A stretch of DNA of 63,991 bases, filler included, from Candidatus Hydrogenedentota bacterium (GCA_040752395.1; 14 parts of 14 records of this genome joined end to end with filler, not necessarily neighbours in it), one strand, 5' to 3'. Positions 1-63,991 are shown, counted from the first letter of the whole stretch. Translations and numbers: made by a program. The notes: a model not told the origin generated them from the letters alone.

Positions 1-168
1 GCCGGCTGGAGCCAAAAGCCAAAAGCCTGCTGAAAAGTCTTGAGTCTTGAGTCTCGAGTCCTGTTTTGACTCACGACTTGCGACTCACGACTCTTTTCAT
101 ATCATCTTTAGTTTTTCATCCTTTGTGCCTTCTCCTCCTGGCTTCTGTCTTCTGTCTCCTGTCTCCTG
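1..168 (+). repeat. Composite repeat: GGCTAC/AGCC module, GAGTC/GACTC hairpin module, GTCTCCT module
   Basis: Near-identical to 2481-2606, 33089-33249 and 61900-62045; inverted copies at 30591-30700 and 38004-38100. Confidence 0.95.
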
Positions 169-2441
169 ATACTTATCTCATAATTGCTAAAATATCTTAT
201 TTTCTTATTTATTATTAGTTTAGCTTCGAAATTAGTTTTATCTATTGGCTCGAATTTTAGAACGATCTTATTTTTATCTAATTTTTTTTCGCTTAATTCT
301 CCAAAGGCATAAATAAGTCTTACAGCTTTTGTGATTTTTAGATTAAACGGGATAACAAAGAGACTGCGTTCTTTAAATTCTATATCGCCTTTTTGTGGGA
401 TCCTAATATTTTTATATTCAATATATCCTTTTATTTTCATATCGTGGAAATTTCCTGCAAAGATAAAACTACCATCAGGGCCTTTTCTTATTGTGGCAGA
501 AAGAAGTTCAGGATGAACATTGATTTTCTTTTGCATCCCAATCTTTTTTGCAATAAATTTGAAATAATCACGAATGATGTTAAACTTATCATTAAGAGGG
601 AACCCCAGAACTAATATTTTACCCTTCCCGAATCGACGAATAAAACCGCATACAGATTTATCCATAGTTGTTGCAAGTATCTCATCTTTTTTATTAGGTT
701 CAAAGACAAGAACCTTAAAAGTATCCACGAAAATATCACCGATTGGAGTATAAATAAGTCGGGATTCTACAGTAGAGCTTTGTAAACCCAGTGTCTTAAT
801 TAAGAAATCACATTTTCTATTATATAGATCAACAACAGGTAAAAGCGGAAGAATAGATAGGATACCGCCATTTTCAACAAAATATAGAAGCTTTTTTTGT
901 GTTTTTAAATCCATAAAAGTATCTGAATAGACCCATAACGGCAGATTGCTATCTGAAATATCGTGTTTTTCTATATCTACAAACTCAAAAGAATAATTAT
1001 TTATTTCAAGTAGCCGCGCGATCCCATCAAAGAAGTATTGCTGACGCTTAAAATCAATCTCTTTTATAACCTTGCCATCCATATATTCGGTTTTATAATA
1101 GGGCGTATAAAAACCAAGACAACAGCTTATCTCTTTTTGAGTAAGTGTTATCTCTTCACCAATCGCTTTAATTAATTTCCCGAAATTTTTTAAAACTTCA
1201 AAATGGGGACGTTTTTCCAGATTCGAACTGATAGGTGCTTGCCATTCATGGTAAGAACCGAATTGACCGATATCTTCAGTATTTGTTCCACCGGCGAACA
1301 TATAACAGTTTAATCCGTTTAACCCCTGGGATGTACTCTGCTTTAAGTTTAGTTCAACGTCTTTGGGATAAAGTTTCGGTCTATCATACATTATACCTGT
1401 TTGCAGTTCTGCACATAGCACAGGGTTTTTACCGCATATCATTTTAATCACAGAGGAAGCCATAGAAATATCATGATAATTTTCATAATCGAGACGTCTC
1501 ATCTGATAAGCACCGCCAAAAACTACATCCTTAACTTTTTTCACAAACCGATCAAACATAGTTGTTGTGAGAGTTGCATAAATTCCTCTGCCGCGAACAT
1601 CGAAATCATAAAACTGCGGTATGTTTGATATAACAGGTACAGTGATGCCGCGTTTTGTAACAAAACTTTTTAACGTTTTAAAATATTCAGCATAATATTC
1701 TCTGTAAAACTCAGCCCTGTCCCAATGCTCTGGTAATATATTATCGCTGATTTTTACTGAAGGCTGCCTGATCTCTTTAAAATTTGTATAATTTGTTTTA
1801 TATAATTTATTAAGGTTCTCTATTGTCTTATATTTATTTTGCAGAAAATTCTGATACAAAGAAGTAACAAACGGGCTGAAATCAGGTGCTTTCGCAAGCC
1901 AGTTAACCATAGCAATTTCATTGCAAAGCTGGACTAAAATTATATTTCCATTGTATTGAATCTGATAAGGTGCTATCTCGGTTAATAATTTATCATACCA
2001 TTTTTCAGTGAGTTCTAAAAATTTTGGGTTTTTATAGGAAGGCGTTCCCTGGTGATGTATCGCTTCACCAGATTCCATAATAAGACAGGTCTCTTTATAT
2101 TTTTCAAGCAGCCATGCTGGTAAACCCTCGTTTTTCATCTCACCATTCGATACAGGGCCGATACGCGGAATGAAATACATTTCCTCGTCAAATAGAAGAT
2201 TTAACCATTTTTTAAGATTTCGTCTGGGATGAGTTTTTCCTGCAAAATCAAAGATGCCTTCATTAAGCTCGTGAAAGCGCCAGGGGATATATGAAGCAAT
2301 GGTATTAAGTCCTGCCTCTTTTGCTAAACGTATAACTTTTAGCCAGTTCTGTGGTTCTATTCTGAAATAATGAACTTCGCCTGAATATATAAACAAAGGT
2401 TTGCCGTTTATATAAAACGCCCTGTTTTTTAATTCAATCAT
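108..2441 (-). CDS. GH35-family glycoside hydrolase (beta-galactosidase / exo-beta-D-glucosaminidase-like)
   Basis: SGEVHYFRI, GLNTIASYIPW, LVQLCNEI and CAELQTG motifs; last ~19 aa are read from an intergenic repeat. Confidence 0.85.
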   Translation of the reverse strand: MIELKNRAFYINGKPLFIYSGEVHYFRIEPQNWLKVIRLAKEAGLNTIASYIPWRFHELNEGIFDFAGKTHPRRNLKKWLNLLFDEEMYFIPRIGPVSNGEMKNEGLPAWLLEKYKETCLIMESGEAIHHQGTPSYKNPKFLELTEKWYDKLLTEIAPYQIQYNGNIILVQLCNEIAMVNWLAKAPDFSPFVTSLYQNFLQNKYKTIENLNKLYKTNYTNFKEIRQPSVKISDNILPEHWDRAEFYREYYAEYFKTLKSFVTKRGITVPVISNIPQFYDFDVRGRGIYATLTTTMFDRFVKKVKDVVFGGAYQMRRLDYENYHDISMASSVIKMICGKNPVLCAELQTGIMYDRPKLYPKDVELNLKQSTSQGLNGLNCYMFAGGTNTEDIGQFGSYHEWQAPISSNLEKRPHFEVLKNFGKLIKAIGEEITLTQKEISCCLGFYTPYYKTEYMDGKVIKEIDFKRQQYFFDGIARLLEINNYSFEFVDIEKHDISDSNLPLWVYSDTFMDLKTQKKLLYFVENGGILSILPLLPVVDLYNRKCDFLIKTLGLQSSTVESRLIYTPIGDIFVDTFKVLVFEPNKKDEILATTMDKSVCGFIRRFGKGKILVLGFPLNDKFNIIRDYFKFIAKKIGMQKKINVHPELLSATIRKGPDGSFIFAGNFHDMKIKGYIEYKNIRIPQKGDIEFKERSLFVIPFNLKITKAVRLIYAFGELSEKKLDKNKIVLKFEPIDKTNFEAKLIINKKIRYFSNYEISIRRQETEDRSQEEKAQRMKN

Positions 2442-2443
2442 AT

Positions 2444-2606
2444 CTTCTCTGAAAAACGCTGTAACTCTAATAATTCGGGGTACAGGCTATGGACTACAGC
2501 CAGCTGGAGCCAGATGCACGGAGCCTGCTGAAAAGTCTTGAGTCTTGAGTCTCGAGTCCTGTTTTGACTCACGACTCTTTTCATATCATCTTTAGTTTTT
2601 CATCCT
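2444..2606 (-). repeat. Composite repeat ending in the SD-bearing terminal module, upstream of GH35
   Basis: Minus strand reads ...ATTATTAGAGTTACAGCGTTTTTCAGAGAAGAT-ATG; near-identical to 61861-62035. Confidence 0.95.
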
Positions 2607-2759
2607 NNNNNNNNNNNNNNNNNNNNNNNNNNNNNNNNNNNNNNNNNNNNTTAATTAATTAANNNNNNNNNNNNNNNNNNNNNNNNNNNNNNNNNNNNNN
2701 NNNNNNCCTCTTTCGTTATCTTTCTTTCCGTTATCTTGCCTCTTGCCTCTTGCCTCTAA

Positions 2760-4127
2760 TTATGGCGTAAATATATCCTGCGGAAGATGGATACCATTTT
2801 CAGCGAACCGCTCATAAAACGTAGGTACAATGCCTGTGGGTCTTAAATCACCAAGTATCTTTCCGTTCTCATCTTTGCCTGTCTGTTTAAACTCAAAAAT
2901 ATCAGAGAGAACCACAGTATCACCCTCCATCCCCTGAACCTCCGTTATCTTTTCAACCTTCCGTGAACCATCCTTGAATCTTGATTGCTGAATAATTAAA
3001 TCAATAGCCGAAGCTATCTGTTCTCGTATAGCTCTTACAGGGAGCTCCATACCAGCCATCAGGCACATAGTTTCAAGACGTCTTATCATATCCCGTGGTG
3101 TATTAGCGTGGCCCGTTGTCAATGAGCCATCGTGTCCCGTGTTCATAGCCTGTAACATATCCAGTGCCTCCCCACCCCTGCACTCACCAACAACCACTCT
3201 ATCCGGTCTCATACGTAAAGTGTTTTTAATAAGTTCACGCATTGAGACTGCGCCTTTGCCCTCAATATTCGGTGGTCTTGTTTCAAGTCTAACCCAGTGA
3301 GGCTGTCTTAATTGCAGTTCAGCAGCATCCTCAACTGTGATAATTCGTTCGTCCGCAGGAATAAAAGATGATAATACATTAAGTAGAGTGGTTTTGCCAG
3401 AACCTGTACCGCCAGAAACAACAATATTTAACCTGATTTTTACACAGGCATCAAGGAAATCAGCCATCTTTTTCGTCATCGCACCAAACCTGACAAGGTC
3501 ATCAATAGTTAATGGGTCTTTTTTGAATTTACGAATCGTTATGGTTGGTCCGTTTAAGGCGAGCGGCGGTATTATAGCATTGACACGCGAGCCGTCTTTT
3601 AATCTTGCATCAACATAGGGCATACTCTCATCACATCTTCTCCCAAGCGGTGAGATGATTTTTTCAATAATATGAAGAATATGTTCATTATCTTTAAATT
3701 TTACATTGGTTAAAATGAGTTTTCCTTTCTGTTCAATATAAACCATCTGAGGCCCGTTTACCATAACCTCGGAAATAGTATCATCTTTAATCAAAGGTTC
3801 GATAGGTCCAAGGCCTAATATCTCATCAATTATCTCGCCAAGCAGTTTCATATGTTCCTGTCTTGTTAACGAGATACCTTTTTCACTGCCGACTGTTATA
3901 ATGAATTCCTCAACCTGACCTGAGAGCAAACTTCTTTTTAAGTTTTCGTCTTCGTGATTAAGTAGCTCAGGATCAAGTTCAGCAACAATTTTTTCATGCA
4001 CCGCTGATTTCAATTCGACATATTTATCACCCTCTTTTTGAGCTACCTGTGCTACAATGGGCGTTTTAGCGCCAAACGCTGTTTTTGTTGCCTGCTGGGC
4101 TTGCCCCAGTCTTGACATTAAACCCAC
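2760..4127 (-). CDS. cpaF: CpaF/TadA pilus assembly ATPase
   Basis: GGTGSGKTT Walker A, EDAAELQL, LRMRPDRVVVGECRG, MNTGHDGS. Confidence 0.95.
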   Translation of the reverse strand: MGLMSRLGQAQQATKTAFGAKTPIVAQVAQKEGDKYVELKSAVHEKIVAELDPELLNHEDENLKRSLLSGQVEEFIITVGSEKGISLTRQEHMKLLGEIIDEILGLGPIEPLIKDDTISEVMVNGPQMVYIEQKGKLILTNVKFKDNEHILHIIEKIISPLGRRCDESMPYVDARLKDGSRVNAIIPPLALNGPTITIRKFKKDPLTIDDLVRFGAMTKKMADFLDACVKIRLNIVVSGGTGSGKTTLLNVLSSFIPADERIITVEDAAELQLRQPHWVRLETRPPNIEGKGAVSMRELIKNTLRMRPDRVVVGECRGGEALDMLQAMNTGHDGSLTTGHANTPRDMIRRLETMCLMAGMELPVRAIREQIASAIDLIIQQSRFKDGSRKVEKITEVQGMEGDTVVLSDIFEFKQTGKDENGKILGDLRPTGIVPTFYERFAENGIHLPQDIFTP

Positions 4128-4137
4128 ACCTAATTAC

Positions 4138-4173
4138 CTCCTCTGAAAAATGCTGTAACTCTAATAATATCAA
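4138..4173 (-). repeat. Stand-alone SD-bearing terminal module
   Basis: TTGATATTATTAGAGTTACAGCATTTTTCAGAGGAG, 10 nt before the cpaF GTG. Confidence 0.9.
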
Positions 4174-4180
4174 AATTCTG

Positions 4181-5304
4181 TTATTTCTTCTTTTCTTCTT
4201 TTTTCCCCTTTTTATCCTTTTTATCTTTATCAGCGGCCTTTTCTTCTGTAACTTGAAATCCTGTAATTATCTGAGCCAACTCAGTAAATTTTTTGCTTAT
4301 AAGGCTATCAGGTTTTGACATCATAAAAGGTTCACCATTTTCAACAGATGGTATAACAGTTAGCCCTTCACTCTCTATCTTTGCGGCTATCTGACATTCC
4401 AGCATCTCTTCGATATCTTTTATGCTGTATTGTGCTTTGGGATTAAAGCGGTTCATAATAATAACTAATTTTTCTTTGGGTATATTAAGCTTCTGGAGTA
4501 ACTCAAGCATAAGCTTACCGTTCTTTATTGTTGGTAACTCCATTGTAAGTAAAATAATAATCTTATCACTTGGTATCAATGCGTTCAACATAGTCTCAGA
4601 TAAATAATTTGGTGTATCAATAACAATATAATGAAAATATTCGCTTGATTTTTTCAGGATAGCTTCAATATGTTCCGGGTGTACAAGTTCAGATTCCTCG
4701 GGTCTAATCGGTGCGGATAATACATTAACACCTGATTCATGCTCTATATAATAAGACATAAAAGTCTCCATATCTATCTCAGTACTGCCTGCTTGTGTTA
4801 TCTCTTTGATTAAATCTACCAATGTGCGTTTGGGTTTAATGTTCATCATAATAGCAACGTCACCGAATTGAAGATTTAAATCGATTACAGCAACTTTTAA
4901 ACCGGTTACCTTTTTTATAGCTATGGCAAGATTCACACTGAAAAGAGTTCTTCCGACACCGCCCTTGGTAGAGAAGATAGTATATGTTTTACTTTCAAGA
5001 ACCCGTGCTTCCTGTTCACCCTGAATCTTATCTAAATATGTCCGTTTTTTCAATGCGAAATTAAATGCTTTGTTAACAACAGCCACCACCTCTTCAGCTA
5101 CAAAAGGATGATTTAATATAAATTTAGCACCGAGCTCAATAATTTTAACAGTATATGTTGGGTCACTTTTAATCTGAGCGGAATAAGCTATAATAGAGGC
5201 ATTGTGCGTTTTTATATCAAGTTCTTCGATAAGTTCTCCCTTATTGAGTATCTCCTCGCTATCTGCGTTTAGAAGTATAACCTCGGTATTCTCTTCTTCA
5301 AACT
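4181..5304 (-). CDS. cpaE: CpaE/TadZ (receiver-like plus MinD-like ATPase), 5'-truncated by contig edge
   Basis: STKGGVGRT, IDLNLQFGD, VIDTP; frame stays open to the gap with a receiver-like segment; adjacent to cpaF. Confidence 0.85.
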
Positions 5305-5546
5305 NNNNNNNNNNNNNNNNNNNNNNNNNNNNNNNNNNNNNNNNNNNNTTAATTAATTAANNNNNNNNNNNNNNNNNNNNNNNNNNNNNNNNNNNNNNNN
5401 NNNNAGCTTACTCATGCTTTTCATAGGGTATGTTCCTCCTTTTTAAGAGTTTTTATACTTAATTAAGGAAGAATATGCCCTTTTTTATTTCTTTTCAATA
5501 TTCAATTTGCACTAAACTTTATACATTATCCGTGAGAATTTTTACC

Positions 5547-5575
5547 TTGACTTTTATATGAAATGGGTGTAAAAT
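5547..5575 (+). promoter_or_regulatory. sigma70-type promoter
   Basis: TTGACT-N17-TAAAAT, followed by GGAGGAG SD before ATG 5603. Confidence 0.6.
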
Positions 5576-5602
5576 ATATATTTAAAAGGGAGGAGAAGAT
5601 TT

Positions 5603-6367
5603 ATGAGAAAAATTTATATATTATTTTTAGTGAGTGCAGTAATACTTTTTAATGTATTTGTATTTACTTCTATAGTAGGTAAACCAGGGAATGATTTTAC
5701 TGTTTTAGAAATTAAAGGCGATGTAGAGATAAAACTTCCAAAAGGCAAGTGGCAGGTACCTACTCAGAATATGATATTACCTGAAGGAACAGAGATTTCA
5801 ACAGGTTATAATTCTTCAATAAAATTGAAATCGCAAAACAGTCATATGGAAGTTAAACCCCTGACTCAGATTAAGATTGATAAGAATTCGATTGAGAATG
5901 GGGTTTATAATACACACATAAAATTAGATTTTGGTAAAGTAAGCGCGAAGATAGATAAACTTGAAGGAACAAAGAATGAGTTCAACGTACAAACACCAAC
6001 AGCAGTCGCAGGCGTTAGAGGGACAGAAGAAGAGATTGGTTATACTGATGATTTAGGAACAGAGATAGAGCTTATTGAGGGTAGTGCTGATCTTATGCCG
6101 GTTGATGAGTCAACAGGTGAGGTGATGGAAGAGCAGGTAACAACTGTCGCAGAAGAACAAGAAGCTGAGGTTACAGATGAAGGTGAAGTAATAGAAGCTA
6201 TTGAAATAATAGAAGAAGAAGCAGAGGTTGATATAGTCCCAGAGGGCGTTACTGAAGAAGAAGAAGAGGCGATAGAGGAGATAGCTACAGCTGGTATGAC
6301 TGAGTTTGATGAAGATGAAGCAGCTGAATTGATGGATGAGATAATAGAAGAAGATTATGCTTATTAA
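5603..6367 (+). CDS. FecR-domain protein with Glu-rich C-terminus
   Basis: N-terminal signal/TM; VQTPTAVAGVRGT FecR motif. Confidence 0.8.
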   Translation: MRKIYILFLVSAVILFNVFVFTSIVGKPGNDFTVLEIKGDVEIKLPKGKWQVPTQNMILPEGTEISTGYNSSIKLKSQNSHMEVKPLTQIKIDKNSIENGVYNTHIKLDFGKVSAKIDKLEGTKNEFNVQTPTAVAGVRGTEEEIGYTDDLGTEIELIEGSADLMPVDESTGEVMEEQVTTVAEEQEAEVTDEGEVIEAIEIIEEEAEVDIVPEGVTEEEEEAIEEIATAGMTEFDEDEAAELMDEIIEEDYAY

Positions 6368-7548
6368 GAGATGATGTGTGGGGCTTTGTATTTTTCATCA
6401 AGAAACCATTGTAATCCAGTAAGTATAAACCAATAGCAATAATAATTTACCAGACTGCGGTAAGAAAAATAAAGACATATAGCTGGAAAAAACCAGAATA
6501 TGTATCTACTTTTTTCTTTTATTTTGATTTGTATTATTACGAGTGTAAAAAATACTACGATAAATAAAAAAGTATAAACATTTTTGTCCCAGTTTACTAC
6601 ACTGCTTTGAGATAGAATATTCAGGCCGCAACCATACATAATCTGACCACCTAAAAATGGTGCTGTTATCGCATCAAACCAGCTTGAAAAGTTATGGATC
6701 ATAAATGGGAGATTGAGAGATAAAAAGGTGAGCATAACGATGGCTATAAATTGTAAAGGTCTCTTTATCCCGAAATTTTTATAATATTCTATACAAAAGA
6801 AAGGTAATAAAATCCAGGGGGTCTGTTTAAAAGAGCAAGCCATACCCAAAAGAACACCTGCAAGAATTGTTTTATTAAAATAAGGGACAAGGAATAAAAG
6901 AAGAATAAGCCAGACTATGTCTGTATTACCGCCTGCTGTTAAATTTGTCATACCTTCTAACATACACAAACCTGTAATAAATAATATGGAATAGTCTCTT
7001 TTTATGTATAGAAAAAGGAGTAATATTGCAATAATATGTAAAAAATACATCACAACGCGTATATCTTTTATCCCCATTTTAACAAAAGGAGCAATTAGCA
7101 TAAAGTTTAAGGCAGGATAAGTTATTTTATCTTCAGTTGTACCGTCGTATCTTAGAGTAATATGTTTTGGGGGAATGTTAAATCTATTATAAGTGGGTTT
7201 CATAGAATAAAGATAAGGGTTTTTTCCGTCGAGGAAGAGTTCTGCTGAATAATGCGTGAATGCTATTGAATCAGACATATAGCCTTGCCACGCTATATTG
7301 CGTGCAACACAAAACCGAAAGATAATAGCAAAAATAATTGCGATAAGAAAAGATAAATTAATTTTTGTAATATTTGATTCTTTATAAAATAATGGTGGAA
7401 TGAAGATACTAAAGAAGCTGAAAATATACAGGAGTATAATAATGGGTAAAGCCCAGTGATTAATTATGGGATTACTTATGTTATAGAGACGCCATGCTTC
7501 TTTAAGAAAGAAAATTGAGCATAATATAGCTTCAAGATAAATTAACAA
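6364..7548 (-). CDS. Polytopic membrane protein, GT87/DUF2029-like GT-C glycosyltransferase
   Basis: Many TMs; GKNPY, TYPAL, GNTDIVW and ACSFKQTPW motifs. Confidence 0.6.
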   Translation of the reverse strand: MLIYLEAILCSIFFLKEAWRLYNISNPIINHWALPIIILLYIFSFFSIFIPPLFYKESNITKINLSFLIAIIFAIIFRFCVARNIAWQGYMSDSIAFTHYSAELFLDGKNPYLYSMKPTYNRFNIPPKHITLRYDGTTEDKITYPALNFMLIAPFVKMGIKDIRVVMYFLHIIAILLLFLYIKRDYSILFITGLCMLEGMTNLTAGGNTDIVWLILLLFLVPYFNKTILAGVLLGMACSFKQTPWILLPFFCIEYYKNFGIKRPLQFIAIVMLTFLSLNLPFMIHNFSSWFDAITAPFLGGQIMYGCGLNILSQSSVVNWDKNVYTFLFIVVFFTLVIIQIKIKEKSRYIFWFFPAICLYFSYRSLVNYYCYWFILTGLQWFLDEKYKAPHIIS

Positions 7549-7589
7549 ATTCTATCTCTCCTTAAAAGCCAGGTAACACATCATTCTTT

Positions 7590-7715
7590 GGTTTTAGTTT
7601 CTTTATCTTGCTTCTTGCCTCTTGCCTCTTTCGTTTTATCTTTCTTTTTCTTTCCTCAACCTCAACCTCAACCTTAACCTTTTCTTTCTTTCCGTTATCT
7701 TGCCGCTCGCTTCTT
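7590..7715. repeat. CTTGC(T/C)T heptad module plus CTCAAC hexamer tandem
   Basis: cttgcttcttgcctcttgcct, ctcaacctcaacctcaaccttaacct, ttccgttatcttgc; shared with 2707-2756 and 25479-25526. Confidence 0.85.
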
Positions 7716-7729
7716 AATGCTATCGATGT

Positions 7730-8140
7730 TCAGGGAACCTTCTTTATCTCTAAAACCGAGTGTTTGATTACTTTATAATTATATAGTTTAATCTTTCCAG
7801 ATAATCTGTTTTTCACAGTGATGGTCAATATATTATTTTTTTTGATGCTGACTTTTTGGGGGATGCCATCAGGATAATGTATAGTTTCTACGTATCTGCT
7901 TCCATCAACCATATAATCAGGTATTAAGAATTCTATTTTGACTAACCCATCAGATTTATTACCCTTAATAACAGTAAAACACCTGATACTTTCATTACTT
8001 TTCCCATCACCATTAAGGTCGAGATTAGTGAGCGTTATTATCTCATTGATTTTTGGAGCAGCCTCTTTTTGTTTCCCACAGCTTAAAACAATGCTCACAA
8101 ATACTAAAATAATTATTATACCAGGGAATAATCCTCTCAT
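7730..8140 (-). CDS. Putative lipoprotein
   Basis: Hydrophobic stretch then VLS-C lipobox; DLNGDG motif. Confidence 0.65.
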   Translation of the reverse strand: MRGLFPGIIIILVFVSIVLSCGKQKEAAPKINEIITLTNLDLNGDGKSNESIRCFTVIKGNKSDGLVKIEFLIPDYMVDGSRYVETIHYPDGIPQKVSIKKNNILTITVKNRLSGKIKLYNYKVIKHSVLEIKKVP

Positions 8141-8185
8141 TTGTTCTTTATCAAACCATAAGATAATAAAAAAGTCAATATTATA

Positions 8186-8275
8186 GTAATCCATCAGTTA
8201 CCGCTGGCTTTCAGGCTCCAGGCTACGGGCTACAGCCGGAATACTGCACTAACCCACCTCTAACTGACCGATTGC
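8186..8275. repeat. Element bounded by terminal inverted repeats, containing a GGCT heptad module
   Basis: GTAATCCATCAGTTA ... TAACTGACCGATTGC (12/15 inverted match). Confidence 0.8.
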
Positions 8276-8283
8276 ATATCATA

Positions 8284-10257
8284 TTAAAAGATGTTAATAG
8301 TTTTTTCTAAATATACATCAAAATTAATAAATTCTATCTTTAGTTTGATTATATATTTTCCTGTTTCAAAAATTGCCGGCATAGTTGTATCAAAAGAGAA
8401 AGTCTTGTTGAAAATTATAATAAATAAATCTTTTTTAACTATATTACCTGTGTTATGGATTTTCTGGCCTTTGAGTATCGTATAAGCTATCTTGATATAA
8501 GAATTATCTTTACCAGCAAGAGTACACCATGTGGCATCATCTGTTGTAAAGATAAGTTTTAATTGGATAGGATGATTTACCGGATGGGTATTAAATAACT
8601 CGAGCTGAATAAGTGGTTTCATATTTTCATAAGACAGTAGAGTATATAAGATATGGTTAGTATCTTCAAAAATAGAGGTGAAAGGAGATCCTAATCTGGT
8701 TTTGGTTTTATCTTTATGAAGCAGAACATATTGTATCCCATAGGTTGAGAGAAAAGAGGCTTTAGCTTTATCGCAGAGAGAATCAAATTTACCTGATAAG
8801 ACCCACTGATTAAGCTGTGGGATAAATGAAGACCAGCCATTCATTATAGGATGTTTATGAACAAGCTGTGCAAGATAGTAATAAGCTATATTAAACCGCT
8901 CTTCTGTATTTGTTCTCTTAGCTGGCAGTTCTATAATAGGAGCATTATCTTTAAGTTGCGCAAGATATTTATAGCCAGGAGACGGGTCAGTTAAAACAGG
9001 TTCCTCGACAATTACATTATTTATGTTAAAATTCTCAAGAAATATAAACGATATAAAAATAAATAAAATAATGAAAGATTTTTTGATTGATAATTTAAAA
9101 AATTCTTGAAGATTAAGAAAACCAAAGCCAGACAAAATTGCCATACCTATATGTATTCCAACGGCAAATACAAATATCGCTCTTGCAAAAAACACAGAGG
9201 AGAATATGTGCTTACAAAGTTTAACTATATGAATAAACCCACTTGAAGGATATTTTAGCCCTATACATATATAAAAGCAAATAGCAGTAATGATTAAAGC
9301 ATATATTGGCCAGGACCTCTTTTTTAAAAGGCCTGATAATGAAAGAACTATCACGCAAAAACCAGGAAACATAGGCCACTCTGTTTTGAAAGGGAGTATA
9401 GCTAGATAATGATATAATAAAGCATTTGGTCTTACTGAGGCAAAGTTAGTCAGGGTTAAACTGTGTCTTGTAAGATTAGCAATAGTTCGTTCAAAACCTT
9501 TGTTGGCAAGGGTGTTATGGATGGAATATACAAAAGGCAGAAGCACAATCAAGATAATGACAATAGATAGAAATATAAAAAGGATAAGTTTAGGCTTTAA
9601 TTCTTTATAATCCAGAATACATAGAAAGATCGTTTCTATACATATTATTAAAGTACCTACAACACCATAATACCAGGAGGTAAGAGTATTTGCTACAAAT
9701 GAGATTGAGAATAATAATACATATCTAAATTTTTTCGATTTAAATAACAGGTAAAATGACCATATCATTAAGATAAACCATACGCAACTTACCTCATATG
9801 GGTGGATATAAAAATATTGACGTAGCGGAGAGAAACCCGCTACAAGAGCGGCGATAAATGCAGGTCTGTTCATACCTGTTAGATACCTGATAAAAAGATG
9901 CATAACATACATATAGATAAAGAAATGAAAGATAAATAGAACGTTATAAGCAGCTAAAGGGCATGGGATGATTAATCTGAAGATGATGTATACCAATATA
10001 TTTGTGAAACCGTGGTCGCCATAGAAAAGGGTATTTTTATTAGGGTAAAGGATAGGTGCATCAAAATAGTCTGTATTAAGATTAATTAAAGATTGATAAC
10101 TATATTCATAGAGCCAGATAAAATAACGTGCATCTATTCTATCATAATAATGAGCTTTTGTTATAACAGGGAGTAAGCTCGAAAATTGTAACAAGGTTAT
10201 TACGAGATAAAATAATATAATAACTATTTCTTTTTTTATTTTTGAGTTTCGGCTCAT
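8284..10257 (-). CDS. GT-C-like (YfhO-like) polytopic membrane protein
   Basis: Multiple TMs; [25 protein letters not shown]. Confidence 0.6.
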
Positions 10258-11819
10258 ATAATAATCTTCCAGATATTGTCTTTAGTTTTTATATTATTAA
10301 TAATATTATCAACAGCTGTTATAGCAGTGAGCATAGCATGGTCATGGCTATCATAGTGATGCATACCATTTCTACCGATTAAGAAAAGGTTTTCAAATGT
10401 ATTAAAATAATCTTTTATTATATGAAATCTGTTGTAAGAGCCGCAGTAGATGGGGTATGCTTTATATATTCGTAAGACTGTGCTATCAATGTAATCTTCT
10501 TTATCAATCATACCGATGCTAAATAATTCATCAATAGCTAAATTAATTATATCGTTATCTGGCTTATTCCATAATTCGTCTCCTTCGTTACAGAAATATT
10601 CAAGACCTAACCATACCGTATCCGGATCATTAATCATATAAGGGCTCCAGTTATTATAAATTTGTATTCGTGCGAGTTTGATATTTTTTTGCTGCACATA
10701 TATCCAGCTATCGGGTATGATATTATTTATAGTTTTTATTTTAGTTTTGTTTTTTATTTTTAGTTTTTTTACAAGAAGACCAACAGTAATAAAATCACGA
10801 TACCGCAAATTGTTTGCTATATTATGGACTTCTATCGGAACCTCATTTTCCATACATTTTACTAATTCCTTGACAGGCATTGATGAGAAAAAATAATCAC
10901 CACTCTCTGATTGCGTTTCTCCTGTTATGGTATCTTTAAATTCTATAGCGATTATATTATTATTTTTACAATTTATTTTGACGGCTTTTTTATTTCTATA
11001 GATTATACCCCCTTTTTCTTCAACAATTTTTGCAACCTCTTCCCATAATTGACCGGGCCCTAACTTTGGATAATAGAAATATTTAATAAGAGTTGTTTCA
11101 GTATGAGAGGGATGTTCAAAATCCGCACCTACAGTTGCCAGGAATGACTTTCGGCACTGGCTCATTAGAGTATCAAGGATGGCCTTCAAAAGTGACAGAG
11201 ATTTTACTCTGTGAACACCCCATTGAGAAAATATCTCACTTGCAGATAGCCCCCATACTTTTTCAGTATAGTCTTTAAAAAAAATAGTATATAATTCTTT
11301 ACCAAATCTATTTATAAAAAAATCTTCTATGGTTTTTTCTTCTTTTATCGGGAATAGCCTGATACAAATATAGCTTAATAGTATTTTCAAAATCCTTAAG
11401 ATACCAAGATTAAATATAGTATTAAGAGAGAGAGGATAATCAAAAAATTTATTCATAAAAAATATTCTTGAAATACGGTTTCGGATAAGCATAACCTTGT
11501 CGGTTTTTTCAGGGTCACGACCTTCAGGTTTTATAGAAAGCGGGAGCTTACGACCAAGAACAATGTCATCTCTGGCAGGTTTGGACTGTAAAGGTAATAT
11601 GTTAAACCACCATTGAAGTATTGTGTTTGATTTAGTATAGAATCTATGTCCGCCAATATCTAATCTGTTACCTTTATAATTTATGGTTTTACAGAGACCA
11701 CCAACATTAGAACCCATCTCGTAAATCACAGGAAGGAAGTCTGTTTTATGGATAAGTTCATACGCTGCGGTTAAACCCGCAGCCCCGGCACCAATAATAA
11801 TTGCTTTCTTTTTTCTCAT
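10254..11819 (-). CDS. FAD-dependent oxidoreductase (protoporphyrinogen oxidase / UDP-galactopyranose mutase-like)
   Basis: [26 protein letters not shown]. Confidence 0.85.
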
Positions 11820-11828
11820 AATTACTTA

Positions 11829-11916
11829 GTACCCACTCAGTCTTCGGTTTTGGTTTCCTTAATCTTGCTTCTTGCTTCTTAAGTAAATTCTACTGCACCA
11901 ATAACTGACGGATTAC
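11829..11916. repeat. Element bounded by terminal inverted repeats, filling the intergenic gap
   Basis: GTACCCACTCAGT ... ACTGACGGATTAC with CTTGCTT heptads; right part matches 31816-31872 inverted. Confidence 0.85.
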
Positions 11917-11918
11917 AG

Positions 11919-12413
11919 TTATTTAATACATATAGCCCATTGAGCAATCAGACCCACTGTTTTTATAATTTTTTGTTTAAAATAAGGTATATCTTTAAAA
12001 TATATTAGATTCGTATGCGGGCTTGTTCGTTTCTGAGACAAGCCCAGTAATTCGAGTAAATACGAGAGCCAGTCTGTATTTGGTTTTGGTGAAGTAAGCA
12101 TTAACATTCCACCAGGTTTTAATAAATCATAACAATCTTTAATACAATCAACGTGTTCAATGACTTCAAAACCAATAATTACGTCATATGATTCTTCTTT
12201 CAGCCCGAGTTTTCTCCACTCGAGTATGTTGCCGACGATATCAGCTGGTGGTTTGAGGTCAATACCTGTATAGTCTTTCCTGTCATTTTTCAGAAGATAT
12301 TCTTTTACCCAGCCTGTTCTGCAACCTATCTCAAGAATTTTAGCAGTTTTAGGTATTTGTTTTAAGAAGAAATCAATTTTTTTACGACGAGCATACTCAC
12401 TTAATATCGGCAT
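11919..12413 (-). CDS. Class I SAM-dependent methyltransferase
   Basis: ILEIGCRTG, YTGID, EVIEHV, LKPGG. Confidence 0.85.
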   Translation of the reverse strand: MPILSEYARRKKIDFFLKQIPKTAKILEIGCRTGWVKEYLLKNDRKDYTGIDLKPPADIVGNILEWRKLGLKEESYDVIIGFEVIEHVDCIKDCYDLLKPGGMLMLTSPKPNTDWLSYLLELLGLSQKRTSPHTNLIYFKDIPYFKQKIIKTVGLIAQWAICIK

Positions 12414-12575
12414 AAAAATACCTGCTTTTATCTCTCCAGAGATTAGAATTGAGAATAGCTGCCTTGCAAACTCACCCTCTGTCACCAAATCAGGATTATA
12501 CAAAAGAGGCTATAAATTATGAAGGAATTTATTTGTTGACTTTATACAAAAATTAAACAAAAGATACTATAAATT

Positions 12576-13496
12576 ATGAAAAAAACTGTTTTATATTTTT
12601 GGTTGTTTTTAATTTTGGGTATTTCCTGCGGAAAGAAAGAAGAGGTAATAAAATTTGTAGGATTCTATCGAAGTGAGTGCCCGGAAATACAAAAACTTAA
12701 AGTGAATTTTACTAATACGACTGATAATGATATATCTCCGCACTTTTTTATACAACAAGTACCTTATCAACCAGGATATTGGAGAATTATCAAAGGCTCG
12801 AAGATTGTTTCACCAGCTAAAACAGAGATATATGTTATAAAATCACCTTATGATGATTATGGTTTAATGCCGGAGAAAGAAGCTGTTATTTCGATTCGAG
12901 ATAAGAATTATCAGTATGCACAAAAGATACGGATACCCGAGATAGAATTACCCCCGATATTTAACCCCGATTTCAGCTATTATCGTTTTAATAATAGCAG
13001 GTTAATCAGAGTGCCTATGCACTGGAAGGTTGAAAAGATAAATATGAGAGATGATTCTTTTAATATTATCCGTGATAAGGTAAATAATATTTACTATCAG
13101 ATAATTTTTCCGGTGCAAAAAGAAAAATCAAAAGTCAGGATATCGCAAAATATAGACTATTTAAATAAACCATTAACGATACTTTTGAGATCGAATATTT
13201 CAGCGACAAAAAATAACACTATTATAATACGATTACGATTTGCTGATACAATAATAGATTATGTATTAAGAGATGATTTAGATTCCCCCAAAACAATTAA
13301 GCGGAATAAAAATCATATTGTTATATCTTTGAGATATTCCAGGGATAAACTTACAAGACTTGTCCTCAAGCCATTTGCGTATCTATCAATTAAAGATGCA
13401 TCCTCAAAAAAAATCTTTCTTGAATTGAATATTTTTGTAGAAAACAATAAAGAGAAATATTATTTTGTTCTTGATAGAATAAAATATGCGATCTAG
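12576..13496 (+). CDS. Hypothetical lipoprotein
   Basis: GIS-C lipobox after hydrophobic signal. Confidence 0.65.
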   Translation: MKKTVLYFWLFLILGISCGKKEEVIKFVGFYRSECPEIQKLKVNFTNTTDNDISPHFFIQQVPYQPGYWRIIKGSKIVSPAKTEIYVIKSPYDDYGLMPEKEAVISIRDKNYQYAQKIRIPEIELPPIFNPDFSYYRFNNSRLIRVPMHWKVEKINMRDDSFNIIRDKVNNIYYQIIFPVQKEKSKVRISQNIDYLNKPLTILLRSNISATKNNTIIIRLRFADTIIDYVLRDDLDSPKTIKRNKNHIVISLRYSRDKLTRLVLKPFAYLSIKDASSKKIFLELNIFVENNKEKYYFVLDRIKYAI

Positions 13497-13785
13497 AATA
13501 CGACGTCTCTTTTAAACCCTATTTTGTTTATGGGTTACAAAGTGACAAAGGTACAGAGGCACAAAGGGATATAAAAAGCCTCAAAAAACTTTGTGCCTTT
13601 GTGCCTGAAAAAAATGACTTTTAAAAGAAACCTCGTATTCCCTCAGAACTTGTGAAATAATCAACATTAATACCTGCTAACTTTTTTATTATCAGTCCCC
13701 ATTTTCTAAAAAAGTCTAATTTTTTCACAGGTTTTCAGTCTTCAGTGGGATTCCGTAATCTTGCTTCTTGCTTCTAAAGTAATAC
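13496..13785. repeat. Nested palindromic elements (8-mer GCACAAAG/CTTTGTGC hairpin, terminal motif, second inverted repeat)
   Basis: GAATACGACGTCTCTTTTAAA...TTTTAAAAGAAACCTCGTATTC; GTATTCCCTCAG at 13635; AACTTGTGAAA...TTTCACAGGTT. Confidence 0.75.
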
Positions 13786-13791
13786 TTTCTC

Positions 13792-13820
13792 TTGACAAAT
13801 GATTTTTATGCAGTTATAAT
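13792..13820 (+). promoter_or_regulatory. Consensus sigma70 promoter
   Basis: TTGACA-N17-TATAAT. Confidence 0.8.
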
Positions 13821-13860
13821 GCATAAAAAAGAGAAAATTTGTGTATTAAGAGATTAAACT

Positions 13861-14019
13861 ATGGGACTTAGAGAGATAAAACAGATCTTAATTGACCAAA
13901 GTGAAAATCTAAAATGCAACAATCTACTAATTTTGACTGATGATGTAGAAGAAAAAGAAAAGGTTAAGGGTAAAATAATAACCTTTATCCCGGTATGGAA
14001 ATGGATAATTTACCCATAA
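13861..14019 (+). pseudogene. 52-aa internally deleted remnant of an AAA_14/DUF4143-type ATPase
   Basis: MGLREIKQILIDQ fused to LKCNNLLILTDD...IITFIPVWKWII, resembling the two termini of that family. Confidence 0.55.
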
Positions 14020-14025
14020 ACAGGA

Positions 14026-15036
14026 TTACAAAACAAGCGTTACAATCTTTGTTACTATAAAAGCGATCAATCCGCAGACAGGAAAAGTCAAAAGCCATGC
14101 TGCTATTATCTGATTCGTAACTCCCCATCTGACAGCAGAAAGCCTTCTTATACTGCCCACACCCATTATTGAGGTATTTATAGTATGAGTTGTTGAGAGT
14201 GGAATCCCGAGTCTGGAAGCGATTTCTATGGTCAGAGCTGCTCCTGTCTCTGCTGAAAATCCGTGAACAGCCTCAAGCTTTGTTATTTTAAAACCCATTG
14301 TTTTTATTATGCGCCAACCTCCGAGAGCGGTTCCTATTCCCATAACGATACTGCATACAAGGATTATCCATACAGGTATCTGAAAGGATTTATCCTTAAA
14401 TTCTTCCATAGGGATGATTCCACATAAAACCAGAGAAAGAGCAAATACACCTATAAATTTCTGTCCGTCATTTGTTCCGTGGCTGAATGACATAAAAGCA
14501 GAGGATAGAATCTGAAGTTTTGAAAATATCATACGTATTTTTTTTTGATGAACTTTTCTGAACAATTTATAGACAAGAAGCATAATAAAAAGACCGCCGA
14601 AGAACCCGAGAAATGTTGAGAACAAAAGTCCTATAAAAACCTTTTTCCATCCGGCTGCAACAAGAACCGAGGGTCCTGCTTTTGCCAGTCCGGCTCCTGC
14701 AAGACCGGATACCAGTGCATGGGATTCACTTGTTGGGAGTCCAAAGTACCATGTTATGCTTGAAAAAATTATTATTCCAAGCATAGCTGCTGATATTGTA
14801 GTAAGATCAATCACAGAGGGTTCGACTATCCCTTTGCCTATGGTCATAGCAACTGAGGTTCCTGCAAGAAGCACGCCTGCAATATTTAAAAGCGATGCCA
14901 TTATTACTGCCTGAATTGGCAACAAGACCCTTGTTGAGACGCAGGTAGCTATAGCATTAGGAGCATCGGTCCATCCATTGACAAACTCAGCCCATAAAAT
15001 AAGAATAATAACAATTATCAAACCCAGGTTTTCCAT
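14026..15036 (-). CDS. pit: PiT-family inorganic phosphate transporter
   Basis: NGWTDAPNAIAT, GLPTSESHA, HGTNDGQK, PLSTTH. Confidence 0.95.
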   Translation of the reverse strand: MENLGLIIVIILILWAEFVNGWTDAPNAIATCVSTRVLLPIQAVIMASLLNIAGVLLAGTSVAMTIGKGIVEPSVIDLTTISAAMLGIIIFSSITWYFGLPTSESHALVSGLAGAGLAKAGPSVLVAAGWKKVFIGLLFSTFLGFFGGLFIMLLVYKLFRKVHQKKIRMIFSKLQILSSAFMSFSHGTNDGQKFIGVFALSLVLCGIIPMEEFKDKSFQIPVWIILVCSIVMGIGTALGGWRIIKTMGFKITKLEAVHGFSAETGAALTIEIASRLGIPLSTTHTINTSIMGVGSIRRLSAVRWGVTNQIIAAWLLTFPVCGLIAFIVTKIVTLVL

Positions 15037-15042
15037 AAGTGG

Positions 15043-15687
15043 TTATCCGAATTTTACCATTATCCCGCGGCAGATTTTACCTACATAATCAACCGAATCT
15101 ACCATCTCTTCAAGTAGTTCATAGACTTCCTTAAATTTTATTATATCTATAGAAGTGTAGTTCTCACTAAAAAGTTCAGCGATGCTATCATGAAAAAGAT
15201 AATCACCTTTATTCTCTAACTCATGCATCAATTTAACAATATCATTGACATTTTTCTTATTTTTAAGAGCTTCAATCAGTTCAGGAAGTTTTGAGGTGAT
15301 TTCAATAATTAATTCAGTAAAAGAGCATACATTTTTCGGGACCTTTTTAATAGAATAAGTCTCAATCTTTTGAGATAGACTGTTAAGTATATCAAGTGCT
15401 CTATCTATGTTTATAGCGATATCGTGTATATCTTCTCTATCAAGTGGTGTCACGAATGTTTTATGAAGCTCGTCAATAATCTGAAACTCAACATCATCAC
15501 CTTTACCCTCACATTTTTTTATATCCATAAGCAATTTTTTTATCTCGTAATTATCTAATTTTTCGATGCTTGATACTAAATTTTTGAAAATATTACATCC
15601 CTCAAGTAAAATACTTACCTGCTTACACATCATGTCAAAAAATTTAGTTTCCCGTGGCACCAATAAATCTAAAAAATTGAGTTTCAT
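15043..15687 (-). CDS. DUF47 phosphate transport regulator
   Basis: LHKTFVTPLDREDI, ELENKGD; next to pit. Confidence 0.9.
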   Translation of the reverse strand: MKLNFLDLLVPRETKFFDMMCKQVSILLEGCNIFKNLVSSIEKLDNYEIKKLLMDIKKCEGKGDDVEFQIIDELHKTFVTPLDREDIHDIAINIDRALDILNSLSQKIETYSIKKVPKNVCSFTELIIEITSKLPELIEALKNKKNVNDIVKLMHELENKGDYLFHDSIAELFSENYTSIDIIKFKEVYELLEEMVDSVDYVGKICRGIMVKFG

Positions 15688-15847
15688 TTGTTTACTCCTA
15701 TGACAAGTTAAAAGTTAAAAGGCAAAAGTAAAAAATATCATATCATCTCCTATGACAAAAAACAAGAAGCAAGATAACGAAAAAGTAGTGAGCTAACGGT
15801 TCACAAAAACGAAAAAATCTATAAATTATCAAAAATTGTCAATATTT

Positions 15848-17200
15848 TTATGTGAGGTATCTTTTAGAGAGAGATCTTATAATTTCATAAGTTGCAGAAA
15901 GGATATAATTTATCTCGTTTTTAGTTATACAGAATGGTAGATAAAAATAGATTATATCACCTAACGGCCGTAAAATAACTCTTTTCTTTAACCCCATTTT
16001 ATATATTTTAAACCCAATTCTTTCTTTGAAGTCAAATCTTTGTTTTGTATTTCTATTTCTTACCAGTTCTATAGCTCCAACTAAACCGATATAGCGAACA
16101 TCACCGATAATCTGGATATCGAGGAACCTCTCCATTAGTTGATGAAAAATCTTTATCAACGGCTGTATTTTTGTAAGTGTATCATCTTTTTCAAATATTT
16201 CAAGGCTTGCTAAAGCAGCTGAACAGGAGATAGGATTTGCTGTATAGGTATGACCGTGATAAAATGTTTTTTTGTTTATATAATCATCATAAAATGCCTG
16301 GTATATATCTTCAGTAGTTAATGTTGCAGCGAGCGGCAAGGTACCTGATGTTATACCCTTTGAGAGACATAAGAAATCAGGTTTTATATCACAATATTCA
16401 CACGCAAACATCTTTCCCGTTCTGCCAAACCCTGTTGCAACCTCATCGAGTATAAGATGGATATTATATTTTTTTACTAATATATCTACTTTTTTAAGAA
16501 ACTCTTTGGGATAAATTATCATTCCCGAAGCTGCGAGAAGCAATGGTTCTATAATAATAGCAGATATTCTTCTTTCATTTTTTCTAATTAATATCTCAAG
16601 CGGTTTTAGACACTCGATTCTGCAATCTTTTTGGTTTTTATTCACAGGGCATCTGTAGCAATATGGGGTTGGAACTTTATAATGTTGGATATAAAGTGGT
16701 TTAAAGATCTCACTAAATAAAGAGATACCGCTAACGCTCATCGAACCGATGGTGTCACCATGATAAGCAGAGTCTAAAGAAACAAATCTGTTTTTATCTT
16801 TTATACCCTTATTTTTCCAGTACTGAAATGACATCTTTAATGCAACTTCAACAGCTGTGGAACCGTTATCAGAGTAAAAAACTTTTGTTAAATTGGGAGG
16901 CGATATAGAGATCAATTTTTCAGAGAGTAAAATTGCAGGTTTATGCGTAAAACCTGCAAAAAGAACGTGATCAAGTTTATTTAGTTGGTCTTTAATTGCT
17001 TTTACCATAAAAGGATGATTGTGACCATGAACATTACACCACCAGCTTGATATCGTATCATAATAGAAATTACCTTTGCTATCGTATAATTTCAATCCTT
17101 TAGCTTTTTCAATGAGGATAGGTGGCAGTGTTTGACAGTCTTTCATCTGGGTATAAGGGTGCCAGTTATATTTTAAATCTTTTTTTATCCAGTTATCCAT
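15848..17200 (-). CDS. bioA: DAPA aminotransferase
   Basis: WHPYTQMK, SSWWCNVHGH, DEVATGFGRTG, LSKGIT. Confidence 0.95.
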   Translation of the reverse strand: MDNWIKKDLKYNWHPYTQMKDCQTLPPILIEKAKGLKLYDSKGNFYYDTISSWWCNVHGHNHPFMVKAIKDQLNKLDHVLFAGFTHKPAILLSEKLISISPPNLTKVFYSDNGSTAVEVALKMSFQYWKNKGIKDKNRFVSLDSAYHGDTIGSMSVSGISLFSEIFKPLYIQHYKVPTPYCYRCPVNKNQKDCRIECLKPLEILIRKNERRISAIIIEPLLLAASGMIIYPKEFLKKVDILVKKYNIHLILDEVATGFGRTGKMFACEYCDIKPDFLCLSKGITSGTLPLAATLTTEDIYQAFYDDYINKKTFYHGHTYTANPISCSAALASLEIFEKDDTLTKIQPLIKIFHQLMERFLDIQIIGDVRYIGLVGAIELVRNRNTKQRFDFKERIGFKIYKMGLKKRVILRPLGDIIYFYLPFCITKNEINYILSATYEIIRSLSKRYLT

Positions 17201-17877
17201 CGCTCAATTCTCCTACCAATTTTAGTAAATTCCTGTTTAAGTGTTTCTATGTTTTTACTAAAAGGCAAGGTACCGAGAAAATTTACAGAACCAAATCTAT
17301 GAATAATCTCAGGGTTATCCACGAGTATTATTCTATTTCCTTTTTGTATATTATTAAAGATCACACCTATTATTGGTATCTTTCGCTTTTTTAGAATTTC
17401 TATAGAAAGGAGCGTGTGGTTGATAGTGCCGAGTTTATTTAATGTTACAAGGATCACAGGTAATTTAAGTTTTGCGATATAATCGACAAGTAAATCATTA
17501 TGATTCAGCGGAACACAGAGCCCACCTGTACCCTCAACAAGAACAGTATCAAATAATCGAGTCAACTTAATAAAAGCTTGATATATCTTCTGAAACCTTA
17601 TCTTTTTTTTCTGGATACTTGCTGAAAGATGTGGTGATGCAGGGAAGGTAAAATAATATGGCTGTATAAGTTTTTTTATCTTTCTGTCTGCAAAAATTTT
17701 GGTTTTGGTCCCGAACATTATTTTTTGATGTATCATTATATCAGATGGTTTACCGCTCTGAACCCATTTCTGGGTTATAATATTATAGCCTCTATCAAGC
17801 AAATATTTTCCAAGAAGGCCGGTTATCAGAGTTTTTCCGCAGGAGGTATCAGTACCTGCAATAAAGATACTTTTCAT
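17185..17877 (-). CDS. bioD: Dethiobiotin synthase
   Basis: GTDTSCGKT, VEGTGG, LGTINHTLL. Confidence 0.95.
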   Translation of the reverse strand: MKSIFIAGTDTSCGKTLITGLLGKYLLDRGYNIITQKWVQSGKPSDIMIHQKIMFGTKTKIFADRKIKKLIQPYYFTFPASPHLSASIQKKKIRFQKIYQAFIKLTRLFDTVLVEGTGGLCVPLNHNDLLVDYIAKLKLPVILVTLNKLGTINHTLLSIEILKKRKIPIIGVIFNNIQKGNRIILVDNPEIIHRFGSVNFLGTLPFSKNIETLKQEFTKIGRRIERWITG

Positions 17878-18662
17878 TTTTCTGCTTTGCATAAATAAAC
17901 CTGATAAGTTGCAGTGATATTTTTAGAAATGGTTTTATAAACATCTTCAACATCCGCTATTATCTTTTTTGTGAAAAACAGTCTTTTATTTAAACCAATG
18001 CCTTGAGTTCCTGTATGTTTTATTTTGAGTAAGAGTTCTTTTAATGATGAATAATTTTCTTTATAAATAATTTCTTTAATAGAGACATTATAAAAATATT
18101 TCTGTAGAATTGTGATGAGTTGTTCTTTTGAGAAGAAATTAGAAGATGTTATTTTTGAATCTTTTTTAAGATATTCACAGATAGAAGAACGTAGTTCATT
18201 GAAAGTTTCAGGCCCGAAAATGGAAAAACTTAACAAACCATTCTTATTCAACATATTCTTATAGCTATCCAATGTCAAATCCAGATCATTAAACCACTGA
18301 AAGGTTGCGTTCGAGGTTATTAAATCAAATTTAGCTGTTAGGTGGGTCTCTTCTGCGTCTGCTACGAGAAACTCGATCTCTGCACCATTCTTGAGCGATT
18401 TCGCTTTATAAATTTTGTTTCTTGCTTGCTTTACCATTGCTTCAGAGATATCAAGACTTATAATTTTCGATAAAGGGAACTTTTCTGTAATTAGTAGAGT
18501 ATAATTTCCTGTGCCTGTTCCGAGTTCAAGAATATATTTGGGGTCTCTATTCCCTGAAAACTCAAGCAGATCCGATGCTGCATTATTTTGGATGTTAGCA
18601 TATCTATCATAGGTATTGGCATATTTTGAGAAGTTTTTGCTAATTATAGCTTTATCAATCAT
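17874..18662 (-). CDS. bioC: Malonyl-ACP O-methyltransferase
   Basis: FSKYANTYDRYANIQ, ELGTGTG, SNATFQW. Confidence 0.9.
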   Translation of the reverse strand: MIDKAIISKNFSKYANTYDRYANIQNNAASDLLEFSGNRDPKYILELGTGTGNYTLLITEKFPLSKIISLDISEAMVKQARNKIYKAKSLKNGAEIEFLVADAEETHLTAKFDLITSNATFQWFNDLDLTLDSYKNMLNKNGLLSFSIFGPETFNELRSSICEYLKKDSKITSSNFFSKEQLITILQKYFYNVSIKEIIYKENYSSLKELLLKIKHTGTQGIGLNKRLFFTKKIIADVEDVYKTISKNITATYQVYLCKAEK

Positions 18663-19819
18663 ACAAATTTTCTCAAACTATCGAGTAGATTTATAATTAC
18701 TTCTTTTGAATGATTAAAAGTCATAGAGAATCTAAGTCTTGACTCATTTTTAGGGACTGTGGGATACCTGATCGGGAGCACAAAATAACCCTGTCTTTGA
18801 AGTCTGGCAGCTATTTTTATTGTTTTATTGTTATCGCCGATAATTAGCGGTATTATCTGGGAAGACCCACGAACTTTAAGACCGAGGTCTTTTAAATTGT
18901 CTTTAAAGAACTCCGAATTTTTTAATAACGTTTCTCTTCTAAACTTTTCATTCCTGATAATTTCAATAGCTTTAAGATTAGAAGCAATCACAGCTGGCGG
19001 CAGGCTGGTTGAATAGATGAAACTTCTTGCAGTGTTAATTAAATACTCAATCATTTTTTTATCTGAAGTGCAGTATGCACCAAAACATCCGAGCGCTTTA
19101 CTGAAAGTACCCATAATTATATCGATCTCATCTGAAATACCTTCTTGTTCAACTATACCCGAACCATTTTCTCCAAAAATCCCGGTAGCATGTGCTTCAT
19201 CAACCATAATTATACAATCATACCTCTTTTTTAATTCAATAAGCTCTTTTAAAGGTGCACGATCACCATCCATACTGAAAATTGTCTCTGTAATAATCAG
19301 GGCTTTTTTATATTTTTTTCTTTGTTTTTCAAGCAGGGACTTGAGATTATCTGTATCATTATGTTTAAATCTTATAATTTTTGCTTGCGAAAGAATTATA
19401 CCATCAATAATGCTTGCATGATTCAATCTATCAGAAAAGACACAATCATCTCTTGATAAGAGTGCACTTAATATCCCGAGATTTGCCTGATAGCCTGAAT
19501 TAAATATTAATGCTTTCTCTTTTTGTTTAAATCTTGCAACCTCTTCTTCAAGTTTATGATGTATCTCAAAGCTTCCGGATAAAAGTCTTGACGCGCAGGC
19601 TCCAGTACCATACCTGTTAACAGCTTCTTTAGCTGCATTAATTATTTGGGGATGATTTGAGAGACCGAGGTAATCATTTGAAGAAAAATCAATATATTCT
19701 TTGTTATTAACTATAATTTTACAGCCTCTCCTTTCTTTTATCGGATATAATTTTCTAAGTAGACCCTGCTTTTCTCTGTTTTTTAGACTCTCTGTCAATA
19801 AGATATAGACTTTTTGCAT
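18659..19819 (-). CDS. bioF: 8-amino-7-oxononanoate synthase
   Basis: FSSNDYLGL, NHASIIDG, DEAHATG, GTFSKALG. Confidence 0.95.
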   Translation of the reverse strand: MQKVYILLTESLKNREKQGLLRKLYPIKERRGCKIIVNNKEYIDFSSNDYLGLSNHPQIINAAKEAVNRYGTGACASRLLSGSFEIHHKLEEEVARFKQKEKALIFNSGYQANLGILSALLSRDDCVFSDRLNHASIIDGIILSQAKIIRFKHNDTDNLKSLLEKQRKKYKKALIITETIFSMDGDRAPLKELIELKKRYDCIIMVDEAHATGIFGENGSGIVEQEGISDEIDIIMGTFSKALGCFGAYCTSDKKMIEYLINTARSFIYSTSLPPAVIASNLKAIEIIRNEKFRRETLLKNSEFFKDNLKDLGLKVRGSSQIIPLIIGDNNKTIKIAARLQRQGYFVLPIRYPTVPKNESRLRFSMTFNHSKEVIINLLDSLRKFV

Positions 19820-19877
19820 AGCTTAATTCACGCTTGCAGGTGGAGTAGACCAGGCTGTCGGCCTGGCCCTGCCTGCT

Positions 19878-20807
19878 TTATTGCATCCATAAAGATTTAA
19901 TAAAAGAAACAAGTTTCAGGTCTTCAGCTACTTCTCTGCCTTTTATAGTTAGATAACCACCAATTATCATACCATTTATACCGGAAAGAAAAGCTAAAGC
20001 CTGAAAATCTTTTAGTATCGATTCTCTGGCCGCAGCAAGTTTGATTATTTTAGAAGGAAGGATAATTCTAAACAAAGCCAGAGTTCTTATAGCATCTACA
20101 GGGGATAGGGGAACGATATTTTCAAGTTTTGTCCCTTTAATAGGGACAAGGATATTTATCGGTATAGAATGTGGACTGACTTTTTTAAGAAGCAGAGCCA
20201 TATCGAGTCTGTCCCCCCAGGTCTCTCCCATACCTATAATCCCACCGCAACATAGTTCAAGACCAGCTTCTTTTACTGCGTCTATAGTTCGTAATTTATC
20301 AGCAAAAGTATGTGTAGTGACAATTCGTGGAAAAAATTTTTCTGATGTTTCGATATTATGATGGTATCTTGAGAGTCCTGCGTCTTTTAATATGACAAGT
20401 TTTTCATAATTAATGCTGCCAAGAGAAGCACAGACATCTATTCCGACTTTTTCTTTAATAGCAGCCACAGTTTCGACAATTCTATCGAAATCTTTATTTG
20501 ATAAGACATTACCGCTTGTAACGATACCGAATTTTGCTGCGTTATTTTTTTTTGATTTATAAGCCTCTTCTATTATCTCAGATTTATCTTTAAGTGGATA
20601 AACAGGTGCATCAGTTTTATGTCTTTTAGATTGGGCGCAGAATTTACAGTCCTGTGGGCATAACCCTGATTTCGCATTTATTATCGAACACAATTCTATA
20701 TTATTATCCCCGATATTTTCTTTACGCAGACGGTTTGCTTGCTGTATTAATTCAAGTAGCGGTAGATTTAATAAATCTTTATATTCAGCTATAGAATAAC
20801 TTATCAT
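19878..20807 (-). CDS. bioB: Biotin synthase
   Basis: CPQDCKFC radical SAM motif, YHHNIET. Confidence 0.95.
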   Translation of the reverse strand: MISYSIAEYKDLLNLPLLELIQQANRLRKENIGDNNIELCSIINAKSGLCPQDCKFCAQSKRHKTDAPVYPLKDKSEIIEEAYKSKKNNAAKFGIVTSGNVLSNKDFDRIVETVAAIKEKVGIDVCASLGSINYEKLVILKDAGLSRYHHNIETSEKFFPRIVTTHTFADKLRTIDAVKEAGLELCCGGIIGMGETWGDRLDMALLLKKVSPHSIPINILVPIKGTKLENIVPLSPVDAIRTLALFRIILPSKIIKLAAARESILKDFQALAFLSGINGMIIGGYLTIKGREVAEDLKLVSFIKSLWMQ

Positions 20808-21081
20808 AGTTAAAACGATGATAGGTAAGAGAGATTAAAGCTGTCAAGCAGAAAAACGAAAAACATAAATTAGTTGATTAATATTATAAAAATAATATTA
20901 TTTTTTCGGATGATCTGCTATTGATATGCGATACCAACGCAACGTCTGTAACAAAGACATATGCTTATAACGTAGTAATGAGCCGTGTAGAATTATTATT
21001 GACTTTTCATCTGGTCTTTTATATTAAGAATATTCAAGTATGCAAAAGAAGTTTGAGTATATAGATGGAGGAAGAAGTAAA

Positions 21082-21375
21082 ATGCAAACTGTAACAGTAA
21101 AAATTGAATTTCCTAAAGATATTTTTTTACATTGGGGAAGTTCCAAGGAAAACGTAGAAAAGGATGTAAAAGAAGCCACGGCCTTAAAACTTTTTCGGGA
21201 AAAAAGACTTTCTTTTGGCAAAGCCGCTGAGCTGGCCGGTATGTGTTTGTCAGATTTTATGGATTTAACAAGGGAACACAAGATCCCGTTAATAGATTAT
21301 TCAAAAGAAGAATTAGAAGACGAAATAAAAACATCTAAAGAATTAGCGCAAAAATTTAAGAAAAATAAAAAATGA
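21082..21375 (+). CDS. UPF0175-family antitoxin-like protein
   Basis: LSFGKAAELAGM...FMDL; GGAGG SD. Confidence 0.85.
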   Translation: MQTVTVKIEFPKDIFLHWGSSKENVEKDVKEATALKLFREKRLSFGKAAELAGMCLSDFMDLTREHKIPLIDYSKEELEDEIKTSKELAQKFKKNKK

Positions 21376-21593
21376 TAATTGTTTCAGATTCAGGACCTTT
21401 AATCAGTTTATCAAAAATAAAGAAATTTAATATTTTAAATCAGATATTTAAGCAGATAATAATACCAGATGCTGTTTACAATGAAGTTGTGAAAGACGGT
21501 AGGAAAAGAGCGGGTGAGAGTGAGACAAAAGATGCATTGGGGACGGAAAATATAGAGAACACCCTTACCCCTCGTACGATTATGAAGCGGTAA
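21372..21593 (+). pseudogene. DUF3368 PIN-like protein, 3'-truncated
   Basis: MIIVSDSGPLISLSKI...IIIPDAVYNEV; only 73 aa. Confidence 0.75.
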
Positions 21594-21633
21594 TGAGCTG
21601 TTGCAGATAGTTTGCGCCTGCGTTTACAAGAAA

Positions 21634-22464
21634 ATGAAGATGTTATTTTTAAAAGTTGTTGTCTATTTTTTGATATTTGTTTTTTTTCTGAAAATGTTTG
21701 TTTGGTTTTATGAAAGAAAACTTATCTATTTCCCGTATAAAATTTTAGAATATACACCTGATGTTATTGGGTTGAAATGGGAAGATATTGAGGTGGTCAC
21801 AGATGATGGGATTAGACTGAACGGATGGTATATACCTGCTCTGGATAGTATCTGCACTCTAATATTTGCTCATGGGAATGCGGGCAATATCTCACATAGA
21901 CTTGATAAGATTATAATGTTTTATAAAAGAAATATCTCTGTTTTTATCTTTGATTATCGTGGTTATGGTAAAAGTGGTGGCAGGCCATCAGAAAAAGGTT
22001 TGTACCTCGATGGTTTAGCTGCATATAATTATCTGGTAAACAAAAGAGGGGTCCAACCGGAAGATATCGTAGTATATGGTGAATCCATAGGGTCTGCTAT
22101 AGTTTCGTATATCGCTTCAAAAAACAGAGTTAGAGCGATTATCCTTGAGTCGCCGTTTACAAATGCTCGAGATATGTCAACTAAGATATTGCCTTTTTTA
22201 CCTGTAAAATATTTTGTAACTATAAAATTTGATATTATGTCAATGCTAAAAGATGTAGAGGACCGTATACTTATTATTCATGGCAATAAAGACGAGATTG
22301 TTCCGTTCTTACTTGGCAAAAAGTTGTTCGATTCATTAAAAACTAAAAACAAAGAATTTTATGAAGTACCTGAAGCGGGTCATAATGATGTCAGTTTTGT
22401 AGGTGGTGACAGATATTTTGACAGGATAAAAGAATTTATTCTTGCAAATAGAGATACAGAGTAA
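21634..22464 (+). CDS. Alpha/beta hydrolase
   Basis: HGNAGN, DYRGYG, GESIG nucleophile, HGNKDEIVP, GHND; stop codon lies in the terminal motif GTAATTCCTCGGT. Confidence 0.9.
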   Translation: MKMLFLKVVVYFLIFVFFLKMFVWFYERKLIYFPYKILEYTPDVIGLKWEDIEVVTDDGIRLNGWYIPALDSICTLIFAHGNAGNISHRLDKIIMFYKRNISVFIFDYRGYGKSGGRPSEKGLYLDGLAAYNYLVNKRGVQPEDIVVYGESIGSAIVSYIASKNRVRAIILESPFTNARDMSTKILPFLPVKYFVTIKFDIMSMLKDVEDRILIIHGNKDEIVPFLLGKKLFDSLKTKNKEFYEVPEAGHNDVSFVGGDRYFDRIKEFILANRDTE

Positions 22465-22876
22465 TTCCTCGGTTCGAAGAGTCAAAGAGTTGAGGGTTAA
22501 GAATGGGGTGGTGAACAAAGGGATGACTCGGTGGCAGCTGAAGCAAGAGGAAAGAGACGCCGCGAATTTAGAAGAAGGTGGAATTCTAGAGAAGAGAGAC
22601 GGGATAATTATGAACAATAGTAAACCACTGGTAATATAATTGCTAAGATCATAAAATCATATAATAAAAAAATCGTTTTAGATATTGGATGTCAATAGAA
22701 AAATTGTGTAAATAAAAAGAGGGATAAAGAAAGCAATAGCAAAGAGCCCGATAAAAATTACGATTTAGGGAAAAACNNNNNNNNNNNNNNNNNNNNNNNN
22801 NNNNNNNNNNNNNNNNNNNNTTAATTAATTAANNNNNNNNNNNNNNNNNNNNNNNNNNNNNNNNNNNNNNNNNNNN

Positions 22877-23394
22877 GTATAGACCCTGAACATATCCGTT
22901 GACAAAAGTGTTTGCATTTCTTTTGCAAAATGAGCATCAGTGGAAGCAACAACAACTGCTGCAGGTATATTTTTTGACACTTCTTCAGCATGACTTGGCC
23001 CTGATAAAACAGCGATCTTTTTATATCCTGCTTTTCTAATTACTTCACTTAATCTTAAACCGTTTTCAGTAAAGCCTTTTGCAACATTTAATATAGCAAC
23101 ATCATTTTTCAGGATTTTGCTTAATTTATCAAACATCGAGTGGAATTCAAACGAGGGCATAGCACATATTAATAACTCAGTCTCTTTAATTGAATCATAC
23201 AGAGATGAAGAAATTTGTATTTCCTTGGGAATTTTAATGCCAGGCAAAGCATCCTTATTTTCTCTGTATTTATTAATCTCCTGAACTTTATTTTCAAAGA
23301 GCTCAAATACTTTTAAATCTCTCTCTCCCTTTTTAAATAAATGAACACAAAGACATAAACCCCATGAACCGGCACCAAGTATCGTGATTCTCAT
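22877..23394 (-). CDS. gpsA: NAD(P)H-dependent glycerol-3-phosphate dehydrogenase (partial)
   Basis: GAGSWG, AKG, LSGPSHAEEV. Confidence 0.9.
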
Positions 23395-23437
23395 TTTATA
23401 ATTATATAACTTTAATAATTTCTGTCGAGAAATTTAT

Positions 23438-24061
23438 TCAGGTTATTATTTTATCTTTTATTTGTTTAGCTATATTAAAAGTATTACCGGCTTTATTCTG
23501 CTTTAGCGCTTCCTTGTCAATAAGTTCACTCATACCAACTGCATATGCACCGGCTTTGAGATAATCAAGAAGATTATCTTTATTTACCCCACCTGTTGGG
23601 ATAAGTTTAGCTTGAGGTAAAGCTGCAAGTATAGCTTTAATAAAGTTAGGTCCACCAAGAGATGAGGCAGGAAAAACTTTCACAACTTTTGCACCAGATT
23701 TGGTTCCATTAACTATCTCGGTTACAGTTCCACAACCAGGAATATAAAGTAAATTATTTGAGACTGCAAATTTCATAATATCAAAATCAAGATGTGGTGA
23801 AACAATAAATTTAGCACCTGCGTTTATTACCCCCTGTGCAGTACTACTATCCATAACAGTTCCTGCACCTAAAATAATGCCTTTTAGAAATGATAATTTT
23901 TTAATAATATCAATAGCTCCTTTCACAGTCATTGTTATCTCAATGATTCTGAAGCCGGCTTTTAATAGCTCATCTACCGCGATCTCGGTCTGAAGATGAT
24001 CTTCTGTTCTAAGAACAGGGATAATTTTTTCTTTACCAATTAATTCTAAAATATCATCCAT
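23438..24061 (-). CDS. eda: KDPG/KHG aldolase
   Basis: IEIT, GAGTV, FIVSP, VKVFPA, PTGGV. Confidence 0.9.
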   Translation of the reverse strand: MDDILELIGKEKIIPVLRTEDHLQTEIAVDELLKAGFRIIEITMTVKGAIDIIKKLSFLKGIILGAGTVMDSSTAQGVINAGAKFIVSPHLDFDIMKFAVSNNLLYIPGCGTVTEIVNGTKSGAKVVKVFPASSLGGPNFIKAILAALPQAKLIPTGGVNKDNLLDYLKAGAYAVGMSELIDKEALKQNKAGNTFNIAKQIKDKIIT

Positions 24062-24062
24062 A

Positions 24063-24358
24063 TATTCCCCTCAGTTTCCGGTGTTCGATGTTCGGTTCAC
24101 CGATAACCTAAAACCCAAAACCTATAACCGAATATCTTGCTTCTTGCTCTTTGTCGCTTCGCTCCATTATAAATTTAGGCTTCGAGCCACTGGCTTCAGG
24201 CTCCAGTTGAAAAGTCGGGAGCCACGAGCCCAGAATCGTAAAATCAGTCAATAAGTCGTAAGTCAAGGACTGACGACTCAAGACTCCCCAGACTGATTTC
24301 ATTTTGCAATTTCCAATTTCCAATCTTCAATTCCGAATATCCTGTATCTTGCTTCTTG
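24063..24358. repeat. Mosaic of heptad modules ending in the terminal motif that provides the eda SD
   Basis: TATTCCCCTCAGT; TTCGG/AACC module matching 59624-59690 inverted; AGTC/GACT and TTTCCAA modules. Confidence 0.85.
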
Positions 24359-25274
24359 ACTCAAAATATGGTATAGTCCTTTTTAGACCATCTTCTAATT
24401 TAATTTTTGGTTCCCATTTTAATAATTCTTTAGCAAGAGAAATGTCTGGTTTTCTTACTTTCGGGTCATCCTCAGGCAAATTTTTAAACACGATTTTGCT
24501 TTTAGATTTCGTAATCTTTTTTATAAGTTCGGCTAGTTCTAAAATAGATATTTCATCAGAATTACCAATATTCACCGGGCCATTATAATCAGAGAGAAGA
24601 AATTTATAAAGACCATCTATCAAATCATCAACATAGCATAGACTCCTTGTCTGTGTTCCATCACCGAATACTGTAATGTCTTCATTATTTAAAGCCTGAG
24701 TTATAAAATTAGGCACAACTCTACCATCATCAATTCTCATAGATGGACCATAGGTATTAAATATTCTTGCTATTCTAACCGGTATTTTATGTACTCTGTG
24801 ATAGGCCATAGTCATAGCTTCACTGAAACGTTTAGCTTCATCATAAACTCCTCTTATACCGATTGTATTAACATTACCCCAGTAAGACTCATTCTGGGGA
24901 TGCATCTTTGGGTCACCATAAACCTCACTCGACGAAGCGAGCATAAAAACAGCCTTTTTTGCCGTTGCAAGTCCAAGAGCTTTATGGGTTCCTAAAGAGC
25001 CAACTTTCAATGTCTGAATCGGGAGTTTTATGTAATCAATTGGGCTTGCTGGTGAGGCGAAATGTATAACAAAATCGACTTTGCCTGGAATATGGATATA
25101 ATTTGTGACATCATATTTTATAAAAGAAAAGAATTCACCAGGTAAATCATTAATGTTTTCAGTATTACCTGTCAAAAAATTATCGATGCCTATAACAGAG
25201 ATGCCTTCTTTAATAAGTTTATGACAAAGATGCGAACCCAAAAATCCAGCTGCCCCAGTAATAACTGCTCGCAT
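24327..25274 (-). CDS. UDP-glucuronate decarboxylase-family SDR
   Basis: [29 protein letters not shown]. Confidence 0.9.
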
Positions 25275-25279
25275 ATAAT

Positions 25280-25378
25280 CTCCTCTGAAAAACATTCTAA
25301 CTCTAATAATATCAAGTAGAAGCAAGAGGCAAGAAGCAAGAAGCAAGATAACGGAAGAAGTGAGAGGTATCAGGACGG
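25280..25378 (-). repeat. AGCAAG heptad module plus SD-bearing terminal module
   Basis: Minus strand TTGATATTATTAGAGTTAGAATGTTTTTCAGAGGAG-ATTAT-ATG. Confidence 0.9.
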
Positions 25379-25541
25379 NNNNNNNNNNNNNNNNNNNNNN
25401 NNNNNNNNNNNNNNNNNNNNNNTTAATTAATTAANNNNNNNNNNNNNNNNNNNNNNNNNNNNNNNNNNNNNNNNNNNNTCTTAACGGAAAAGAAAGATAA
25501 CGAACGAAGCAAGAAGCAAGAGGCAATAACTGACGAATTAC

Positions 25542-25683
25542 TATTATTATAGAAGTTAATATCCCTGCAATAATGTCATCCATCACGACTCCCAACCCAC
25601 CTTTAAATCTTTCCATTTTATTCATCGGATAACATTTAATAATATCAAGGACTCTGAAAATAATAAAGCTTAATGCTGTGAAC
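25542..25683 (-). pseudogene. pgpA: Fragment of phosphatidylglycerophosphatase A
   Basis: FIIFRVLDIIKCYPMNKMERFKGGLGVVMDDIIAG; no 5' part; ends at terminal motif 25529-25541. Confidence 0.7.
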
Positions 25684-25697
25684 TAAAATGTTATAAT

Positions 25698-26126
25698 TTA
25701 AAAATATTTGTTTTTAAATATATTCAAATATTCCTGTGCATCAACTATTATCATATCACGTACTTTATAGTCTTCCTTGTTTCTGGTGATTATTGTATGA
25801 ATTCCATTATTTTTTGCTGTATAATACTGAACAGCGTCCTCAAAATCTTTAAAAGAAGAGACTAAAGATAACTCAATTATTTTCGAATCAATTGTCAGTA
25901 TATTTGTTAATATATTTAATTTGCCTAATATTTCTTTAGCTTTTGCAACCGATTTTTCTTTCCTTACAATATAAAATAAGTTCGAAAATATTAAAGGCGA
26001 TACGCACCCTGTTATTTTGTTATATTCAATCAGAGAGAATAGATCGGCAGCATATCTGCTGTAAGGTCTTCTATCTAAAAACAAATCAAGAATAATGTCG
26101 GTATCAATAAAAACTTTGTCTTTCAT
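25698..26126 (-). CDS. PIN-domain (VapC-like) toxin
   Basis: VFIDTDIILD, KDFEDAVQY, IITRNKEDY. Confidence 0.9.
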   Translation of the reverse strand: MKDKVFIDTDIILDLFLDRRPYSRYAADLFSLIEYNKITGCVSPLIFSNLFYIVRKEKSVAKAKEILGKLNILTNILTIDSKIIELSLVSSFKDFEDAVQYYTAKNNGIHTIITRNKEDYKVRDMIIVDAQEYLNIFKNKYF

Positions 26127-26371
26127 TTATATTTATCAGTCAGATATGCTGAATATTCTTTATTAACTTCGTCGAGATTTACACCTTTTATTACACCTAA
26201 GAGTTCAGAAGTAATAGCCGGATATTTTTCTTTATTCGGTTTTGTTAAAGATACTGCGTTAAAAAACTTTTTTACCAGGGCAGATATACTGGCATTCTGC
26301 TTTTTTGCATAGGTTCTAGCGTTAATAATTGTCTCTTCATCCAGTAAGAGTGTCAATTTGTGGTTCCTCAT
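26123..26371 (-). CDS. DUF6364-like antitoxin
   Basis: KLTLLLDEETIINARTYAKKQNASISALV; overlaps the PIN gene. Confidence 0.8.
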   Translation of the reverse strand: MRNHKLTLLLDEETIINARTYAKKQNASISALVKKFFNAVSLTKPNKEKYPAITSELLGVIKGVNLDEVNKEYSAYLTDKYK

Positions 26372-26433
26372 AAGCCTACCATATACTTATAAATTATATC
26401 ATATTATACGAATTATACAAGTAATAATTGAGA

Positions 26434-26497
26434 TTTTTATCCATCTCTTGATTTTATGTCAATTGTTTTATTATGCAAATTATAGTATCCCCTCAGT
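26434..26497 (-). promoter_or_regulatory. Portable terminal-motif plus promoter unit, copy 1
   Basis: ACTGAGGGGATAC-N22-TTGACA-N17-TAAAAA; near-identical to 27813-27876. Confidence 0.75.
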
Positions 26498-26626
26498 CTT
26501 CTTGCTCCCACACCAATTGTTTATTAGACAGCTATTGTTTTCTGGCAATTGGTTTGTAGCGTTTGCTTCTTGCTTTTATTTGAGATTATCATAGTTACAA
26601 AATTTTTCAGGGGAGTGATTAACTAA

Positions 26627-27124
26627 CTATATCTCTTCAAAGACAATCCTTGATGCCTCAACAAAATCATTAGCATTATTCTTTATATTCTTTAAAATCT
26701 CATAATCAACTTCAATCTCAGTACCATATTGGAACTCTTCTCTTAGAGCCTTGGCATCACTACCCATCAACACGTCTGTCCTTCTAATCATTGCTATAAA
26801 TTTTGGATCAAATTTTATCTTTCCTGTCTTTATGAGAAACTCTATTGCATTAATCGTGCACTCCTGATTCTTTGAGTCATATCCTGATTTATAAAGAATA
26901 GCTAATAATGAGTGATACATTGCATAAAAAGCAGCTGAGACAGCCCAATCTCCAAACCCACCTTTTATGTTATATTCAACAGCTTCAAGATTATGTAAAG
27001 CTTTTTGTATATGATTACTTGCTTCGTTATTATCGGGTCTTATTTTTCTTAAACCCCTATGCTTTCTACCACCTTTTCTGCCTTTTTCAAGACACCATTT
27101 AAACTTTCTTTCTATAATATCCAT
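26627..27124 (-). CDS. HEPN-domain protein
   Basis: AFYAMYHSLLAIL, SKNQECT, LREEFQY; paired with MNT. Confidence 0.8.
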   Translation of the reverse strand: MDIIERKFKWCLEKGRKGGRKHRGLRKIRPDNNEASNHIQKALHNLEAVEYNIKGGFGDWAVSAAFYAMYHSLLAILYKSGYDSKNQECTINAIEFLIKTGKIKFDPKFIAMIRRTDVLMGSDAKALREEFQYGTEIEVDYEILKNIKNNANDFVEASRIVFEEI

Positions 27125-27747
27125 TATACGTTCCTCAGTGTTCTTATTATTTCATCTTCACCAAAAAGTATTACACCTTTTCTAAGTATATCTACTATAA
27201 CCTTGTCTTGTTTTTTTATGTTCTTTTGTAAATCTGACGCTGTCATTGTTAGAGGGTTTACTCTTCTGGGTCTTAGATTTGAAAGTTTAAGACAAAAATC
27301 TTCAACCTTTTTTGATTTTCCTTTATCTACGATAAACAGCACATCAACATCTTTTGCGTCTTTTCTATTAAGAATAGAACCGAAAAGAATAACTGATTTA
27401 CTAAATGTTTCTACTTTCTGTAAGTCCTTAGCATATATTGAAGCATGGGGATTTTTTGCAAGTGCTTTGTTTCTGTTCTCTATTAATACTAACTCTGCAA
27501 TAATTTCTGTTTCTTTATTTTTAAGATTTAGATTGTAATAAATTCCATTACCTATTTTCTCCGACACAAAAATCTGTTTTTTCTCAAGTGATTTGAGTAT
27601 CTTATAAGCACTGCCAACACTTATTTTCAGATTTCTGGCGATCTGATTTACATTAAACTTATTGGGAATATTTTTGACGAAATATTCTATTATTTTAGTT
27701 AGATTAAGCGGTAACAATTTATTCACCCTTAATGAATATTCATTCAC
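27124..27747 (-). CDS. wHTH plus minimal nucleotidyltransferase (MNT)
   Basis: N-terminal HTH; ILFGS...DVDVLF. Confidence 0.85.
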   Translation of the reverse strand: MNEYSLRVNKLLPLNLTKIIEYFVKNIPNKFNVNQIARNLKISVGSAYKILKSLEKKQIFVSEKIGNGIYYNLNLKNKETEIIAELVLIENRNKALAKNPHASIYAKDLQKVETFSKSVILFGSILNRKDAKDVDVLFIVDKGKSKKVEDFCLKLSNLRPRRVNPLTMTASDLQKNIKKQDKVIVDILRKGVILFGEDEIIRTLRNV

Positions 27748-27812
27748 TTTCTGAAAATATCACTTCGTGGTTTTCATCTCCCTCGTCGTTTAATCTCTTT
27801 TGGTCTAACTAA

Positions 27813-27876
27813 TTTTTATCCCTCTCTTGATTTTATGTCAATTGTTTTATTATGCATATTATTGTACTCCCTCAGT
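27813..27876 (-). promoter_or_regulatory. Portable terminal-motif plus promoter unit, copy 2
   Basis: ACTGAGGGAGTAC-N22-TTGACA-N17-TAAAAA. Confidence 0.75.
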
Positions 27877-28048
27877 TATAGGTTATATAATAGAAGCAAG
27901 AAGCAAGAGGCAAGAAGCAAGAAACGGCAAGCAAGAGGCAAGAGGCAANNNNNNNNNNNNNNNNNNNNNNNNNNNNNNNNNNNNNNNNNNNNTTAATTAA
28001 TTAANNNNNNNNNNNNNNNNNNNNNNNNNNNNNNNNNNNNNNNNNNNN

Positions 28049-28306
28049 TCAGCAGGCTCTGGGCTTTTGGCTCCAGCCGGCTGTAGTCCGTAGCCTGTAG
28101 CCTGTAGCCCGTCCTGACACCTCTCACTTCTTACTTCCCACTTCTTCTCCACCTATAACCGAGGGAATACAGGAAAGAATAAAAACAGATTGACGTTAAA
28201 CAGCTATTATGTTATAAGAAGAAAAGAGTGTGTAATGCCTCAGTCTTCGGTTTTAGTCTCTTTATCTTGTTTCTTGCTTCTTACTCATCTATAACTGAGG
28301 GATTAC
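28049..28306. repeat. Composite repeat, promoter and a second inverted-repeat-bounded element
   Basis: ACCGAGGGAATAC 28158-28170; TTGACG-N17-TATAAG 28190-28218; GTAATGCCTCAGT 28232 ... ACTGAGGGATTAC 28306. Confidence 0.85.
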
Positions 28307-28332
28307 AAGAATACCATATTGGAGGTTTCACC

Positions 28333-28515
28333 GTGGGTACAACAAAAGCTACCATTTATTTTGATAGCGGATTATACAAAGCTTTTAAAGTCAGGGCTGC
28401 AATGATAGGCACAAGTGTAACCGAAATAGTTAATGAAGCTGTTAAAAAGCATATTACAGAAGATGCTATGGATTTAAAGACTATAAGGGATTGTGAAAAA
28501 GAAGAAGAAACATAG
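28333..28515 (+). CDS. CopG/RHH-like small protein
   Basis: KATIYFDSGLYKAFKVRAA...SVTEIVNEAV; GGAGG SD. Confidence 0.7.
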   Translation: MGTTKATIYFDSGLYKAFKVRAAMIGTSVTEIVNEAVKKHITEDAMDLKTIRDCEKEEET

Positions 28516-28574
28516 AATGAGGTGATATGAAAAAATAAGAAATGAGAAATGGGAAATAACAGCAAGGAGTTACC

Positions 28575-28994
28575 ATGGGAAAAGTATTTGAAAAAATTAA
28601 AATATACAATTTATTTGATATAGAAAAAGCCGAACAAGGATTAATAAAAGAATCACAAATAAGACACGTTGAGGTAGAGGGTTTAATTGATACAGGAGCA
28701 ACACTACTTCAATTACCACAAGAGATTGTTAATATATTAGGATTAAAAGTCTATCGTGAAGTGACTGCAAAGTATGCGGATGGACGTAAAGGGAAAAAAG
28801 GCGTTGCATATGGAGCCCTTATAAAAATATTAGGAAGAGAAGCAACTGTAGAATGTGTTGTTGAACCTGAAAACAAACAGGTACTCATTGGTCAAATACC
28901 CCTTGAAGCAATGGATTTAGTTGTTGACTGTAGAACAAACAAACTTGGGCCAAGACCCGAATCACCTGATATAGCTATGATAGATATGTTTTAG
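28575..28994 (+). CDS. Clan AA aspartic protease (AF_0612-like)
   Basis: GLIDTGAT, VLIGQIPLEAMDLVVD. Confidence 0.85.
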   Translation: MGKVFEKIKIYNLFDIEKAEQGLIKESQIRHVEVEGLIDTGATLLQLPQEIVNILGLKVYREVTAKYADGRKGKKGVAYGALIKILGREATVECVVEPENKQVLIGQIPLEAMDLVVDCRTNKLGPRPESPDIAMIDMF

Positions 28995-29023
28995 GGAGAC
29001 GAAAGACAGGAGACAGGAGACAA

Positions 29024-29602
29024 ATGAGTGAATTTATAAAAGATAGATTACTGAGCAGTGCTGATTTGTTTAAAAGATTAGCTTTTGATAATGAGCTTAT
29101 TGATTCTTTTTATAAAACACTTGATGTTATTGTATTGAGTTTGAAAGCCGGGAATAAAATATTAATTGCAGGGAATGGCGGCAGTGCTGCGGATAGCATC
29201 CATTTTACAGCTGAGATGGTTGGGAGATTCAAGAAAGAGAGAGACCCGCTGCCGTGTATAGCGATTGTCTCCAATATCTCGAATTTGACCTGCATAGCTA
29301 ATGATTATTCATTTGATGAAGTCTTTGCACGCCAGATAAGAGCGCTCGGGAACAAGGCAGATGTTTTTATAGGGATAAGTACAAGCGGAAATTCCGAGAA
29401 TGTTATACGGGCTTGTAAAGTAGCTAAAGAGATAGGGATAACAGTAATCGGGTTGACGGGCCGTGATGGTGGTAGAATGAAAGATTATGTTGATATAAAC
29501 CTGCTTGTAAAAGAAAATGAAACACCAATGATTCAGGAAGCTCATATAACAATATTGCATTCGCTTGCAGAAGAGATAGAGAAAAGATTATTCAAAGATT
29601 AA
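29024..29602 (+). CDS. gmhA: D-sedoheptulose-7-phosphate isomerase
   Basis: GNGGSAAD, ANDY, ISTSGNS, IQEAH. Confidence 0.95.
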   Translation: MSEFIKDRLLSSADLFKRLAFDNELIDSFYKTLDVIVLSLKAGNKILIAGNGGSAADSIHFTAEMVGRFKKERDPLPCIAIVSNISNLTCIANDYSFDEVFARQIRALGNKADVFIGISTSGNSENVIRACKVAKEIGITVIGLTGRDGGRMKDYVDINLLVKENETPMIQEAHITILHSLAEEIEKRLFKD

Positions 29603-29627
29603 AAAAGATTCAAAGGTTGTTTGATTT

Positions 29628-30490
29628 ATGGTTTATTCTAAATTAAGTAAGATTGTCAAAGATTTTGAAAAAAAGAAGATACTGGTAGTTGGTGATTTAA
29701 TGCTTGATGAATATGTATTCGGGAATGTGGAGCGGATTTCACCTGAAGCACCTGTACCCGTAGTTCATATTAGAAGCAAGTCATACACACCAGGTGGCGC
29801 TGCAAATGTAGCCAATAATATTGTATCGCTTGGTGCAAAGATTGTATTAGTTGGTATCATTGGGAAAGATGAGTCAGGTAGGATACTGAAAGAAAAATTA
29901 CAGGAAAAAGGCATAGAGACAAGCAGCATTATAATAGATAAAAATAGGCCAACAATAACAAAACAGAGGATCATAGCTCAAACACAGCAGATAGTAAGGA
30001 TAGATACTGAAGAGATAGGGCCCCCGCAACAAGAGACCCAGAATCAAATAGAAAAAATAATATATAAACATAAAGATATTGATGCTATACTTATCTCTGA
30101 TTATGATAAAGGGTTAATAACAACAAGATTAATCGAGTATCTTGTGGTACTTGGGTTAAAGCAAAATATACCTGTAACTGTTGACCCACATATAACACAT
30201 TTCTTTATGTATAATAACGTGACTGTTCTTACCCCGAATCATAAAGAACTCGCAACTGCTACCTCAAAAAAGATACATAACGAAGCTGAACTTATACAGA
30301 CAGCACAGGACGTTATGAAAAGATTAAATTCCAAATATTTTATAGTTACGCGTGGTGAAGAAGGAATGACAATATTTTATAAAGATGGCAAATATAAACA
30401 TATACCAACACTGGCAAGAGAGGTTTATGATGTCACAGGTGCAGGTGATACTGTGATAGCTATTTTAACCTTATGTTTGAGTTTGAATTA
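29628..30490 (+). CDS. rfaE1: Heptose-7-phosphate kinase (RfaE/HldE domain I), partial
   Basis: GDLMLD, RISPEAPVPV, DVTGAGDT. Confidence 0.9.
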
Positions 30491-30590
30491 NNNNNNNNNN
30501 NNNNNNNNNNNNNNNNNNNNNNNNNNNNNNNNNNTTAATTAATTAANNNNNNNNNNNNNNNNNNNNNNNNNNNNNNNNNNNNNNNNNNNN

Positions 30591-30786
30591 GTCGTGAGTC
30601 AAAACAGGACTCGAGACTCAAGACTCAAGACTCAAGACTTTTCAGCAGGCTCCGGGCTTCGGGCTCCAGCCGGCTGTAGTCCGTAGCCTGTAGCCTGTAG
30701 CCTGTCCTGATACCTCTTACTTCTTCCGTTATCTTGCTTCTTGCTTCTACTTGATATTATTATAGTTACAAAGTTTTTCAGAGGAG
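30591..30786 (+). repeat. Full composite repeat ending TTTTTCAGAGGAG
   Basis: Same module order as 38004-38193. Confidence 0.95.
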
Positions 30787-30788
30787 GG

Positions 30789-31000
30789 ACTTTTTATAAT
30801 CTTGATAGCGGGTTCTGATGTTATACACATTGACTTGCGCTAGGAAATCAATATCATCCTCACTCAACTTGATTTTTCCATAGTTGTCTAGGATGACCAA
30901 ATCGTGAGAGTAAACAGCTTCTTCGCCGGTTAGTTCAATAATCTTTGCTTTTAACGTTTTTTTCTAAAGCAAGATGTCCGAAAAATAATGCCTCTAAATC
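30789..31000 (-). pseudogene. Frameshifted HEPN-domain remnant
   Basis: ALFFGHLALEK / TLKAKIIELTGEEAVYSHDL...FLAQVNVYNIRTRYQDYKK; cut at the repeat end. Confidence 0.7.
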
Positions 31001-31218
31001 TTGTGCAACAGGCTATATACCAAATTCTTTAATGAAGATTCGTTAATACAAGAATGGCTCATGGAAAAAGTCGGCTGAAACAGTAGTTTACAAGCCTCGA
31101 AAAACAATGATAAAACCAGAACCGTCCCCATTTTCATTTTCCCATTTTCCTACGTTTGCATTAGCTTCCACCATCGTATTACCCCGAACTTTATCAGTTG
31201 CATGGCTCAAACAATACT

Positions 31219-31494
31219 TTAAGTTGTTTTGAATTGGCCTGTTAAAAACTTATGGATAATGCTTGAGATCAAAGTTTGATAAGGCAATCCCTCCTGAACG
31301 GCTCTAATTTTTATTTTTTCGTAATCCCAGTCAGTTAAGCGAATATTAATTTTTTTATTTTTACTAAGTGTATTGCGTGCATAGTTCTGATATTTCTTTA
31401 TTTCATTCCCCATATTTTTAACAGCTATCCATTCGCCTCTCTCTATCTCTTTTTCAAGCTCTGCCTCGTTTTTATCTAATTCAATTTTTCTCAT
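31219..31494 (-). CDS. BrnA/CopG-like antitoxin
   Basis: KKINIRL...EGLPYQTLISSIIHK. Confidence 0.85.
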   Translation of the reverse strand: MRKIELDKNEAELEKEIERGEWIAVKNMGNEIKKYQNYARNTLSKNKKINIRLTDWDYEKIKIRAVQEGLPYQTLISSIIHKFLTGQFKTT

Positions 31495-31760
31495 ATATTC
31501 CTCCTGATGTATTTTTTTGTGGATATACGGCTCGGATAAATCGTTTTCATAAAACAGATGCCGTTATCTTGTTCTATAAAAGGGACATTGTATGCATATC
31601 CGTCACGTTCAACTATAAAAATTTTTTGGTTCTTTTTCGCTGGATGTTTTAAAACAGCTATTAAATGCCCTTCATCAATAAGACAAGTTATCTCATCAAA
31701 TGTTACCCCGCGGTTTTCTTTAAGCCAATTGTTTTTTTCTAAATTCCAATCAAATCTCAT
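31491..31760 (-). CDS. BrnT-like toxin
   Basis: FDWNLEKNNWLKENRGVTFDE, KTIYPSR. Confidence 0.85.
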   Translation of the reverse strand: MRFDWNLEKNNWLKENRGVTFDEITCLIDEGHLIAVLKHPAKKNQKIFIVERDGYAYNVPFIEQDNGICFMKTIYPSRISTKKYIRRNI

Positions 31761-31766
31761 ACTTTA

Positions 31767-31795
31767 ATTATATGACAATGCCTATCTTTTGTCAA
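31767..31795 (-). promoter_or_regulatory. Consensus sigma70 promoter for the TA pair
   Basis: TTGACA-N17-TATAAT, 20 nt from terminal motif at 31816. Confidence 0.8.
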
Positions 31796-31869
31796 TCTAT
31801 ATTTTTTATTTTCTTGTACTCCCTCAAGTTATTGGTGCGTTTGAATTTACTTAAGAAGTAAGAGGCAAG

Positions 31870-32245
31870 AAGCATTGTTTCCTCGCCGCCGGAAGGACAT
31901 TCATACATAGTCAAGTCTAATATTACAATCGGTTGCCCGTTGCGATAGAATATCTTATCGGCTTTTTTTCTTTCAATGCTTGAGCGCATCCATTCAGACA
32001 TTGAATTGCATCATAATCTCTTTTCAGCAGCCAGCTGACCGTAGAATTGGATATACCCATATCTGCGAGGAATCTTATTGTTATATACCAAAGGCAGGAT
32101 GTAATTCCTCGCTGGCAAGCACGGAAAGGGACAAGATATTAATCAAAACTTCCTCACCCGCATAAATAGCATGAAAGTGAGGAGGATTATGGTCATCCCA
32201 GAACATTTTGATCGTAATACCGAAAAATCTGGAAATTTCAGGCAT
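31870..32245 (-). pseudogene. Fused remnants: DUF4160 N-terminus, DUF5615 PIN-like N-terminus, YgiT-type zinc finger
   Basis: MPEISRFFGITIKMFWDDHNPPHFHA (32245-32081); IRFLADMGISNSTVSWL (32078-32000); FYRNGQPIVILDLTMYECPSGGE. Confidence 0.7.
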
Positions 32246-32522
32246 ACGTTTTTTCATGCTTTAAAGTAGGAAATACATCTTCCGGCTTTTTCCCCGTAAC
32301 TTTCATATACAATGAGTCCGGGCAAAGATCGATATCTCCAGGCCATACCAGTTCTCCATGTTGTCCTATCTTAACCTGACGAAACACCTCTTTGTCGTTC
32401 CATAGGGAAAAGACACCATGTCCAGCCAATTGGGACAGGTCAACAATGCCACAGGTATTGTCAGCAAAGGTGATTTCAATTCGATAATCTTCCAACACGG
32501 TGATTTTAGTTATCTTATGCAT
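32238..32522 (-). CDS. DUF2442-domain protein
   Basis: YRIEITFAD...GELVWPGDIDLCPDSLY. Confidence 0.85.
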   Translation of the reverse strand: MHKITKITVLEDYRIEITFADNTCGIVDLSQLAGHGVFSLWNDKEVFRQVKIGQHGELVWPGDIDLCPDSLYMKVTGKKPEDVFPTLKHEKTYA

Positions 32523-32803
32523 TATGAACAATCCTCAAAACTCATATTATACTTTTTATTATAAGTTATTTCTCAATTTTTGTCAAAAACTATCCGTTCC
32601 CTTTTTCGTCTTGCCGATACCATTAGCTTTTCTATACTCACTTCTGGTATAATTTTGCACTATCCCCCTTAAGTCCCTCATATGCCCAATGCTTAATCCA
32701 TCACGAAGCGGTCCTCAAAAATCAGAACCGTTCCCATTTTCTATTTTGTCCATCAGCCATACTATCTATCCAGATTGTACATTTATATTTAGCAGATTCA
32801 TAT

Positions 32804-32936
32804 AACTATAGTTAAGCAGAAAATACAAGATAAAAATTCATAAAAAAGTGAATTTAAGAGTGTTATTTATGTCTAATATTTTTTTATTGTTTGTGGGGAA
32901 CATACACAAAGTATCAAAAATTAATTTTTTGATACA
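32804..32936 (+). repeat. 133-bp repeat, copy 1
   Basis: 2 mismatches versus 35225-35357; ends in palindrome GTATCAAAAATTAATTTTTTGATAC. Confidence 0.9.
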
Positions 32937-33088
32937 GCATCCCATAATTCAGGGCTATTTTTACCATATTCCTGATGACTCCATAAAGNNNNNNNNNNNN
33001 NNNNNNNNNNNNNNNNNNNNNNNNNNNNNNNNTTAATTAATTAANNNNNNNNNNNNNNNNNNNNNNNNNNNNNNNNNNNNNNNNNNNN

Positions 33089-33375
33089 GCTACAGGCTAC
33101 AGGCTACGGACTACAGCCGGCTGGAGCCCGAAGCCCGGAGCCTGCTGAAAAGTCTTGAGTCTTGAGTCTTGAGTCTCGAGTCCTGTTTTGACTCACGACT
33201 TGCGACTCACGACTCTTTTTATATCATCTTTAGTTTTTCATCCTTTGTGCGCCTTCTCCTTCTGCCTCCTGTCTCCTGTCTTCTTTCTGCCTTTGCCTGC
33301 CTGCCGCGGCGGAGTGCGGCGGAGGCAGGTGCCTCTGTGCCTCTTGCATCTTGCTTCTTTTGTTATCTTACTTCT
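33089..33375 (+). repeat. Composite repeat with nested GC-rich palindrome
   Basis: GGCTAC, GAGTC/GACTC, CTCCTGT and TGTGCCT modules; CCTGCC...GGCAGG at 33296-33329. Confidence 0.9.
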
Positions 33376-33408
33376 AATATATAATATATTGTTCTTTTAG
33401 GCAAGTTT

Positions 33409-35211
33409 TTAGAGAAAATTAGCATCCAATTTTTTGCCTTTATAAAAATAGTTATACCAGATATCTTTATCATCACGTAATCTGTCAAAAAATGGAATAT
33501 AAGAGATTTTGAAATAATAAGCGTTGGTTTGTGTTAAGCGAGGGATATAGAAGAAGATTCTTTCTTTGTAGATGGTATGAGTTTTTAGCTTGTTAAGACA
33601 GAAATGTTCATAGAGAGGAGAAAAAAGGTTATAAAACAGGATATTTTCTGATTTATCAAATAATACAAGAGCTAACCCAAATTTTGTCTCCTGGGCTTTC
33701 TTGAGATAGAAATATAGATCAAAGTGATACACAGTTCTTGGTTTGATTTTATCAGGTATATCTATATAAAAACTTACAGTATCATTGAGGTCATTAAATA
33801 AACATCTCTCAATTTGGGAGAAAGTTGTTAGTTCCGTATCTTTTGAGATTTTCCAGAGAAGATTATCCTGAACCAATGGATAGATTTTACTTATATCAGA
33901 GTGAGGGAATACAAGATAGGTATTATCATAAGTAGATAGTTTCTGGATTTCATTCAACCAGGAGTCATTGAATAGATTTGCTCTCATAATTATATTTATA
34001 TCATCTCTGTTTTTTAATACGTATTTATTATACCAGAGTGCTGTAGCATAATGCCAGCTGGAGAGAATAACAGAGTTTTCAGGAAGATTTCTATTTATTG
34101 TTTGCAGATAATCAAAAGCAAGATAGCTATGTGAGCGGCTAAGATGTGTCCCTGAAAACTTATAGAAGAAAAACTGGAAACAGATAACGAGTACGCAGAT
34201 TATCAATGATATATTTTTAGACAATTTATTAAATAGTCTATGTAATCCGCATCCTGCATAGATTGATAATAGCAAGTAAGCAGGTAAGAGATAAACGTCA
34301 AAATCAGGTATTTTGTAGAATATTGCGGTGAGGATTATAAATAAAATAGAGAATAGAGATGAATAAAAAAACGGTTTATTTTTTTCTATTAAAAAGATAA
34401 TGCCAGAAGGTATAACAAGACATAATAAAAAGAACTGGAATATTATATCAGAAATAATCTTTATTATTTTTACTTTCATCGGGATTAATTGTAAATATCC
34501 TTTTTCTGAACGGAAATGAGAACCCGAGATATAATCGAAGAACTCTTTTATATTCGATACACAAGGCCAGTCAAGTATAGTAACATCCCCGGCAGACCTT
34601 ATTGGTATATATAGATATACGGTTAGAGATATAAGAAAGCATATTATAGCTAAAAAAATATGTTTGTTTCGTAGTCGTTTAACCCACTGAAAAAAATATA
34701 TTATCCAGAATGGGATAAAAACAATAACATAGAGTAAATGATGCGAGATACCAAGACCAGTAATAAACACGAGAAAACAAATATTTCTTCCGATGTATAT
34801 TAATAGAGAGAGAAAAATAAAAAATAATAAAAGCGGATATACCTCTGGAATTGTTGATTGTATAGTAAATTCGTATGAAATAAGAAAAGAGATGATAGTA
34901 AGAAAAGATGGTATTATATTTAACCCCAGTTTTTGTAAGAGGATATATAATAATACAATTGTTAAAGATGAAGTAAATATTGAAAAAATTGTCATAGAAA
35001 TAAAAGGAGAGAATAGAGGAGAAAGTATTGTTATGAAAGTTTTGCCAAGGAGTAAATAAAGAGGATACCCTGTACTATGAACAAAAGATAAAAGATATGC
35101 ACCTGTGCTTAATTCAGCCGGGTCCCCAAACTGGATGTCTGGTGGAGAAAGAAGATAAAGATAAATGAATGATAAAAAGAAGATACAAAAATATAAAACA
35201 AAGTTTTTCAT
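33409..35211 (-). CDS. DUF2723 (TMEM260-like) GT-C membrane glycosyltransferase
   Basis: GDPAEL, HSTGYPLY, PEVY, GISHH, YLYIPIRS. Confidence 0.8.
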   Translation of the reverse strand: MKNFVLYFCIFFLSFIYLYLLSPPDIQFGDPAELSTGAYLLSFVHSTGYPLYLLLGKTFITILSPLFSPFISMTIFSIFTSSLTIVLLYILLQKLGLNIIPSFLTIISFLISYEFTIQSTIPEVYPLLLFFIFLSLLIYIGRNICFLVFITGLGISHHLLYVIVFIPFWIIYFFQWVKRLRNKHIFLAIICFLISLTVYLYIPIRSAGDVTILDWPCVSNIKEFFDYISGSHFRSEKGYLQLIPMKVKIIKIISDIIFQFFLLCLVIPSGIIFLIEKNKPFFYSSLFSILFIILTAIFYKIPDFDVYLLPAYLLLSIYAGCGLHRLFNKLSKNISLIICVLVICFQFFFYKFSGTHLSRSHSYLAFDYLQTINRNLPENSVILSSWHYATALWYNKYVLKNRDDINIIMRANLFNDSWLNEIQKLSTYDNTYLVFPHSDISKIYPLVQDNLLWKISKDTELTTFSQIERCLFNDLNDTVSFYIDIPDKIKPRTVYHFDLYFYLKKAQETKFGLALVLFDKSENILFYNLFSPLYEHFCLNKLKTHTIYKERIFFYIPRLTQTNAYYFKISYIPFFDRLRDDKDIWYNYFYKGKKLDANFL

Positions 35212-35224
35212 TGTATTAATATAA

Positions 35225-35357
35225 AACTATAGTTAAGCAGAAAATACAAGATGAAAATTCATAAAAAAGTGAATTTAAGAGAGTTATTTATGTCTAATAT
35301 TTTTTTATTGTTTGTGGGGAACATACACAAAGTATCAAAAATTAATTTTTTGATACA
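35225..35357 (+). repeat. 133-bp repeat, copy 2
   Basis: See 32804-32936. Confidence 0.9.
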
Positions 35358-35573
35358 TTTATTTTTAACTATAGATACTTAAACGAGGGCTTTGTAAATA
35401 TTTTCTGAAATTGAAAGATTATCTTGTCAAAACTTGCGGGTGGCTGTATACTTTGCTGTGTATTAAGCATTGTNNNNNNNNNNNNNNNNNNNNNNNNNNN
35501 NNNNNNNNNNNNNNNNNTTAATTAATTAANNNNNNNNNNNNNNNNNNNNNNNNNNNNNNNNNNNNNNNNNNNN

Positions 35574-35700
35574 ACTGTTGCGGGCAGTGATAGTGCCGAA
35601 TGTCCTGCCTAAATCAGGTTACCATCGATAACTTGGAGAAGATGGTCATCGTCTTAAGTCGAAGGCAGGTACGATAATCAAAAACAAGTGTCGGTTGCTG
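35574..35700 (+). repeat. 127-bp exact terminal repeat of contig, left
   Basis: Identical to 37777-37903. Confidence 0.95.
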
Positions 35701-35716
35701 CGCCAGGCAGCCGACA
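35689..35716 (-). terminator. Probable intrinsic terminator after peptide genes
   Basis: TGTCGGCTGC...AGCAACCGACA stem followed by CTTGTTTTTG on the minus strand. Confidence 0.5.
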
Positions 35717-35733
35717 GGAGAGTCACATTCTTT

Positions 35734-35913
35734 TTATGTCGGATCAGGTACTGTTATAATAATCCCTCTCTCAGGAGCAGGATTCTTTATGCCGCCCAGG
35801 GTCCCCCTAAGGTAAGTCCCGATGTTTCCACCTATGACTTTTTTCAACTCCTGTCTGCTGATCTTCTGGTTCTTTTTTAAATCCTTAATCTTGATTTTTA
35901 TTATTGGGTTCAC
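35734..35913 (-). CDS. Double-glycine leader peptide precursor 2 (not in ORF track)
   Basis: MNPIIKIKIKDLKKNQKISRQELKKVIGG-NIGTYLRGTLGGIKNPAPERGIIITVPDPT. Confidence 0.7.
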   Translation of the reverse strand: MNPIIKIKIKDLKKNQKISRQELKKVIGGNIGTYLRGTLGGIKNPAPERGIIITVPDPT

Positions 35914-35945
35914 CCACTTTAAAGGACTTAACAGTTACAATAAAT

Positions 35946-36152
35946 TTACCAGTACTGTTTAAGACAATGAAACATGAGTAATCTTGCTTTTATAGGCATA
36001 ATACATTTACATATCTGACACCTCAGGATACCTGCTGTATACATCTTATATTCACAAGCTTCACATATTTTTATTCGTTCTTCATATTCGCTTTTTGATG
36101 CTATAAATTTTCTCTTTTTTATTTTGATATCACTTATTTCAATTTTTACCAT
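35946..36152 (-). CDS. Small Cys-rich protein, DUF6171-like
   Basis: RIKICEAC...CQICKC...KA...C...W. Confidence 0.7.
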   Translation of the reverse strand: MVKIEISDIKIKKRKFIASKSEYEERIKICEACEYKMYTAGILRCQICKCIMPIKARLLMFHCLKQYW

Positions 36153-36203
36153 TTATAATAATACTTTAGTGTTCGTCACTATATACTCACATACTGTCTA
36201 TCA

Positions 36204-36368
36204 TCATGAAAACATTTTAAGATATTCTGGAGACTGCTGACCACCGGTAGGTTTAGATAATGGCATATCCACTACTATACCGCAGCATGGACCTCCAAAG
36301 ATATTTTTCATCTCTGCTTTACTTATTTTTTTATTTCGTGGTAAATCTTTAATCTTGATTCTTACCAT
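36204..36368 (-). CDS. Double-glycine leader peptide precursor 1 (not in ORF track)
   Basis: MVRIKIKDLPRNKKISKAEMKNIFGG-PCCGIVVDMPLSKPTGGQQSPEYLKMFS; AAGAAGGT SD. Confidence 0.8.
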   Translation of the reverse strand: MVRIKIKDLPRNKKISKAEMKNIFGGPCCGIVVDMPLSKPTGGQQSPEYLKMFS

Positions 36369-36404
36369 TGGTGTTACCTTCTTTGATTTAAGTATTTTGA
36401 TTAA

Positions 36405-36432
36405 ATTATACTATAATAATACAAAATGTCAA
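36405..36432 (-). promoter_or_regulatory. Consensus promoter for the peptide cluster
   Basis: TTGACA-N16-TATAAT. Confidence 0.7.
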
Positions 36433-36516
36433 AGTGAATTTTATCACAATTTACACAACCAAAATTAGGAATCAGGGGTCAGGAGTCAGACTGCCTACTG
36501 CCTATCTCCTTATACC

Positions 36517-36909
36517 CTATCCCCTATTCCCTTTGTGCCTCTGTGCCTCTGTGCCTCTTTTCTTACGTCTTGCATTTTTACGTTCCAATATACTTTTGAT
36601 TTTATAGAAAAAGTCTTCAGGCTCAATCCTTTTTATAGGATGTCTATTATCTTCAGTATCGAGGTGTTCATGCCAGCCCTCAGGTGGATAATTGTTAATC
36701 CTGTAAATTTTACCGTCCGCTCTTTGCCAATGATAATAATATTTATCCAGGATTATATTGACAAAAACATCTACATAACTGCCATCTATAAGATGATACC
36801 TGAGTTTTGCGGTTGTAACTTTTTTTGATAGCGTCTCCTGTCTCTCTACTATCTCTGAATGATCTGCCACAGAATTCAATCGTGATAAAAAGTTATCTAA
36901 TTCCGTCAC
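36517..36909 (-). CDS. DUF6516/TumE-like protein
   Basis: KYYYHWQ...IYRINN...WHEH; C-terminal RGTEAQRHKG is repeat-derived. Confidence 0.6.
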   Translation of the reverse strand: MTELDNFLSRLNSVADHSEIVERQETLSKKVTTAKLRYHLIDGSYVDVFVNIILDKYYYHWQRADGKIYRINNYPPEGWHEHLDTEDNRHPIKRIEPEDFFYKIKSILERKNARRKKRGTEAQRHKGNRG

Positions 36910-36910
36910 T

Positions 36911-37213
36911 TTATGAACCTATTTCCCTTAACTTCTCTTCCAGATAACTCAGTTCTGTAACTTGAGCTCCCCAATCAAAAAAGTCATTTTCTGTACGAAT
37001 GATCCCATTCTGTTCAATACGTCGAACAAAATCGCTATCTTTTAATCTTTTTTCAAAACTGCTGTAATCCATACCATATTTCGTTTCATATTCTTTAATT
37101 TTGTCTCTGGCTTCCCTTATCTTCTGAATTATTACATCTCTTAAAATAAGATTAATGGCCTCATCTTCTTTATCTTTGCCTGTTATCTCTTTTGCTATTT
37201 CTGTAACGCTCAT
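36911..37213 (-). CDS. Small antitoxin-like hypothetical protein
   Basis: YETKYGMDYSSFE...ENDFFDW; GAGGAGG SD. Confidence 0.6.
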   Translation of the reverse strand: MSVTEIAKEITGKDKEDEAINLILRDVIIQKIREARDKIKEYETKYGMDYSSFEKRLKDSDFVRRIEQNGIIRTENDFFDWGAQVTELSYLEEKLREIGS

Positions 37214-37224
37214 TAGAAACCTCC

Positions 37225-37587
37225 TCATAATGTAAAATCAAGTATCTTTTTACATTTAATATAGATTAAATTATATCTATAATACAGAATGTCAAGATGA
37301 ATTATTTCAGAATCAAACCAGTGGACGGTTATAATATGAACATACTCTCCATCGAAAGCACAAGACACATACATAGGTTTATTTTTTTCAATAAACCCCG
37401 TAATCAAACATTTCGGAAATGGTTTAGCCTTCGGATATTGTTCGATTATTTCACCCTCGAAGATCACTAAAAGAATATCCTTATCCTCTACTTCTCTTTC
37501 TCCCATCCGTTGTTTAGCATGGGTTTTGATAATGTATTTATCTTTTTTTACAGTGTCTCTAACTTGTTCTATGTTGATTTCTCTCAT
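37225..37587 (-). CDS. DUF4258-domain protein with probably replaced C-terminus
   Basis: HAKQRMGER, GEIIEQYP, PKCLI, HIITVH. Confidence 0.8.
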   Translation of the reverse strand: MREINIEQVRDTVKKDKYIIKTHAKQRMGEREVEDKDILLVIFEGEIIEQYPKAKPFPKCLITGFIEKNKPMYVSCAFDGEYVHIITVHWFDSEIIHLDILYYRYNLIYIKCKKILDFTL

Positions 37588-37776
37588 AAACTATTATATA
37601 TAACTTTTATCAAATCTATTAAATAGTCACGTATATATCTTGATTGTTTGAACCATCTTTTTCACTATTGAACAGGGCAAGCCGAATAACAGCTGGCCGA
37701 ACGTCCATACTGACAGCAGGGTGCTCATCTACCATTTCGGTCTAACTGAGACTTCTTATTAAACGGTGGTTTTCGA

Positions 37777-37903
37777 ACTGTTGCGGGCAGTGATAGTGCC
37801 GAATGTCCTGCCTAAATCAGGTTACCATCGATAACTTGGAGAAGATGGTCATCGTCTTAAGTCGAAGGCAGGTACGATAATCAAAAACAAGTGTCGGTTG
37901 CTG
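37777..37903 (+). repeat. 127-bp exact terminal repeat of contig, right
   Basis: Identical to 35574-35700. Confidence 0.95.
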
Positions 37904-38003
37904 NNNNNNNNNNNNNNNNNNNNNNNNNNNNNNNNNNNNNNNNNNNNTTAATTAATTAANNNNNNNNNNNNNNNNNNNNNNNNNNNNNNNNNNNNNNNNN
38001 NNN

Positions 38004-38193
38004 AGTCAAAACAGGACTCGAGACTCAAGACTCAAGACTTTTCAGCAGGCTTTTGGCTTTTGGCTCCAGCCGGCTGTAGTCCGTAGCCTGTAGCCTGTAG
38101 CCCGTCCTGATACTTCTCACTTCTTCCGTTATCTTGCTTCTTGCCTCTTGCTTCTACTTGATATTATTATAGTTACAATGTTTTTCGAAGGAG
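38004..38193 (+). repeat. Composite repeat supplying the clpB SD
   Basis: ...TTGATATTATTATAGTTACAATGTTTTTCGAAGGAG-AACCAAA-ATG. Confidence 0.95.
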
Positions 38194-38200
38194 AACCAAA

Positions 38201-40264
38201 ATGGTCATTCAACCTGAGAAATTTACTATAAAAGCGCAAGAAGCATTAGCTCTTGCTTATAAAGAAGCAAGAAAAAATTCTAATCAGGAAATTATGCCTG
38301 AACATCTGTTTTATGGCCTATTGATCCAGGATGACAGCATAATAAAACCATTGTTAAACAAAGTTGGTGGTAATTATAGTAGGATACTTAAAAGAGTTGA
38401 AAGACGGTTCCAGAGACTGCCAAAAGTTAGTGGTTTCCAGAACGAGTATGCGAGCAGAGAATTTGTTAATGTTTTAGATGAAGCAGAAAATGTAATGAAT
38501 TTTTTTAAAGATGAATATATCTCCTGCGACCATTTATTTATTGCTTTATTAAGAGATGGGGGTGAAGTCAGAGAAATACTTTTTGATGAGGGTATAAAAG
38601 AGAGAGAGCTATTAAAAGCGATAAAAGATATTCGTGGGAGTCAACAGGTGACTGACCCGAATTCAGAATCTAAATATCAGTTATTAGAAAAATATACCCG
38701 TGATTTAACCCAACTTGCAAGGGAGTCCAAACTCGATCCTGTAATTGGCAGAGATGAAGAGATAAGAAGGACGGTTCAGGTTTTATCAAGAAGAACAAAA
38801 AATAATCCTGTTTTAATCGGTGATCCCGGGGTCGGTAAAACTGCGATTGTTGAAGGTTTAGCAAGACGCATTATAGCTTTTGATGTGCCTGAAGGATTGA
38901 AACATAAGAGATTGCTATCTCTTGATTTAGGTGCTTTGATAGCAGGGACTAAGTACAGGGGCGAGTTTGAGGAGAGATTAAAAGCGGTATTAAAAGAGAT
39001 ATCTGGTTCGAACGGGAGTATAATTTTATTTATTGATGAGTTACACACGATAGTAGGGGCGGGTGCTTGTGAAGGGGCTATGGATGCTGGGAATATGTTA
39101 AAACCTGCGTTAGCAAGAGGCGAGCTACACTGTATAGGTGCTACAACGCTTGATGAGTATCGTAAACACATAGAGAAAGATGCTGCGCTTGAGCGTAGAT
39201 TTCAGCCGATTTTTGTATCCCAGCCATCAATCGAAGACACCATCTCAATTTTACGAGGTTTAAAGGAACGATATGAGATTCATCACGGTGTAAGGATTCA
39301 GGATGCTGCCCTGATAGCTGCCGCAAGATCATCAGCTCGTTATATAACAGACAGGTTTCTACCTGATAAAGCGATAGATTTAATAGATGAATCAGCATCA
39401 AAAATAAGAATTGAGATAGATTCTATGCCATCAGAGATTGATGTGATAAATCGAAAGATTATGCAACTTGAGATTGAAAACCAGGCTTTAAAAAAAGAAA
39501 ATGATGACGCTTCAAAAAAACGATTAAAAGAGATAGAAAGTGAGACCGAAAATCTTAAAGAAGAAGTAAATGCATTAATCGCACACTGGCACAAAGAAAA
39601 AGAATTAATAAAAACAGTGAGTAATCTCAAAGAACAGATAGAACAGACCAAAGTAGATATAGAAAAATCAAAGAGATATGGTGATTTAGAAAGAGCAGCA
39701 GAACTCCAGTACAGTGTATTAATGAGGTTGCAGAAAGAAACAGAAGATAAAAACAAAGAACTTTCAGAATTGCAAAGAACTAAAAAGTTCTTAAGAGAAG
39801 AAGTATCCGAAGAAGATGTAGCAAGTATTGTCTCGAAGTGGACAGGGATCCCGCTTGACAGACTTCTTGAAAGTGAAAAAGCGAAACTTTTACGTATGGA
39901 AGAAAACCTGCACAAACGAGTAATCGGTCAGGATAAAGCGGTCTCTTTGGTCAGTGAAGCCATACGCAGAGCAAGAACAGGATTAAAAGACCCAAAGCGA
40001 CCCATCGGCTCGTTTATCTTTCTTGGACCCACAGGTGTTGGTAAAACCGAGCTCGCACGCGCACTGGCTGAATTCTTATTTGATACTGAGGATGCTATTG
40101 TTCGGATAGATATGTCTGAGTATATGGAGAAACATTCTGTAGCACGATTGATCGGTGCACCACCAGGTTATGTTGGTTATGAAGAGGGTGGTAGTTTAAC
40201 TGAAGCTGTGAGACGAAGACCATATTCAGTTGTTTTATTTGACGAGTTAGAAAAAGCCCACCCG
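38201..40264 (+). CDS. clpB: ClpB chaperone (partial)
   Basis: Two AAA modules ([16 protein letters not shown]) with coiled-coil middle domain. Confidence 0.95.
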
Positions 40265-40565
40265 NNNNNNNNNNNNNNNNNNNNNNNNNNNNNNNNNNNN
40301 NNNNNNNNTTAATTAATTAANNNNNNNNNNNNNNNNNNNNNNNNNNNNNNNNNNNNNNNNNNNNTGCGGATAATCTTTGATTTATCGAGTGGTAGTGATG
40401 TATCGGTTGATGTAGGAGACACTGCTAATAAGGCTGATAAAGGACAGGATACAGACAAAGGATATATGAGTTTCATAGTGAGGATAAAGTAATTATAAGA
40501 ATTACACAGACCGCTCATCTGTGTAGTGTTTAAACTTAAGTTTAAACCTTCTTCTCCAAAAGAGT

Positions 40566-40594
40566 TCCAGCTGGGTTAACCCGGCCCAGCTGGA
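40566..40594. terminator. GC-rich hairpin
   Basis: TCCAGCTGGG...CCCAGCTGGA. Confidence 0.5.
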
Positions 40595-40787
40595 TTGTAG
40601 AGTTCAAATTGCGGGTTTTAAAGATGAAATATGGAGATAGAAGTCAGTTTAAGTACTGAAGTACCAATGACTAATGACTATTTTATAGAGTGGTCAGTAG
40701 TCAATTGAGGTATTTAAGTACTAAGGCCGAAGTAGTAAGGGTCTTTAGACCCGAGGCAGTGAGTGGTTAGTAGTCAATTCAGGAGGT

Positions 40788-41918
40788 TTGAACGTGTATA
40801 AACATCTTATTATTGGGATTAGTTGCTTAATCGTGATGACTTATGCAGGGATTGGCCTTGGTCAAAACAAGTTAATTGAGGAGATAAAGATACTCGATGT
40901 ATCTAAGAATACTATAACTGTATATTTTAAAACAACGAGACCGAGTTCTGGTGTTGTGAAATATGGGATGTTTAAAACCAAGCTTGATAATATTACCTAT
41001 AGTATAGGTCCGGCCACGGAGCATTATGGTACTATGGTAGATTTACAGGAAGGGAGTGAGGTATGGTTCAGGATTGAATGTACTGATACAGCAGGTGTTA
41101 TGGAAACCACTAATATATATAAGGAAGAGACTAAAGGGATTCCACCCTTGAGACTTATAAGATCAGATGTTGAAGGGGTAACAGATTCTGGGGGTATGGT
41201 GGTGGTTATAACTAATTTACCAACAAAACTATGGTTTGAGGCGAGTATGGATATAAAGAAGTTAAGAGAGATAGTGGAGGAGACAGAACAATGGAGTGGT
41301 GTATATAGATCATATCATCCTATTTATATAAATGGTCATAAGATTAGATTAGATGCGTTCCCGCCTCTTACAGATGTTTATTATAGATTTTCAGCAGAAG
41401 ACACGCTGGGTAGGAGCCTGAGATCAGATATTTTGTCCTTCAAAACAAATGAATTAAATGTAGCTATCTATAAACCAGTTGAAGGTAATTTTGATAATCC
41501 GCGATTAGTTACTGATGGGGGATTAAATTATTTTAATAGCATGGCAACGAGTGGAGACCCTATGTATAAAGAGCAATGGATTATAGTTGATTTAGAGGAT
41601 TTTGTTGAAATCGATAAAATTATAACTTATTGGAGAAGTATAACAAGGCCGCTTGATTTTGATATATATGGTAGTTTTGATAAAGAGAATTGGAAACCTA
41701 TAGCAGAGCATTTAACAACAGATAGTGGAACAGGTGGTTTAAGCCAGACAGGGGACCCATTACATATACTTACAGTTGATGCTAAAGGAGTTATGTATAG
41801 ATACTTAAAGCTATATATACCAAAAGGTGCTAAATATTTTAAGAAAAGGAGGGGATTAGACTTTGTTCAATTATTTGAGATAAAGGTGTATCCGGTTGTG
41901 AGGATGAAAGAAAGATAA
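40788..41918 (+). CDS. Secreted FN3 plus discoidin (F5/8C) domain protein
   Basis: Signal peptide; QWIIVDL...YRYLKL...EIKVY. Confidence 0.7.
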   Translation: MNVYKHLIIGISCLIVMTYAGIGLGQNKLIEEIKILDVSKNTITVYFKTTRPSSGVVKYGMFKTKLDNITYSIGPATEHYGTMVDLQEGSEVWFRIECTDTAGVMETTNIYKEETKGIPPLRLIRSDVEGVTDSGGMVVVITNLPTKLWFEASMDIKKLREIVEETEQWSGVYRSYHPIYINGHKIRLDAFPPLTDVYYRFSAEDTLGRSLRSDILSFKTNELNVAIYKPVEGNFDNPRLVTDGGLNYFNSMATSGDPMYKEQWIIVDLEDFVEIDKIITYWRSITRPLDFDIYGSFDKENWKPIAEHLTTDSGTGGLSQTGDPLHILTVDAKGVMYRYLKLYIPKGAKYFKKRRGLDFVQLFEIKVYPVVRMKER

Positions 41919-41936
41919 CGAAAGAAGCAAGAAGTA

Positions 41937-44900
41937 GTGAAATTTATGGTTAAACAAGTTATTGGTCTTTGTAAGAAGGCCAGATGGAAACAAAAAATTA
42001 AAAGGGTTCTTTTGCCAGGCACTGCTATAAGTGTATTTTTATTTAGTATTTTATTATTAAGTAGCAGTGGAGTATATGGTGTTAATGATCCCAATTATAC
42101 GCCTTATCAAAGTCTTATCATCCATGGTGGTGATACGATAGGTGCATTATTCCCGGAGTTAAACGTCGTTGATACGTTCCCTGATGCTATAATGTATTAT
42201 GGCAACAATCCAAAGGATGGTTGCGGGACCACATTAATTGTTGTGGTACCGCGTAATGCGCCGACCTGTTCCCCGGTGCCTCAATTAACACCTGATAGTG
42301 ATGTCATTGTAGATTCTATCTATTTTGTTGTTTTAGAGACAGACACTTTTGATACAAGTGCAAAGGTTGCTGATACCGCTTATCTTATACATACAATCTA
42401 TAATTTTGCTAACACCACTGATAGTTTTTCATTCAGGATTTATTTATCAGATACAATAGATTATGATTCAGCTGGTGTTTACTATGATGCAGATACTGAT
42501 GGTGTATTAGATACAACCGATCCTCTAATAACAACCACTTCTACTATGAATCAGGGTGATACTATGCAAATCATCATACCAATATTAATATCGCCTCATA
42601 CAACTTTACCTGATACCTGTCTTGTAAGGATCGAGGTATGGTCTATATATCATTCAACTTATATGAAACCTGATTCTGATGTAGCTGATACTTCTTATGA
42701 CATAGTAACCGCAACTGTGGGCGACATAGATTCATTTGTTATAAGTTCTCCGACGTATAATGTTACAGCAGGTATTAATTTTATTCTATACATAACACCA
42801 GTTGACCCGGCTTGGAACCCGATATATGGATATTCAGGGGACTCAATGTATAGTACATCAAGAGACACCATAACACCTGATCGGGTGTTAAATACTTTTA
42901 CTCAGGGTGATGGTTATACAATTGAGAATGTTTCGATAACAAAGACAGGTTATATCACTATCACTGTGCAGGATGGTTTGGGTCATTATGGTATCATAGG
43001 TTTAAACGTTGAGCCTGATACTATTGGTAGTTTCTTAATCTCTTCGAGTTCAGGTATAGTGACAGCAGGTTGGGGCTTCAATCTCTCCATAACAGCGTTT
43101 GACAGATGGGGTAATCAAGCTAATGATACATCATTCAGGGATACAGCGTTCTTTAGTGTCACAACAGGTTGCTCAATTACGCCAGAGGTAACAGGAGAGT
43201 TTAGAGCCGGGACCGTAGCTTTATCTAATGTTACACTTAATAGAACAGGGACTATTACAATAACAGTGTATTATGCTAATGCTATTGGTACAACAACTCT
43301 CTGGGTCGAGCCAGACACCACGCAATACTTTGCATTGAGTACTGATACGTCAATTGTAGCGATTGGAGAGAATTTCAATCTAAGCATAACAGCGTATGAC
43401 AGGTTCGGGAATATCAACTGGAACCATAGTGATTCAGTAACATTGATAGTATCGAAGGGCGATATTTCACCGGATACGACAGCAGGATTTACAAGTGGTA
43501 TAAAGACATTAGCAGTTAGTTTGAGTCAGAGCGGCACAATAACAATAACAGCGTATACGAATGAAGGCAAGTATGGTACGACGAGTATAGTTGTGGCGCC
43601 TATAGGTGTTGAGTATTTTATAATAACAGCGAATGTGAATTCGATTACAGCAGGTTATGGGTTTAGTTTATACATTACAGCGTATGACCAGTACAACAAT
43701 GTGAACCTTGATTTCGAGGATAGTGCGAGTTTGAGTGTTTCGACAGGTGTAATTGTTCCGAGTATAACAGATACTTTTACTTCAGGCACGTGTGCGATGT
43801 CAGGTGTCACGATAGATAAAGCAGGTACGCAGGTTATCCGTGTTGCGTATGGTGTAGCCGAGGGCACCACAGTGATTTATATTATACCAGATACACCGAC
43901 ATATTTCATAGTAAGTTCAGTTTCAGAGATAGTAGCAGGTGATACATTTAATCTATACATAACAGCTTATGACCGGTTCTGGAACATATCAACAGTGTAT
44001 AGTGATAGTGTAAAGCTGATAGTAGATACTGGTAATATAGTTCCTGATAGTGCATACGGATTTACAGATGGTATAAAGGTGCAGGCTGTGAGTGTAACGA
44101 AGACAGGGACGAGGGTAATAACAGTGACAGATGCGAATAATTATGCTACTGGGACGACAACCATCTATGTGACACCGGATTCGACAGCATATTTTGAGAT
44201 TAGCGGTCCGGACACAGTATTAACAGGTGATACATTTATATTACAGATAACAGCGTATGATAGGTTTTGGAACATACAGACAGAGTTTGACAGCAAGATA
44301 TTGTTCTATATTTCTGATGGTAATATATATCCGGATATATCAGGTAACTTCAGTTCAGGGTTCAGGGAGGAGAGTGTCTCGATAACAAAGACAGGGGATA
44401 GCATAGTAATAACGTGTTCAGATCCGATAACAGGTTCGTATGACACATTTGTGATTCAGGTATTACCGTCAGAGTTAAGTTATTTTATGATAAGTTCAGA
44501 TTCAGTGGTTGTGACAGCTGGTTATAGTTTCAGGTTAGATGTAACAGCGTTTGACAGATTCGGGAACGTGAAGACAGATTACACTGGCGATGCGTATCTT
44601 GAGGTGAGTTCAGGTACGATAACACCAGTGATGACAGGTAATTTCACAGGTGGTACGGTTACAGTATATCCAGTAACTTTAACTCGTTCTGGTACGATAA
44701 CAATAACAGTAGAGACAGGTACTATTTTTGGTACGATGCAGATCTGGGTCGAGCCAGACACCACGCAATACTTTACGTTATCTACGGATACGAGCATAGT
44801 AGTGGCAGGTAATTCCTTTGTTTTAGGAATCACAGCGTATGACAGATTCGATAATATTAACTGGAATTATCTTGATACAGTTTCTATTTTAGCATCTGAT

Positions 44901-47900
44901 GGAATAATATATCCTGATACTGCGAGATTCAGTACTTATGGTGGTACGGTTGTTTTATCTGCTGTGAGTCTTACGAAGGTAGGGAATATTACAATAACTG
45001 CGATTAACAATTCTGGTAGGTTCGGGACTACAACGATTCAGGTTATACCTGCGGCTGTTGACCATTTTATCTTAAGTGCTTCAGTTACAAACATTACAGC
45101 AGGTTATCCATTTATTCTAAACATTACTGCCTATGATGAGTTCAACAATCTTCAGACTTTATTTAACAACAGCGCTTATTTGACTGTTACTGCCGGAACG
45201 ATTACACCATCTATAACCGCTGCATTTACTTCAGGTACTATAACGATTACTGGTGTTACAATAGACAGAGCAGGAACACAGACAATAACCTGTTATTATG
45301 GTTCTGCCACTGGTACCACAGTAATTTATATCATTCCAGATACGCCTACATATTTTGTTCTCAAAGTATCATCCTCGGCTGTAGCTGGTGATACTTTCTC
45401 ATTAGAGATAACAGCGTGTGACAGGTTTAGGAATGTATCAACTCTTTATAACGAGACAGCGAGTATATCAACCGATACAGGTATAGGTGCATGGATCTAT
45501 CCGACTTGGACCTCGAATTTCGTTAACGGTACAACAGTGGTTTATGTTTCAATCAATCGAACCGGGACCCGAACGATTACAGTAAGAGACATCTGGGATT
45601 ATGGCACAGGCACGACATCAATCCTTATAACACCTGATTCAACATCGTATTTTGTAATAGCTATGTCTGATACAGTAAGAGCTGGTGTCCCATTCCAGAT
45701 GCAGATAACCGCTTATGATATATTTGATAATATCCAGACGAATTTCGATGATACTGTAAAAATCGAGATATCTTCTGGTACGATATACCCGAGTGTGACA
45801 GGTAATTTCAACCAGGGAGTTATTGTTGTGAACAATGTTACTGTCACAAAAATAGGTGCTGTAGTAATAACCTGTATTGATGGTTCGTCAGCTACCACAG
45901 CTACAGGGACTAAACCTGTTTACGTATTACCTGGTATATTATCTTATTTTGTAGTCACCACAGATACACCAGAGATACCTGCAGGCGAAACATTCAGCAT
46001 AACCATAACTGCTTATGATTCTATCGGTAATATAAAGACCGATTCAAATATTTATATCTCATTACTGGTTAATTTAGGTGTTATCACTCCGACTATAGCT
46101 GATACTATGTTAGACAGTGGAACTGTAACAATACAGAATGTTACTTTGACAAAGACTGGTACAGTGACTATCACAGCATATTATTACAGTGGGGTTGATA
46201 CTGTTTATGGAGCTGATACAATTCTTGTAACTCCTGGTAGCTTAAGTTACTTTATTATCTCAGTCGATACAAATAACCTGCAATTAGGCGACTCATTTAT
46301 TTTATATGTTACTGCTTATGACAGGTTTGCTAATATAAGGTTAAATAAATTTGATACGGCGATTATTACAACAGATGATCCAGCAGAGGATCAGGAAACG
46401 CCTGCATTCTTAATAATGGGTGATTCAGGTTGCACAACTACTGTCTGTTATATAGTAGCCCAACCCAATACTACAACAATAGTGATTGTACAAAATGGAG
46501 AGGCTCAAGGCACAGTACCGATTATTTTAAGTTTCGAGGGTATATATACTTTAGAGTTAAGCATACCTGATACTACCATAGAAGCAGGCACGCCATTTAC
46601 TTTAAGGGTAACAGCTGTTGACCCATTTGGTTATCCGATTGCAACTATTACAGGCGATACTTCGGCCTCGTATTTCTATTTCAGGATATTAGGTGGTGGG
46701 CCTGAAGATGTGGAGCCAGATACTTTCGCATTCCCGATAGAATTCAATGATGGTTATTATGAAACCAACATACTTATTATAACTCAGGCAGGAGTAGACA
46801 CTTTAGAAGTGAGTATACAAAGTTATGCTCCTTTTGGTGTAAAAACAGAGTATCCTTGCAAAATAGATGTAGATGTTGATCCTGCAGAACATACACGATA
46901 CGGCGTATCTATTGTTGGCGGTGATACTGAGATCACAGCAGGTGAGACATTTGCTTTACAGGTTAGTGCCTGGGATACCTGGGCTAACCTGGTCCCGATA
47001 AATGGAGGTACTGTAAGTATCTATGCTTATATAGACTTTGAAACAGTCCCAATATTAACCAATGCCTCCGGTGTTCTTAATAATGGTACCTGTGTTACGA
47101 TCGAGATATTATATCGAACAGGTACAACACAGATAATAGTCTATGATACCTTAGCTAGAACTGGTACTCTCACACCACTTATTATATTACCTGCAGAACT
47201 ACATCATTTTGTTATAGATACTCCTGTATTTCCAACAGCTGGTGTATGGTTTACACTTAAAGTTACAGCAAGAGATATCTATGAAAATCTTGTAACTTCA
47301 TATACAGGCAAAGTAGATTTTGAAGTAACAGAGATACAGTCTGGTCTTCAGTATCCTATACAACCACAACAGAGTAATCAATTTACAAATGGTGTACTGG
47401 TACAGAGCGTATCAATCACTTATGGTGGAACCGTTGTTTTAACCGTGAAAGACTCTGTTACTCCTTCGGATTCAGGAAGTATTATATTCTTTATATCTTT
47501 ATATAGTGGAGTTGAGCTAACAGGTGGTGATACGCTTTATTTATATCCTGGTGAAAGAGGATATATAACATTAATAGTGAAAAATTATGGTGAGGGTGTA
47601 GATATATTTGATCTTAGTATAGCGCAGGATTATGATTTTGCTGTGAAATTTATTCAGGATGATGACCAGGACAATAAACATGATGAAAGCGAAACCACAG
47701 AGTTACCAGCTTATACTGATTTAATATATCCGTTGGATACCTATTCATTCTTTGTCTATGTTGATGTCCCATCAACTACGCAGGTATTACTTTATAATTA
47801 TATAATAGTTGCTGCTACCTCGAGAGCAAATAACAGCAAGACAGATACAGAGCGTAGTTTAGTGATAACAGTCAGTGAGAGCATACCTGCTACTACTTTG

Positions 47901-48962
47901 GGGTTGAAAATAATAACTGAGGATTATCCTGGTGAGAACAAGATGTATATAGAGATAATATTAGCAGATGCAACGACAGGCCAGCGAGTAGCACCACATC
48001 TTGTAGAGGTCGAGTTTGTACCCTATGACGCAAGAGCGAGTGTTGAATACATACCTGATAGCTATGCATATTTAGGTAGAGCAAAAATCTGGTATCGGCC
48101 ATTACCTGAGAAGACAGTCAACGTAGGGTTAGATGGCAGGATCGGCTCATTTGGCTTCAGCAAGGCGTTCGTAAAACGTAAACATACAACATTTATTGTG
48201 CCTGACCCGGATAATTCTCAGGTACTTGTTGAAAGAGATATATTACCAACTGATACACACTTTATTACAATAGCGAGACCTGATACCGATGAACTCGCAA
48301 TAATTAATGCTGCTTATGATGTATTAAGCGGTAATTTTGCGTTAATGCCGATAGTTGTAAAGAGCCCGGATATTAACACTTATGTTCCGCATCATAAATT
48401 TTCGTTACTCGATGACCAGGGGAATATTAATGAAAAACCACAATTTATTAAACCAGTTAGAATTATAATACCATATCCGGATAATGACCATAATGGAGTG
48501 GTTGATGAGTTTGGGATACCTGAAAGTACTTTAAGGATGTATAGACTTAATCCACAGGCACAAAGATGGGAACTGGTTGAGAATCAGCAGAGAAACGCTG
48601 ACTATGATTATGTTGAAGCTGTTGTATCTGAATTTAGTTTCTATACATTACTCGGTTCAGCATCAACCAATGCTTTATCAATGTCGCGTAGTTATCCGAA
48701 CCCGTTCTATCCATTACAGCGCCAGACCATAACTATTAACACATTTACCACGATTAGTTCTTTAAGGGTTAAGATTTATAATATTGCGGGTGATTTAGTT
48801 AGAACGCTTGATGACGGTTCTGAAATAATCAGTTTAGATCCTGGAATGGCGGTCTGGGACGGCAAAAACGATAGAGGTAATTTTGTAGCAAGTGGTTTGT
48901 ATATTTTTGTGGCTGAAACGAATTTAGGCACAGCGACCGGAAAGATTACATTGATAAAGTAG
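41937..48962 (+). CDS. 2341-aa secreted Ig-like repeat protein with T9SS/FlgD-like C-terminal domain
   Basis: ~96-aa repeats with ITAYDxxGN; C-terminal YPNPF...IYNIAG...WDGKN...ASGLY. Confidence 0.85.
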   Translation: MKFMVKQVIGLCKKARWKQKIKRVLLPGTAISVFLFSILLLSSSGVYGVNDPNYTPYQSLIIHGGDTIGALFPELNVVDTFPDAIMYYGNNPKDGCGTTLIVVVPRNAPTCSPVPQLTPDSDVIVDSIYFVVLETDTFDTSAKVADTAYLIHTIYNFANTTDSFSFRIYLSDTIDYDSAGVYYDADTDGVLDTTDPLITTTSTMNQGDTMQIIIPILISPHTTLPDTCLVRIEVWSIYHSTYMKPDSDVADTSYDIVTATVGDIDSFVISSPTYNVTAGINFILYITPVDPAWNPIYGYSGDSMYSTSRDTITPDRVLNTFTQGDGYTIENVSITKTGYITITVQDGLGHYGIIGLNVEPDTIGSFLISSSSGIVTAGWGFNLSITAFDRWGNQANDTSFRDTAFFSVTTGCSITPEVTGEFRAGTVALSNVTLNRTGTITITVYYANAIGTTTLWVEPDTTQYFALSTDTSIVAIGENFNLSITAYDRFGNINWNHSDSVTLIVSKGDISPDTTAGFTSGIKTLAVSLSQSGTITITAYTNEGKYGTTSIVVAPIGVEYFIITANVNSITAGYGFSLYITAYDQYNNVNLDFEDSASLSVSTGVIVPSITDTFTSGTCAMSGVTIDKAGTQVIRVAYGVAEGTTVIYIIPDTPTYFIVSSVSEIVAGDTFNLYITAYDRFWNISTVYSDSVKLIVDTGNIVPDSAYGFTDGIKVQAVSVTKTGTRVITVTDANNYATGTTTIYVTPDSTAYFEISGPDTVLTGDTFILQITAYDRFWNIQTEFDSKILFYISDGNIYPDISGNFSSGFREESVSITKTGDSIVITCSDPITGSYDTFVIQVLPSELSYFMISSDSVVVTAGYSFRLDVTAFDRFGNVKTDYTGDAYLEVSSGTITPVMTGNFTGGTVTVYPVTLTRSGTITITVETGTIFGTMQIWVEPDTTQYFTLSTDTSIVVAGNSFVLGITAYDRFDNINWNYLDTVSILASDGIIYPDTARFSTYGGTVVLSAVSLTKVGNITITAINNSGRFGTTTIQVIPAAVDHFILSASVTNITAGYPFILNITAYDEFNNLQTLFNNSAYLTVTAGTITPSITAAFTSGTITITGVTIDRAGTQTITCYYGSATGTTVIYIIPDTPTYFVLKVSSSAVAGDTFSLEITACDRFRNVSTLYNETASISTDTGIGAWIYPTWTSNFVNGTTVVYVSINRTGTRTITVRDIWDYGTGTTSILITPDSTSYFVIAMSDTVRAGVPFQMQITAYDIFDNIQTNFDDTVKIEISSGTIYPSVTGNFNQGVIVVNNVTVTKIGAVVITCIDGSSATTATGTKPVYVLPGILSYFVVTTDTPEIPAGETFSITITAYDSIGNIKTDSNIYISLLVNLGVITPTIADTMLDSGTVTIQNVTLTKTGTVTITAYYYSGVDTVYGADTILVTPGSLSYFIISVDTNNLQLGDSFILYVTAYDRFANIRLNKFDTAIITTDDPAEDQETPAFLIMGDSGCTTTVCYIVAQPNTTTIVIVQNGEAQGTVPIILSFEGIYTLELSIPDTTIEAGTPFTLRVTAVDPFGYPIATITGDTSASYFYFRILGGGPEDVEPDTFAFPIEFNDGYYETNILIITQAGVDTLEVSIQSYAPFGVKTEYPCKIDVDVDPAEHTRYGVSIVGGDTEITAGETFALQVSAWDTWANLVPINGGTVSIYAYIDFETVPILTNASGVLNNGTCVTIEILYRTGTTQIIVYDTLARTGTLTPLIILPAELHHFVIDTPVFPTAGVWFTLKVTARDIYENLVTSYTGKVDFEVTEIQSGLQYPIQPQQSNQFTNGVLVQSVSITYGGTVVLTVKDSVTPSDSGSIIFFISLYSGVELTGGDTLYLYPGERGYITLIVKNYGEGVDIFDLSIAQDYDFAVKFIQDDDQDNKHDESETTELPAYTDLIYPLDTYSFFVYVDVPSTTQVLLYNYIIVAATSRANNSKTDTERSLVITVSESIPATTLGLKIITEDYPGENKMYIEIILADATTGQRVAPHLVEVEFVPYDARASVEYIPDSYAYLGRAKIWYRPLPEKTVNVGLDGRIGSFGFSKAFVKRKHTTFIVPDPDNSQVLVERDILPTDTHFITIARPDTDELAIINAAYDVLSGNFALMPIVVKSPDINTYVPHHKFSLLDDQGNINEKPQFIKPVRIIIPYPDNDHNGVVDEFGIPESTLRMYRLNPQAQRWELVENQQRNADYDYVEAVVSEFSFYTLLGSASTNALSMSRSYPNPFYPLQRQTITINTFTTISSLRVKIYNIAGDLVRTLDDGSEIISLDPGMAVWDGKNDRGNFVASGLYIFVAETNLGTATGKITLIK

Positions 48963-49067
48963 TAGTTAAGAAGCAAGAGGCAAGAGGCAAGATGATAATT
49001 TGAATCTTTGAATCTTTCAATCTTTGTGCCTCAAACTATGTGTTTTATTTAAAGATATAAAGTTTCT

Positions 49068-50471
49068 ATGACGAAAATTACTATTAGGATTAGTATGTTA
49101 ACTTATAGAAGTATATATAGTATAATATTATTTCTGGTAGTTACAATATTCAACTTACAAGCCACAGGTTTATTTGCTGATGACAAAGGTACGACATCAG
49201 CACAGTTTTTAAAAATAGGTGTTGGCGCGAGACCTGGTGCGCTTGCGAATGCTTATTCTTCAATCGGCGAGGATGTTATAAGTATTTTTTATAATCCTGG
49301 TGGCCTTGCATTTACTGAAAAAGCTGAGATATCAGCTATGCATAACGAATATTTCCAGGATATAAATTTTGATTTTATTGGGCTATCTTTTCCAGTAGGC
49401 AAGCGTCATACTTTAGGCACCGGTCTACAACTTTTAAAAACCACAGATACAGAGCGAAGCGAATATTTAGGGATCGTATTATCCGAGTTCGATATTGAGG
49501 ATATTGCAGCTACATTCTCCTATGCATATTTATTAAATGAAAGATTAGGCCTCGGCATAAACGGCAAATATATCAGAGAGGTTTTATTTCATCATTCAGC
49601 AAGCACTTTAGCAGCTGATGTCGGTGTCCTTTTTAAGACGCCGTTTAGAGGGTTAAATCTTGGATTAAGTATTCAGCATCTTGGCGGTAAGCTAAAATTT
49701 ATTCAGGTTAGTGATCCATTACCTGCAAATATAAGATTCGGGATATCTTATAAAATTTTTAAAGACCAGGCACTCATAACAGTTGATACGTTTAAATATA
49801 GAAATGAAGACCCTGATGGGTGTATCGGATTTGAGTGGAATTTTAAAAATCTGTTACAATTAAGAGCAGGCTACAGATTTACATCTGATTTAGAACCTTC
49901 AGATGCTATAACCGCAGGACTTGGAATAAGTTATAAAGATTTGTCATTTGATTATGCTTATGTGCCTTATGGCGAGTTGGGTAATACTCATCGGTTCAGC
50001 GGTAATTTTAAATTCTGGAAGACTGAGCGAGATATAACACCGAAACCGCCACCAGCAACTTATATTACTCTACCAAAAAAAGAAGTAAAGGTTGTGCCTA
50101 AAAAGCTTGGGAAAGCAGCTATCTTTAAATTGACCCCGGTCGAGGAATTATATCGATCAGAACTTATTGAAGAAGAGATAAAAGAGGGTTTGAAAGTGAT
50201 TTTACAAGAAGGCGGTGTTTTTACTGTTTTGTCTGATGAAGAAATGAGAGTTAAAATGGCCTTGGCACCTGAATCACTTAACCTTGAGAACGCTTGCAGA
50301 CTATTTGGAACTGATTATGTTATTTTTGGTGGTTATAGTATGGATGAAGATAAAATAAATATCAATATTAGTTCTGTTGATTCGTTAGGAAAGATAAAAT
50401 CAATTCAAATTAAAACTGAGATAAAAAATATTATCCGTGAAATCAGAAAATCTATTGATAAAATATTATGA
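49068..50471 (+). CDS. PorV/PorQ (UPF0164)-family outer-membrane barrel with C-terminal extension
   Basis: FLKIGVGAR...FYNPGGL...LRAGY...DYAYVPYGELGNTHRFS. Confidence 0.8.
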   Translation: MTKITIRISMLTYRSIYSIILFLVVTIFNLQATGLFADDKGTTSAQFLKIGVGARPGALANAYSSIGEDVISIFYNPGGLAFTEKAEISAMHNEYFQDINFDFIGLSFPVGKRHTLGTGLQLLKTTDTERSEYLGIVLSEFDIEDIAATFSYAYLLNERLGLGINGKYIREVLFHHSASTLAADVGVLFKTPFRGLNLGLSIQHLGGKLKFIQVSDPLPANIRFGISYKIFKDQALITVDTFKYRNEDPDGCIGFEWNFKNLLQLRAGYRFTSDLEPSDAITAGLGISYKDLSFDYAYVPYGELGNTHRFSGNFKFWKTERDITPKPPPATYITLPKKEVKVVPKKLGKAAIFKLTPVEELYRSELIEEEIKEGLKVILQEGGVFTVLSDEEMRVKMALAPESLNLENACRLFGTDYVIFGGYSMDEDKININISSVDSLGKIKSIQIKTEIKNIIREIRKSIDKIL

Positions 50472-50480
50472 TTATAGTAT

Positions 50481-50583
50481 GTAATCCGTCAGTAGAAGCA
50501 AGAAGCAAGATAACGGAAAGAAAGATAATGAAAAACGTAGATGGTCTAACATTAACAAACTCTACCGAAAACTGAGGGAGTAC
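50481..50583 (+). repeat. Inverted-repeat-bounded element directly before the ATG
   Basis: GTAATCCGTCAGT ... ACTGAGGGAGTAC-T-ATG. Confidence 0.9.
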
Positions 50584-50584
50584 T

Positions 50585-53500
50585 ATGGTATTCGTTTTTT
50601 CTATGGTAAAGAGGTTTATATTAGCAACTCTACTTATATATTTTTTTATTTTATCCCAGGCTTCTTATGGTGATACATATATTTTTGTAAGAAAATGGGG
50701 TAGCTCAGGTACCGGGGATGGACAATTTGATAGACCGAGCGGCATCGGCATGGATAAATACGGCCATGTGTATATATCAGAGTACAGTAACTCTCATCGT
50801 TGTCAGAAATTTACAAAGAATGGTAATTTTATATTAAAATGGGGGAGTTTAGGTGCTGGTAACGGCCAGTTTAATTATGCCAGTGGTGTGGTCGTGGATT
50901 CAGCAGGCTATATTCATGTAGTAGATAGAGTTAATGAACGTGTTCAAAAATTTACGCAAGATGGCAGCTTTGTTACTATATGGGGTAGTGGAAATCTGGA
51001 TCTTCTGTTTGATCACTATGCAGGTATTGCAATAGATTCTTCTTCTAATATTTATGTTTGCAGGACAGATGGGAGTAGTATAAGTAGCGTGAGAAAATTT
51101 AATTCAAGTGGTGGTTATATCTTAGATATTGGCAGCAGGGGTACTGCATTTGGTAAATTTCAAGATCCTCATGGTGTAGCAGTTGATGATACAGGTTATG
51201 TTTATGTTTCAGACCGAAAAAGTGGTGGTAGTATCAGATTACAGAAATTTACAGTCGGAGGTTCCACGATTATGGCAATTGATACTGGTGGACTTAATGA
51301 TCCTACGGGTGTTGCGGTAGATAAATATGGTTATGTATATGTTTGTGATAAAGATAACCACCGCATTAAGAAATATGATTCTAATGGTAATATTATAACA
51401 GTTTGGGGTAGTAATGGTGCGGCTGATGGCCAGTTCTCTTCTCCTGAAGGCATCTTTGTGGATTCTTTTGGGTTTGTATATGTTTGCGATGGTGGGAATA
51501 GCAGGATACAGGTCTTTGCATTAACTGATGCTGATAGTATCCCCTGCTCAGCACCAGGCAGCGTTATAGTTTCCAACCCTGGTTATGGGGGACAATTAAA
51601 TTTATCCTGGTCCAACCCACCCCAACCAGATTTTTCCTATGTAATGATTTATCGCTCTACCGCTTCATTATCTCTCGGCTCACTTATTTATTCTAATGTA
51701 ACAGAAACGTCAAAAATAGATACAGGACTTACAAATGGTGAGACATATTATTATACTTTCTTTGCTGTTGATACCAATGGTAACTGGTCAATTGATACTA
51801 CGCAATATAGTGGGACCCCCTATGATACTATAACACCAACCGAAGTCACATTATTAACACCGGCTGACGGAACCCCAACCTCAACAGTTAGACCTGTGTT
51901 CACTTATACTAATTCGTTAGATTCGTCAAACATTGAGTACATTTTAGAGATAGATGATACATATAGTTTTAGTTCGATTAACTATACAGGTACATCATTG
52001 ACATTAAGTTGTAGTCCGAGCGTAGATATACTAAACGGCACATATTACTGGCGAGTAAGAGTAAAGGATATTTATAATAATTCAAATCAAGGTATAGATT
52101 CACGAATGATAGTAATAGATACCGCGGCTCCAAATGAGGTAAGTTTAATTTCGCCGGTCGATGGTACGTGTACGAATGTAGTAAAGCCAGTGTTTTATTA
52201 TACTGCATCAGGTGATACGAGCGGTATAAAGTGGTATATATTAGAGATAGATGACACGAGTACTTTCAGTTCAATAAACTACAGTGGTACGTCAGTGAGT
52301 ACGAGTTGCAGTCCGAGTGCGGATATGGTAAATGGTACGTATTATTGGCGAGTGCGGGTGCTGGATATTCTTGATCAATCGAATGCTGGTATAGATACGA
52401 ATGTAATAGTGATAGACACAGCTGGCCCGAATGAGGTGAGTTTAATAAGTCCGGCAGATGGTAGTAGTACGAATGTAGTAAGACCAGTGTTTTATTATAC
52501 TGCATCAGGTGATACATCGGGCATAAAATGGTATATATTAGAAATAGATGATACTTATTCTTTTACTTCGATAAACTATAGTGGGACATCTACCACTACA
52601 AGTTGTTCGCCAACTGCTGATATGGCAGACAATACATATTACTGGCGAGTGCGGGTGCTGGATATTCTTGATCAATCGAATGTTGGGATAGATACAAGGG
52701 TTATAAGGATAGTAGCTGAGACAGTACCGCCTACTGAGGTAAGTTTAATTTCACCGGTTGATGGAGCATGTACGAATGTAGTACAGCCGGTATTTTGGTA
52801 TAGTGCATCGAGTGATAGTTCAGGTATAAAGTGGTATATTTTAGAGATAGACGACACGAGTAGTTTCAGTTCAATAAACTACAGTGGTACGTCAGTGAGT
52901 ACGAGTTGCAGTCCGAGTGCGGAGATGGTAAATGGTACGTATTATTGGCGTGTGCGGGTGATAGACGTATGGGATATATCGAATACCGGGATAGATAGCA
53001 GGGTAATAGTGATAGACACAGCTGGCCCGAATGAGGTGAGTTTAATAAGTCCGGCAGATGGTAGTAGTACGAATGTAGTAAAGCCAGTGTTTTATTATAC
53101 TGCATCAGGTGATACGAGTGGCATAAAGTGGTATATCTTAGAGATAGATGACACGAGTAGTTTTGCTTCGATAAACTACAGTGGTACATCAGTGAGTACG
53201 AGTTGCAGTCCGAGTGCGGATATGGTAAATGGTACGTATTACTGGCGAGTGCGGGTGCTGGATATACTTGATCAATCGAATGCTGGTATAGATACGAGAG
53301 TAATAATAATAGATACTTATATCTCTGTTAGTTTAGTTTCACCAGAGGACACATATTATACGAATGACACCACGCCGAGGTTTGTATGGTCAGGTAGCAG
53401 TGTAGATACCTATACGTTAGAGGTAGATAATGATATAAGTTTCACATCAATTAATTATACGGTTACGACTGGTGATACAGAGGCGAGTGCTGATGTATTA

Positions 53501-56500
53501 GGAGAGGACACATATTACTGGCGTGTGATAGGTTTTGATAAAGGTGGGAACTGGGAGACGACAGTAGCGAGGGTGATAGTGATAGATACTGGGTTACCGG
53601 CAGAGGTTAGTCTTATAGCGCCTGAAAATAATACAGAGACAAACGAACAGAGGCCGAGGCTTGTATGGGGTAGTTCGAGTGATAGTCGTAGTGGTGTATG
53701 GTATTATCAGATAGAGCTTGATAATAGCAGTAATTTTTTATCGATAGAGTATAGTGATACGAGTGATTCTTGTGAGTGGGAGAGTGATGTAGATATAGCT
53801 GGTGATACATATTACTGGCGGGTGAGGGTATATGATGTAGCTGGTAATAGTAATAGTGGGATAGATAGCAGGGTAATAAAGATAGTTGCGGACACGTTAG
53901 CGCCTGATGAAGTAAGTTTAATAAGTCCGGCAGATGGCAGTAGTACGAATGTAGTACAGCCGGTATTTTGGTATAGTGCATCGAGTGATAGTTCAGGTAT
54001 AAAGTGGTATATTTTAGAGATAGATGACACGAGTAGTTTTGCTTCGATAAACTACAGTGGTACGTCAGTGAGTACGAGTTGCAGTCCGAGTGCGGAGATG
54101 GTAAATGGTACGTATTATTGGCGTGTGCGGGTGATAGACGTATGGGATATATCGAATACCGGGATAGATAGCAGGGTAATAGTGATAGACACAGCTGGCC
54201 CGAATGAGGTGAGTTTAATAAGTCCGGCAGATGGTAGTAGTACGAATGTAGTAAAGCCAGTGTTTTATTATACTGCATCAGGTGATACGAGTGGCATAAA
54301 GTGGTATATCTTAGAGATAGATGACACGAGTAGTTTTGCTTCGATAAACTACAGTGGTACATCAGTGAGTACGAGTTGCAGTCCGAGTGCGGATATGGTA
54401 AATGGTACGTATTACTGGCGAGTGCGGGTGCTGGATATACTTGATCAATCGAATGCTGGTATAGATACGAGAGTAATAATAATAGATACTTATATCTCTG
54501 TTAGTTTAGTTTCACCAGAGGACACATATTATACGAATGACACCACGCCGAGGTTTGTATGGTCAGGTAGCAGTGTAGATACCTATACGTTAGAGGTAGA
54601 TAATGATATAAGTTTCACATCAATTAATTATACGGTTACGACTGGTGATACAGAGGCGAGTGCTGATGTATTAGGAGAGGACACATATTACTGGCGTGTG
54701 ATAGGTTTTGATAAAGGTGGGAACTGGGAGACGACAGTAGCGAGGGTGATAGTGATAGATACTGGGTTACCGGCAGAGGTTAGTCTTATAGCGCCTGAAA
54801 ATAATACAGAGACAAACGAACAGAGGCCGAGGCTTGTATGGGGTAGTTCGAGTGATAGTCGTAGTGGTGTATGGTATTATCAGATAGAGCTTGATAATAG
54901 CAGTAATTTTTTATCGATAGAGTATAGTGATACGAGTGATTCTTGTGAGTGGGAGAGTGATGTAGATATAGCTGGTGATACATATTACTGGCGGGTGAGG
55001 GTATATGATGTAGCTGGTAATAGTAATAGTGGGATAGATAGCAGGGTAATAAAGATAGTTGCGGACACGTTAGCGCCTGATGAAGTAAGTTTAATAAGTC
55101 CGGCAGATGGCAGTAGTACGAATGTAGTACAGCCGGTATTTTGGTATAGTGCATCGAGTGATAGTTCAGGTATAAAGTGGTATATTTTAGAGATAGATGA
55201 CACGAGTAGTTTTGCTTCAATAAACTACAGTGGTACATCAGTGAGTACGAGTTGCAGTCCGAGTGCGGAGATGGTAAATGGTACGTATTATTGGCGTGTG
55301 CGGGTGTTAGATATCTGGGACCAGTCCAATCTCGGGTTGGATTCGAATGTATTAATAATAGATACAGTGCCACCTGTTGTTTATCTGAATTCTATTGTGA
55401 TAAACAATGATGCATTGGTTACTAATGCTGAAACAGTGACTTTAAGTTTGCTATATGATAACAGTTCTATAGAGATGCAGATTTCTGATACTGAGACGTT
55501 TGCAGGAGCGAGCTTTGAGCCGGTTAGTTTGACTGATACTTATGTCTTGACCTCAATTGAGGGAACAAAGGCGCTGTGGGTAAGGTTTAAAGATGCTGCA
55601 GGCAATATCTCAAATTCGGATTCTGATACAATTGTGCTTGATAAAACTCCACCCGCTGGTTCGGTTATATTAGACAATGGTGCAGCGATTACAACGAGCC
55701 AGGTGGTAATAGCATCTATAACAGTAACAGAGACATACCAGATGATAGTTTCAACAGACGGTGTCTTTGATAATGAAGAGTGGGAATCAAAATCAGATAC
55801 TAAAGTTATTAATTATGGTGATACAGACGGAGTGAAATGGGTTTATGTAAGGTTCAGGGATTTAGCAGGGAATGCGAGTGACACGTGTTCGGATAGTATA
55901 ACTCTTGCCGTGCCGCCATTACCCGTTGTTAATCTTTCAGGTACGTTACTTGATGGGGCAAAGGTTAGACTTGATTGGTTAAAATCAGCGTCAAATGATG
56001 TTGTAAAATATTATATCTATTCTGATAGCACACAAGGAATAATAAATTGGAGTATACCTATTGATACAGTATCTGCACCAACAGTAACCTGGACAAGTGA
56101 TACGCTGTTAGCTGATACGTATTATCTATTAGGGGTACGAGCTGTAGATAATAATGGATATACTGATGAAGAATATAATGCAGTAAGAGTAATGCCGAGA
56201 ACATCAATAGATACTAATAAACCACAAACAGCTATAAAAAAGGCAAAAGTATATAGTGGTATATATGCGAATATTATAGCAGAGGTTGTTGTAAGTTCTG
56301 TTAATAATATCAGCAAAGTATTATTTCAGTACAGCGTGGATACAGGTGCTACGTGGGTGGATATGCTGCAATATAATGCTACTAATTATCCTAATCCTGT
56401 TTTTAATTGTTTTGATCTGGCAAAATACAATACTTTATGGGATATAAGTGGTTTGGCTCAGGGAGAATATCTTATCCGTGCAGTGGCTTATAATTTAAAT

Positions 56501-57385
56501 AATGTTCCTGATACATACGCACCTGGTATCTGGGTAGAGATAGGTGGCGACAATAGTTCGAGTAATCCACGGGATTGGCCTGATGAGATGGGTGATACTA
56601 CAACAGAGGGTATAAGGTCAAGGGTTAAATGTTATACTACTATAAGTAATACCTTAGAGTTAGCAGTTCCGAATCGTCAGAGCTCAATTGACCAGTTAAA
56701 CATAGCAAATGGACTTCTGAATAATGAGATAGACCAGCTCGAGATAATATTTGTAGATTCGTCGTATTATGATACCTGGATTAGAGCAGCTCAGTTTGTG
56801 TATGCTAATGAAATAAGAAAAATAGAGTTACGCAGTGGCCAGACACAATTTACTGCGGGTAATGTAGAATTTAATATTTCTTATCAGGATCAAGATCTGG
56901 ATGGTATTGTAGATGGAACGACTTTAAGAGAGGATGATTTAAAAATTTATCGGCTAAGTAATACTGATAGCAAATGGTATGAGATATCAAGTCAGGTAGA
57001 TAAAACTAATAAACGAGTGAATGGGTTAACAAGTCAGTTTAGTGTGTTTGCAGTTGGTGCTATACCTGTAGCGAGTAATCTTGCTAATGTTATAGTATAT
57101 CCGAATCCATTCAGGCCGAATGATGGGAACTGGCAGACAGGGGTTGATTATAATGGTTCTGCGGGCAGCGGGATATATATAACAAACCTTATGGCAAGTA
57201 CTGAGGTTGAGGTTTATAATGTATCGGGCCAGAAAGTCTACGATTTTGTTACCTCTGCGAATACCGGAACAGTGCAGTGGGATGCAAAGGATAAGAACGG
57301 TCGGTATCTGCCAAGCGGTGTGTATATAATGTTATTAAAGAAAGGCGGAGATAGAAAGATAGTTAAGTTTGCGATAATTAGATGA
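50585..57385 (+). CDS. 2266-aa secreted protein: NHL propeller, FN3-like repeats, T9SS/FlgD-like C-terminal domain
   Basis: GQFxxPxGIAVD repeats; GTYYWRVR repeats; YPNPF...WDAKD...PSGVY. Confidence 0.85.
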   Translation: MVFVFSMVKRFILATLLIYFFILSQASYGDTYIFVRKWGSSGTGDGQFDRPSGIGMDKYGHVYISEYSNSHRCQKFTKNGNFILKWGSLGAGNGQFNYASGVVVDSAGYIHVVDRVNERVQKFTQDGSFVTIWGSGNLDLLFDHYAGIAIDSSSNIYVCRTDGSSISSVRKFNSSGGYILDIGSRGTAFGKFQDPHGVAVDDTGYVYVSDRKSGGSIRLQKFTVGGSTIMAIDTGGLNDPTGVAVDKYGYVYVCDKDNHRIKKYDSNGNIITVWGSNGAADGQFSSPEGIFVDSFGFVYVCDGGNSRIQVFALTDADSIPCSAPGSVIVSNPGYGGQLNLSWSNPPQPDFSYVMIYRSTASLSLGSLIYSNVTETSKIDTGLTNGETYYYTFFAVDTNGNWSIDTTQYSGTPYDTITPTEVTLLTPADGTPTSTVRPVFTYTNSLDSSNIEYILEIDDTYSFSSINYTGTSLTLSCSPSVDILNGTYYWRVRVKDIYNNSNQGIDSRMIVIDTAAPNEVSLISPVDGTCTNVVKPVFYYTASGDTSGIKWYILEIDDTSTFSSINYSGTSVSTSCSPSADMVNGTYYWRVRVLDILDQSNAGIDTNVIVIDTAGPNEVSLISPADGSSTNVVRPVFYYTASGDTSGIKWYILEIDDTYSFTSINYSGTSTTTSCSPTADMADNTYYWRVRVLDILDQSNVGIDTRVIRIVAETVPPTEVSLISPVDGACTNVVQPVFWYSASSDSSGIKWYILEIDDTSSFSSINYSGTSVSTSCSPSAEMVNGTYYWRVRVIDVWDISNTGIDSRVIVIDTAGPNEVSLISPADGSSTNVVKPVFYYTASGDTSGIKWYILEIDDTSSFASINYSGTSVSTSCSPSADMVNGTYYWRVRVLDILDQSNAGIDTRVIIIDTYISVSLVSPEDTYYTNDTTPRFVWSGSSVDTYTLEVDNDISFTSINYTVTTGDTEASADVLGEDTYYWRVIGFDKGGNWETTVARVIVIDTGLPAEVSLIAPENNTETNEQRPRLVWGSSSDSRSGVWYYQIELDNSSNFLSIEYSDTSDSCEWESDVDIAGDTYYWRVRVYDVAGNSNSGIDSRVIKIVADTLAPDEVSLISPADGSSTNVVQPVFWYSASSDSSGIKWYILEIDDTSSFASINYSGTSVSTSCSPSAEMVNGTYYWRVRVIDVWDISNTGIDSRVIVIDTAGPNEVSLISPADGSSTNVVKPVFYYTASGDTSGIKWYILEIDDTSSFASINYSGTSVSTSCSPSADMVNGTYYWRVRVLDILDQSNAGIDTRVIIIDTYISVSLVSPEDTYYTNDTTPRFVWSGSSVDTYTLEVDNDISFTSINYTVTTGDTEASADVLGEDTYYWRVIGFDKGGNWETTVARVIVIDTGLPAEVSLIAPENNTETNEQRPRLVWGSSSDSRSGVWYYQIELDNSSNFLSIEYSDTSDSCEWESDVDIAGDTYYWRVRVYDVAGNSNSGIDSRVIKIVADTLAPDEVSLISPADGSSTNVVQPVFWYSASSDSSGIKWYILEIDDTSSFASINYSGTSVSTSCSPSAEMVNGTYYWRVRVLDIWDQSNLGLDSNVLIIDTVPPVVYLNSIVINNDALVTNAETVTLSLLYDNSSIEMQISDTETFAGASFEPVSLTDTYVLTSIEGTKALWVRFKDAAGNISNSDSDTIVLDKTPPAGSVILDNGAAITTSQVVIASITVTETYQMIVSTDGVFDNEEWESKSDTKVINYGDTDGVKWVYVRFRDLAGNASDTCSDSITLAVPPLPVVNLSGTLLDGAKVRLDWLKSASNDVVKYYIYSDSTQGIINWSIPIDTVSAPTVTWTSDTLLADTYYLLGVRAVDNNGYTDEEYNAVRVMPRTSIDTNKPQTAIKKAKVYSGIYANIIAEVVVSSVNNISKVLFQYSVDTGATWVDMLQYNATNYPNPVFNCFDLAKYNTLWDISGLAQGEYLIRAVAYNLNNVPDTYAPGIWVEIGGDNSSSNPRDWPDEMGDTTTEGIRSRVKCYTTISNTLELAVPNRQSSIDQLNIANGLLNNEIDQLEIIFVDSSYYDTWIRAAQFVYANEIRKIELRSGQTQFTAGNVEFNISYQDQDLDGIVDGTTLREDDLKIYRLSNTDSKWYEISSQVDKTNKRVNGLTSQFSVFAVGAIPVASNLANVIVYPNPFRPNDGNWQTGVDYNGSAGSGIYITNLMASTEVEVYNVSGQKVYDFVTSANTGTVQWDAKDKNGRYLPSGVYIMLLKKGGDRKIVKFAIIR
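52771..55306 (+). repeat. Near-perfect 1173-bp intragenic tandem duplication (about 2.2 copies)
   Basis: Anchors at 53311/54484 and 52771/53944 are both 1173 apart. Confidence 0.9.
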
Positions 57386-57654
57386 GAGAGATTCAAAAAT
57401 TGAAAGATTTACAAATTCAAGCGTGCCAAGATAAGCTCTTTGAAATCTAACTGAGTGCAAGGTGTCAGTAATCGTAAAAGTCTGTAAACGATTTAGTTTG
57501 AGGTGCAACTTATGGAGTAATCTGTAAAGTTGAAGCCACGTGACAAAGCACGTANNNNNNNNNNNNNNNNNNNNNNNNNNNNNNNNNNNNNNNNNNNNTT
57601 AATTAATTAANNNNNNNNNNNNNNNNNNNNNNNNNNNNNNNNNNNNNNNNNNNN

Positions 57655-57854
57655 ATTTATTGGATGAATTGAGACAACAGATGGTATTATCTTTACCAAT
57701 GAAATTTTTATGCAGAGATGATTGCCTGGGATTATGTCCCGTATGCGGTGAAAATAGAAATATCAGACATTGCGGACATAAGCTAAAATCATATAATACA
57801 CTCGCAACCCAACTCGAGGATATCAAAGATAAGATTGAAAGATTGAAAGATTAA
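57655..57854 (+). CDS. yceD: YceD/DUF177 protein, 3' part
   Basis: LSLPMKFLCRDDCLGLCPVCGENRN; upstream of rpmF. Confidence 0.85.
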
Positions 57855-58198
57855 AAGATACGGCGAGAAAGTGTATATTTTCGCTTTCTTTACTTTTAAC
57901 TTTTGACTTTTTACTTTTAACTTGTCATAGGAGTTAGAAGTTAGGAGTTCGTAATAATAGATCCGAGCTCCGAGCTTTGAACTCCGAACTTTTTCGAAGG
58001 AGTACTCATGAGCGCGTTTGCGCTCTACACAAAGGATGAAAAACTAAAGATGATATGTTGGCTTCAGGCTCCGGGCTTCGGGCTCCAGTCGGCTGTAGTC
58101 CGTAGCCTGTAGCCTGTCCTGATACCTCTCACTTCTTCCGTTATCTTGCTTCTTGCTTCTACTTGATATCATTAGAGTTACAATATTTTTCAGAGGAG
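57836..58198 (+). repeat. Mosaic repeat between yceD and rpmF
   Basis: GAAAGATT, TTTTAAC, GGAGTT/GAACTCC, GGCT and CTTGCTT modules plus terminal SD module. Confidence 0.9.
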
Positions 58199-58209
58199 GT
58201 ATCCACTCG

Positions 58210-58437
58210 ATGGCAGTCCCGTACGGAAAAACATCTAAATCTAAAAAAAGAAAGCGAAATTCTCATACAAGAGTTGTCCTTCAAAAACCAGGTACCTGCC
58301 CAAGATGTAATTCGCCCGTCTTATCTCATACTATTTGTCCTGTGTGCGGATTCTACAGGGGTAAACAAGTGATGGTTATAAAGACAAAAGAAAAGAAGAA
58401 ACCAGAAGAAAAAGAAGAAAAAAAAGAAGATAAGTAG
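58210..58437 (+). CDS. rpmF: 50S ribosomal protein L32 (Zn-binding type, K/E-rich tail)
   Basis: MAVP..KTSKSKKRKR, CPRC, HTICPVCGFYRG. Confidence 0.95.
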   Translation: MAVPYGKTSKSKKRKRNSHTRVVLQKPGTCPRCNSPVLSHTICPVCGFYRGKQVMVIKTKEKKKPEEKEEKKEDK

Positions 58438-58485
58438 TAGTTGATATGAAAAAAGATAGGAGACAGGGGACAGAAGATAAAAATG

Positions 58486-58628
58486 TTGAAAGATTGAAAG
58501 ATTAAAAGATACGGCAAGGAAGTGTATATTTTCGCTTTCTTTACTTTTAACTTGTCATAGGAGTTAGAGGTTAGGAGTTCGTAATAATAAATCCGAGCTC
58601 CGAGCTCCGAACTTTTTCAGAGGAGTAC
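58486..58628 (+). repeat. Direct repeat of 57836-58005 supplying the plsX SD
   Basis: Ends TTTTTCAGAGGAGTAC-T-ATG. Confidence 0.9.
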
Positions 58629-58629
58629 T

Positions 58630-59634
58630 ATGGTCAGGATAGTTGTAGATGCGATGGGAAGTGATAAAGCACCCAAACCTGAGATATTTGGTGCGTTACT
58701 CGCGTTAGATATTGATGAAAGTTTAGAGCTCATTCTCGTGGGTGAGGAAAACATAATCAAAGAAGAACTAAGCAAAATCTCAAAGGATATCAAACGGATT
58801 GAAATAATAGGTGCAGATAGTGCTGTAACTATGGATGATATACCAACCTCTGTTATAAGGAATAAAAAGGACTCCTCAATAGTTGTCGCAACAAAATTAG
58901 TCGCCGAAGGCAGAGCAGACGCAATGGTAACAGCTGGTAATACAGGTGCCTCAATGGTGGCCTGTAAATTGAATTTCGGTTTAATTGAAGGGATAGAACG
59001 CCCGGGGATCGCTGCACTTTTGCCAACTAAAAAAGATAAACCCGTGATACTTATAGATATTGGTGCGAATGTAGATTGTAAACCTTTGCATCTCGCACAT
59101 TTCGCTATTATGGGCGCAAGTTATTCACAGTGGGTTATAGGTATAAGAGACCCTAAGGTCGGATTATTGAATATTGGCGAAGAGGATACCAAAGGTAATG
59201 ACCAGACAAAGAATGCATTTAAATTATTGAAAAATGCGCCTGTTAATTTTATAGGGAATGTTGAGGGCAGGGATATTATTAAAGGGGATGTTGATGTTAT
59301 TGTATGTGACGGTTTTATCGGCAATATTATTCTAAAATTTGGTGAATCCGTTGGCTTTATGGTAATGGAGTTTTTAAAACGCGAGCTCGCAAATAAACTC
59401 GTTTACAAAATTGGAGCCTATCTTGCAAAACCAGCTTTTCTTAAATTTAAAAAGAAAGTAGATTATTCTGAGTATGGCGGTGCACCACTGCTCGGATTGA
59501 AAAATGTTAGCATTATCTGTCATGGCAGTTCTAACTCAAATGCTATCTGTAACGCGATACTCTTTGCCTCTAATTATGTTAAAAAAAATATAAATGAAAA
59601 AATTGGATCGATGGTCTCAAATTTTCGGTTATAG
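58630..59634 (+). CDS. plsX: Phosphate acyltransferase
   Basis: VDAMGSD, GNTGA, DIGAN, LNIGEE, CHGSS. Confidence 0.95.
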   Translation: MVRIVVDAMGSDKAPKPEIFGALLALDIDESLELILVGEENIIKEELSKISKDIKRIEIIGADSAVTMDDIPTSVIRNKKDSSIVVATKLVAEGRADAMVTAGNTGASMVACKLNFGLIEGIERPGIAALLPTKKDKPVILIDIGANVDCKPLHLAHFAIMGASYSQWVIGIRDPKVGLLNIGEEDTKGNDQTKNAFKLLKNAPVNFIGNVEGRDIIKGDVDVIVCDGFIGNIILKFGESVGFMVMEFLKRELANKLVYKIGAYLAKPAFLKFKKKVDYSEYGGAPLLGLKNVSIICHGSSNSNAICNAILFASNYVKKNINEKIGSMVSNFRL

Positions 59635-59830
59635 GTTTTTGGTTTTGGGTTATCGGTGAACCGAACACCGAACATCAATAACTGAATATCTTGCCTCTAT
59701 ATAGTACCTTACAAATGAAATCTTGACATTTTTAGCAAAAATATTTACCACGGAGACACTGAATTATAGAGACACCGAAAAATATATAAAAAATTCCGTG
59801 TCTCTGTTTTTTCGATTATTCTGTGGTAAA
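59624..59830. repeat. TTCGG/AACC module and CCACGGAGACAC-type palindrome
   Basis: Inverted match to 24075-24135; TTTACCACGGA...TCTGTGGTAAA. Confidence 0.8.
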
Positions 59831-59871
59831 ATTTCTTTTCCGATTTATTCGGGTCAGGACGGTATTAGAAA

Positions 59872-59904
59872 ATGAATTGTGGAATTTTGGCTGTAGGTGC
59901 TTAT
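59872..59904 (+). CDS. fabH: Start of FabH (11 codons before the gap)
   Basis: MNCGILAVGAY downstream of plsX. Confidence 0.6.
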
Positions 59905-60004
59905 NNNNNNNNNNNNNNNNNNNNNNNNNNNNNNNNNNNNNNNNNNNNTTAATTAATTAANNNNNNNNNNNNNNNNNNNNNNNNNNNNNNNNNNNNNNNN
60001 NNNN

Positions 60005-61851
60005 TTTTTAGCCTGCTCGAACCACTGGTTAAATATCTCATTTTGTTTTTTTTCAAAGAGGTCATTATAGAGTTCGGCCCGGAATCTCTCAAATTCCTCT
60101 TCGTCAAAAGGTTTACGTTTTATAAGTTGAAATATATGGTAACCGTTCTGAGCGTTAATCGTGTCACTTATTTCATCAGTAGTTAGGTATAAAATTTTTT
60201 GTTGGATTGAGGGGTCGAGGAAGTACAAAGTTCTACCACGTGATATATATGAATAACCTATCTCCTTTTGGAGGATCTCTATTGTTTCTGTATCATAGTC
60301 AGAATAATTTCTTTCTGAGATTAAGCCTGTTCTAAAGTATGGCAAGTCACCGCCAATGCTTGCTGTTTTTCCGTGAGAGAATTCTTTAGCGAGCTCTCCA
60401 AAATCCTGGCTTTCTTCTTTTAGCAGTTTATAAAGCCTATTAATCTCATTTTTTGCAAATTCGACCTCGGTATCGTTTACTAAAATGGTTCTTATTCTTT
60501 CCTCAACATCAGAAAATGGGAGTAGTCTTTCCTCTTTTTTATCTTTAAGTTTTATCAGATGAAACCCGAGTGTTGATCTAACCGGGTCACTGATCTCGCC
60601 GACCTTTAATTTAAATGCCTCATCTAATACCGGGTTTTCTGAAAGCTTTGGTCTTATTAAAATATGTCTTGCTCTTCTTCGGTCGCCATCGATTGCTTCG
60701 AGTTTAATGATATGGAATCCAAACCTTGTTTCAACTATATTTGATAGTTCACCGATGCTTTTAAGTTTATACAACGCTTTTTCAAAAGATTCATCCATTT
60801 CCCCAGGACTAATCCATGAGAGGTCACCCCCTCGCACACGTGATGGACAATCTGAATATTTTTTAGCAAGCATCTCAAAATTAGCACCTTCTTTTAATAG
60901 CTTAAGTAATTCTTCTGATTTTTTATAAGCAGTATCAATATCGTCATCCGTTAGAGGTATGTTGAATGGGTTATCGTTTTTTGTAAAAAATTGATATATT
61001 AAACCGCTATCCTCTTTTGCTGTGCTTCTATCCTGCGAGTATTTATAACAAGCCTCATCGTAAGTAATTAATCCGGCCTTTATCTCAGCAAGAATATTTA
61101 AACAGGAGTCCTGGATCTCATCAATCTGAGCATCGGTGGCTTCTTGAGGCAAGCCCAATAATAGATGTTGGATCTGGACGCTTTCGAGTTCTGTATATTT
61201 ATCAAGATTTTCTTCGTATTCTTTTTTAGCAAGATTAATGGGGACGTAATAAGAAGGCTTTATTAAGATATGCCTTGTCTTTATCATGCCTGATATCTGC
61301 AGATAATATGTTTTAAGTTCCTTTTCTGTTATCACGATACCGCTTGTAAGATACGATATAATTTTATCTCTTAAGATACTACGTTTTGTTGATTCTTCAA
61401 GGACACGTAATTGTCTTGAATAACTGCCATCACGTACAACCCTGTTATATGTTGCAGCATCAAAAACGCCATCTTTGTAAAAAGTGGGGTGTCTGCGTAT
61501 CTCATTTACTATTTCTTTATCAGAGACAGTGATGTTTAAGTCCGAAGCCGCGTCAATTAATAATATTTCTTTAGTAAAATCATCAATAGTCTTTTTATAT
61601 GCCTCTTTTTTTAGTTCGTCATCTGTAGCGTAACGTCTATTTTTTTTCAATTCTTCCTGGTTGTTACCGAGAAGCCGTTGAAAATTTTCAATTGGTATCT
61701 CTTCACCGTTTATCTTAAGAGCATAATTTATTCTACCGGACATCCCGGTAATATTCATCCCCCAATCGAAAAATATCAAAGCAACAAATGTAAAAACCGT
61801 TATAAGAAGAATAATCTTCATCTTTTCACGCATCCATTGAAAACTCATCAT
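60005..61851 (-). CDS. SurA/PpiD-like parvulin peptidyl-prolyl isomerase (partial)
   Basis: N-terminal TM; RHILIK, AKKYSDCPS..RGGDL, TRFGFHIIK. Confidence 0.9.
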
Positions 61852-61860
61852 AATTAAATA

Positions 61861-62190
61861 CTCCTCTGAAAAACGCTGTAACTCTAATAATTCGGGGTAC
61901 AGGCTACGGGCTACGGACTACAGCCGGCTGGAGTTAAAAGCCCGGAGCCTGCTGAAAAGTCTTGAGTCTTGAGTCTTGAGTCTCGAGTCCTGTTTTGACT
62001 CACGACTCTTTTTATATCATCTTTAGTTTTTCATACTTTGTGTAGAGCGCAAAAACCCAAGAACGCAATAACCCAAGAACCCAATAGTGTAGAGCGCAAC
62101 CCGCGCTCATGAGTACTCCTTCGAAAAAGTTCGGAGTTCGGAGTTCGGAGCTATTATTACGAACTCCTAACTTCTAACTCCTAACTCCTA
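61861..62190 (-). repeat. Mosaic repeat supplying the PPIase SD
   Basis: Similar to 57930-58198 inverted, with extra and missing modules. Confidence 0.95.
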
Positions 62191-62310
62191 TCTTTTTCAT
62201 ACGTTGTGTANNNNNNNNNNNNNNNNNNNNNNNNNNNNNNNNNNNNNNNNNNNNTTAATTAATTAANNNNNNNNNNNNNNNNNNNNNNNNNNNNNNNNNN
62301 NNNNNNNNNN

Positions 62311-62642
62311 TCATCTTTTTCTAAAGCCTTGATCCATTTCTGAAATTTTTTTTTATCTATCTCAACGCAACGTTTTATCTTGAAATCATTTTTCATTAAG
62401 TTTTCCTTTAATCTCAATTTAATAAGTTCAGTAGGTTTTCTTTCTTCTTTTTTTGCGACCGCTAAAAGATGATTATATGAGAATAATTTAATGATATTTT
62501 TTATCTCTGTAGAACTCAAATTCTTTATTTTTTGATAAATCGCTTTTTCTTTATTACTGAATGCGATACAAACATTCTTTGTCATTCTGGAGCCTTTTTC
62601 ATCAAGATGCGGAAAATAAATCGATATAAATTCTCGTTTCAT
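62311..62642 (-). CDS. Hypothetical protein (partial)
   Basis: Open frame to the gap; no recognised motif. Confidence 0.4.
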
Positions 62643-62790
62643 AGCCTTTTTATATCACGTTATCATAACCTCGTCAATACTATTCATTGACTCTTTTGTA
62701 AATATATCATAATAAAAATTACAAAAAATAAAAAATGTAGTGAGCATTTTTAGATGCGATAAGCAGGGTTTAAAAGAGACCTCATTTATT

Positions 62791-63991
62791 ATGATCGACA
62801 ATACAGCGATAGCTCATCTGTTTTTTGAAATGGCTAATATTCTTGAGATACTCGGAGAAAACCAGTTCAAGGTAAGAGCTTATCGTAACGCTGCTAATGT
62901 AATAAGTAACCATCCCACACCATTCGCCACAATATATAATAAAGAAAAATTTATGGAGATTGACGGGATCGGCGAAGCCATTGCTGGAAAAATAATCGAG
63001 ATCATAGATAGCGGTGATTTTAATGCCCACAGGGATGCAAAGAAAAAAATACCCGATGGTTTACTTGAGATGTTAAAAATCGAGGGGCTCGGTCCTAAAA
63101 GAGTGGCTGTTCTTTATAAAGAATTAGGGCTCAAAACAATTGATGATCTTAAGAGATCAGCAGAAAACGGTTCGATCCAGAAACTCCATGGATTCGGGTT
63201 AACGATCCAGAATAATATATTAACAGGTATCCAGAACCTGCTCAAATCAAAAGGAAGATTCACGCTTGATGAGGTATTACCTGTTGCCTGTAAAATAATA
63301 GATACGCTACAGAAGATTAAAGGGGTAAAGGAGGTTGTGTATGCTGGGTCTTTGCGGCGATGGAAAGAAACCGTTAAAGACCTTGATATACTTGTTAGCG
63401 GTGATACAAAGATATCTAAAAGAGTGATGGATGTCTTCACGCAGATGGATAATGTTCTGGAAATTCTTCAGAAAGGCGATACCAAATCAAGCGTAAAATT
63501 AAAAAACCAGCTACAGGTGGATTTACGTTTTGTAAGAGTAGATTGTTTTGGTGCAAGCCTTCAGTATTTCACAGGTTCAAAAGAACATAATGTGGCGCTT
63601 CGTTCGCTGGCAAAAGACCGTGGTTATAAAACAAATGAATATGGTCTATTTTATATCAAAGGTAAAAAAGAAAAAAAAGTTGCAGGAGCTGATGAAAAGA
63701 TTTTCTATCAAAAACTCGGGATGCAGTATATTGAACCTGAATTACGAGAAAATACAGGCGAAATAAAATTAGCGCTTGCTAATCAACTACCTCAGCTAAT
63801 CACTCAGTCTGATATACAAGCGGACTTGCAGATGCATACCAATGCCTCTGACGGGATTAATACTCTTGATGAAATGATACAGAGCTGTATCGGTCTGGGT
63901 TATAAATATATGGCTATAACTGAACATTCAAAATCAGTCTATGTTGCCAGGGGTCTTGGAGACGATGAGTTACTTAGATGGATTGAGAAAC
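62791..63991 (+). CDS. polX: DNA polymerase X / PHP exonuclease (partial; not in ORF track)
   Basis: MIDNTAIAHLFFEMANILEILGENQFKVRAY; GSLRR..TVKDLDIL; YFTGSKEHN; DLQMHT..SDG; ITEHS. Confidence 0.95.
   Translation, partial: MIDNTAIAHLFFEMANILEILGENQFKVRAYRNAANVISNHPTPFATIYNKEKFMEIDGIGEAIAGKIIEIIDSGDFNAHRDAKKKIPDGLLEMLKIEGLGPKRVAVLYKELGLKTIDDLKRSAENGSIQKLHGFGLTIQNNILTGIQNLLKSKGRFTLDEVLPVACKIIDTLQKIKGVKEVVYAGSLRRWKETVKDLDILVSGDTKISKRVMDVFTQMDNVLEILQKGDTKSSVKLKNQLQVDLRFVRVDCFGASLQYFTGSKEHNVALRSLAKDRGYKTNEYGLFYIKGKKEKKVAGADEKIFYQKLGMQYIEPELRENTGEIKLALANQLPQLITQSDIQADLQMHTNASDGINTLDEMIQSCIGLGYKYMAITEHSKSVYVARGLGDDELLRWIEK

Follow-up and report, generated by a model that had tools for sequence, protein, structure and literature searches.

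Dense intergenic heptanucleotide repeats with many unrelated units, some forming hairpins within mosaic cassettes, in a Candidatus Hydrogenedentota bacterium

The DNA analyzed here (the window) is a 63,991-nt stretch from a Candidatus Hydrogenedentota bacterium (GCA_040752395.1), in which 14 contigs are joined by N44-TTAATTAATTAA-N44 linkers. Its genes include clpB, the neighbors yceD, rpmF and plsX, and, by domain scans, those for a type IX secretion protein of the PorV/PorQ family and for a CHU_C domain; relatives of the window's PlsX above 55% identity were not found. The spaces between genes are densely occupied by heptanucleotide tandem repeats of many unrelated units, and these repeats are real. 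Period 7 accounts for 59 of the 111 rows that TRF reports at a score of at least 30, versus on average 3.03 period-7 arrays, and never more than 6, in 30 local, dinucleotide-preserving shuffles of 200-nt blocks, which bears out the excess expected in an initial annotation of this DNA; period 8 is raised too, with 13 rows versus 3.7 in the shuffles. Exact-match runs reaching at least 5 bases beyond the period length, sought for periods 4-12, number 16 at period 7, two at period 8, one at period 6 and none at the rest. The autocorrelation that had been proposed for intergenic DNA likewise peaks, within the window, at lags 7, 14 and 21 (self-identity 0.355, 0.323 and 0.309, with roughly 0.27-0.31 at other lags), and coding DNA of the window has no period-7 peak (0.272 at lag 7). 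Many arrays lie at the ends of contigs of ~2.2-2.6 kb, which makes this a repeat-enriched sample.

The 59 period-7 arrays, 52 of them intergenic, fall into 28 unit classes, so the claim of more than 12 unrelated 7-nt modules stands, although many arrays are copies of two composite repeats. That the period is constant while the sequence varies holds for these classes and for the diverse units seen in other phyla. TRF recovers 14 of the 15 heptad types first named by reading the sequence, but not the CTTCTCA type, whose stretch at ~28118-28150 appears by eye as degenerate heptads; it also finds the three 8-mers (at 57831 and 58486, at 13589 and at 62050) and the 6-mer (at 7654). The commonest family is AGCAAGA, with its longest array, of 8.1 units, at 27892..27948 and further ones at 2734, 11863, 13759, 25318, 25506, 30732, 31853, 38132, 48968, 50494 and 58144. 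Read from the gene and array listing, this family runs 7 against 5 relative to gene orientation, with 1 ambiguous. By eye, arrays of this family also bracket the toxin-antitoxin cassettes of the window in alternating orientation.

Many arrays are components of two dispersed mosaic intergenic cassettes, composites A and B. At least eight copies of composite A, partial ones included, are dispersed over 64 kb, 7 of 8 co-oriented with the adjacent annotated gene by our own reading, and complete copies end in an RBS-like GGAG(G) a few bases 5' of an ATG. The first copy (1..175, minus strand), downstream of the glycosidase gene 108..2441(-), contains AAAAGCC units (10-27), a GAGTC/GACTC hairpin (42-93) and CTCCTGT units (135-168); this hairpin had served as the original example, and its GAGTC/GACTC helices are present, but its limits are 42-93 and not 43-92. 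Immediately 5' of the start of the same gene lies a second copy (2445..2606, minus) with a GGCT/AGCC hairpin (2474-2528), a GAGTC hairpin (2528-2585) and an RBS-like end, lacking the AGCAAGA module. At 28049..28160 (plus) is a partial copy, in which a GGCT/AGCC hairpin (28052-28116) gives way to degenerate TTCYYAC heptads. The copy at 30591..30800 (plus), whose GAGTC hairpin is truncated by a contig end, carries a GGCT/AGCC hairpin (30644-30712), TCTTGCT units (30732-30748) and an RBS-like end, and is the one copy of the eight that has no long ORF downstream on its strand. Another, at 33089..33300 (minus), downstream of gene 33409..35211(-), has GGCT/AGCC (33089-33142) and GAGTC (33145-33222) hairpins and CTGTCTC units (33262-33281). 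Immediately 5' of clpB (38201, plus), the copy at 38004..38200 (plus) comprises hairpins at 38004-38043 and 38044-38108 and TCTTGCT/TCTTGCC units (38132-38155) that yield a -35-like TTGCCT 18 nt before TATTAT. A further copy, in the yceD-rpmF spacer (57990..58209, plus), has a GGCT/AGCC hairpin (58056-58122) and TCTTGCT units (58144-58160) and is without the GAGTC hairpin module, and the last (61852..62050, minus; hairpins 61888-61950 and 61952-62010) lies immediately 5' of the SurA-like gene 60005..61851(-). Between copies there are indels of 7, 14 and 7 nt, that is, of whole units, and entire modules are present in some and absent from others.

Composite B occurs in at least three copies in the 64 kb, two of them in the order yceD-[B+A]-rpmF-[B]-plsX. 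In the yceD-rpmF spacer (57826..58007, plus), GAAAGATT 8-mers are followed by a terminator-like hairpin (57865-57890), ACTTTTA heptads, a GGAGTTA/GAACTCC hairpin (57925-57992) and an RBS-like end. The rpmF-plsX spacer repeats this module order (58480..58629, plus; hairpin 58558-58616), with its GGAG terminus just 5' of the plsX ATG at 58630, and a partial copy (62100..62192, minus) retains an AGTTCGG/AACTCCT hairpin (62125-62192). A sense-strand terminator scan flagged the composite-B hairpin alone, leaving the two composite-A hairpins unflagged.

Other spacers hold further combinations. TCTTGCY heptads and then CCTCAA hexamers (7606..7680) separate two minus-strand genes, as does a short GGCT/AGCC-type array with hairpin (8205..8245, minus); 40 nt past the stop of gene 12576..13496(+) is an 8-mer hairpin (13535..13610, plus) in which GGCACAAA-type units pair with CTTTGTGC units. 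Another spacer of two minus-strand genes (24080..24332, minus) is filled with AACCYAA heptads, short GGCT/AGCC-type and AGTC/GACT-type hairpins and TTTCCAA heptads. A run of four arrays (36467..36558) combines AGGAGTC-type, ACTGCCT, CCTATCC-type and 8-mer CCTCTGTG units; AAGAGGC heptads and then TTTGAATC 8-mers (48968..49026, plus) lie between a gene for 2341 aa and the PorV-like gene; a GGTTTTN/GAACACC heptad hairpin (59618..59680, plus) is just 3' of plsX; and a AACCCAAG-type array (62044..62086) has period 8 with a 16-nt super-period.

Modules arranged as inverted arms, as had been described, do form hairpins in several families, but of the 75 period 6-8 arrays only 19 lie no more than 40 nt from a complementary one, and hairpin function therefore cannot account for most arrays. 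The arrangement of helices and loops is strand-dependent. In gene-sense RNA, the GGCT/AGCC hairpin consists of 6-bp helices, G.U pairs included, with a single pyrimidine-pyrimidine mismatch every 7 nt, and not of 4-bp helices with 3x3 loops. The sense strand gives the more stable fold in 19 of 23 hairpins of the window, and for six of nine families the margin is clear, at about 3 kcal/mol or more, as in -36.2 vs -27.6, -26.6 vs -18.5, -30.0 vs -21.0 and -27.3 vs -10.1 kcal/mol. Most inverted arrays tested have sense-strand z-scores of -2 to -6.7 versus shuffles, more negative on sense than antisense in 11 of 15. G.U pairs make up 25 of 181 pairs in sense folds and 12 of 166 in antisense folds, and under DNA parameters the energies are roughly halved and the GGCT/AGCC hairpin loses its strand asymmetry; within the window, G.U pairing thus favors reading at the RNA level. 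The asymmetry is partly compositional, since sense strands are somewhat G+T-rich and fold better even when shuffled. In the folding and covariation checks proposed at the outset, several inverted arrays beat shuffles, but there is no compensatory change in 19 pairs across 8 copies of the GGCT/AGCC hairpin, whose spacers vary between AAA and CGA/CGG without compensation. Arm lengths also vary independently (4 vs 4, 4 vs 2, 5 vs 4 and 5 vs 2 units). Rfam has no match in the window, and in 20 external loci it matched tRNAs only and no repeat family.

Heptad hairpins with a GAGTC core occur in 55 further assemblies, from about 10 phyla according to their titles. Their named neighbors are for the most part housekeeping genes, and the hairpins occupy spacers of ribosomal-protein genes as well as of tRNA genes. 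Examples inside transcription units are S10-hairpin-L3, S7-hairpin-EF-G and rbfA-hairpin-nrnA and the spacers of tRNA clusters at two loci, one of them with 9 tRNAs. The 75 loci from other phyla also contain 137 period-7 arrays without a GAGTC/GACTC core, of very diverse units. Among 37 external hairpins between same-strand genes, on crude gene calls, there is no sense bias (15 vs 17, Wilcoxon p=0.6). Complementary arrays in the 75 loci form 78 pairs within 30 nt versus 13 at 60-400 nt, the close pairs being mostly the 75 seed hairpins chosen for that arrangement, and a second spacing peak, of 49 pairs, lies at 400-1500 nt.

The arrays fit a known heptanucleotide class, represented by cyanobacterial STRR, Mrazek's long SSRs and the TAACTGA repeats; what sets them apart is an unusual density, diversity and formation of hairpins. 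In heterocystous cyanobacteria (Calothrix, Nostoc/Anabaena), STRR, or short tandemly repeated repetitive heptanucleotides, come in several unrelated units within one genome and lie largely between genes, in transcribed regions. Tandem 7-nt units, multiple unrelated units per genome, intergenic bias and, presumably, siting in transcribed DNA are common to both, but the units of the window are distinct and not G-rich, and many of its arrays form polar mosaic cassettes and hairpins from two different units. The REP/BIME elements of enterobacteria are mosaic intergenic imperfect palindromes inside operons that are transcribed, stabilize upstream mRNA and act as weak terminators; REP units are ~35 nt long and linked to RAYT transposases, and BIME features include a GTAG signature. 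Our cassettes are also mosaic intergenic elements within operons and may be functional analogues, but are 7-nt tandem arrays, with no RAYT seen in the scanned ORFs. Calothrix heptanucleotide repeats are on record in PMC4692102. Mrazek 2007, as summarized in the Introduction of PMC4679880, found heptamers to be the most abundant long SSR in many bacteria and, as summarized there and in PMC4692102, placed long SSRs in intergenic DNA and proposed polymerase slippage as their origin; by these summaries, long SSRs (5-11 nt units) resemble our arrays in heptamer dominance and intergenic siting, but the survey concerned direct repeats. TAACTGA repeats are known from Beggiatoaceae, cyanobacteria and some Bacteroidetes (MacGregor 2015, PMC4679880), where they too form intergenic arrays shortly 5' of start codons, mix with other heptamers in Microcystis, Gramella and Elizabethkingia, show 7-nt-step indels between strains and coincide with contig breaks. 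They are essentially direct (one indirect repeat in 170 sets, PMC4679880), unlike the several hairpin families here, and in the window TAACTGA is not tandemly repeated and its single copies are unenriched (18 vs 12.0 +/- 3.5). The G-quadruplex-type heptamers GGGAATC and GGGGAYT of Xanthomonas and Nostoc (Rehm 2015, PMC4692102) are likewise intergenic, sometimes in inverted pairs with stem-loop potential, and variable in length between related strains, but the window has many more unit types, and its units lack G-runs, so quadruplexes are not expected.

We suggest, with confidence and doubt in about equal measure, that these are heptad SSRs of the STRR or long-SSR kind, born by slippage and transcribed as intercistronic RNA hairpins, an origin, transcription and function that we infer from a window in which we observe a period-7 excess, mosaic structure, whole-unit indels, intergenic and intra-operon siting and a stronger sense RNA fold. 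Slipped-strand mispairing would have created the arrays and changed their length in whole 7-nt steps, and in this genome the arrays would then have been incorporated as modules into dispersed mosaic cassettes that are oriented like the genes and probably transcribed together with them. An array that precedes one with a complementary 4-6 nt core could form, in the transcript, a long hairpin with a mismatch at every seventh position, and such imperfect arms may prevent a long perfect palindrome in the DNA itself. By analogy with REP/BIME, the hairpins might serve as intercistronic RNA structure, for 3'-end protection, as processing sites or for partial termination.

It is possible, if rather unlikely, that the arrays are instead a neutral by-product, slippage-prone junk tolerated between genes in a lineage whose replication or repair favors 7-nt slips, with hairpins and sense bias as side effects of composition and of the copying of whole intergenic segments. 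The missing compensatory changes, independently varying arms, mostly unpaired arrays, AGCAAGA family without polarity, better folding of shuffled sense strands and lack of sense bias in other phyla all agree with this, as does a unit diversity as extreme as mutation alone would give; but in several phyla arrays persist among the closely spaced genes of strongly expressed operons and tRNA clusters, z-scores fall to -6.7, composite A has a fixed polarity, and complementary pairs (mostly selected seeds) crowd within 30 nt. We consider it improbable that the cassettes are miniature mobile elements, MITE- or REP/BIME-like, copied by a transposase encoded elsewhere. Mobility would suit the dispersal of composites A and B, the lack of the entire GAGTC hairpin module in the yceD-rpmF copy, and a module mosaic that recalls BIMEs, with GTAG recurring in CTGTAGC units, but it explains neither the 7-nt period nor the many unrelated units; the module-less site has other sequence instead of an evident target-site duplication, and no transposase or RAYT is present among the 43 ORFs scanned. 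Very unlikely, in our view, is a DNA-level element, with rows of duplex sites for a nucleoid protein or methyltransferase, promoter tuning or phase variation in 7-bp steps. Three heptads do make two helical turns, GAGTC/GACTC is the palindromic GANTC, rows of which make up each arm of the GAGTC hairpin, TCTTGCY units supply -35-like hexamers such as the one 5' of clpB, and deletion of heptamer repeats in Nostoc alters promoter-reporter activity according to a preprint (10.1101/2022.06.06.494920). Most other units, however, are non-palindromic, the neighbors are housekeeping genes and not contingency loci, promoter-like sites in the rpmF region number 7 vs 7.1 in shuffles, and a G.U-dependent strand asymmetry is meaningless for duplex DNA.

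The initial annotation, which as a whole is partly supported, had the arrays as empty cassette arms around a small protein (TIGR02436/Avd-like or GxxExxY) that recognizes a bulged ssDNA or RNA hairpin, and this we now hold to be highly improbable. TIGR02436, Avd and GxxExxY are absent from the window ORFs, 43 of which were scanned against Pfam and 20 against NCBIfam, and no dedicated binding protein was identified among them. Of 230 small ORFs adjoining external GAGTC hairpins at the 75 loci, two are TIGR02436 and none GxxExxY, and the other array-bracketed genes are ordinary (pth, a TM2-like protein, tRNAs and ribosomal proteins). In 23S rRNA intervening sequences, a TIGR02436 ORF for a four-helix bundle is enclosed by complementary arms in the transcript; the window's arrays lie outside rRNA, and their arms flank ordinary genes or nothing. 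The second spacing peak and the bracketed toxin-antitoxin cassettes would suit enclosed genes, and the suspected co-occurrence does exist, although it cannot serve as a general account of the arrays: TIGR02436 genes lie between heptad arrays at a Flavobacteriales and an Acidobacteria locus (E = 1.7e-28 and 9.1e-24), one of them added by hand after having been seen. In the Flavobacteriales case, the same GGAGTCG-array-plus-GACTC-arm module stands on either side of the gene.

Tandem repetition in steps of seven nucleotides occurs throughout the window far beyond chance. TRF reports 59 period-7 arrays, against a mean of 3.0 and a maximum of 6 in 30 shuffles preserving local dinucleotide content, and the self-identity of intergenic DNA peaks at lags 7, 14 and 21 (0.355, 0.323 and 0.309, with other lags at about 0.27-0.31), so the excess over shuffled controls anticipated by the initial annotation is clearly present. 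The autocorrelation of coding DNA contains the codon period only. Exact-match runs number 16 at period 7 and 0-2 at each other period of 4-12, and among arrays period 8 is also raised (13 vs 3.7 in shuffles). Fifty-two of the 59 period-7 arrays are intergenic, and 2 of the remaining 7 touch called ORFs at their extreme ends. Nearly all the units named on first inspection were recovered (all three 8-mers, the 6-mer and 14 of the 15 named heptads), as was the hairpin with inverted arms offered as an example, which spans 42-93. At 108-170, heptad arrays extend into the called end of a glycosidase ORF (its last ~20 codons), and at 25318-25348 an array extends into the TTG-start N-terminus of a called epimerase ORF; the true ends of both genes may differ from the mechanical ORF calls.

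The arrays comprise 28 canonical unit classes within 64 kb, which bears out the diversity of modules first described as unrelated, but many of them are not independent, being parts of two dispersed mosaic composites. Composite A has eight copies. In gene direction, an A-run precedes a heptad hairpin with GAGTC/GACTC arms, and a T-run separates this from a second heptad hairpin, of GGCT/AGCC; TCTTGCY heptads and a conserved A+T-rich segment follow, and the composite closes with GGAG(G) a few nucleotides ahead of an ATG. Composite B, with three copies, consists of GAAAGATT 8-mers, a terminator-like hairpin, ACTTTTA heptads and a GGAGTTA/GAACTCC hairpin, with GGAG before the ATG. Copies of both composites sit inside yceD-rpmF-plsX, and the modules of the composites are present or absent as whole units in a fixed order. 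Paralogous copies of composite A differ by indels of 7, 14 and 7 nt, and such whole-unit indels are a signature of slippage; the arms of individual hairpins hold 4+4, 4+2, 5+4 or 5+2 units. From one copy of composite A a hairpin module is missing, and the junction there shows no visible target-site duplication of the kind that goes with the terminal inverted repeats of a MITE. Seven of the eight composite A copies point in the same direction as the adjacent annotated gene, and the eighth, at 30591, faces minus-strand genes. A complementary array lies within 40 nt for only 19 of the 75 arrays of period 6-8, and arrays of AGCAAGA, the most frequent family, run in either orientation. Another dispersed repeat (~130 nt), which shows no 7-nt period, is found at 32790-32988 and 35212-35340, near two contig ends.

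Most hairpins fold better than their shuffles on the sense strand, that is, the RNA strand of the flanking genes, with z-scores of -2 to -6.7. Of 23 hairpins, 19 are more stable as the sense strand, and six of nine hairpin families have a clear sense advantage (~3 kcal/mol or more). The GGCT/AGCC hairpin illustrates the difference: as sense RNA it is predicted to form 6-bp helices with G.U pairs and one pyrimidine-pyrimidine mismatch at every seventh position, whereas the complementary strand forms 4-bp helices with larger loops, the fuller copies reaching -30 to -36 kcal/mol on the sense strand vs -21 to -28 on the other. The form of helix and loop, which the initial annotation took to be conserved, depends on the strand. 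G.U pairs make up 25 of 181 pairs in sense folds vs 12 of 166 in antisense folds, and with DNA parameters the energies halve and the strand asymmetry of GGCT/AGCC vanishes. The hairpin of composite B reads as a candidate intrinsic terminator (a G+C-rich stem, then a U-run, in the sense direction) in both complete copies; the GAGTC hairpin has just four T after its stem, and neither composite A hairpin was flagged in a sense-strand terminator scan. Rfam gave no match in the window and only tRNAs in 20 external loci.

To look beyond this genome, we scanned 185,579 species genomes for a pattern in which a short loop separates three GAGTC heptads from two GACTC heptads, GAGTC being the only core searched. 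This pattern occurs at no fewer than 75 loci in at least 55 assemblies (by accession prefix), and the record titles of the matches listed name Acidobacteriota, Chloroflexota, Planctomycetota, Bacteroidota, Gemmatimonadota, cyanobacteria, Bacillota, Pseudomonadota, Latescibacterota and Uhrbacteria; none of these listed loci has a G+C below 0.40. Their flanks (354 kb for the matches listed) hold 291 period-7 arrays, followed by periods 14 (63 arrays), 9 (49) and 8 (45). The GAGTC core is absent from 137 of the 291, whose units vary widely, so heptad-rich genomes generally carry many unrelated heptads. Among the matches listed the hairpin often occupies the whole spacer between two genes, as in S10-L3, S7-EF-G and rbfA-nrnA, pairs whose conserved gene order suggests co-transcription; another external GAGTC hairpin lies downstream of a groEL gene, and spacers of tRNA clusters are also filled with heptad arrays. 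In a Pyrinomonadaceae MAG record (L057:1600-3320), many spacers among nine tRNA genes contain heptad arrays, several as complementary pairs, and an IscB/Cas9-like HNH fragment adjoins the cluster. Crude longest-ORF calls for the matches listed place 37 hairpins between tandem, 10 between convergent and 6 between divergent genes, with 4 unclassified and 18 'inside ORF', the last probably spurious frames in G+C-rich DNA; on such crude calls the listed external hairpins have no sense-strand bias (15 vs 17). In the 75 matches listed, the two-base spacers separating the GAGTC cores can form Watson-Crick pairs at 190 of 376 positions, every spacer pairing in 15 loci and none in 16, so the spacers follow no strict rule of pairing or of bulging. 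In the open-access literature, GAGTC-type 12-mers turned up in eukaryotic and primer contexts only.

If the arrays were empty arms of cassettes, as the initial annotation put forward with four-helix-bundle (TIGR02436 or Avd-like) or GxxExxY small proteins as candidates, one might look for these genes beside them. The window holds no TIGR02436, Avd or GxxExxY gene. The scan near the external hairpins covered 230 small ORFs: a rule selected 229 from 253 candidates, one was added by hand, and the 24 window ORFs among the 253 were handled separately. For the matches listed, only 2 of the 230 are TIGR02436 and none is GxxExxY, but both TIGR02436 genes do lie between heptad arrays. One of them, in a Flavobacteriales MAG record (L007:1780-2560), stands between two copies of a long GGAGTCG array with a GACTC arm, and looks as if a heptad hairpin had received it by insertion or been duplicated together with it. 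Distances between complementary arrays in the listed external loci have a second peak at 400-1500 nt, and the other genes so enclosed are ordinary ones. When one four-helix-bundle protein was compared by phmmer with every local ORF, it matched only itself, and the open-access literature gave no link between TIGR02436 and heptamer repeats. The association of TIGR02436 with arrays exists, but it does not explain the arrays.

The window arrays belong to a known class of bacterial heptanucleotide repeats. Bacterial heptamers have been known since the cyanobacterial STRRs and later proved to be the commonest class of long SSRs, for which polymerase slippage has been proposed as the origin (PMC4679880, PMC4692102); further members are the repeats of TAACTGA and, in Xanthomonas and Nostoc, G-rich heptamers (PMC4679880, PMC4692102, 10.1101/2022.06.06.494920). 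The window arrays resemble these in being tandem 7-nt repeats beyond chance, mainly intergenic, built of several unrelated units and changing copy number by whole units. Their units differ from the classical STRR units. The host of STRRs in the strict sense is a heterocyst-forming cyanobacterium; for the window host, PorV/PorQ and CHU_C point to an FCB-like lineage, and Atlas look-ups gave broad leads only, first to bacteria in general and then to Fibrobacterota, Latescibacterota and other FCB-type phyla. TAACTGA, the heptamer of Beggiatoaceae, is not enriched in the window (18 occurrences vs 12.0 +/- 3.5, a count reached by 7 of 100 shuffles). Like REP/BIME elements, the composites are mosaics of imperfect palindromic units in intergenic positions, but a REP unit is ~35 nt and these units are 7-nt arrays; no RAYT or Y1 transposase is found among the 43 window ORFs scanned. 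CRISPR is rejected because the units abut without spacers, and an assembly artefact because arrays are also found within contigs, and other assemblies carry them in closed chromosomes. The window stands out for how densely the arrays lie, how many unit types they include, their polar mosaic arrangement and the hairpins built of two different units.

We favor a model in which the arrays would arise by slippage and be transcribed with the genes, and the hairpins may act as an intercistronic RNA structure comparable to REP/BIME, with the periodic mismatches perhaps keeping the DNA from forming a long palindrome. The main rival is that the arrays are neutral slippage debris. Compensatory changes, which the initial annotation had proposed as a check, were found at 0 of 19 pairs, in copies too similar for a strong test; four one-sided changes keep pairing. 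Part of the sense bias is compositional, as shuffled sense strands also fold better. Set beside these are the shared polarity of composite A and the sense advantage of most hairpin families. A bolder and in our judgment improbable reading is that heptad hairpins punctuate operons as transcribed elements of a widespread class that has no name yet. They would take the form of a 7-nt unit array followed by an array whose core is complementary (of GANTC type in at least 55 assemblies and about 10 phyla by title), and would lie in the intercistronic spacers of ribosomal-protein operons and in those separating tRNA genes. Conserved RNA machinery would read or process them, small selfish genes (four-helix-bundle genes, toxin-antitoxin pairs and the like) would land at them, and the 7-nt register would reflect a shared molecular ruler and not chance. 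The heptamer literature still describes function as speculative and gives no established cause for the 7-nt register (PMC4679880, PMC4692102, 10.1101/2022.06.06.494920). The window is an unusually rich case, with dozens of unit types, a polar mosaic and pairing that favors the sense RNA, and GAGTC-core hairpins in ribosomal-protein operons and tRNA clusters across phyla offer a concrete handle on whether such repeats are RNA elements.

The 14 contigs, joined by linkers of N44-TTAATTAATTAA-N44, have a G+C of ~35%; two are ~17 kb and the others 1.7-2.6 kb, and many of these end within repeats; the repeats account for the fragmentation of this assembly into ~2.3-kb contigs. The gene content is ordinary, including a glycosidase, genes of biotin synthesis, clpB, yceD-rpmF-plsX and a SurA-like gene. 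SSRs of phase-variable contingency loci sit at promoters or in early coding regions of surface or virulence genes and switch between unit numbers; the neighbors of the arrays here are housekeeping genes. The closest relative of PlsX (58630-59634) among 5.8 billion proteins is only 55% identical, so the host apparently belongs to a lineage without a close sequenced relative. The contig at 35574-37903 (2,330 bp) carries the same 127 nt at both ends (100% identity, spacing 2,203 nt), a pattern typical of a circular molecule or an assembler-closed tandem unit; it encodes a DUF4258 gene and two small unnamed ORFs, and two short ORFs there have weak matches to rSAM-modified RiPP/bacteriocin-leader models. 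Several toxin-antitoxin pairs are encoded in the window. At 25479-27948 and 30591-32988 they form same-strand cassettes (PIN with an upstream partner, HEPN with a partner, DhiT/DhiA-like and BrnA-like). On visual inspection, shared promoter-like segments (TTGACA, 17 nt, TATAAT near 31790-31820, minus strand) lie between them, and AGCAAGA arrays that alternate in orientation enclose them; on that visual basis, an integron attC-like or cassette-insertion reading of these stretches was considered. A PorV/PorQ-family type IX secretion gene is adjoined by two proteins of ~2,300 aa. At 52109-54486, within the 2,266-aa gene 50585..57385, lies a 297-bp tandem repeat of eight copies with 68% matches, which probably encodes repeated Ig-like protein domains, given that the domains of this gene are NHL, Big_13/Ig-like and CHU_C (type IX secretion).

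Follow-up and report, generated by a model that had tools for sequence, protein, structure and literature searches.

The window, 63,991 nt with filler included, consists of 14 unlinked contigs of a fragmented MAG (Candidatus Hydrogenedentota, GCA_040752395.1) with N spacers between them. Its genes, whose identities were confirmed by Pfam, include GH35, a T2SSE/CpaF-like ATPase, clpB, rpmF, plsX and others that encode unrelated products. Before many of them lies the same 31-nt sequence, ATTATTAKAGTTACA-NNG-TTTTTCAGAGGAG, which we call the T module and whose copies are almost identical. The window holds eight of these, six at 2–11 nt before start codons and two orphans (Table 1). The host of the T-module family is an uncultured, deep-branching bacterium; the assembled genome that we searched comprises 2.84 Mb and is 93.8% complete.

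Table 1. T modules and related sites in the window
Feature	Position	Strand	Start codon	Gap (nt)	Remarks
T module before GH35	2444-2474	-	ATG 2441	2	degenerate tail CAGAGAAG
T module before T2SSE/CpaF-like ATPase	4138-4168	-	GTG 4127	10	
T module before NAD epimerase/dehydratase (UDP-GlcA decarboxylase-like)	25280-25310	-	ATG 25274	5	
Orphan T	26585-26615	+			tail CAGGGGAG; faces 3′ end of minus-strand HEPN gene 26627-27124
Orphan T	30756-30786	+			ends repeat chain near contig start; then only small minus-strand ORFs
T module before clpB	38163-38193	+	ATG 38201	7	tail CGAAGGAG
Repeat chain yceD–rpmF	57852-58167	+			paired heptamer arrays and hairpins, then pyrimidine-rich CTTGCTT array
T module before rpmF (L32)	58168-58198	+	ATG 58210	11	
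T 3′ half alone, TTTTTCAGAGGAG, before plsX	58613-58625	+	ATG 58630	4	
T module before SurA-N/PPIC-type PPIase	61861-61891	-	ATG 61851	9	

The six gene-adjacent copies named in an earlier note on this DNA are all present, and the note understated its case, since the genome carries approximately 355–386 T modules. Both orphans that it listed are real, as is the repeat end that it saw before plsX, which is joined to a CTCCGAA-heptamer hairpin arm. It was right, too, about the ACTGAGGG ends upstream of both eda (24061) and the 2266-aa gene (50585), but genome-wide the link of this motif to starts is weak (8 of 42 copies within 15 nt of a start). The spacer upstream of the T2SSE/CpaF-like ATPase is 59 nt long and contains almost nothing besides T. 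The chain between yceD and rpmF takes in the yceD stop codon, and a 396-nt fold has an MFE of -124.6 kcal/mol (z = -5.0). A 15-mer search of the window with up to three mismatches gave 20 matches against 7.2 expected, a number reached by 0 of 100 shuffles; Rfam 15, at the gathering score and on both strands of the window, gave 0 matches.

Genome-Wide Copies and Their Relation to Gene Starts

Searching the genome with the 31-mer and up to three mismatches, we found 179 forward and 184 reverse matches. The reversed T pattern, used as a control in the same genome, gave 0, and the 31-mer search of 40 other genomes likewise gave 0. Conservation extends through the terminal GGAG and stops abruptly directly after it; each GGAG position is 94–98% conserved, no more variable than the remaining positions of T. 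The copies vary and form subfamilies, the T variants being linked to the module upstream: CCCGA is paired with G/GC in 66 of 106 copies, and TTGAT with T/AT, C-G/AT and others. T and its upstream modules probably propagate as units.

A start codon lies 4–12 nt after the GGAG in 251 of the 386 copies; 14 others have one at 0–3 nt, 34 at 13–35 nt, and 87 none. The start codons themselves vary (ATG 249, TTG 28, GTG 22). This spacing matches that of native Shine-Dalgarno (SD) sequences: in genes without T, GGAG stands 4–12 nt from the start, with a mode of 7–8. Within co-directional spacers, T is found 148 times in the sense and five times in the antisense orientation. Other modules are polar too (C 42:1, H 78:4, B2 112:11); the CTTGCTT array alone occurs both ways (98:45). 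A preferred spacing and orientation to start codons, on which the earlier note let its reading stand or fall, is thus strong genome-wide. T precedes 82 of 490 co-directional starts and 8 of 128 divergent ones (p = 0.0018), i.e., it is approximately three-fold rarer at the latter; here as elsewhere, the copies are mutually related and the statistics therefore overstate independence. For roughly a tenth of all genes, essential ones among them, the putative ribosome-binding site would be the end of a T module. Codon usage, on an axis with EF-Tu at its extreme, shows no shift of T genes (p = 0.53), and T is no expression-class signal.

The Repeat Chains and Their GGAG Junction

T belongs to a polar, hairpin-rich mosaic of heptamer-repeat modules, of which it is the fixed 3′ terminus. 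Upstream of T, such a chain is variable in its modules; most of these are heptamer arrays paired with complementary arrays into long hairpins, and T is joined to 60–400 nt of these equally repeated modules at 90–100% identity. The chains fill spacers from the stop codon to the SD. In 125 co-directional T spacers, 14-mers with at least five copies cover a median of 89%, and the repeat contains the stop codon of the upstream gene in 28 and the start codon in none; such 14-mers, mostly of the T-chain family, make up approximately 10% of the assembled genome. A chain may have up to three T modules, of which only the last adjoins the gene. In 79 of 98 chains, the sense RNA has the better fold of the two strands, and G-U pairs account for 1178 of 7822 pairs when the sense strand is folded and for 667 of 7120 when the antisense strand is.

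Examples of chain-bearing clusters include the atp cluster, with a chain and T between atpB and atpE and a chain between atpG and atpD; tRNA-Thr and tuf, separated by a chain with T, and rpsJ and rplC, separated by a chain, the S10 cluster being included; and yceD, rpmF and plsX, with a chain and T in the first spacer and a chain in the second. In other bacteria, these clusters are conserved and normally co-transcribed as operons. The 5′ ends of the chains are heterogeneous, with many different first modules and a boundary inside, at or after the upstream stop codon. Duplication of GGAG at that boundary is inconsistent (30 of 125 versus 15% at random), and no inverted partner of T was seen at the chain's other end. 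The chains do not show the terminal inverted repeats, target-site duplications and defined unit length of MITEs.

Does T carry the GGAG or target it? The earlier note offered the two as alternatives; the first is borne out and the second partly so. That the element carries an SD is supported by the conservation reaching into GGAG, by internal and orphan copies that keep GGAG with no gene behind them, and by repeated composite T+C and T+B1 units that include it. A separate SD further downstream occurs in only 11 copies, unlike random harmless insertion upstream of native SDs, from which many more would be expected. That the element targets SDs is partly supported by the native spacing and by tRNA-Ser(tga) and tRNA-Tyr, where T overlaps the tRNA by exactly the first four bases and GGAG is the tRNA's own 5′ end. 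A full T stands at 2 of the 4 tRNAs starting with GGAG and at none of the other 38 (Fisher p = 0.007). The base after GGAG is G in 46% of T copies versus 25% of native GGAG SDs, a junction context that is therefore not purely native. Carrying and targeting are not alternatives: GGAG is the end of the unit, and the junction sits on a GGAG that was there before. The further claim that core genes depend on T holds as far as their sequence goes, no other SD being present before tuf, rpsC, atpE, rpmF and clpB; the note's idea that insertion between genes does no harm is an inference.

A RAYT (Y1 transposase, PF01797) gave no match in the genome, while the control matched in 6 of 14 genomes; the incompleteness of the MAG weakens this negative. 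Nor did we find in the genome a TnpB, reverse transcriptase or small GIY-YIG nuclease able to give T its site specificity. Because there is no consistent 5′ GGAG duplication and no mobilising enzyme was found, the copying mechanism of T is conjecture.

A Putative Portable Initiation Region and Its Rivals

We consider it fairly probable that a chain with its T is a co-transcribed cassette, intercistronic or in a leader, whose terminus is a portable translation-initiation region that has spread onto pre-existing GGAG sequences. The chains would lie in transcribed DNA, either between co-directional cistrons or between a canonical sigma-70-type promoter and a gene, and would be read in the sense direction. 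Behind the structured part, T would give approximately 27 unstructured A/U-rich bases and then GGAG(G), which would serve the next gene as its SD, at the distance usual for native SDs. Spread would occur by copying, with a variable 5′ end and a 3′ junction formed on an existing GGAG, be it an SD or the 5′ end of a tRNA; the gene downstream of a new copy would therefore stay translatable. Anatomy, counts, polarity and junctions are observations, whereas transcription through the chains, SD function and the mode of spread are inferred.

A promoter-plus-leader cassette is possible but doubtful. Here the first half of T (TTGAT-ATTAT-TAKAGT-TACA) would be a promoter core that lacks a -35 and has its start site right after TTACA, the second half, GTTTTTCAGAGGAG, would be a uniform short 5′UTR, the upstream hairpins would be terminators, and each chain would make the next gene a separate, insulated transcription unit. 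T does contain a -10-like hexamer, TAKAGT. At tRNA-Pro genes it is the half-module that adjoins the tRNA 5′ end: two of these genes carry TTGATATTATTAAAATTACA at a distance of 2–3 nt and a third carries ATTAAAATTACA, a layout that fits a promoter core with its start site right after TTACA. A full T directly precedes tRNA-Ser and tRNA-Tyr, neither of which needs an SD. Terminator-like chain hairpins with T-runs are located upstream of T, with five sites in the rpmF–plsX stretch (0.7 expected); if chain hairpins do terminate, T-bearing genes need a promoter inside the chain, and a canonical promoter match is absent from 66 of the 82 co-directional T spacers. However, T has no -35 at 16–18 nt, and a promoter scan flags nothing within it. 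This genome clearly employs canonical TTGACA-N17-TAnnnT promoters, with matches in 61 of 120 divergent non-T spacers (24 expected) and likewise at RNase P RNA, SRP RNA, tmRNA and many tRNAs. Divergent starts, which must have a promoter, are depleted of T, and most of the 24 divergent spacers listed (by eye), as well as tmRNA, have a TTGACA-N17-like promoter upstream of the whole chain; for these two reasons a promoter role for T is less likely. Also against it are the confinement of full T to GGAG-starting tRNAs, which is irrelevant to a pure promoter, and the chains with up to three T, only the last of them next to the gene.

Pure SD-targeting insertion is in our view unlikely. A mobile unit ending in ...TTTTTCAGA would always integrate immediately 5′ of a chromosomal GGAG, and the SD would be native. 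The tRNA-owned GGAG at tRNA-Ser and tRNA-Tyr, the native spacing to the start, the unconserved sequence after GGAG and the very few second SDs all fit. However, such a unit should not keep GGAG in orphans or in internal T copies directly before another module, as the repeated T+C and T+B1 composites do. GGAG is also no more variable than the rest of T, the G after it is enriched over native SDs, and none of the four kinds of enzyme sought was found in the genome.

It is tempting to extend the favored cassette to a self-propagating "stop-to-start" unit, although we give this idea only a small chance. Its terminal GGAG would pair with the SD, or any other GGAG, of a target and so rebuild the ribosome-binding site, and with at least a tenth of gene starts colonised it would have become a genome-wide post-transcriptional layer, a shared leader tunable by one factor. 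Processing or stabilising hairpins would precede the 31-nt leader, and one RNA-binding protein, S1 or an antisense RNA might tune or shut the translation of hundreds of unrelated genes, including those for ATP synthase, EF-Tu and ribosomal proteins.

Quite improbable is a regulon signal, in which the T copies bind one shared regulator acting in trans (an RNA-binding protein, S1, a CsrA-like factor or an antisense RNA) and were selected rather than copied. The 31 nt are extremely uniform and fixed in position at the translation start, and the same idea was proposed for TAACTGA repeats just before start codons (MacGregor 2015, PMC4679880). However, the attached, highly similar repeated modules and the variants linked to upstream module type indicate that T copies resemble one another by copying and not by convergence. 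In addition, orphans face gene ends or canonical promoters, and T genes are functionally unrelated, with no shift in codon usage. A regulatory use could have been added secondarily.

The repeats are almost certainly not adapter-like or chimeric assembler products: although 295 of the 698 contig termini in the whole assembly lie in repeat, approximately 13 loci are doubled on overlapping contig ends, and one rpsC start behind T is found on two contigs with different upstream genes, the 20-nt flanks downstream of T comprise 355 different sequences, many copies lie within long contigs and are bordered on either side by unique sequence, the copies form subfamilies, and their relation to start codons and tRNA ends is precise. 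T copies are often near contig ends because the assembly breaks in the repeat, and some joins across chains may be mis-assemblies.

If T chains are transcribed cassettes with a portable initiation region, this genome would show, to an extreme degree, how a selfish or neutral repeat can be woven into gene expression, with one identical translation-initiation region for approximately 250 or more unrelated genes, including tuf, rpsC, atpE, rpmF and clpB. It would be a natural experiment in how far such regions can be standardised and would illustrate a route by which repeats invade operons without polar damage; the GGAG junction would raise the question of an undescribed integration or template-switch mechanism. 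The T-chain family also explains the poor assembly of this lineage, in which start-codon and operon calls need care.

Comparison with Known Repeat Systems

Among repeats described so far, Neisseria REP2, MIRUs and the TAACTGA repeats of Beggiatoaceae come nearest to the T chains. Delihas (2011, PMC3184786) describes Neisseria REP2 as one 120–150-bp unit with 23–26 copies, said to carry a promoter, a ribosome-binding site and ATG. Like REP2 and Borrelia IR-A/IR-B (PMC3184786), T chains are dispersed intergenic repeats directly upstream of unrelated ORFs and have internal stem-loops toward their 5′ side; they would also, as those repeats do, supply the ORFs with a ribosome-binding site. Unlike REP2 as described there, the T family has approximately 355–386 copies, a mosaic, variable 5′ part and a doubtful promoter role. 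It contributes no start codon, because conservation stops at GGAG, and both spacer and start codon vary. T chains also lie inside clusters that are operons elsewhere, with the junction on a pre-existing GGAG.

TAACTGA heptamer direct repeats occur in marine Beggiatoaceae, some Cyanobacteria and Bacteroidetes (MacGregor 2015, PMC4679880). They share with T chains a heptamer period, an orientation to the start codons of unrelated genes, an end a few nucleotides before them, the inclusion of genes in ribosomal-protein operons and the lack of a known mobilising mechanism; a translational role was proposed. They have little SD character (132 of 170 sets without a ribosome-binding site), whereas T ends in a strong canonical SD sequence, and T chains consist of many different heptamers in paired hairpin arrays followed by a non-heptamer 31-nt module. 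Our genome has 0 tandem TAACTGA sets and 42 AACTGAGGR singletons, 8 of them start-proximal.

Mycobacterial MIRUs (Supply 1997, as summarised in PMC3184786) are 40–100-bp tandem units with approximately 40–50 copies; they carry small ORFs, and their ends, which overlap the stop and start codons of the adjacent genes, keep the flanking cistrons expressed. T chains resemble them in being intercistronic within gene clusters, polar with the direction of transcription and probably co-transcribed. Unlike these MIRUs, they are not ORF-based but mosaics of different modules, they supply the stop codon in only 28 of 125 spacers, and what their 3′ end provides is an SD rather than a start codon.

A RAYT transposase is required by REPs, which are found in either orientation and often form inverted pairs. 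T, by contrast, has a polarity above 95% (148:5), and no RAYT was found in its genome. We know of neither REP/BIME nor pneumococcal BOX elements ending as a rule in the next gene's SD. Like T chains, both are modular mosaics of short hairpin-forming extragenic units and favor spacers between co-directional or convergent genes, and they are co-transcribed with their neighbours, as T chains probably are (for some of these features, see PMC3184786).

Putative mobile promoters are highly similar upstream regions before non-homologous genes of one genome (Nijveen, Matus-Garcia and van Passel 2012, PMC3575422). The SD region lay outside that survey, whose range was limited to positions -150 to -50, and most of its families are pairs. 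T chains are likewise shared upstream regions whose mechanism of spread is unknown; unlike mobile promoters, they are probably not promoters, and their sharing involves hundreds of copies and reaches the SD.

T and the start codons behind it

In the window, the core ATTATTAGAGTTACA has 20 matches with no more than three mismatches, compared with a shuffle mean of 7.2, and no shuffle gives 20. Eight of these matches are true copies of T, the 31-nt module with two halves joined by NNG and a 3' end of GGAG; all eight run on into NNG-TTTTTCAGAGGAG. The earlier note held that the terminus of this repeat is the ribosome-binding site of many unrelated genes, and the copies that it named are recovered. 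Six end 2–11 nt upstream of the start codons of Pfam-confirmed genes (GH35, a T2SSE/CpaF-like ATPase, an NAD epimerase/dehydratase, ClpB, L32 and a SurA-N/PPIC PPIase), and two are orphans (see table). Only the 3' half of T lies ahead of plsX, and ACTGAGGG-type ends lie ahead of both eda and the 2266-aa gene. Rfam gives no match in the window at the gathering score.

The assembly of this genome (G000) is a fragmented metagenome-assembled genome (MAG) of 349 contigs (2.84 Mb, 34.8% G+C, 93.8% complete). We find 386 copies of T in it using a regular expression with up to three mismatches per half. A pattern search of G000 gives 179 forward and 184 reverse copies, while the reversed pattern gives none. 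Approximately 13 copies are second sightings of a locus on overlapping contig ends, and 355 distinct 20-nt flanks are found downstream. We measured the distance from GGAG to the start codon of an ORF of at least 50 amino acids. It is 4–12 nt in 251 of the 386 copies, 0–3 nt in 14 and 13–35 nt in 34. The other 87 have no start and are followed by another repeat module, a contig end, a tRNA, a short ORF, or unique DNA that often has a canonical promoter. In co-directional spacers, 148 copies are sense and five antisense. The fraction of starts preceded by the module, a count that the earlier note had proposed, is 248 of 2522 genes with T at most 40 nt upstream, and 21 copies lie inside called genes; both counts come from a crude ORF-based gene set, whose caller yields spurious ORFs within repeats. 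Counts that depend on neighboring genes were redone with minimum gene lengths of 120 or 150 amino acids. Spacing and orientation are therefore clearly preferred, whereas a lack of any such preference was what the earlier note would have taken as refutation. The placement of T before start codons is a real and strong observation.

Are certain kinds of genes preferred? The genes behind T are functionally unrelated. A bias toward high expression was not supported: T genes (176 among 1482) are not displaced along the codon-usage axis PC2, where EF-Tu lies furthest out of all genes (p-value = 0.53). Opportunistic spread is thus a better fit than a signal for high expression or for a regulon.

Anatomy of the chains and origin of the GGAG

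Conservation within T, which is partly circular because copies were selected by regular expression, is 85–100% except at four of the 31 positions (numbered 0–30): a K at 7, the variable dinucleotide at 15–16, and position 2 (87%). The sharp 3' edge is not circular: conservation drops at once past GGAG, which is followed by G in 46% of copies and by no conserved base after that. Upstream, T is linked by TTGAT (232 copies) or CCCGA (106 copies) to differing modules. Internal variants of T are tied to the upstream type (e.g., CCCGA occurs with G/GC in 66 of 106), so larger units have been copied together.

The modules strung upstream of T in one spacer, which we call a chain, are mostly heptamer arrays (CTTGCTT, GTAGCCN, CTTTTAA, AGGAGTT/CTCCGAA, GAGTCGT/GACTCAA). 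Arrays that are complementary to each other form long imperfect hairpins, and a small hairpin, GAGCGC-N3-5-GCGCTC, is conserved among the upstream modules. The 396 nt ahead of rpmF fold at -124.6 kcal/mol, for which 100 shuffles give z = -5.0. 14-mers with at least five copies account for 10.4% of the genome and for 28.5% of its non-coding DNA. By the same measure, the stretch from stop codon to GGAG in 125 co-directional T spacers has a median repeat content of 89%, and in 28 of the 125 the stop codon of the upstream gene is itself repeat sequence. Genome-wide, stop codons occur inside the units GTAGCCN, CTTTTAA and GTGAGTC; three units in a row therefore close all three frames.

In many chains, GGAG-N5-ATG opens the next module past an internal T-like tail and is followed by the hairpin GAGCGC-N3-5-GCGCTC-TACAC, giving mini-ORFs of 10–27 codons with a perfect Shine-Dalgarno (SD) sequence. 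A conserved peptide seems unlikely because the frame shifts with loop indels. Another terminal module with a GGAG, AATTTGCAAT(n)GGAGCRAAGCGACA, occurs as well. Its end lies 3 nt upstream of the start codon of rplC and of other start codons, and approximately 6 nt upstream of the 5' end of the tmRNA (spacer AGAAAG).

Locations of features in the window and in contigs (C numbers) of G000
Feature	Sequence	Position	Remarks
Orphan T copy	window	26585-26615	
Orphan T copy	window	30756-30786	
2.4-kb contig without ORF of at least 100 aa	window	30591-32988	only minus-strand ORFs of 69-97 aa; no Rfam match
2341-aa ORF, second giant ORF	window	41937-48962	
2266-aa ORF	window	50585-57385	internal tandem repeats of ~1.17 kb at 51937-55365; blocks 52632-54138 and 53805-55311 97% identical
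Chain with stop codons in heptamer units (example)	window	57830-58160	
GGAG-N5-ATG past a T-like tail (example)	window	58003-58045	
Second terminal module	window	~24090-24130	minus strand
Second terminal module	C281	12220-12375	
Second terminal module	C333		rpsJ-rplC spacer
T fused to tRNA-Ser(tga)	C28	149-267	
T fused to tRNA-Tyr	C175	3078-3189	
T and rpsC start	C333	1-218	behind rplV
T and rpsC start	C107	1938-2000	behind an unrelated gene
PIN-domain gene and small upstream partner	C344	3903-4551	atp cluster, between atpH and atpA

Does the element carry an SD sequence or target one? The earlier note had offered the two as alternatives, and each holds in part. As to carriage, GGAG is copied with the unit and kept in internal and orphan copies, and composites of T with the next module are themselves repeated. 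As to targeting, T is joined at a GGAG that was already in place: in tRNA-Ser(tga) and tRNA-Tyr, the overlap is exactly the first four bases of the tRNA, GGAG. Such fusions occur in two of the four tRNAs that start with GGAG and in none of the 38 others (p-value = 0.007). Random landing in spacers should commonly leave harmless copies upstream of a native SD, but a second SD follows only 11 copies. The GGAG-to-start spacing is 4–12 nt both for T (mode 5–8) and for native GGAG SDs (mode 7–8). The 16S rRNA gene is absent from the G000 assembly, so its anti-SD is not readable.

Chains differ at their 5' ends, and a GGAG target-site duplication at the 5' boundary is not supported (30 of 125, against 15% at random), so the family is 3'-anchored and 5'-variable. 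We found no match to Y1_Tnp, RVT_1 or the TnpB zinc-ribbon in G000, which is 93.8% complete and in which such genes may be missing, as they often fail to assemble. Neither a small GIY-YIG nuclease (the lone GIY-YIG match is a 617-aa UvrC-like ORF) nor a multi-copy transposase-like protein family (the largest family has five members of approximately 127 aa) was found in G000. It is tempting to hypothesize that T could be copied by microhomology-anchored template switching, by gene conversion, or by a site-specific enzyme.

Gene clusters, polarity and the promoter question

Sense-to-antisense counts for other modules are 42:1, 70:3, 78:4, 112:11 and 27:1; the CTTGCTT array is the exception (98:45). 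In spacers of 60 nt or more that are flanked on either side by a gene of 150 aa or more, 82 of 490 co-directional starts lie behind T, compared with 8 of 128 divergent ones (Fisher p-value = 0.0018). Chains occur within gene clusters that most bacteria co-transcribe. In the atp cluster of G000, a 244-nt chain with T separates atpB from atpE, and a 111-nt chain with a T-like tail separates atpG from atpD. Elsewhere in G000, a chain with two copies of T lies between tRNA-Thr and tuf, a 330-nt chain that closes with a different GGAG-bearing module between rpsJ and rplC, and a 470-nt chain with three copies of T between rplV and rpsC. In the window, yceD is followed by a chain with T, rpmF, a further chain and plsX. 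The groES-groEL spacer is native. The atp cluster also holds a PIN-domain gene and its small partner, probably a toxin-antitoxin pair.

Canonical promoters are plainly in use: TTGACA (at most one mismatch)-N16-18-TAnnnT occurs in 61 of 120 divergent spacers without T (24 expected), and canonical sites lie ahead of RNase P RNA, SRP RNA and many tRNAs. Among 24 listed divergent spacers with a chain, judged by eye, most have a canonical-looking promoter upstream of the whole chain. The tmRNA likewise has its promoter upstream of a chain of approximately 130 nt that adjoins its 5' end. The promoter scan makes no call within T. The sense strand of chain RNA folds more stably than the antisense in 79 of 98 cases (mean 7.9 kcal/mol), and G-U pairs make up 1178 of 7822 pairs in sense folds and 667 of 7120 in antisense folds, the copies not being independent in either comparison. 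The upstream promoters, the silence of T in the scan and the sense-fold bias favor the reading that chains are leaders or intercistronic spacers whose transcription would begin upstream. That T is itself a promoter seems unlikely to us, though several observations do point that way: a -10-like TAKAGT inside T, terminator-like hairpins with T-runs upstream of T (5 against 0.7 expected), and the 66 of 82 co-directional T spacers that have no canonical promoter match. In addition, TTGATATTATTAAAATTACA, the 5' half of T, lies 2–3 nt upstream of the 5' end of two tRNA-Pro genes, and ATTAAAATTACA precedes a third (C5, C304, C97). Ahead of tRNA-Pro, TTGATATTATTAAAATTACA may act as a promoter core or a processing site; alternatively, the first half of T may derive from it.

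Assembly, kinship and described repeats

The window joins 14 contigs of G000 with N spacers (2607-2706, 5305-5404, 22777-22876 and ten more runs); it is not one chromosomal stretch, and its coordinates imply no physical linkage across those runs. Most of its small contigs start or stop within repeat, and 295 of the 698 contig termini in G000 are repeat-masked. The same T and rpsC start has two upstream contexts, so one or more joins across chains must be either an error of the assembly or a variant; other joins across chains in G000 may be chimeric.

We found no close relatives: the 40 nearest genomes examined share only the domain, and the module is absent from all 40. The best identity for ClpB is at most 62% in the genome contigs searched and at most 65% in the metagenome contigs searched. 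The comparison of filled with empty sites that the earlier note proposed found no usable relative in the 40 genomes, the genome contigs or the metagenome contigs. Scanning for the T pattern gives no match in metagenome contigs, and the exact pattern gives a single 2.2-kb genome contig (C128) from a different MAG bin, G041. This contig has one complete chain with T, whose first 140 nt are 88–100% identical to G000 copies. It probably is a mis-binned contig of the present organism, because it holds the sole copy of T in that 2.9-Mb genome.

In the literature searched, the module strings matched only a primer, which is irrelevant here. Repeats that supply a ribosome-binding site to unrelated genes include Neisseria REP2 and Borrelia IR-A/B, according to excerpts of a review (Delihas 2011, PMC3184786); excerpts of the same review describe MIRUs as intercistronic and polar, with flanking cistrons that stay expressed. 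Heptamer repeats in Beggiatoaceae end a few bases before start codons, including those in r-protein operons, in excerpts of MacGregor (2015, PMC4679880). "Putative mobile promoters" are similar upstream regions, surveyed only from -150 to -50 (PMC3575422). None of these combines all the features of the T family: it is present in hundreds of copies, its mosaic is built of paired heptamer arrays, and its fixed A/U-rich terminus of 31 nt has a canonical SD at its end; it contributes no start codon, its polarity is above 95%, and it has fusions to tRNA 5' ends.

Follow-up and report, generated by a model that had tools for sequence, protein, structure and literature searches.

A sequence of about 13 bp recurs between positions 8186 and 50583 of a concatenated stretch from the draft genome of Candidatus Hydrogenedentota bacterium (GCA_040752395.1), raising the question of whether it is a site at which gene cassettes are exchanged or the end of a mobile element. 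Our analysis indicates, with a probability of about 0.85, that the motif is the end of IS66-family-derived non-coding MITEs lying between the genes of a fragmented draft genome, rather than the mark of a new cassette-shuffling system. The window (the whole stretch of 63,991 nucleotides analysed) is not contiguous DNA. It consists of 14 contigs of 1.7-17 kb joined by 13 linkers:

2607..2706, unstranded: first artificial linker, 44 N + TTAATTAATTAA + 44 N (100 nt)
5305, 22777, 25379, 27949, 30491, 32989, 35474, 37904, 40265, 57555, 59905, 62211: starts of the remaining linkers

The first-pass annotation described the motif as dividing the genome into gene blocks and mosaic spacer blocks. However, several of these boundaries are repeat copies truncated at contig ends. 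Three sites lie close to a contig edge: 25529 (50 nt after a start), 27864 (85 nt before an end) and 28158 (109 nt after a start); the apparent pair formed by the latter two straddles a linker. Joining short contigs with N linkers thus makes the blocks in part an assembly product, and the block structure is largely created by joined contigs that break inside repeats.

The motif itself is enriched. A search for GTAHTCCSTCAGT with at most one mismatch gave 12 matches in the window, compared with a mean of 0.34 and a maximum of 2 in 100 shuffles. A scan allowing up to three mismatches to GTAATCCCTCAGT recovered 16 of the 17 coordinates listed earlier; the remaining one, 24063, is a more degenerate copy with one substitution and one extra C. 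The match at 32101 lies within a coding region, in an ORF that we take to be DUF4160-like and whose neighbouring ORF is DUF2442, and is probably due to chance. The same probably holds for a match at 33900 (one mismatch to GTAHTCCSTCAGT, two to GTAATCCCTCAGT), which was absent from the earlier list and is inside an ORF. Intergenic enrichment, the lack of which had been named as counting against the first proposal, is present: by script, 11 of the 14 sites with at most two mismatches are non-coding (P about 8e-7 at 17% non-coding). Re-reading by hand placed 12 of the 14 in intergenic DNA or at a gene edge, with 28232 and 28294 overlapping only a doubtful 95-aa ORF whose start is inside the element, and the 63796 site really inside the open-ended PolX ORF. 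Positions 1-3 of the 14 window ends are G (14/14), T (13/14) and A (14/14), and position 4 is A in eight, C in three and T in three, so that the window ends show the GTAA-type start of terminal inverted repeats, an IS66-family trait. The consensus of the terminal inverted repeat, roughly 16-19 bp long, is GTA[A/C/T]TCC[C/G]TCAGT[T/C][A/T]T.GG, and the 13-bp motif is its outer part.

Four inverted pairs reported earlier are present and enclose non-coding elements of 75-103 nt without a credible ORF:

8186..8275, unstranded: complete MITE-like element, 90 nt; ends GTAATCCATCAGT and the reverse complement of GCAATCGGTCAGT, GGCTACA-type heptamers inside
11829..11916, unstranded: complete MITE, 88 nt; ends GTACCCACTCAGT and the reverse complement of GTAATCCGTCAGT, TCTTGCT heptamers in the interior
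28232..28306, unstranded: complete MITE, 75 nt; ends GTAATGCCTCAGT and the reverse complement of GTAATCCCTCAGT
50481..50583, unstranded: complete MITE, 103 nt; ends GTAATCCGTCAGT and the reverse complement of GTACTCCCTCAGT

The 8-bp flanks of the first element (ATATTATA/ATATCATA) and of the last (TATAGTAT/TATGGTAT) each match at 7/8 positions (chance about 0.0012 in each case). Those of 28232-28306, the ends of which show a G/C asymmetry identical to that seen in other phyla, match at 5/8. The flanks of 11829-11916 match at only 4/8, at 7/9 when 9 bp are compared, and, by hand count, at 6/8 after a 1-nt shift of the right boundary. The window duplications are therefore imperfect (7/8, 7/8, 5/8, 4/8) and, taken alone, only suggestive. 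The interior of 8186-8275, whose left end contains the called start of ORF 7730-8194, is unlike that of the other three elements. These three share subterminal sequence and a heptamer-repeat interior with one another and with a degenerate fifth copy at 7564-7704. The earlier conclusion that the interiors differ, and that this is therefore not one MITE family, is not confirmed. Partial, solo and decayed copies are distributed over the window:

7564..7704, unstranded: decayed copy; end GTAACACATCATT (9/13 match)
13635..13647, plus strand: solo end GTATTCCCTCAGA, intergenic, past ORF 12576-13496
22461..22473, plus strand: weak solo end GTAATTCCTCGGT, overlapping the stop of ORF 21601-22464
24062..24326, unstranded: degenerate end ATATTCCCCTCAGT, immediately next to the minus-strand ATG of ORF 23438-24061
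25479..25541, unstranded: right part of a MITE truncated by the start of contig 5; AGAAGCA-type repeats, then ...ACTGACGAATTAC
26485..26615, unstranded: solo left end GTATCCCCTCAGT, then repeat-derived sequence; right end not recognisable
27864..27948, unstranded: left end of a MITE, GTACTCCCTCAGTTATAGG followed by AGAAGCA x8, cut short where contig 5 ends
28049..28170, unstranded: composite heptamer array beginning at the start of contig 6 and terminating in the inverted end ACCTATAACCGAGGGAATAC
31816..31875, plus strand: solo end with an indel, GTACTCCCTCAAGTTATTGGTGC + AAGAAGC repeats

The decayed copy has the subterminal sequence found at 28232 and 11829, expanded by additional short tandem arrays. 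Mixed heptamer arrays extend for about 260 nt beyond the degenerate end at 24062. A candidate partner of the 22461 end at 22515 is poor, with three mismatches and without a duplication.

Comparisons with other genomes link this end to IS66 transposases. Within a species-representative genome collection, 62 stretches contain the exact 18-mer GTAATCCCTCAGTTATWG; they come from Nitrospirota, Thermodesulfobacteriota, Ca. Zhuqueibacter, Neomarinimicrobiota, KSB1 and others. A 16-mer version gave 61 and 44 matches in two MAGs, and the reversed control gave 0. In three MAGs of other phyla, GTAATCCCTCAGTTATWGG is outermost beside IS66-family DDE transposase genes. At locus L106, the end is followed after ~60 nt by a DruA/DUF4338-like ORF (PF14236, 1.5e-31) and then by a DDE_Tnp_IS66 ORF (PF03050, 1.5e-26), which also matches NCBIfam transpos_IS66 at 2.4e-45, a score under the cut-off on this truncated ORF. 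L139 repeats the L106 architecture at 73% identity, and a DruA-like ORF is immediately inside the end at L125. At L307, a variant end (GTAATGGGTCAGTTAT) lies 76 nt upstream of an IS66 transposase ORF, and at L308 the inverted end is 76 nt past the stop of a C-terminal IS66 ORF. An end identical to those of transposase-bearing elements was found, then, in other genomes (L106, L139, L307 and L308); a complete autonomous copy with both ends and a duplication was recovered in no genome examined, contig ends cutting all IS copies. In other phyla, the end also flanks MITEs of 100-400 nt. The 25 inverted pairs in the 62 loci include eight with perfect 8-bp flanks and six more with a 7/8 match, so that the 8-bp target duplication typical of IS66 is seen both there and, at 7/8, twice in the window. 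IS66 copies in two further genomes (G008 and G009) do not carry the motif end, indicating that it marks a subgroup rather than the entire family. The transposases adjoining the end share no more than 27% identity with annotated plasmid IS66 transposases, and other genomes yielded no match to TCAGTCTTCGGTTTT, which is subterminal in one type of window end. As the first-pass annotation had noted, the window holds no transposase, according to Pfam scans of 47 window ORFs and a tblastn search that used an IS66 transposase as query. For three window proteins, the closest relatives found have only 55-63% identity.

Published IS66 features agree with these observations. The inverted repeats of the family are given as GTAAGCGTCCGG... 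and GTAACCGTCCGGGCA (PMC12888890), and the target duplication of IS66 as 8 bp (PMC6778807). ISDge4 of the ISBst12 group has terminal inverted repeats GTGACTACTCAGCA / GTAACTGCTCAGCA and an 8-bp direct repeat (PMC12898284). Of these, GTAACTGCTCAGCA has GTAA...CTCAG in common with the window motif, and the ISBst12 group of single-transposase IS66 elements resembles the present case in its GTAA ends, its 8-bp duplications and, in three MAGs, a DDE_Tnp_IS66 gene beside the end. In contrast to IS66 insertion sequences, the window copies are gene-free, and the Nitrospirota transposase is preceded by a DruA/DUF4338-like ORF, unlike the classic TnpA/TnpB arrangement; the literature search returned no paper linking DUF4338 with IS66. 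Like bacterial MITEs such as those of Pseudomonas syringae and Cardinium, the window copies are short (75-103 nt), have terminal inverted repeats and a target duplication, lie between genes and exist in many copies at which assemblies break. They differ from these in that the parent family is IS66 and the interiors are variable-length heptanucleotide tandem arrays. No description of a MITE family with IS66-type ends was found in the literature searched.

The proposal that the motif is a recombinase half-site exchanging spacers and toxin-antitoxin (TA) gene cassettes in an integron-like manner is very improbable, and only the transposon-end half of the earlier alternative, recombinase half-sites or transposon ends, is borne out; nothing pointed to half-sites or integron-like exchange. 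The TA gene pairs of contig 5 do lie between motif sites, and both TA operons share a 65-nt stretch comprising the motif and a promoter-like flank, which hints at some recombination or duplication of motif-adjacent DNA. A 52-nt flank outside the end, common to 26433-26484 and 27812-27863, speaks against the MITE reading in that simple independent insertion does not explain it. However, the cargo is not bracketed as had been claimed. The PIN pair is between a minus end (25529) and a plus end (26485), both elements facing away from it, and the HEPN-MNT pair is between two plus ends (26485 and 27864); neither pair is thus a plus-to-minus unit. This -/+ and +/+ arrangement is not a uniform cassette orientation, and two of the three contig 5 sites (25529 and 27864) are copies truncated by contig ends. 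The pairs that exist enclose non-coding DNA with 8-bp flank duplications, a signature of transposition rather than of conservative recombination, and elsewhere the identical end adjoins DDE transposase genes. No recombinase was found by Pfam among the 47 ORFs scanned in the window, which is only part of the genome. As with integron attC cassettes, short and imperfect inverted repeats separate small genes, among them toxin-antitoxin pairs. Here, however, there is no integrase in the window, no uniform orientation and no requirement for an attC-like single-strand fold, and the target duplications and the transposase association point to transposition.

The same duplications bear on the earlier suggestion that the ends resemble those of IS630/Tc1-mariner elements inserting at TA, whose MITEs the copies would be. 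TA precedes 5 of the 14 window ends and the target DNA is AT-rich, but the duplications are 8 bp rather than TA, in other phyla including GGCAAGAC, TGTTCTCC and CACAATCT. The 2-bp flanks match 0/2 in all four complete elements, against 7/8 twice at 8 bp, and the transposases beside the end are of the IS66 family, with no DDE_3/IS630 transposase in the loci examined. An origin of this kind is very improbable. Somewhat less improbable, though still quite unlikely, is a repeat that the host maintains for a structural or regulatory role (REP/BIME-like, or a 5'-UTR/RBS element) and that an IS66 transposase no longer mobilises, or never did, in this lineage, the motif being kept for its GAGGGA Shine-Dalgarno sequence or for a hairpin effect on mRNA. 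Ends are close to an ATG at 11829 (9 nt from that of ORF 10254-11819, minus strand), at 50571-50583 (the right end ACTGAGGGAGTAC, then t and the ATG of a 2266-aa ORF) and at 24063 (abutting). In a second repeat family, the terminal TTTTTCRGAGGAGTAC sits immediately 5' of start codons, for example that of plsX at 58630, and the DNA between genes is, as in BIMEs, a patchwork of many repeat modules. Yet a start codon adjoins only 3-4 of about 14 sites, the rest being past stops or far from genes. The predicted RNA folds reflect end pairing alone and improve only weakly on shuffled sequences (z -1.5 to -2.5), Rfam gave no match, and Pfam detected no Y1/RAYT or IS200-like ORF among the 47 window ORFs scanned. 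Host maintenance also would not explain an end common to transposase-bearing elements across phyla, whereas exaptation of some copies is compatible with IS66-derived MITEs.

For such MITEs, a DDE transposase of the IS66 family, with its gene elsewhere in the genome or present in the past, would bind the two inverted ends and insert the element into AT-rich intergenic DNA, duplicating 8 bp of target. We infer that an IS66 transposase of the Hydrogenedentota host mobilised the window copies. The heptanucleotide interiors would then expand, contract and decay, giving mosaic spacers and many solo or degenerate ends. The short-read assembler would have broken contigs inside the element copies because they are repeated, and the joined contigs would come to resemble motif-bounded gene blocks.

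Heptanucleotide tandem arrays are strikingly abundant in the window, where they make up the mosaic spacers and are located next to gene starts. A report on Beggiatoaceae, Cyanobacteria and Bacteroidetes (PMC4679880) describes tandem repeats of period 7 that are intergenic and frequently lie a short way before start codons. The window arrays are like these heptamer repeats (TAACTGA; cyanobacterial STRR) in being abundant, intergenic and often near starts. The inner part of the window end holds TAACTGA on the opposite strand. Unlike the TAACTGA repeats, however, the window arrays are built from dozens of distinct heptamers, among which TRF reported no tandem array of TAACTGA. The link is one of resemblance only.

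The finding is mainly a correction: the apparent cassette shuffling is ordinary MITE biology seen through a concatenated-contig pseudomolecule. The end shows unusual conservation between distant phyla, and in Nitrospirota it comes with a DruA-like ORF. A broader and tentative possibility, on balance unlikely, is that heptanucleotide-array MITEs have been seeded by an unnamed and widely transferred IS66 subgroup. Its members would carry a DruA/DUF4338-like ORF beside a divergent DDE transposase, and their end is the one conserved, for 16 nt or more, between groups as far apart as Nitrospirota and the FCB bacteria. The arrays would have expanded in this lineage into modular intergenic mosaics that give neighbouring genes Shine-Dalgarno and promoter sequences. 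If true, Beggiatoaceae and cyanobacteria, with their as yet unexplained regulatory networks of heptamer repeats, would have a transposon-fed counterpart here. The extraordinary richness of the host genome in heptanucleotide arrays near gene starts may bear on the role of such repeats.

The 13-bp end occurs far more often in the window than expected. With at most one mismatch to the degenerate 13-mer GTAHTCCSTCAGT, 12 matches were found, against a mean of 0.34 and a maximum of 2 in 100 dinucleotide-preserving shuffles. A scan allowing up to three mismatches to GTAATCCCTCAGT recovered 16 of the 17 coordinates listed in the first-pass annotation; the remaining one, 24063, is a degenerate copy with one substitution and an extra C. 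The listed site at 32101 lies inside a coding sequence and looks like a chance match, as does an unlisted site at 33900 (one mismatch to the degenerate GTAHTCCSTCAGT pattern, two to GTAATCCCTCAGT). Enrichment at intergenic positions, which the annotation had named as a test, is borne out: by script, 11 of the 14 sites with at most two mismatches are non-coding, with ORFs covering 83% of the window (P ~8e-7). Re-reading by eye placed 12 of the 14 in intergenic DNA or at the edge of a gene. The sites at 28232 and 28294 overlap just a doubtful 95-aa ORF whose start is inside the element, and 63796 is inside an open-ended PolX ORF. All four inverted pairs claimed previously are present, with the following 8-bp flanks:

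8186-8275, complete element, flanks ATATYATA, matching at 7/8 positions
11829-11916, complete element, flanks matching at 4/8 positions
28232-28306, complete element, flanks matching at 5/8 positions
50481-50583, complete element, flanks TATRGTAT, matching at 7/8 positions

Thus, the enrichment over shuffles, the inverted pairs and the non-coding bias show that the motif is real, non-random and intergenic.

Comparison of the element interiors showed that 11829-11916, 28232-28306 and 50481-50583 (reverse strand) have a common subterminal sequence and TCTTGCT/AGAAGCA heptamers, which also occur in a decayed copy at 7564-7704. The earlier statement that the interiors differ therefore holds only for 8186-8275, which is built of another heptamer type. 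When folded as RNA, the four elements showed pairing of the ends only, and Rfam at gathering thresholds gave no matches in the window. Random 8-mers at the element spacing reach a 7/8 flank match with a frequency of 0.0012. The resemblance to IS630/Tc1/mariner-type ends at TA sites proposed earlier is not supported, because the 2-bp flanks match at 0/2 positions in all four complete elements and a TA dinucleotide precedes just 5 of the 14 window ends.

The consensus of the 14 best window ends, GTA[A/C/T]TCC[C/G]TCAGT[T/C][A/T]T.GG, agrees beyond the 13 nt first described with an end found across phyla. The exact 18-mer GTAATCCCTCAGTTATWG is present in 62 stretches of a species-representative genome collection, whose hosts include Nitrospirota, Thermodesulfobacteriota, Ca. 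Zhuqueibacter, Neomarinimicrobiota, KSB1, Caldithrix and others. Many of these matches are close to a stretch or contig end, the position expected of a repeat. A 16-mer version of the end gave 61 and 44 matches in two MAGs, against 0 for the reversed control. The 62 loci contain 25 inverted pairs of the end, mostly 100-400 nt apart, which are MITEs (small non-coding transposon relics); 8 of the 25 have perfect 8-bp flanking duplications and 6 more match at 7/8 positions. Such duplications are thus present elsewhere and imperfect in the window.

Several of these ends adjoin IS66 transposase genes. At L106, a locus in a MAG of the Thermodesulfovibrionales, two ORFs come after the end: first a DruA/DUF4338-like one of 300 aa (PF14236, E 1.5e-31), then a DDE_Tnp_IS66 transposase ORF (PF03050, E 1.5e-26; NCBIfam transpos_IS66 match at E 2.4e-45, below cut-off on the truncated ORF). 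The locus L139 carries DruA-like and IS66 ORFs as in L106, at 73% identity, beginning right at the end. In another Nitrospirota MAG (L307), an IS66 transposase ORF follows the variant end GTAATGGGTCAGTTAT at a distance of 76 nt, and at L308 a C-terminal IS66 ORF ends 76 nt short of an inverted end. In sequence, the window end is identical to those of elements elsewhere that carry an IS66 transposase. The transposases adjoining the end share at most 27% identity with annotated IS66 transposases on plasmids, and the end was not found beside the IS66 genes of two further genomes (G008 and G009). A DruA/DUF4338-like ORF, which also has a weak Mom-family match, lies just inside the end at L106, L139 and the Ca. 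Zhuqueibacter locus L125, and precedes the transposase gene in the first two. As an accessory gene of this IS66 subgroup, the ORF is distinct from the TnpA/TnpB of classic IS66. One inverted pair was considered as a cargo transposon and rejected: at L306 3396-6682 (G005:C17, a Nitrospirota MAG), two ends lie 3.3 kb apart with four ORFs between them, of which two are pilin-like (PF07963), and with neither a transposase nor an 8-bp duplication. A 255-nt MITE lies directly beside its right end.

Ends beginning with GTAA together with 8-bp duplications are the published IS66-family signature. The family's inverted repeats read GTAAGCGTCCGG... and GTAACCGTCCGGGCA (PMC12888890), IS66 makes an 8-bp duplication (PMC6778807), and ISDge4 of the ISBst12 group has the terminal repeats GTGACTACTCAGCA / GTAACTGCTCAGCA and an 8-bp direct repeat; the ISDge4 repeat and the window motif are alike in GTAA...CTCAG (PMC12898284). 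We consider it highly probable (roughly 0.85) that the window elements are non-autonomous and derived from the IS66 family. Their inverted ends would be bound by a DDE transposase whose gene lies elsewhere in the genome, and this enzyme would insert the element, duplicating 8 bp. Afterwards, copies would decay or, as their internal heptamer arrays slip, grow or shrink, and both processes would give rise to solo and degenerate ends. We infer that the window copies are mobilised in trans in this organism. In agreement with the first-pass annotation, the window itself encodes neither an IS66 transposase nor another recombinase by Pfam on 47 ORFs, and the L106 transposase and DruA-like protein as tblastn queries found no match in it better than E 0.5. 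Organism-specific repeat strings had no exact match in genome or metagenome contig collections, except that one string gave three apparently chance matches, and the nearest relatives of three window proteins are just 55-63% identical to them. T9SS-type domains, namely a CHU_C signal and a weak PorV-like match below cut-off, merely hint at an FCB-group organism. The CHU_C type IX secretion signal is carried, with Big_13 Ig-like and NHL domains, by a 2266-aa ORF in which a 297-nt unit is repeated eight times in tandem (52109-54486).

The motif had also been read as dividing the genome into gene blocks and spacer blocks, with the same ends bracketing cargo. This picture is largely an artefact, since contigs were broken by the assembler inside a multi-copy repeat and then concatenated. 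Thirteen linkers (44 N + TTAATTAATTAA + 44 N; the first at 2607-2706) join 14 contigs of 1.7-17.4 kb, so that gene order and adjacency across them are arbitrary and without meaning. By hand count, 11 or more of the 26 internal contig ends fall inside repeats, among them those beside the sites at 25529 and 28158 (50 and 109 nt from contig starts) and at 27864 (85 nt before its contig stops). The seeming pair 27864/28158 straddles a linker. The motif orientations are - then + around the PIN pair and + then + around the HEPN-MNT pair, so neither forms a unit with inward-facing ends; these TA genes sit between neighbouring insertions. Contigs 7 and 8 have a 133-nt repeat in common, located in their 3' regions (32804-32936 and 35225-35357). 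The first and last 127 nt of contig 9 (35574-37903) match over their full length in one self-BLAST hit, suggesting that a 2,203-nt unit is either circular or repeated in tandem; a TumE-like toxin and DUF4258 small ORFs are encoded on it.

A host-regulatory role of the repeats, or exaptation of some copies, is kept as a minor rival to the IS66-derived reading by the following observations. A 65-nt stretch made up of the end and 52 nt outside it occurs at both 26433-26497 and 27812-27876, with similarity stopping on both sides. The 52-nt flank is promoter-like (TTGACA-18-AAAAAT, score 10/12) and points towards both TA operons; promoter-like sites on contig 5 are not enriched (16 vs 12.7 in shuffles). 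These cases, just two in number, suggest that MITE-adjacent DNA may have been duplicated or recombined. Start codons directly adjoin the end at three or four sites, one example being ACTGAGGGAGTAC-t-ATG at 50571-50587. In a second family of repeats, which are ~145-175 nt long and have heptamer arms, the terminal TTTTTCRGAGGAGTAC directly precedes an ATG, as at plsX (58630). The positions are:

50571-50587, MITE end abutting or 9 nt from a start codon
24059-24075, MITE end abutting or 9 nt from a start codon
11817-11841, MITE end abutting or 9 nt from a start codon
57835-58010, second repeat family
58486-58629, second repeat family
62105-62210 (reverse), second repeat family

As the ends at start codons contain GAGGGA, some copies may supply a ribosome-binding site, and this sequence could serve as the Shine-Dalgarno sequence of adjacent genes.

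The mosaic spacers consist of period-7 tandem arrays, which occur throughout the intergenic regions of the window. Of 111 TRF rows, 59 are such arrays, merging into 56 that cover 1,399 nt, whereas 20 block shuffles gave 0-4 each. Dozens of different units occur, including TCTTGCT, CTGTAGC, AGTCTTG, GACTCAC and TCCGAGC; TRF reported no TAACTGA tandem array in the window. The arrays form recurrent modules, some imperfectly palindromic, at many contig ends. In one composite module, an imperfect GGCTNCA-heptamer palindrome around CAGCCGGCTG is followed by AGTCTTG repeats in an array and by a conserved stretch, TTTTCATATCATCTTTAGTTTTTCATCC. Representative regions are as follows:

1-168, heptamer-array intergenic region; composite module at 1-157
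2447-2606, composite module
24062-24326, heptamer-array intergenic region
27892-27948, heptamer-array intergenic region
28049-28132, composite module
30591-30787, heptamer-array intergenic region and composite module
33089-33390, heptamer-array intergenic region; composite module at 33089-33281
38004-38186, composite module
57831-58201, heptamer-array intergenic region
61861-62210, heptamer-array intergenic region; composite module at 61861-62053

Six of the seven composite modules lie at contig ends or the window start, and the module is evidently a high-copy repeat that breaks assembly. The arrays resemble the heptamer repeats described in Beggiatoaceae, cyanobacteria and Bacteroidetes (PMC4679880), and the Neomarinimicrobiota MITEs with this end also contain short tandem repeats.

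In the examined papers on IS66 and MITEs, IS66 features just in tables or as full-length ISs, with no IS66-derived MITE; neither the 12-mer GTAATCCCTCAG nor DUF4338 together with IS66 was found in the searched literature. The window elements are best seen as one MITE family within a divergent subgroup of IS66 and not as a new kind of system. The heptamer arrays are not a recombination system either, and are the most interesting loose end.
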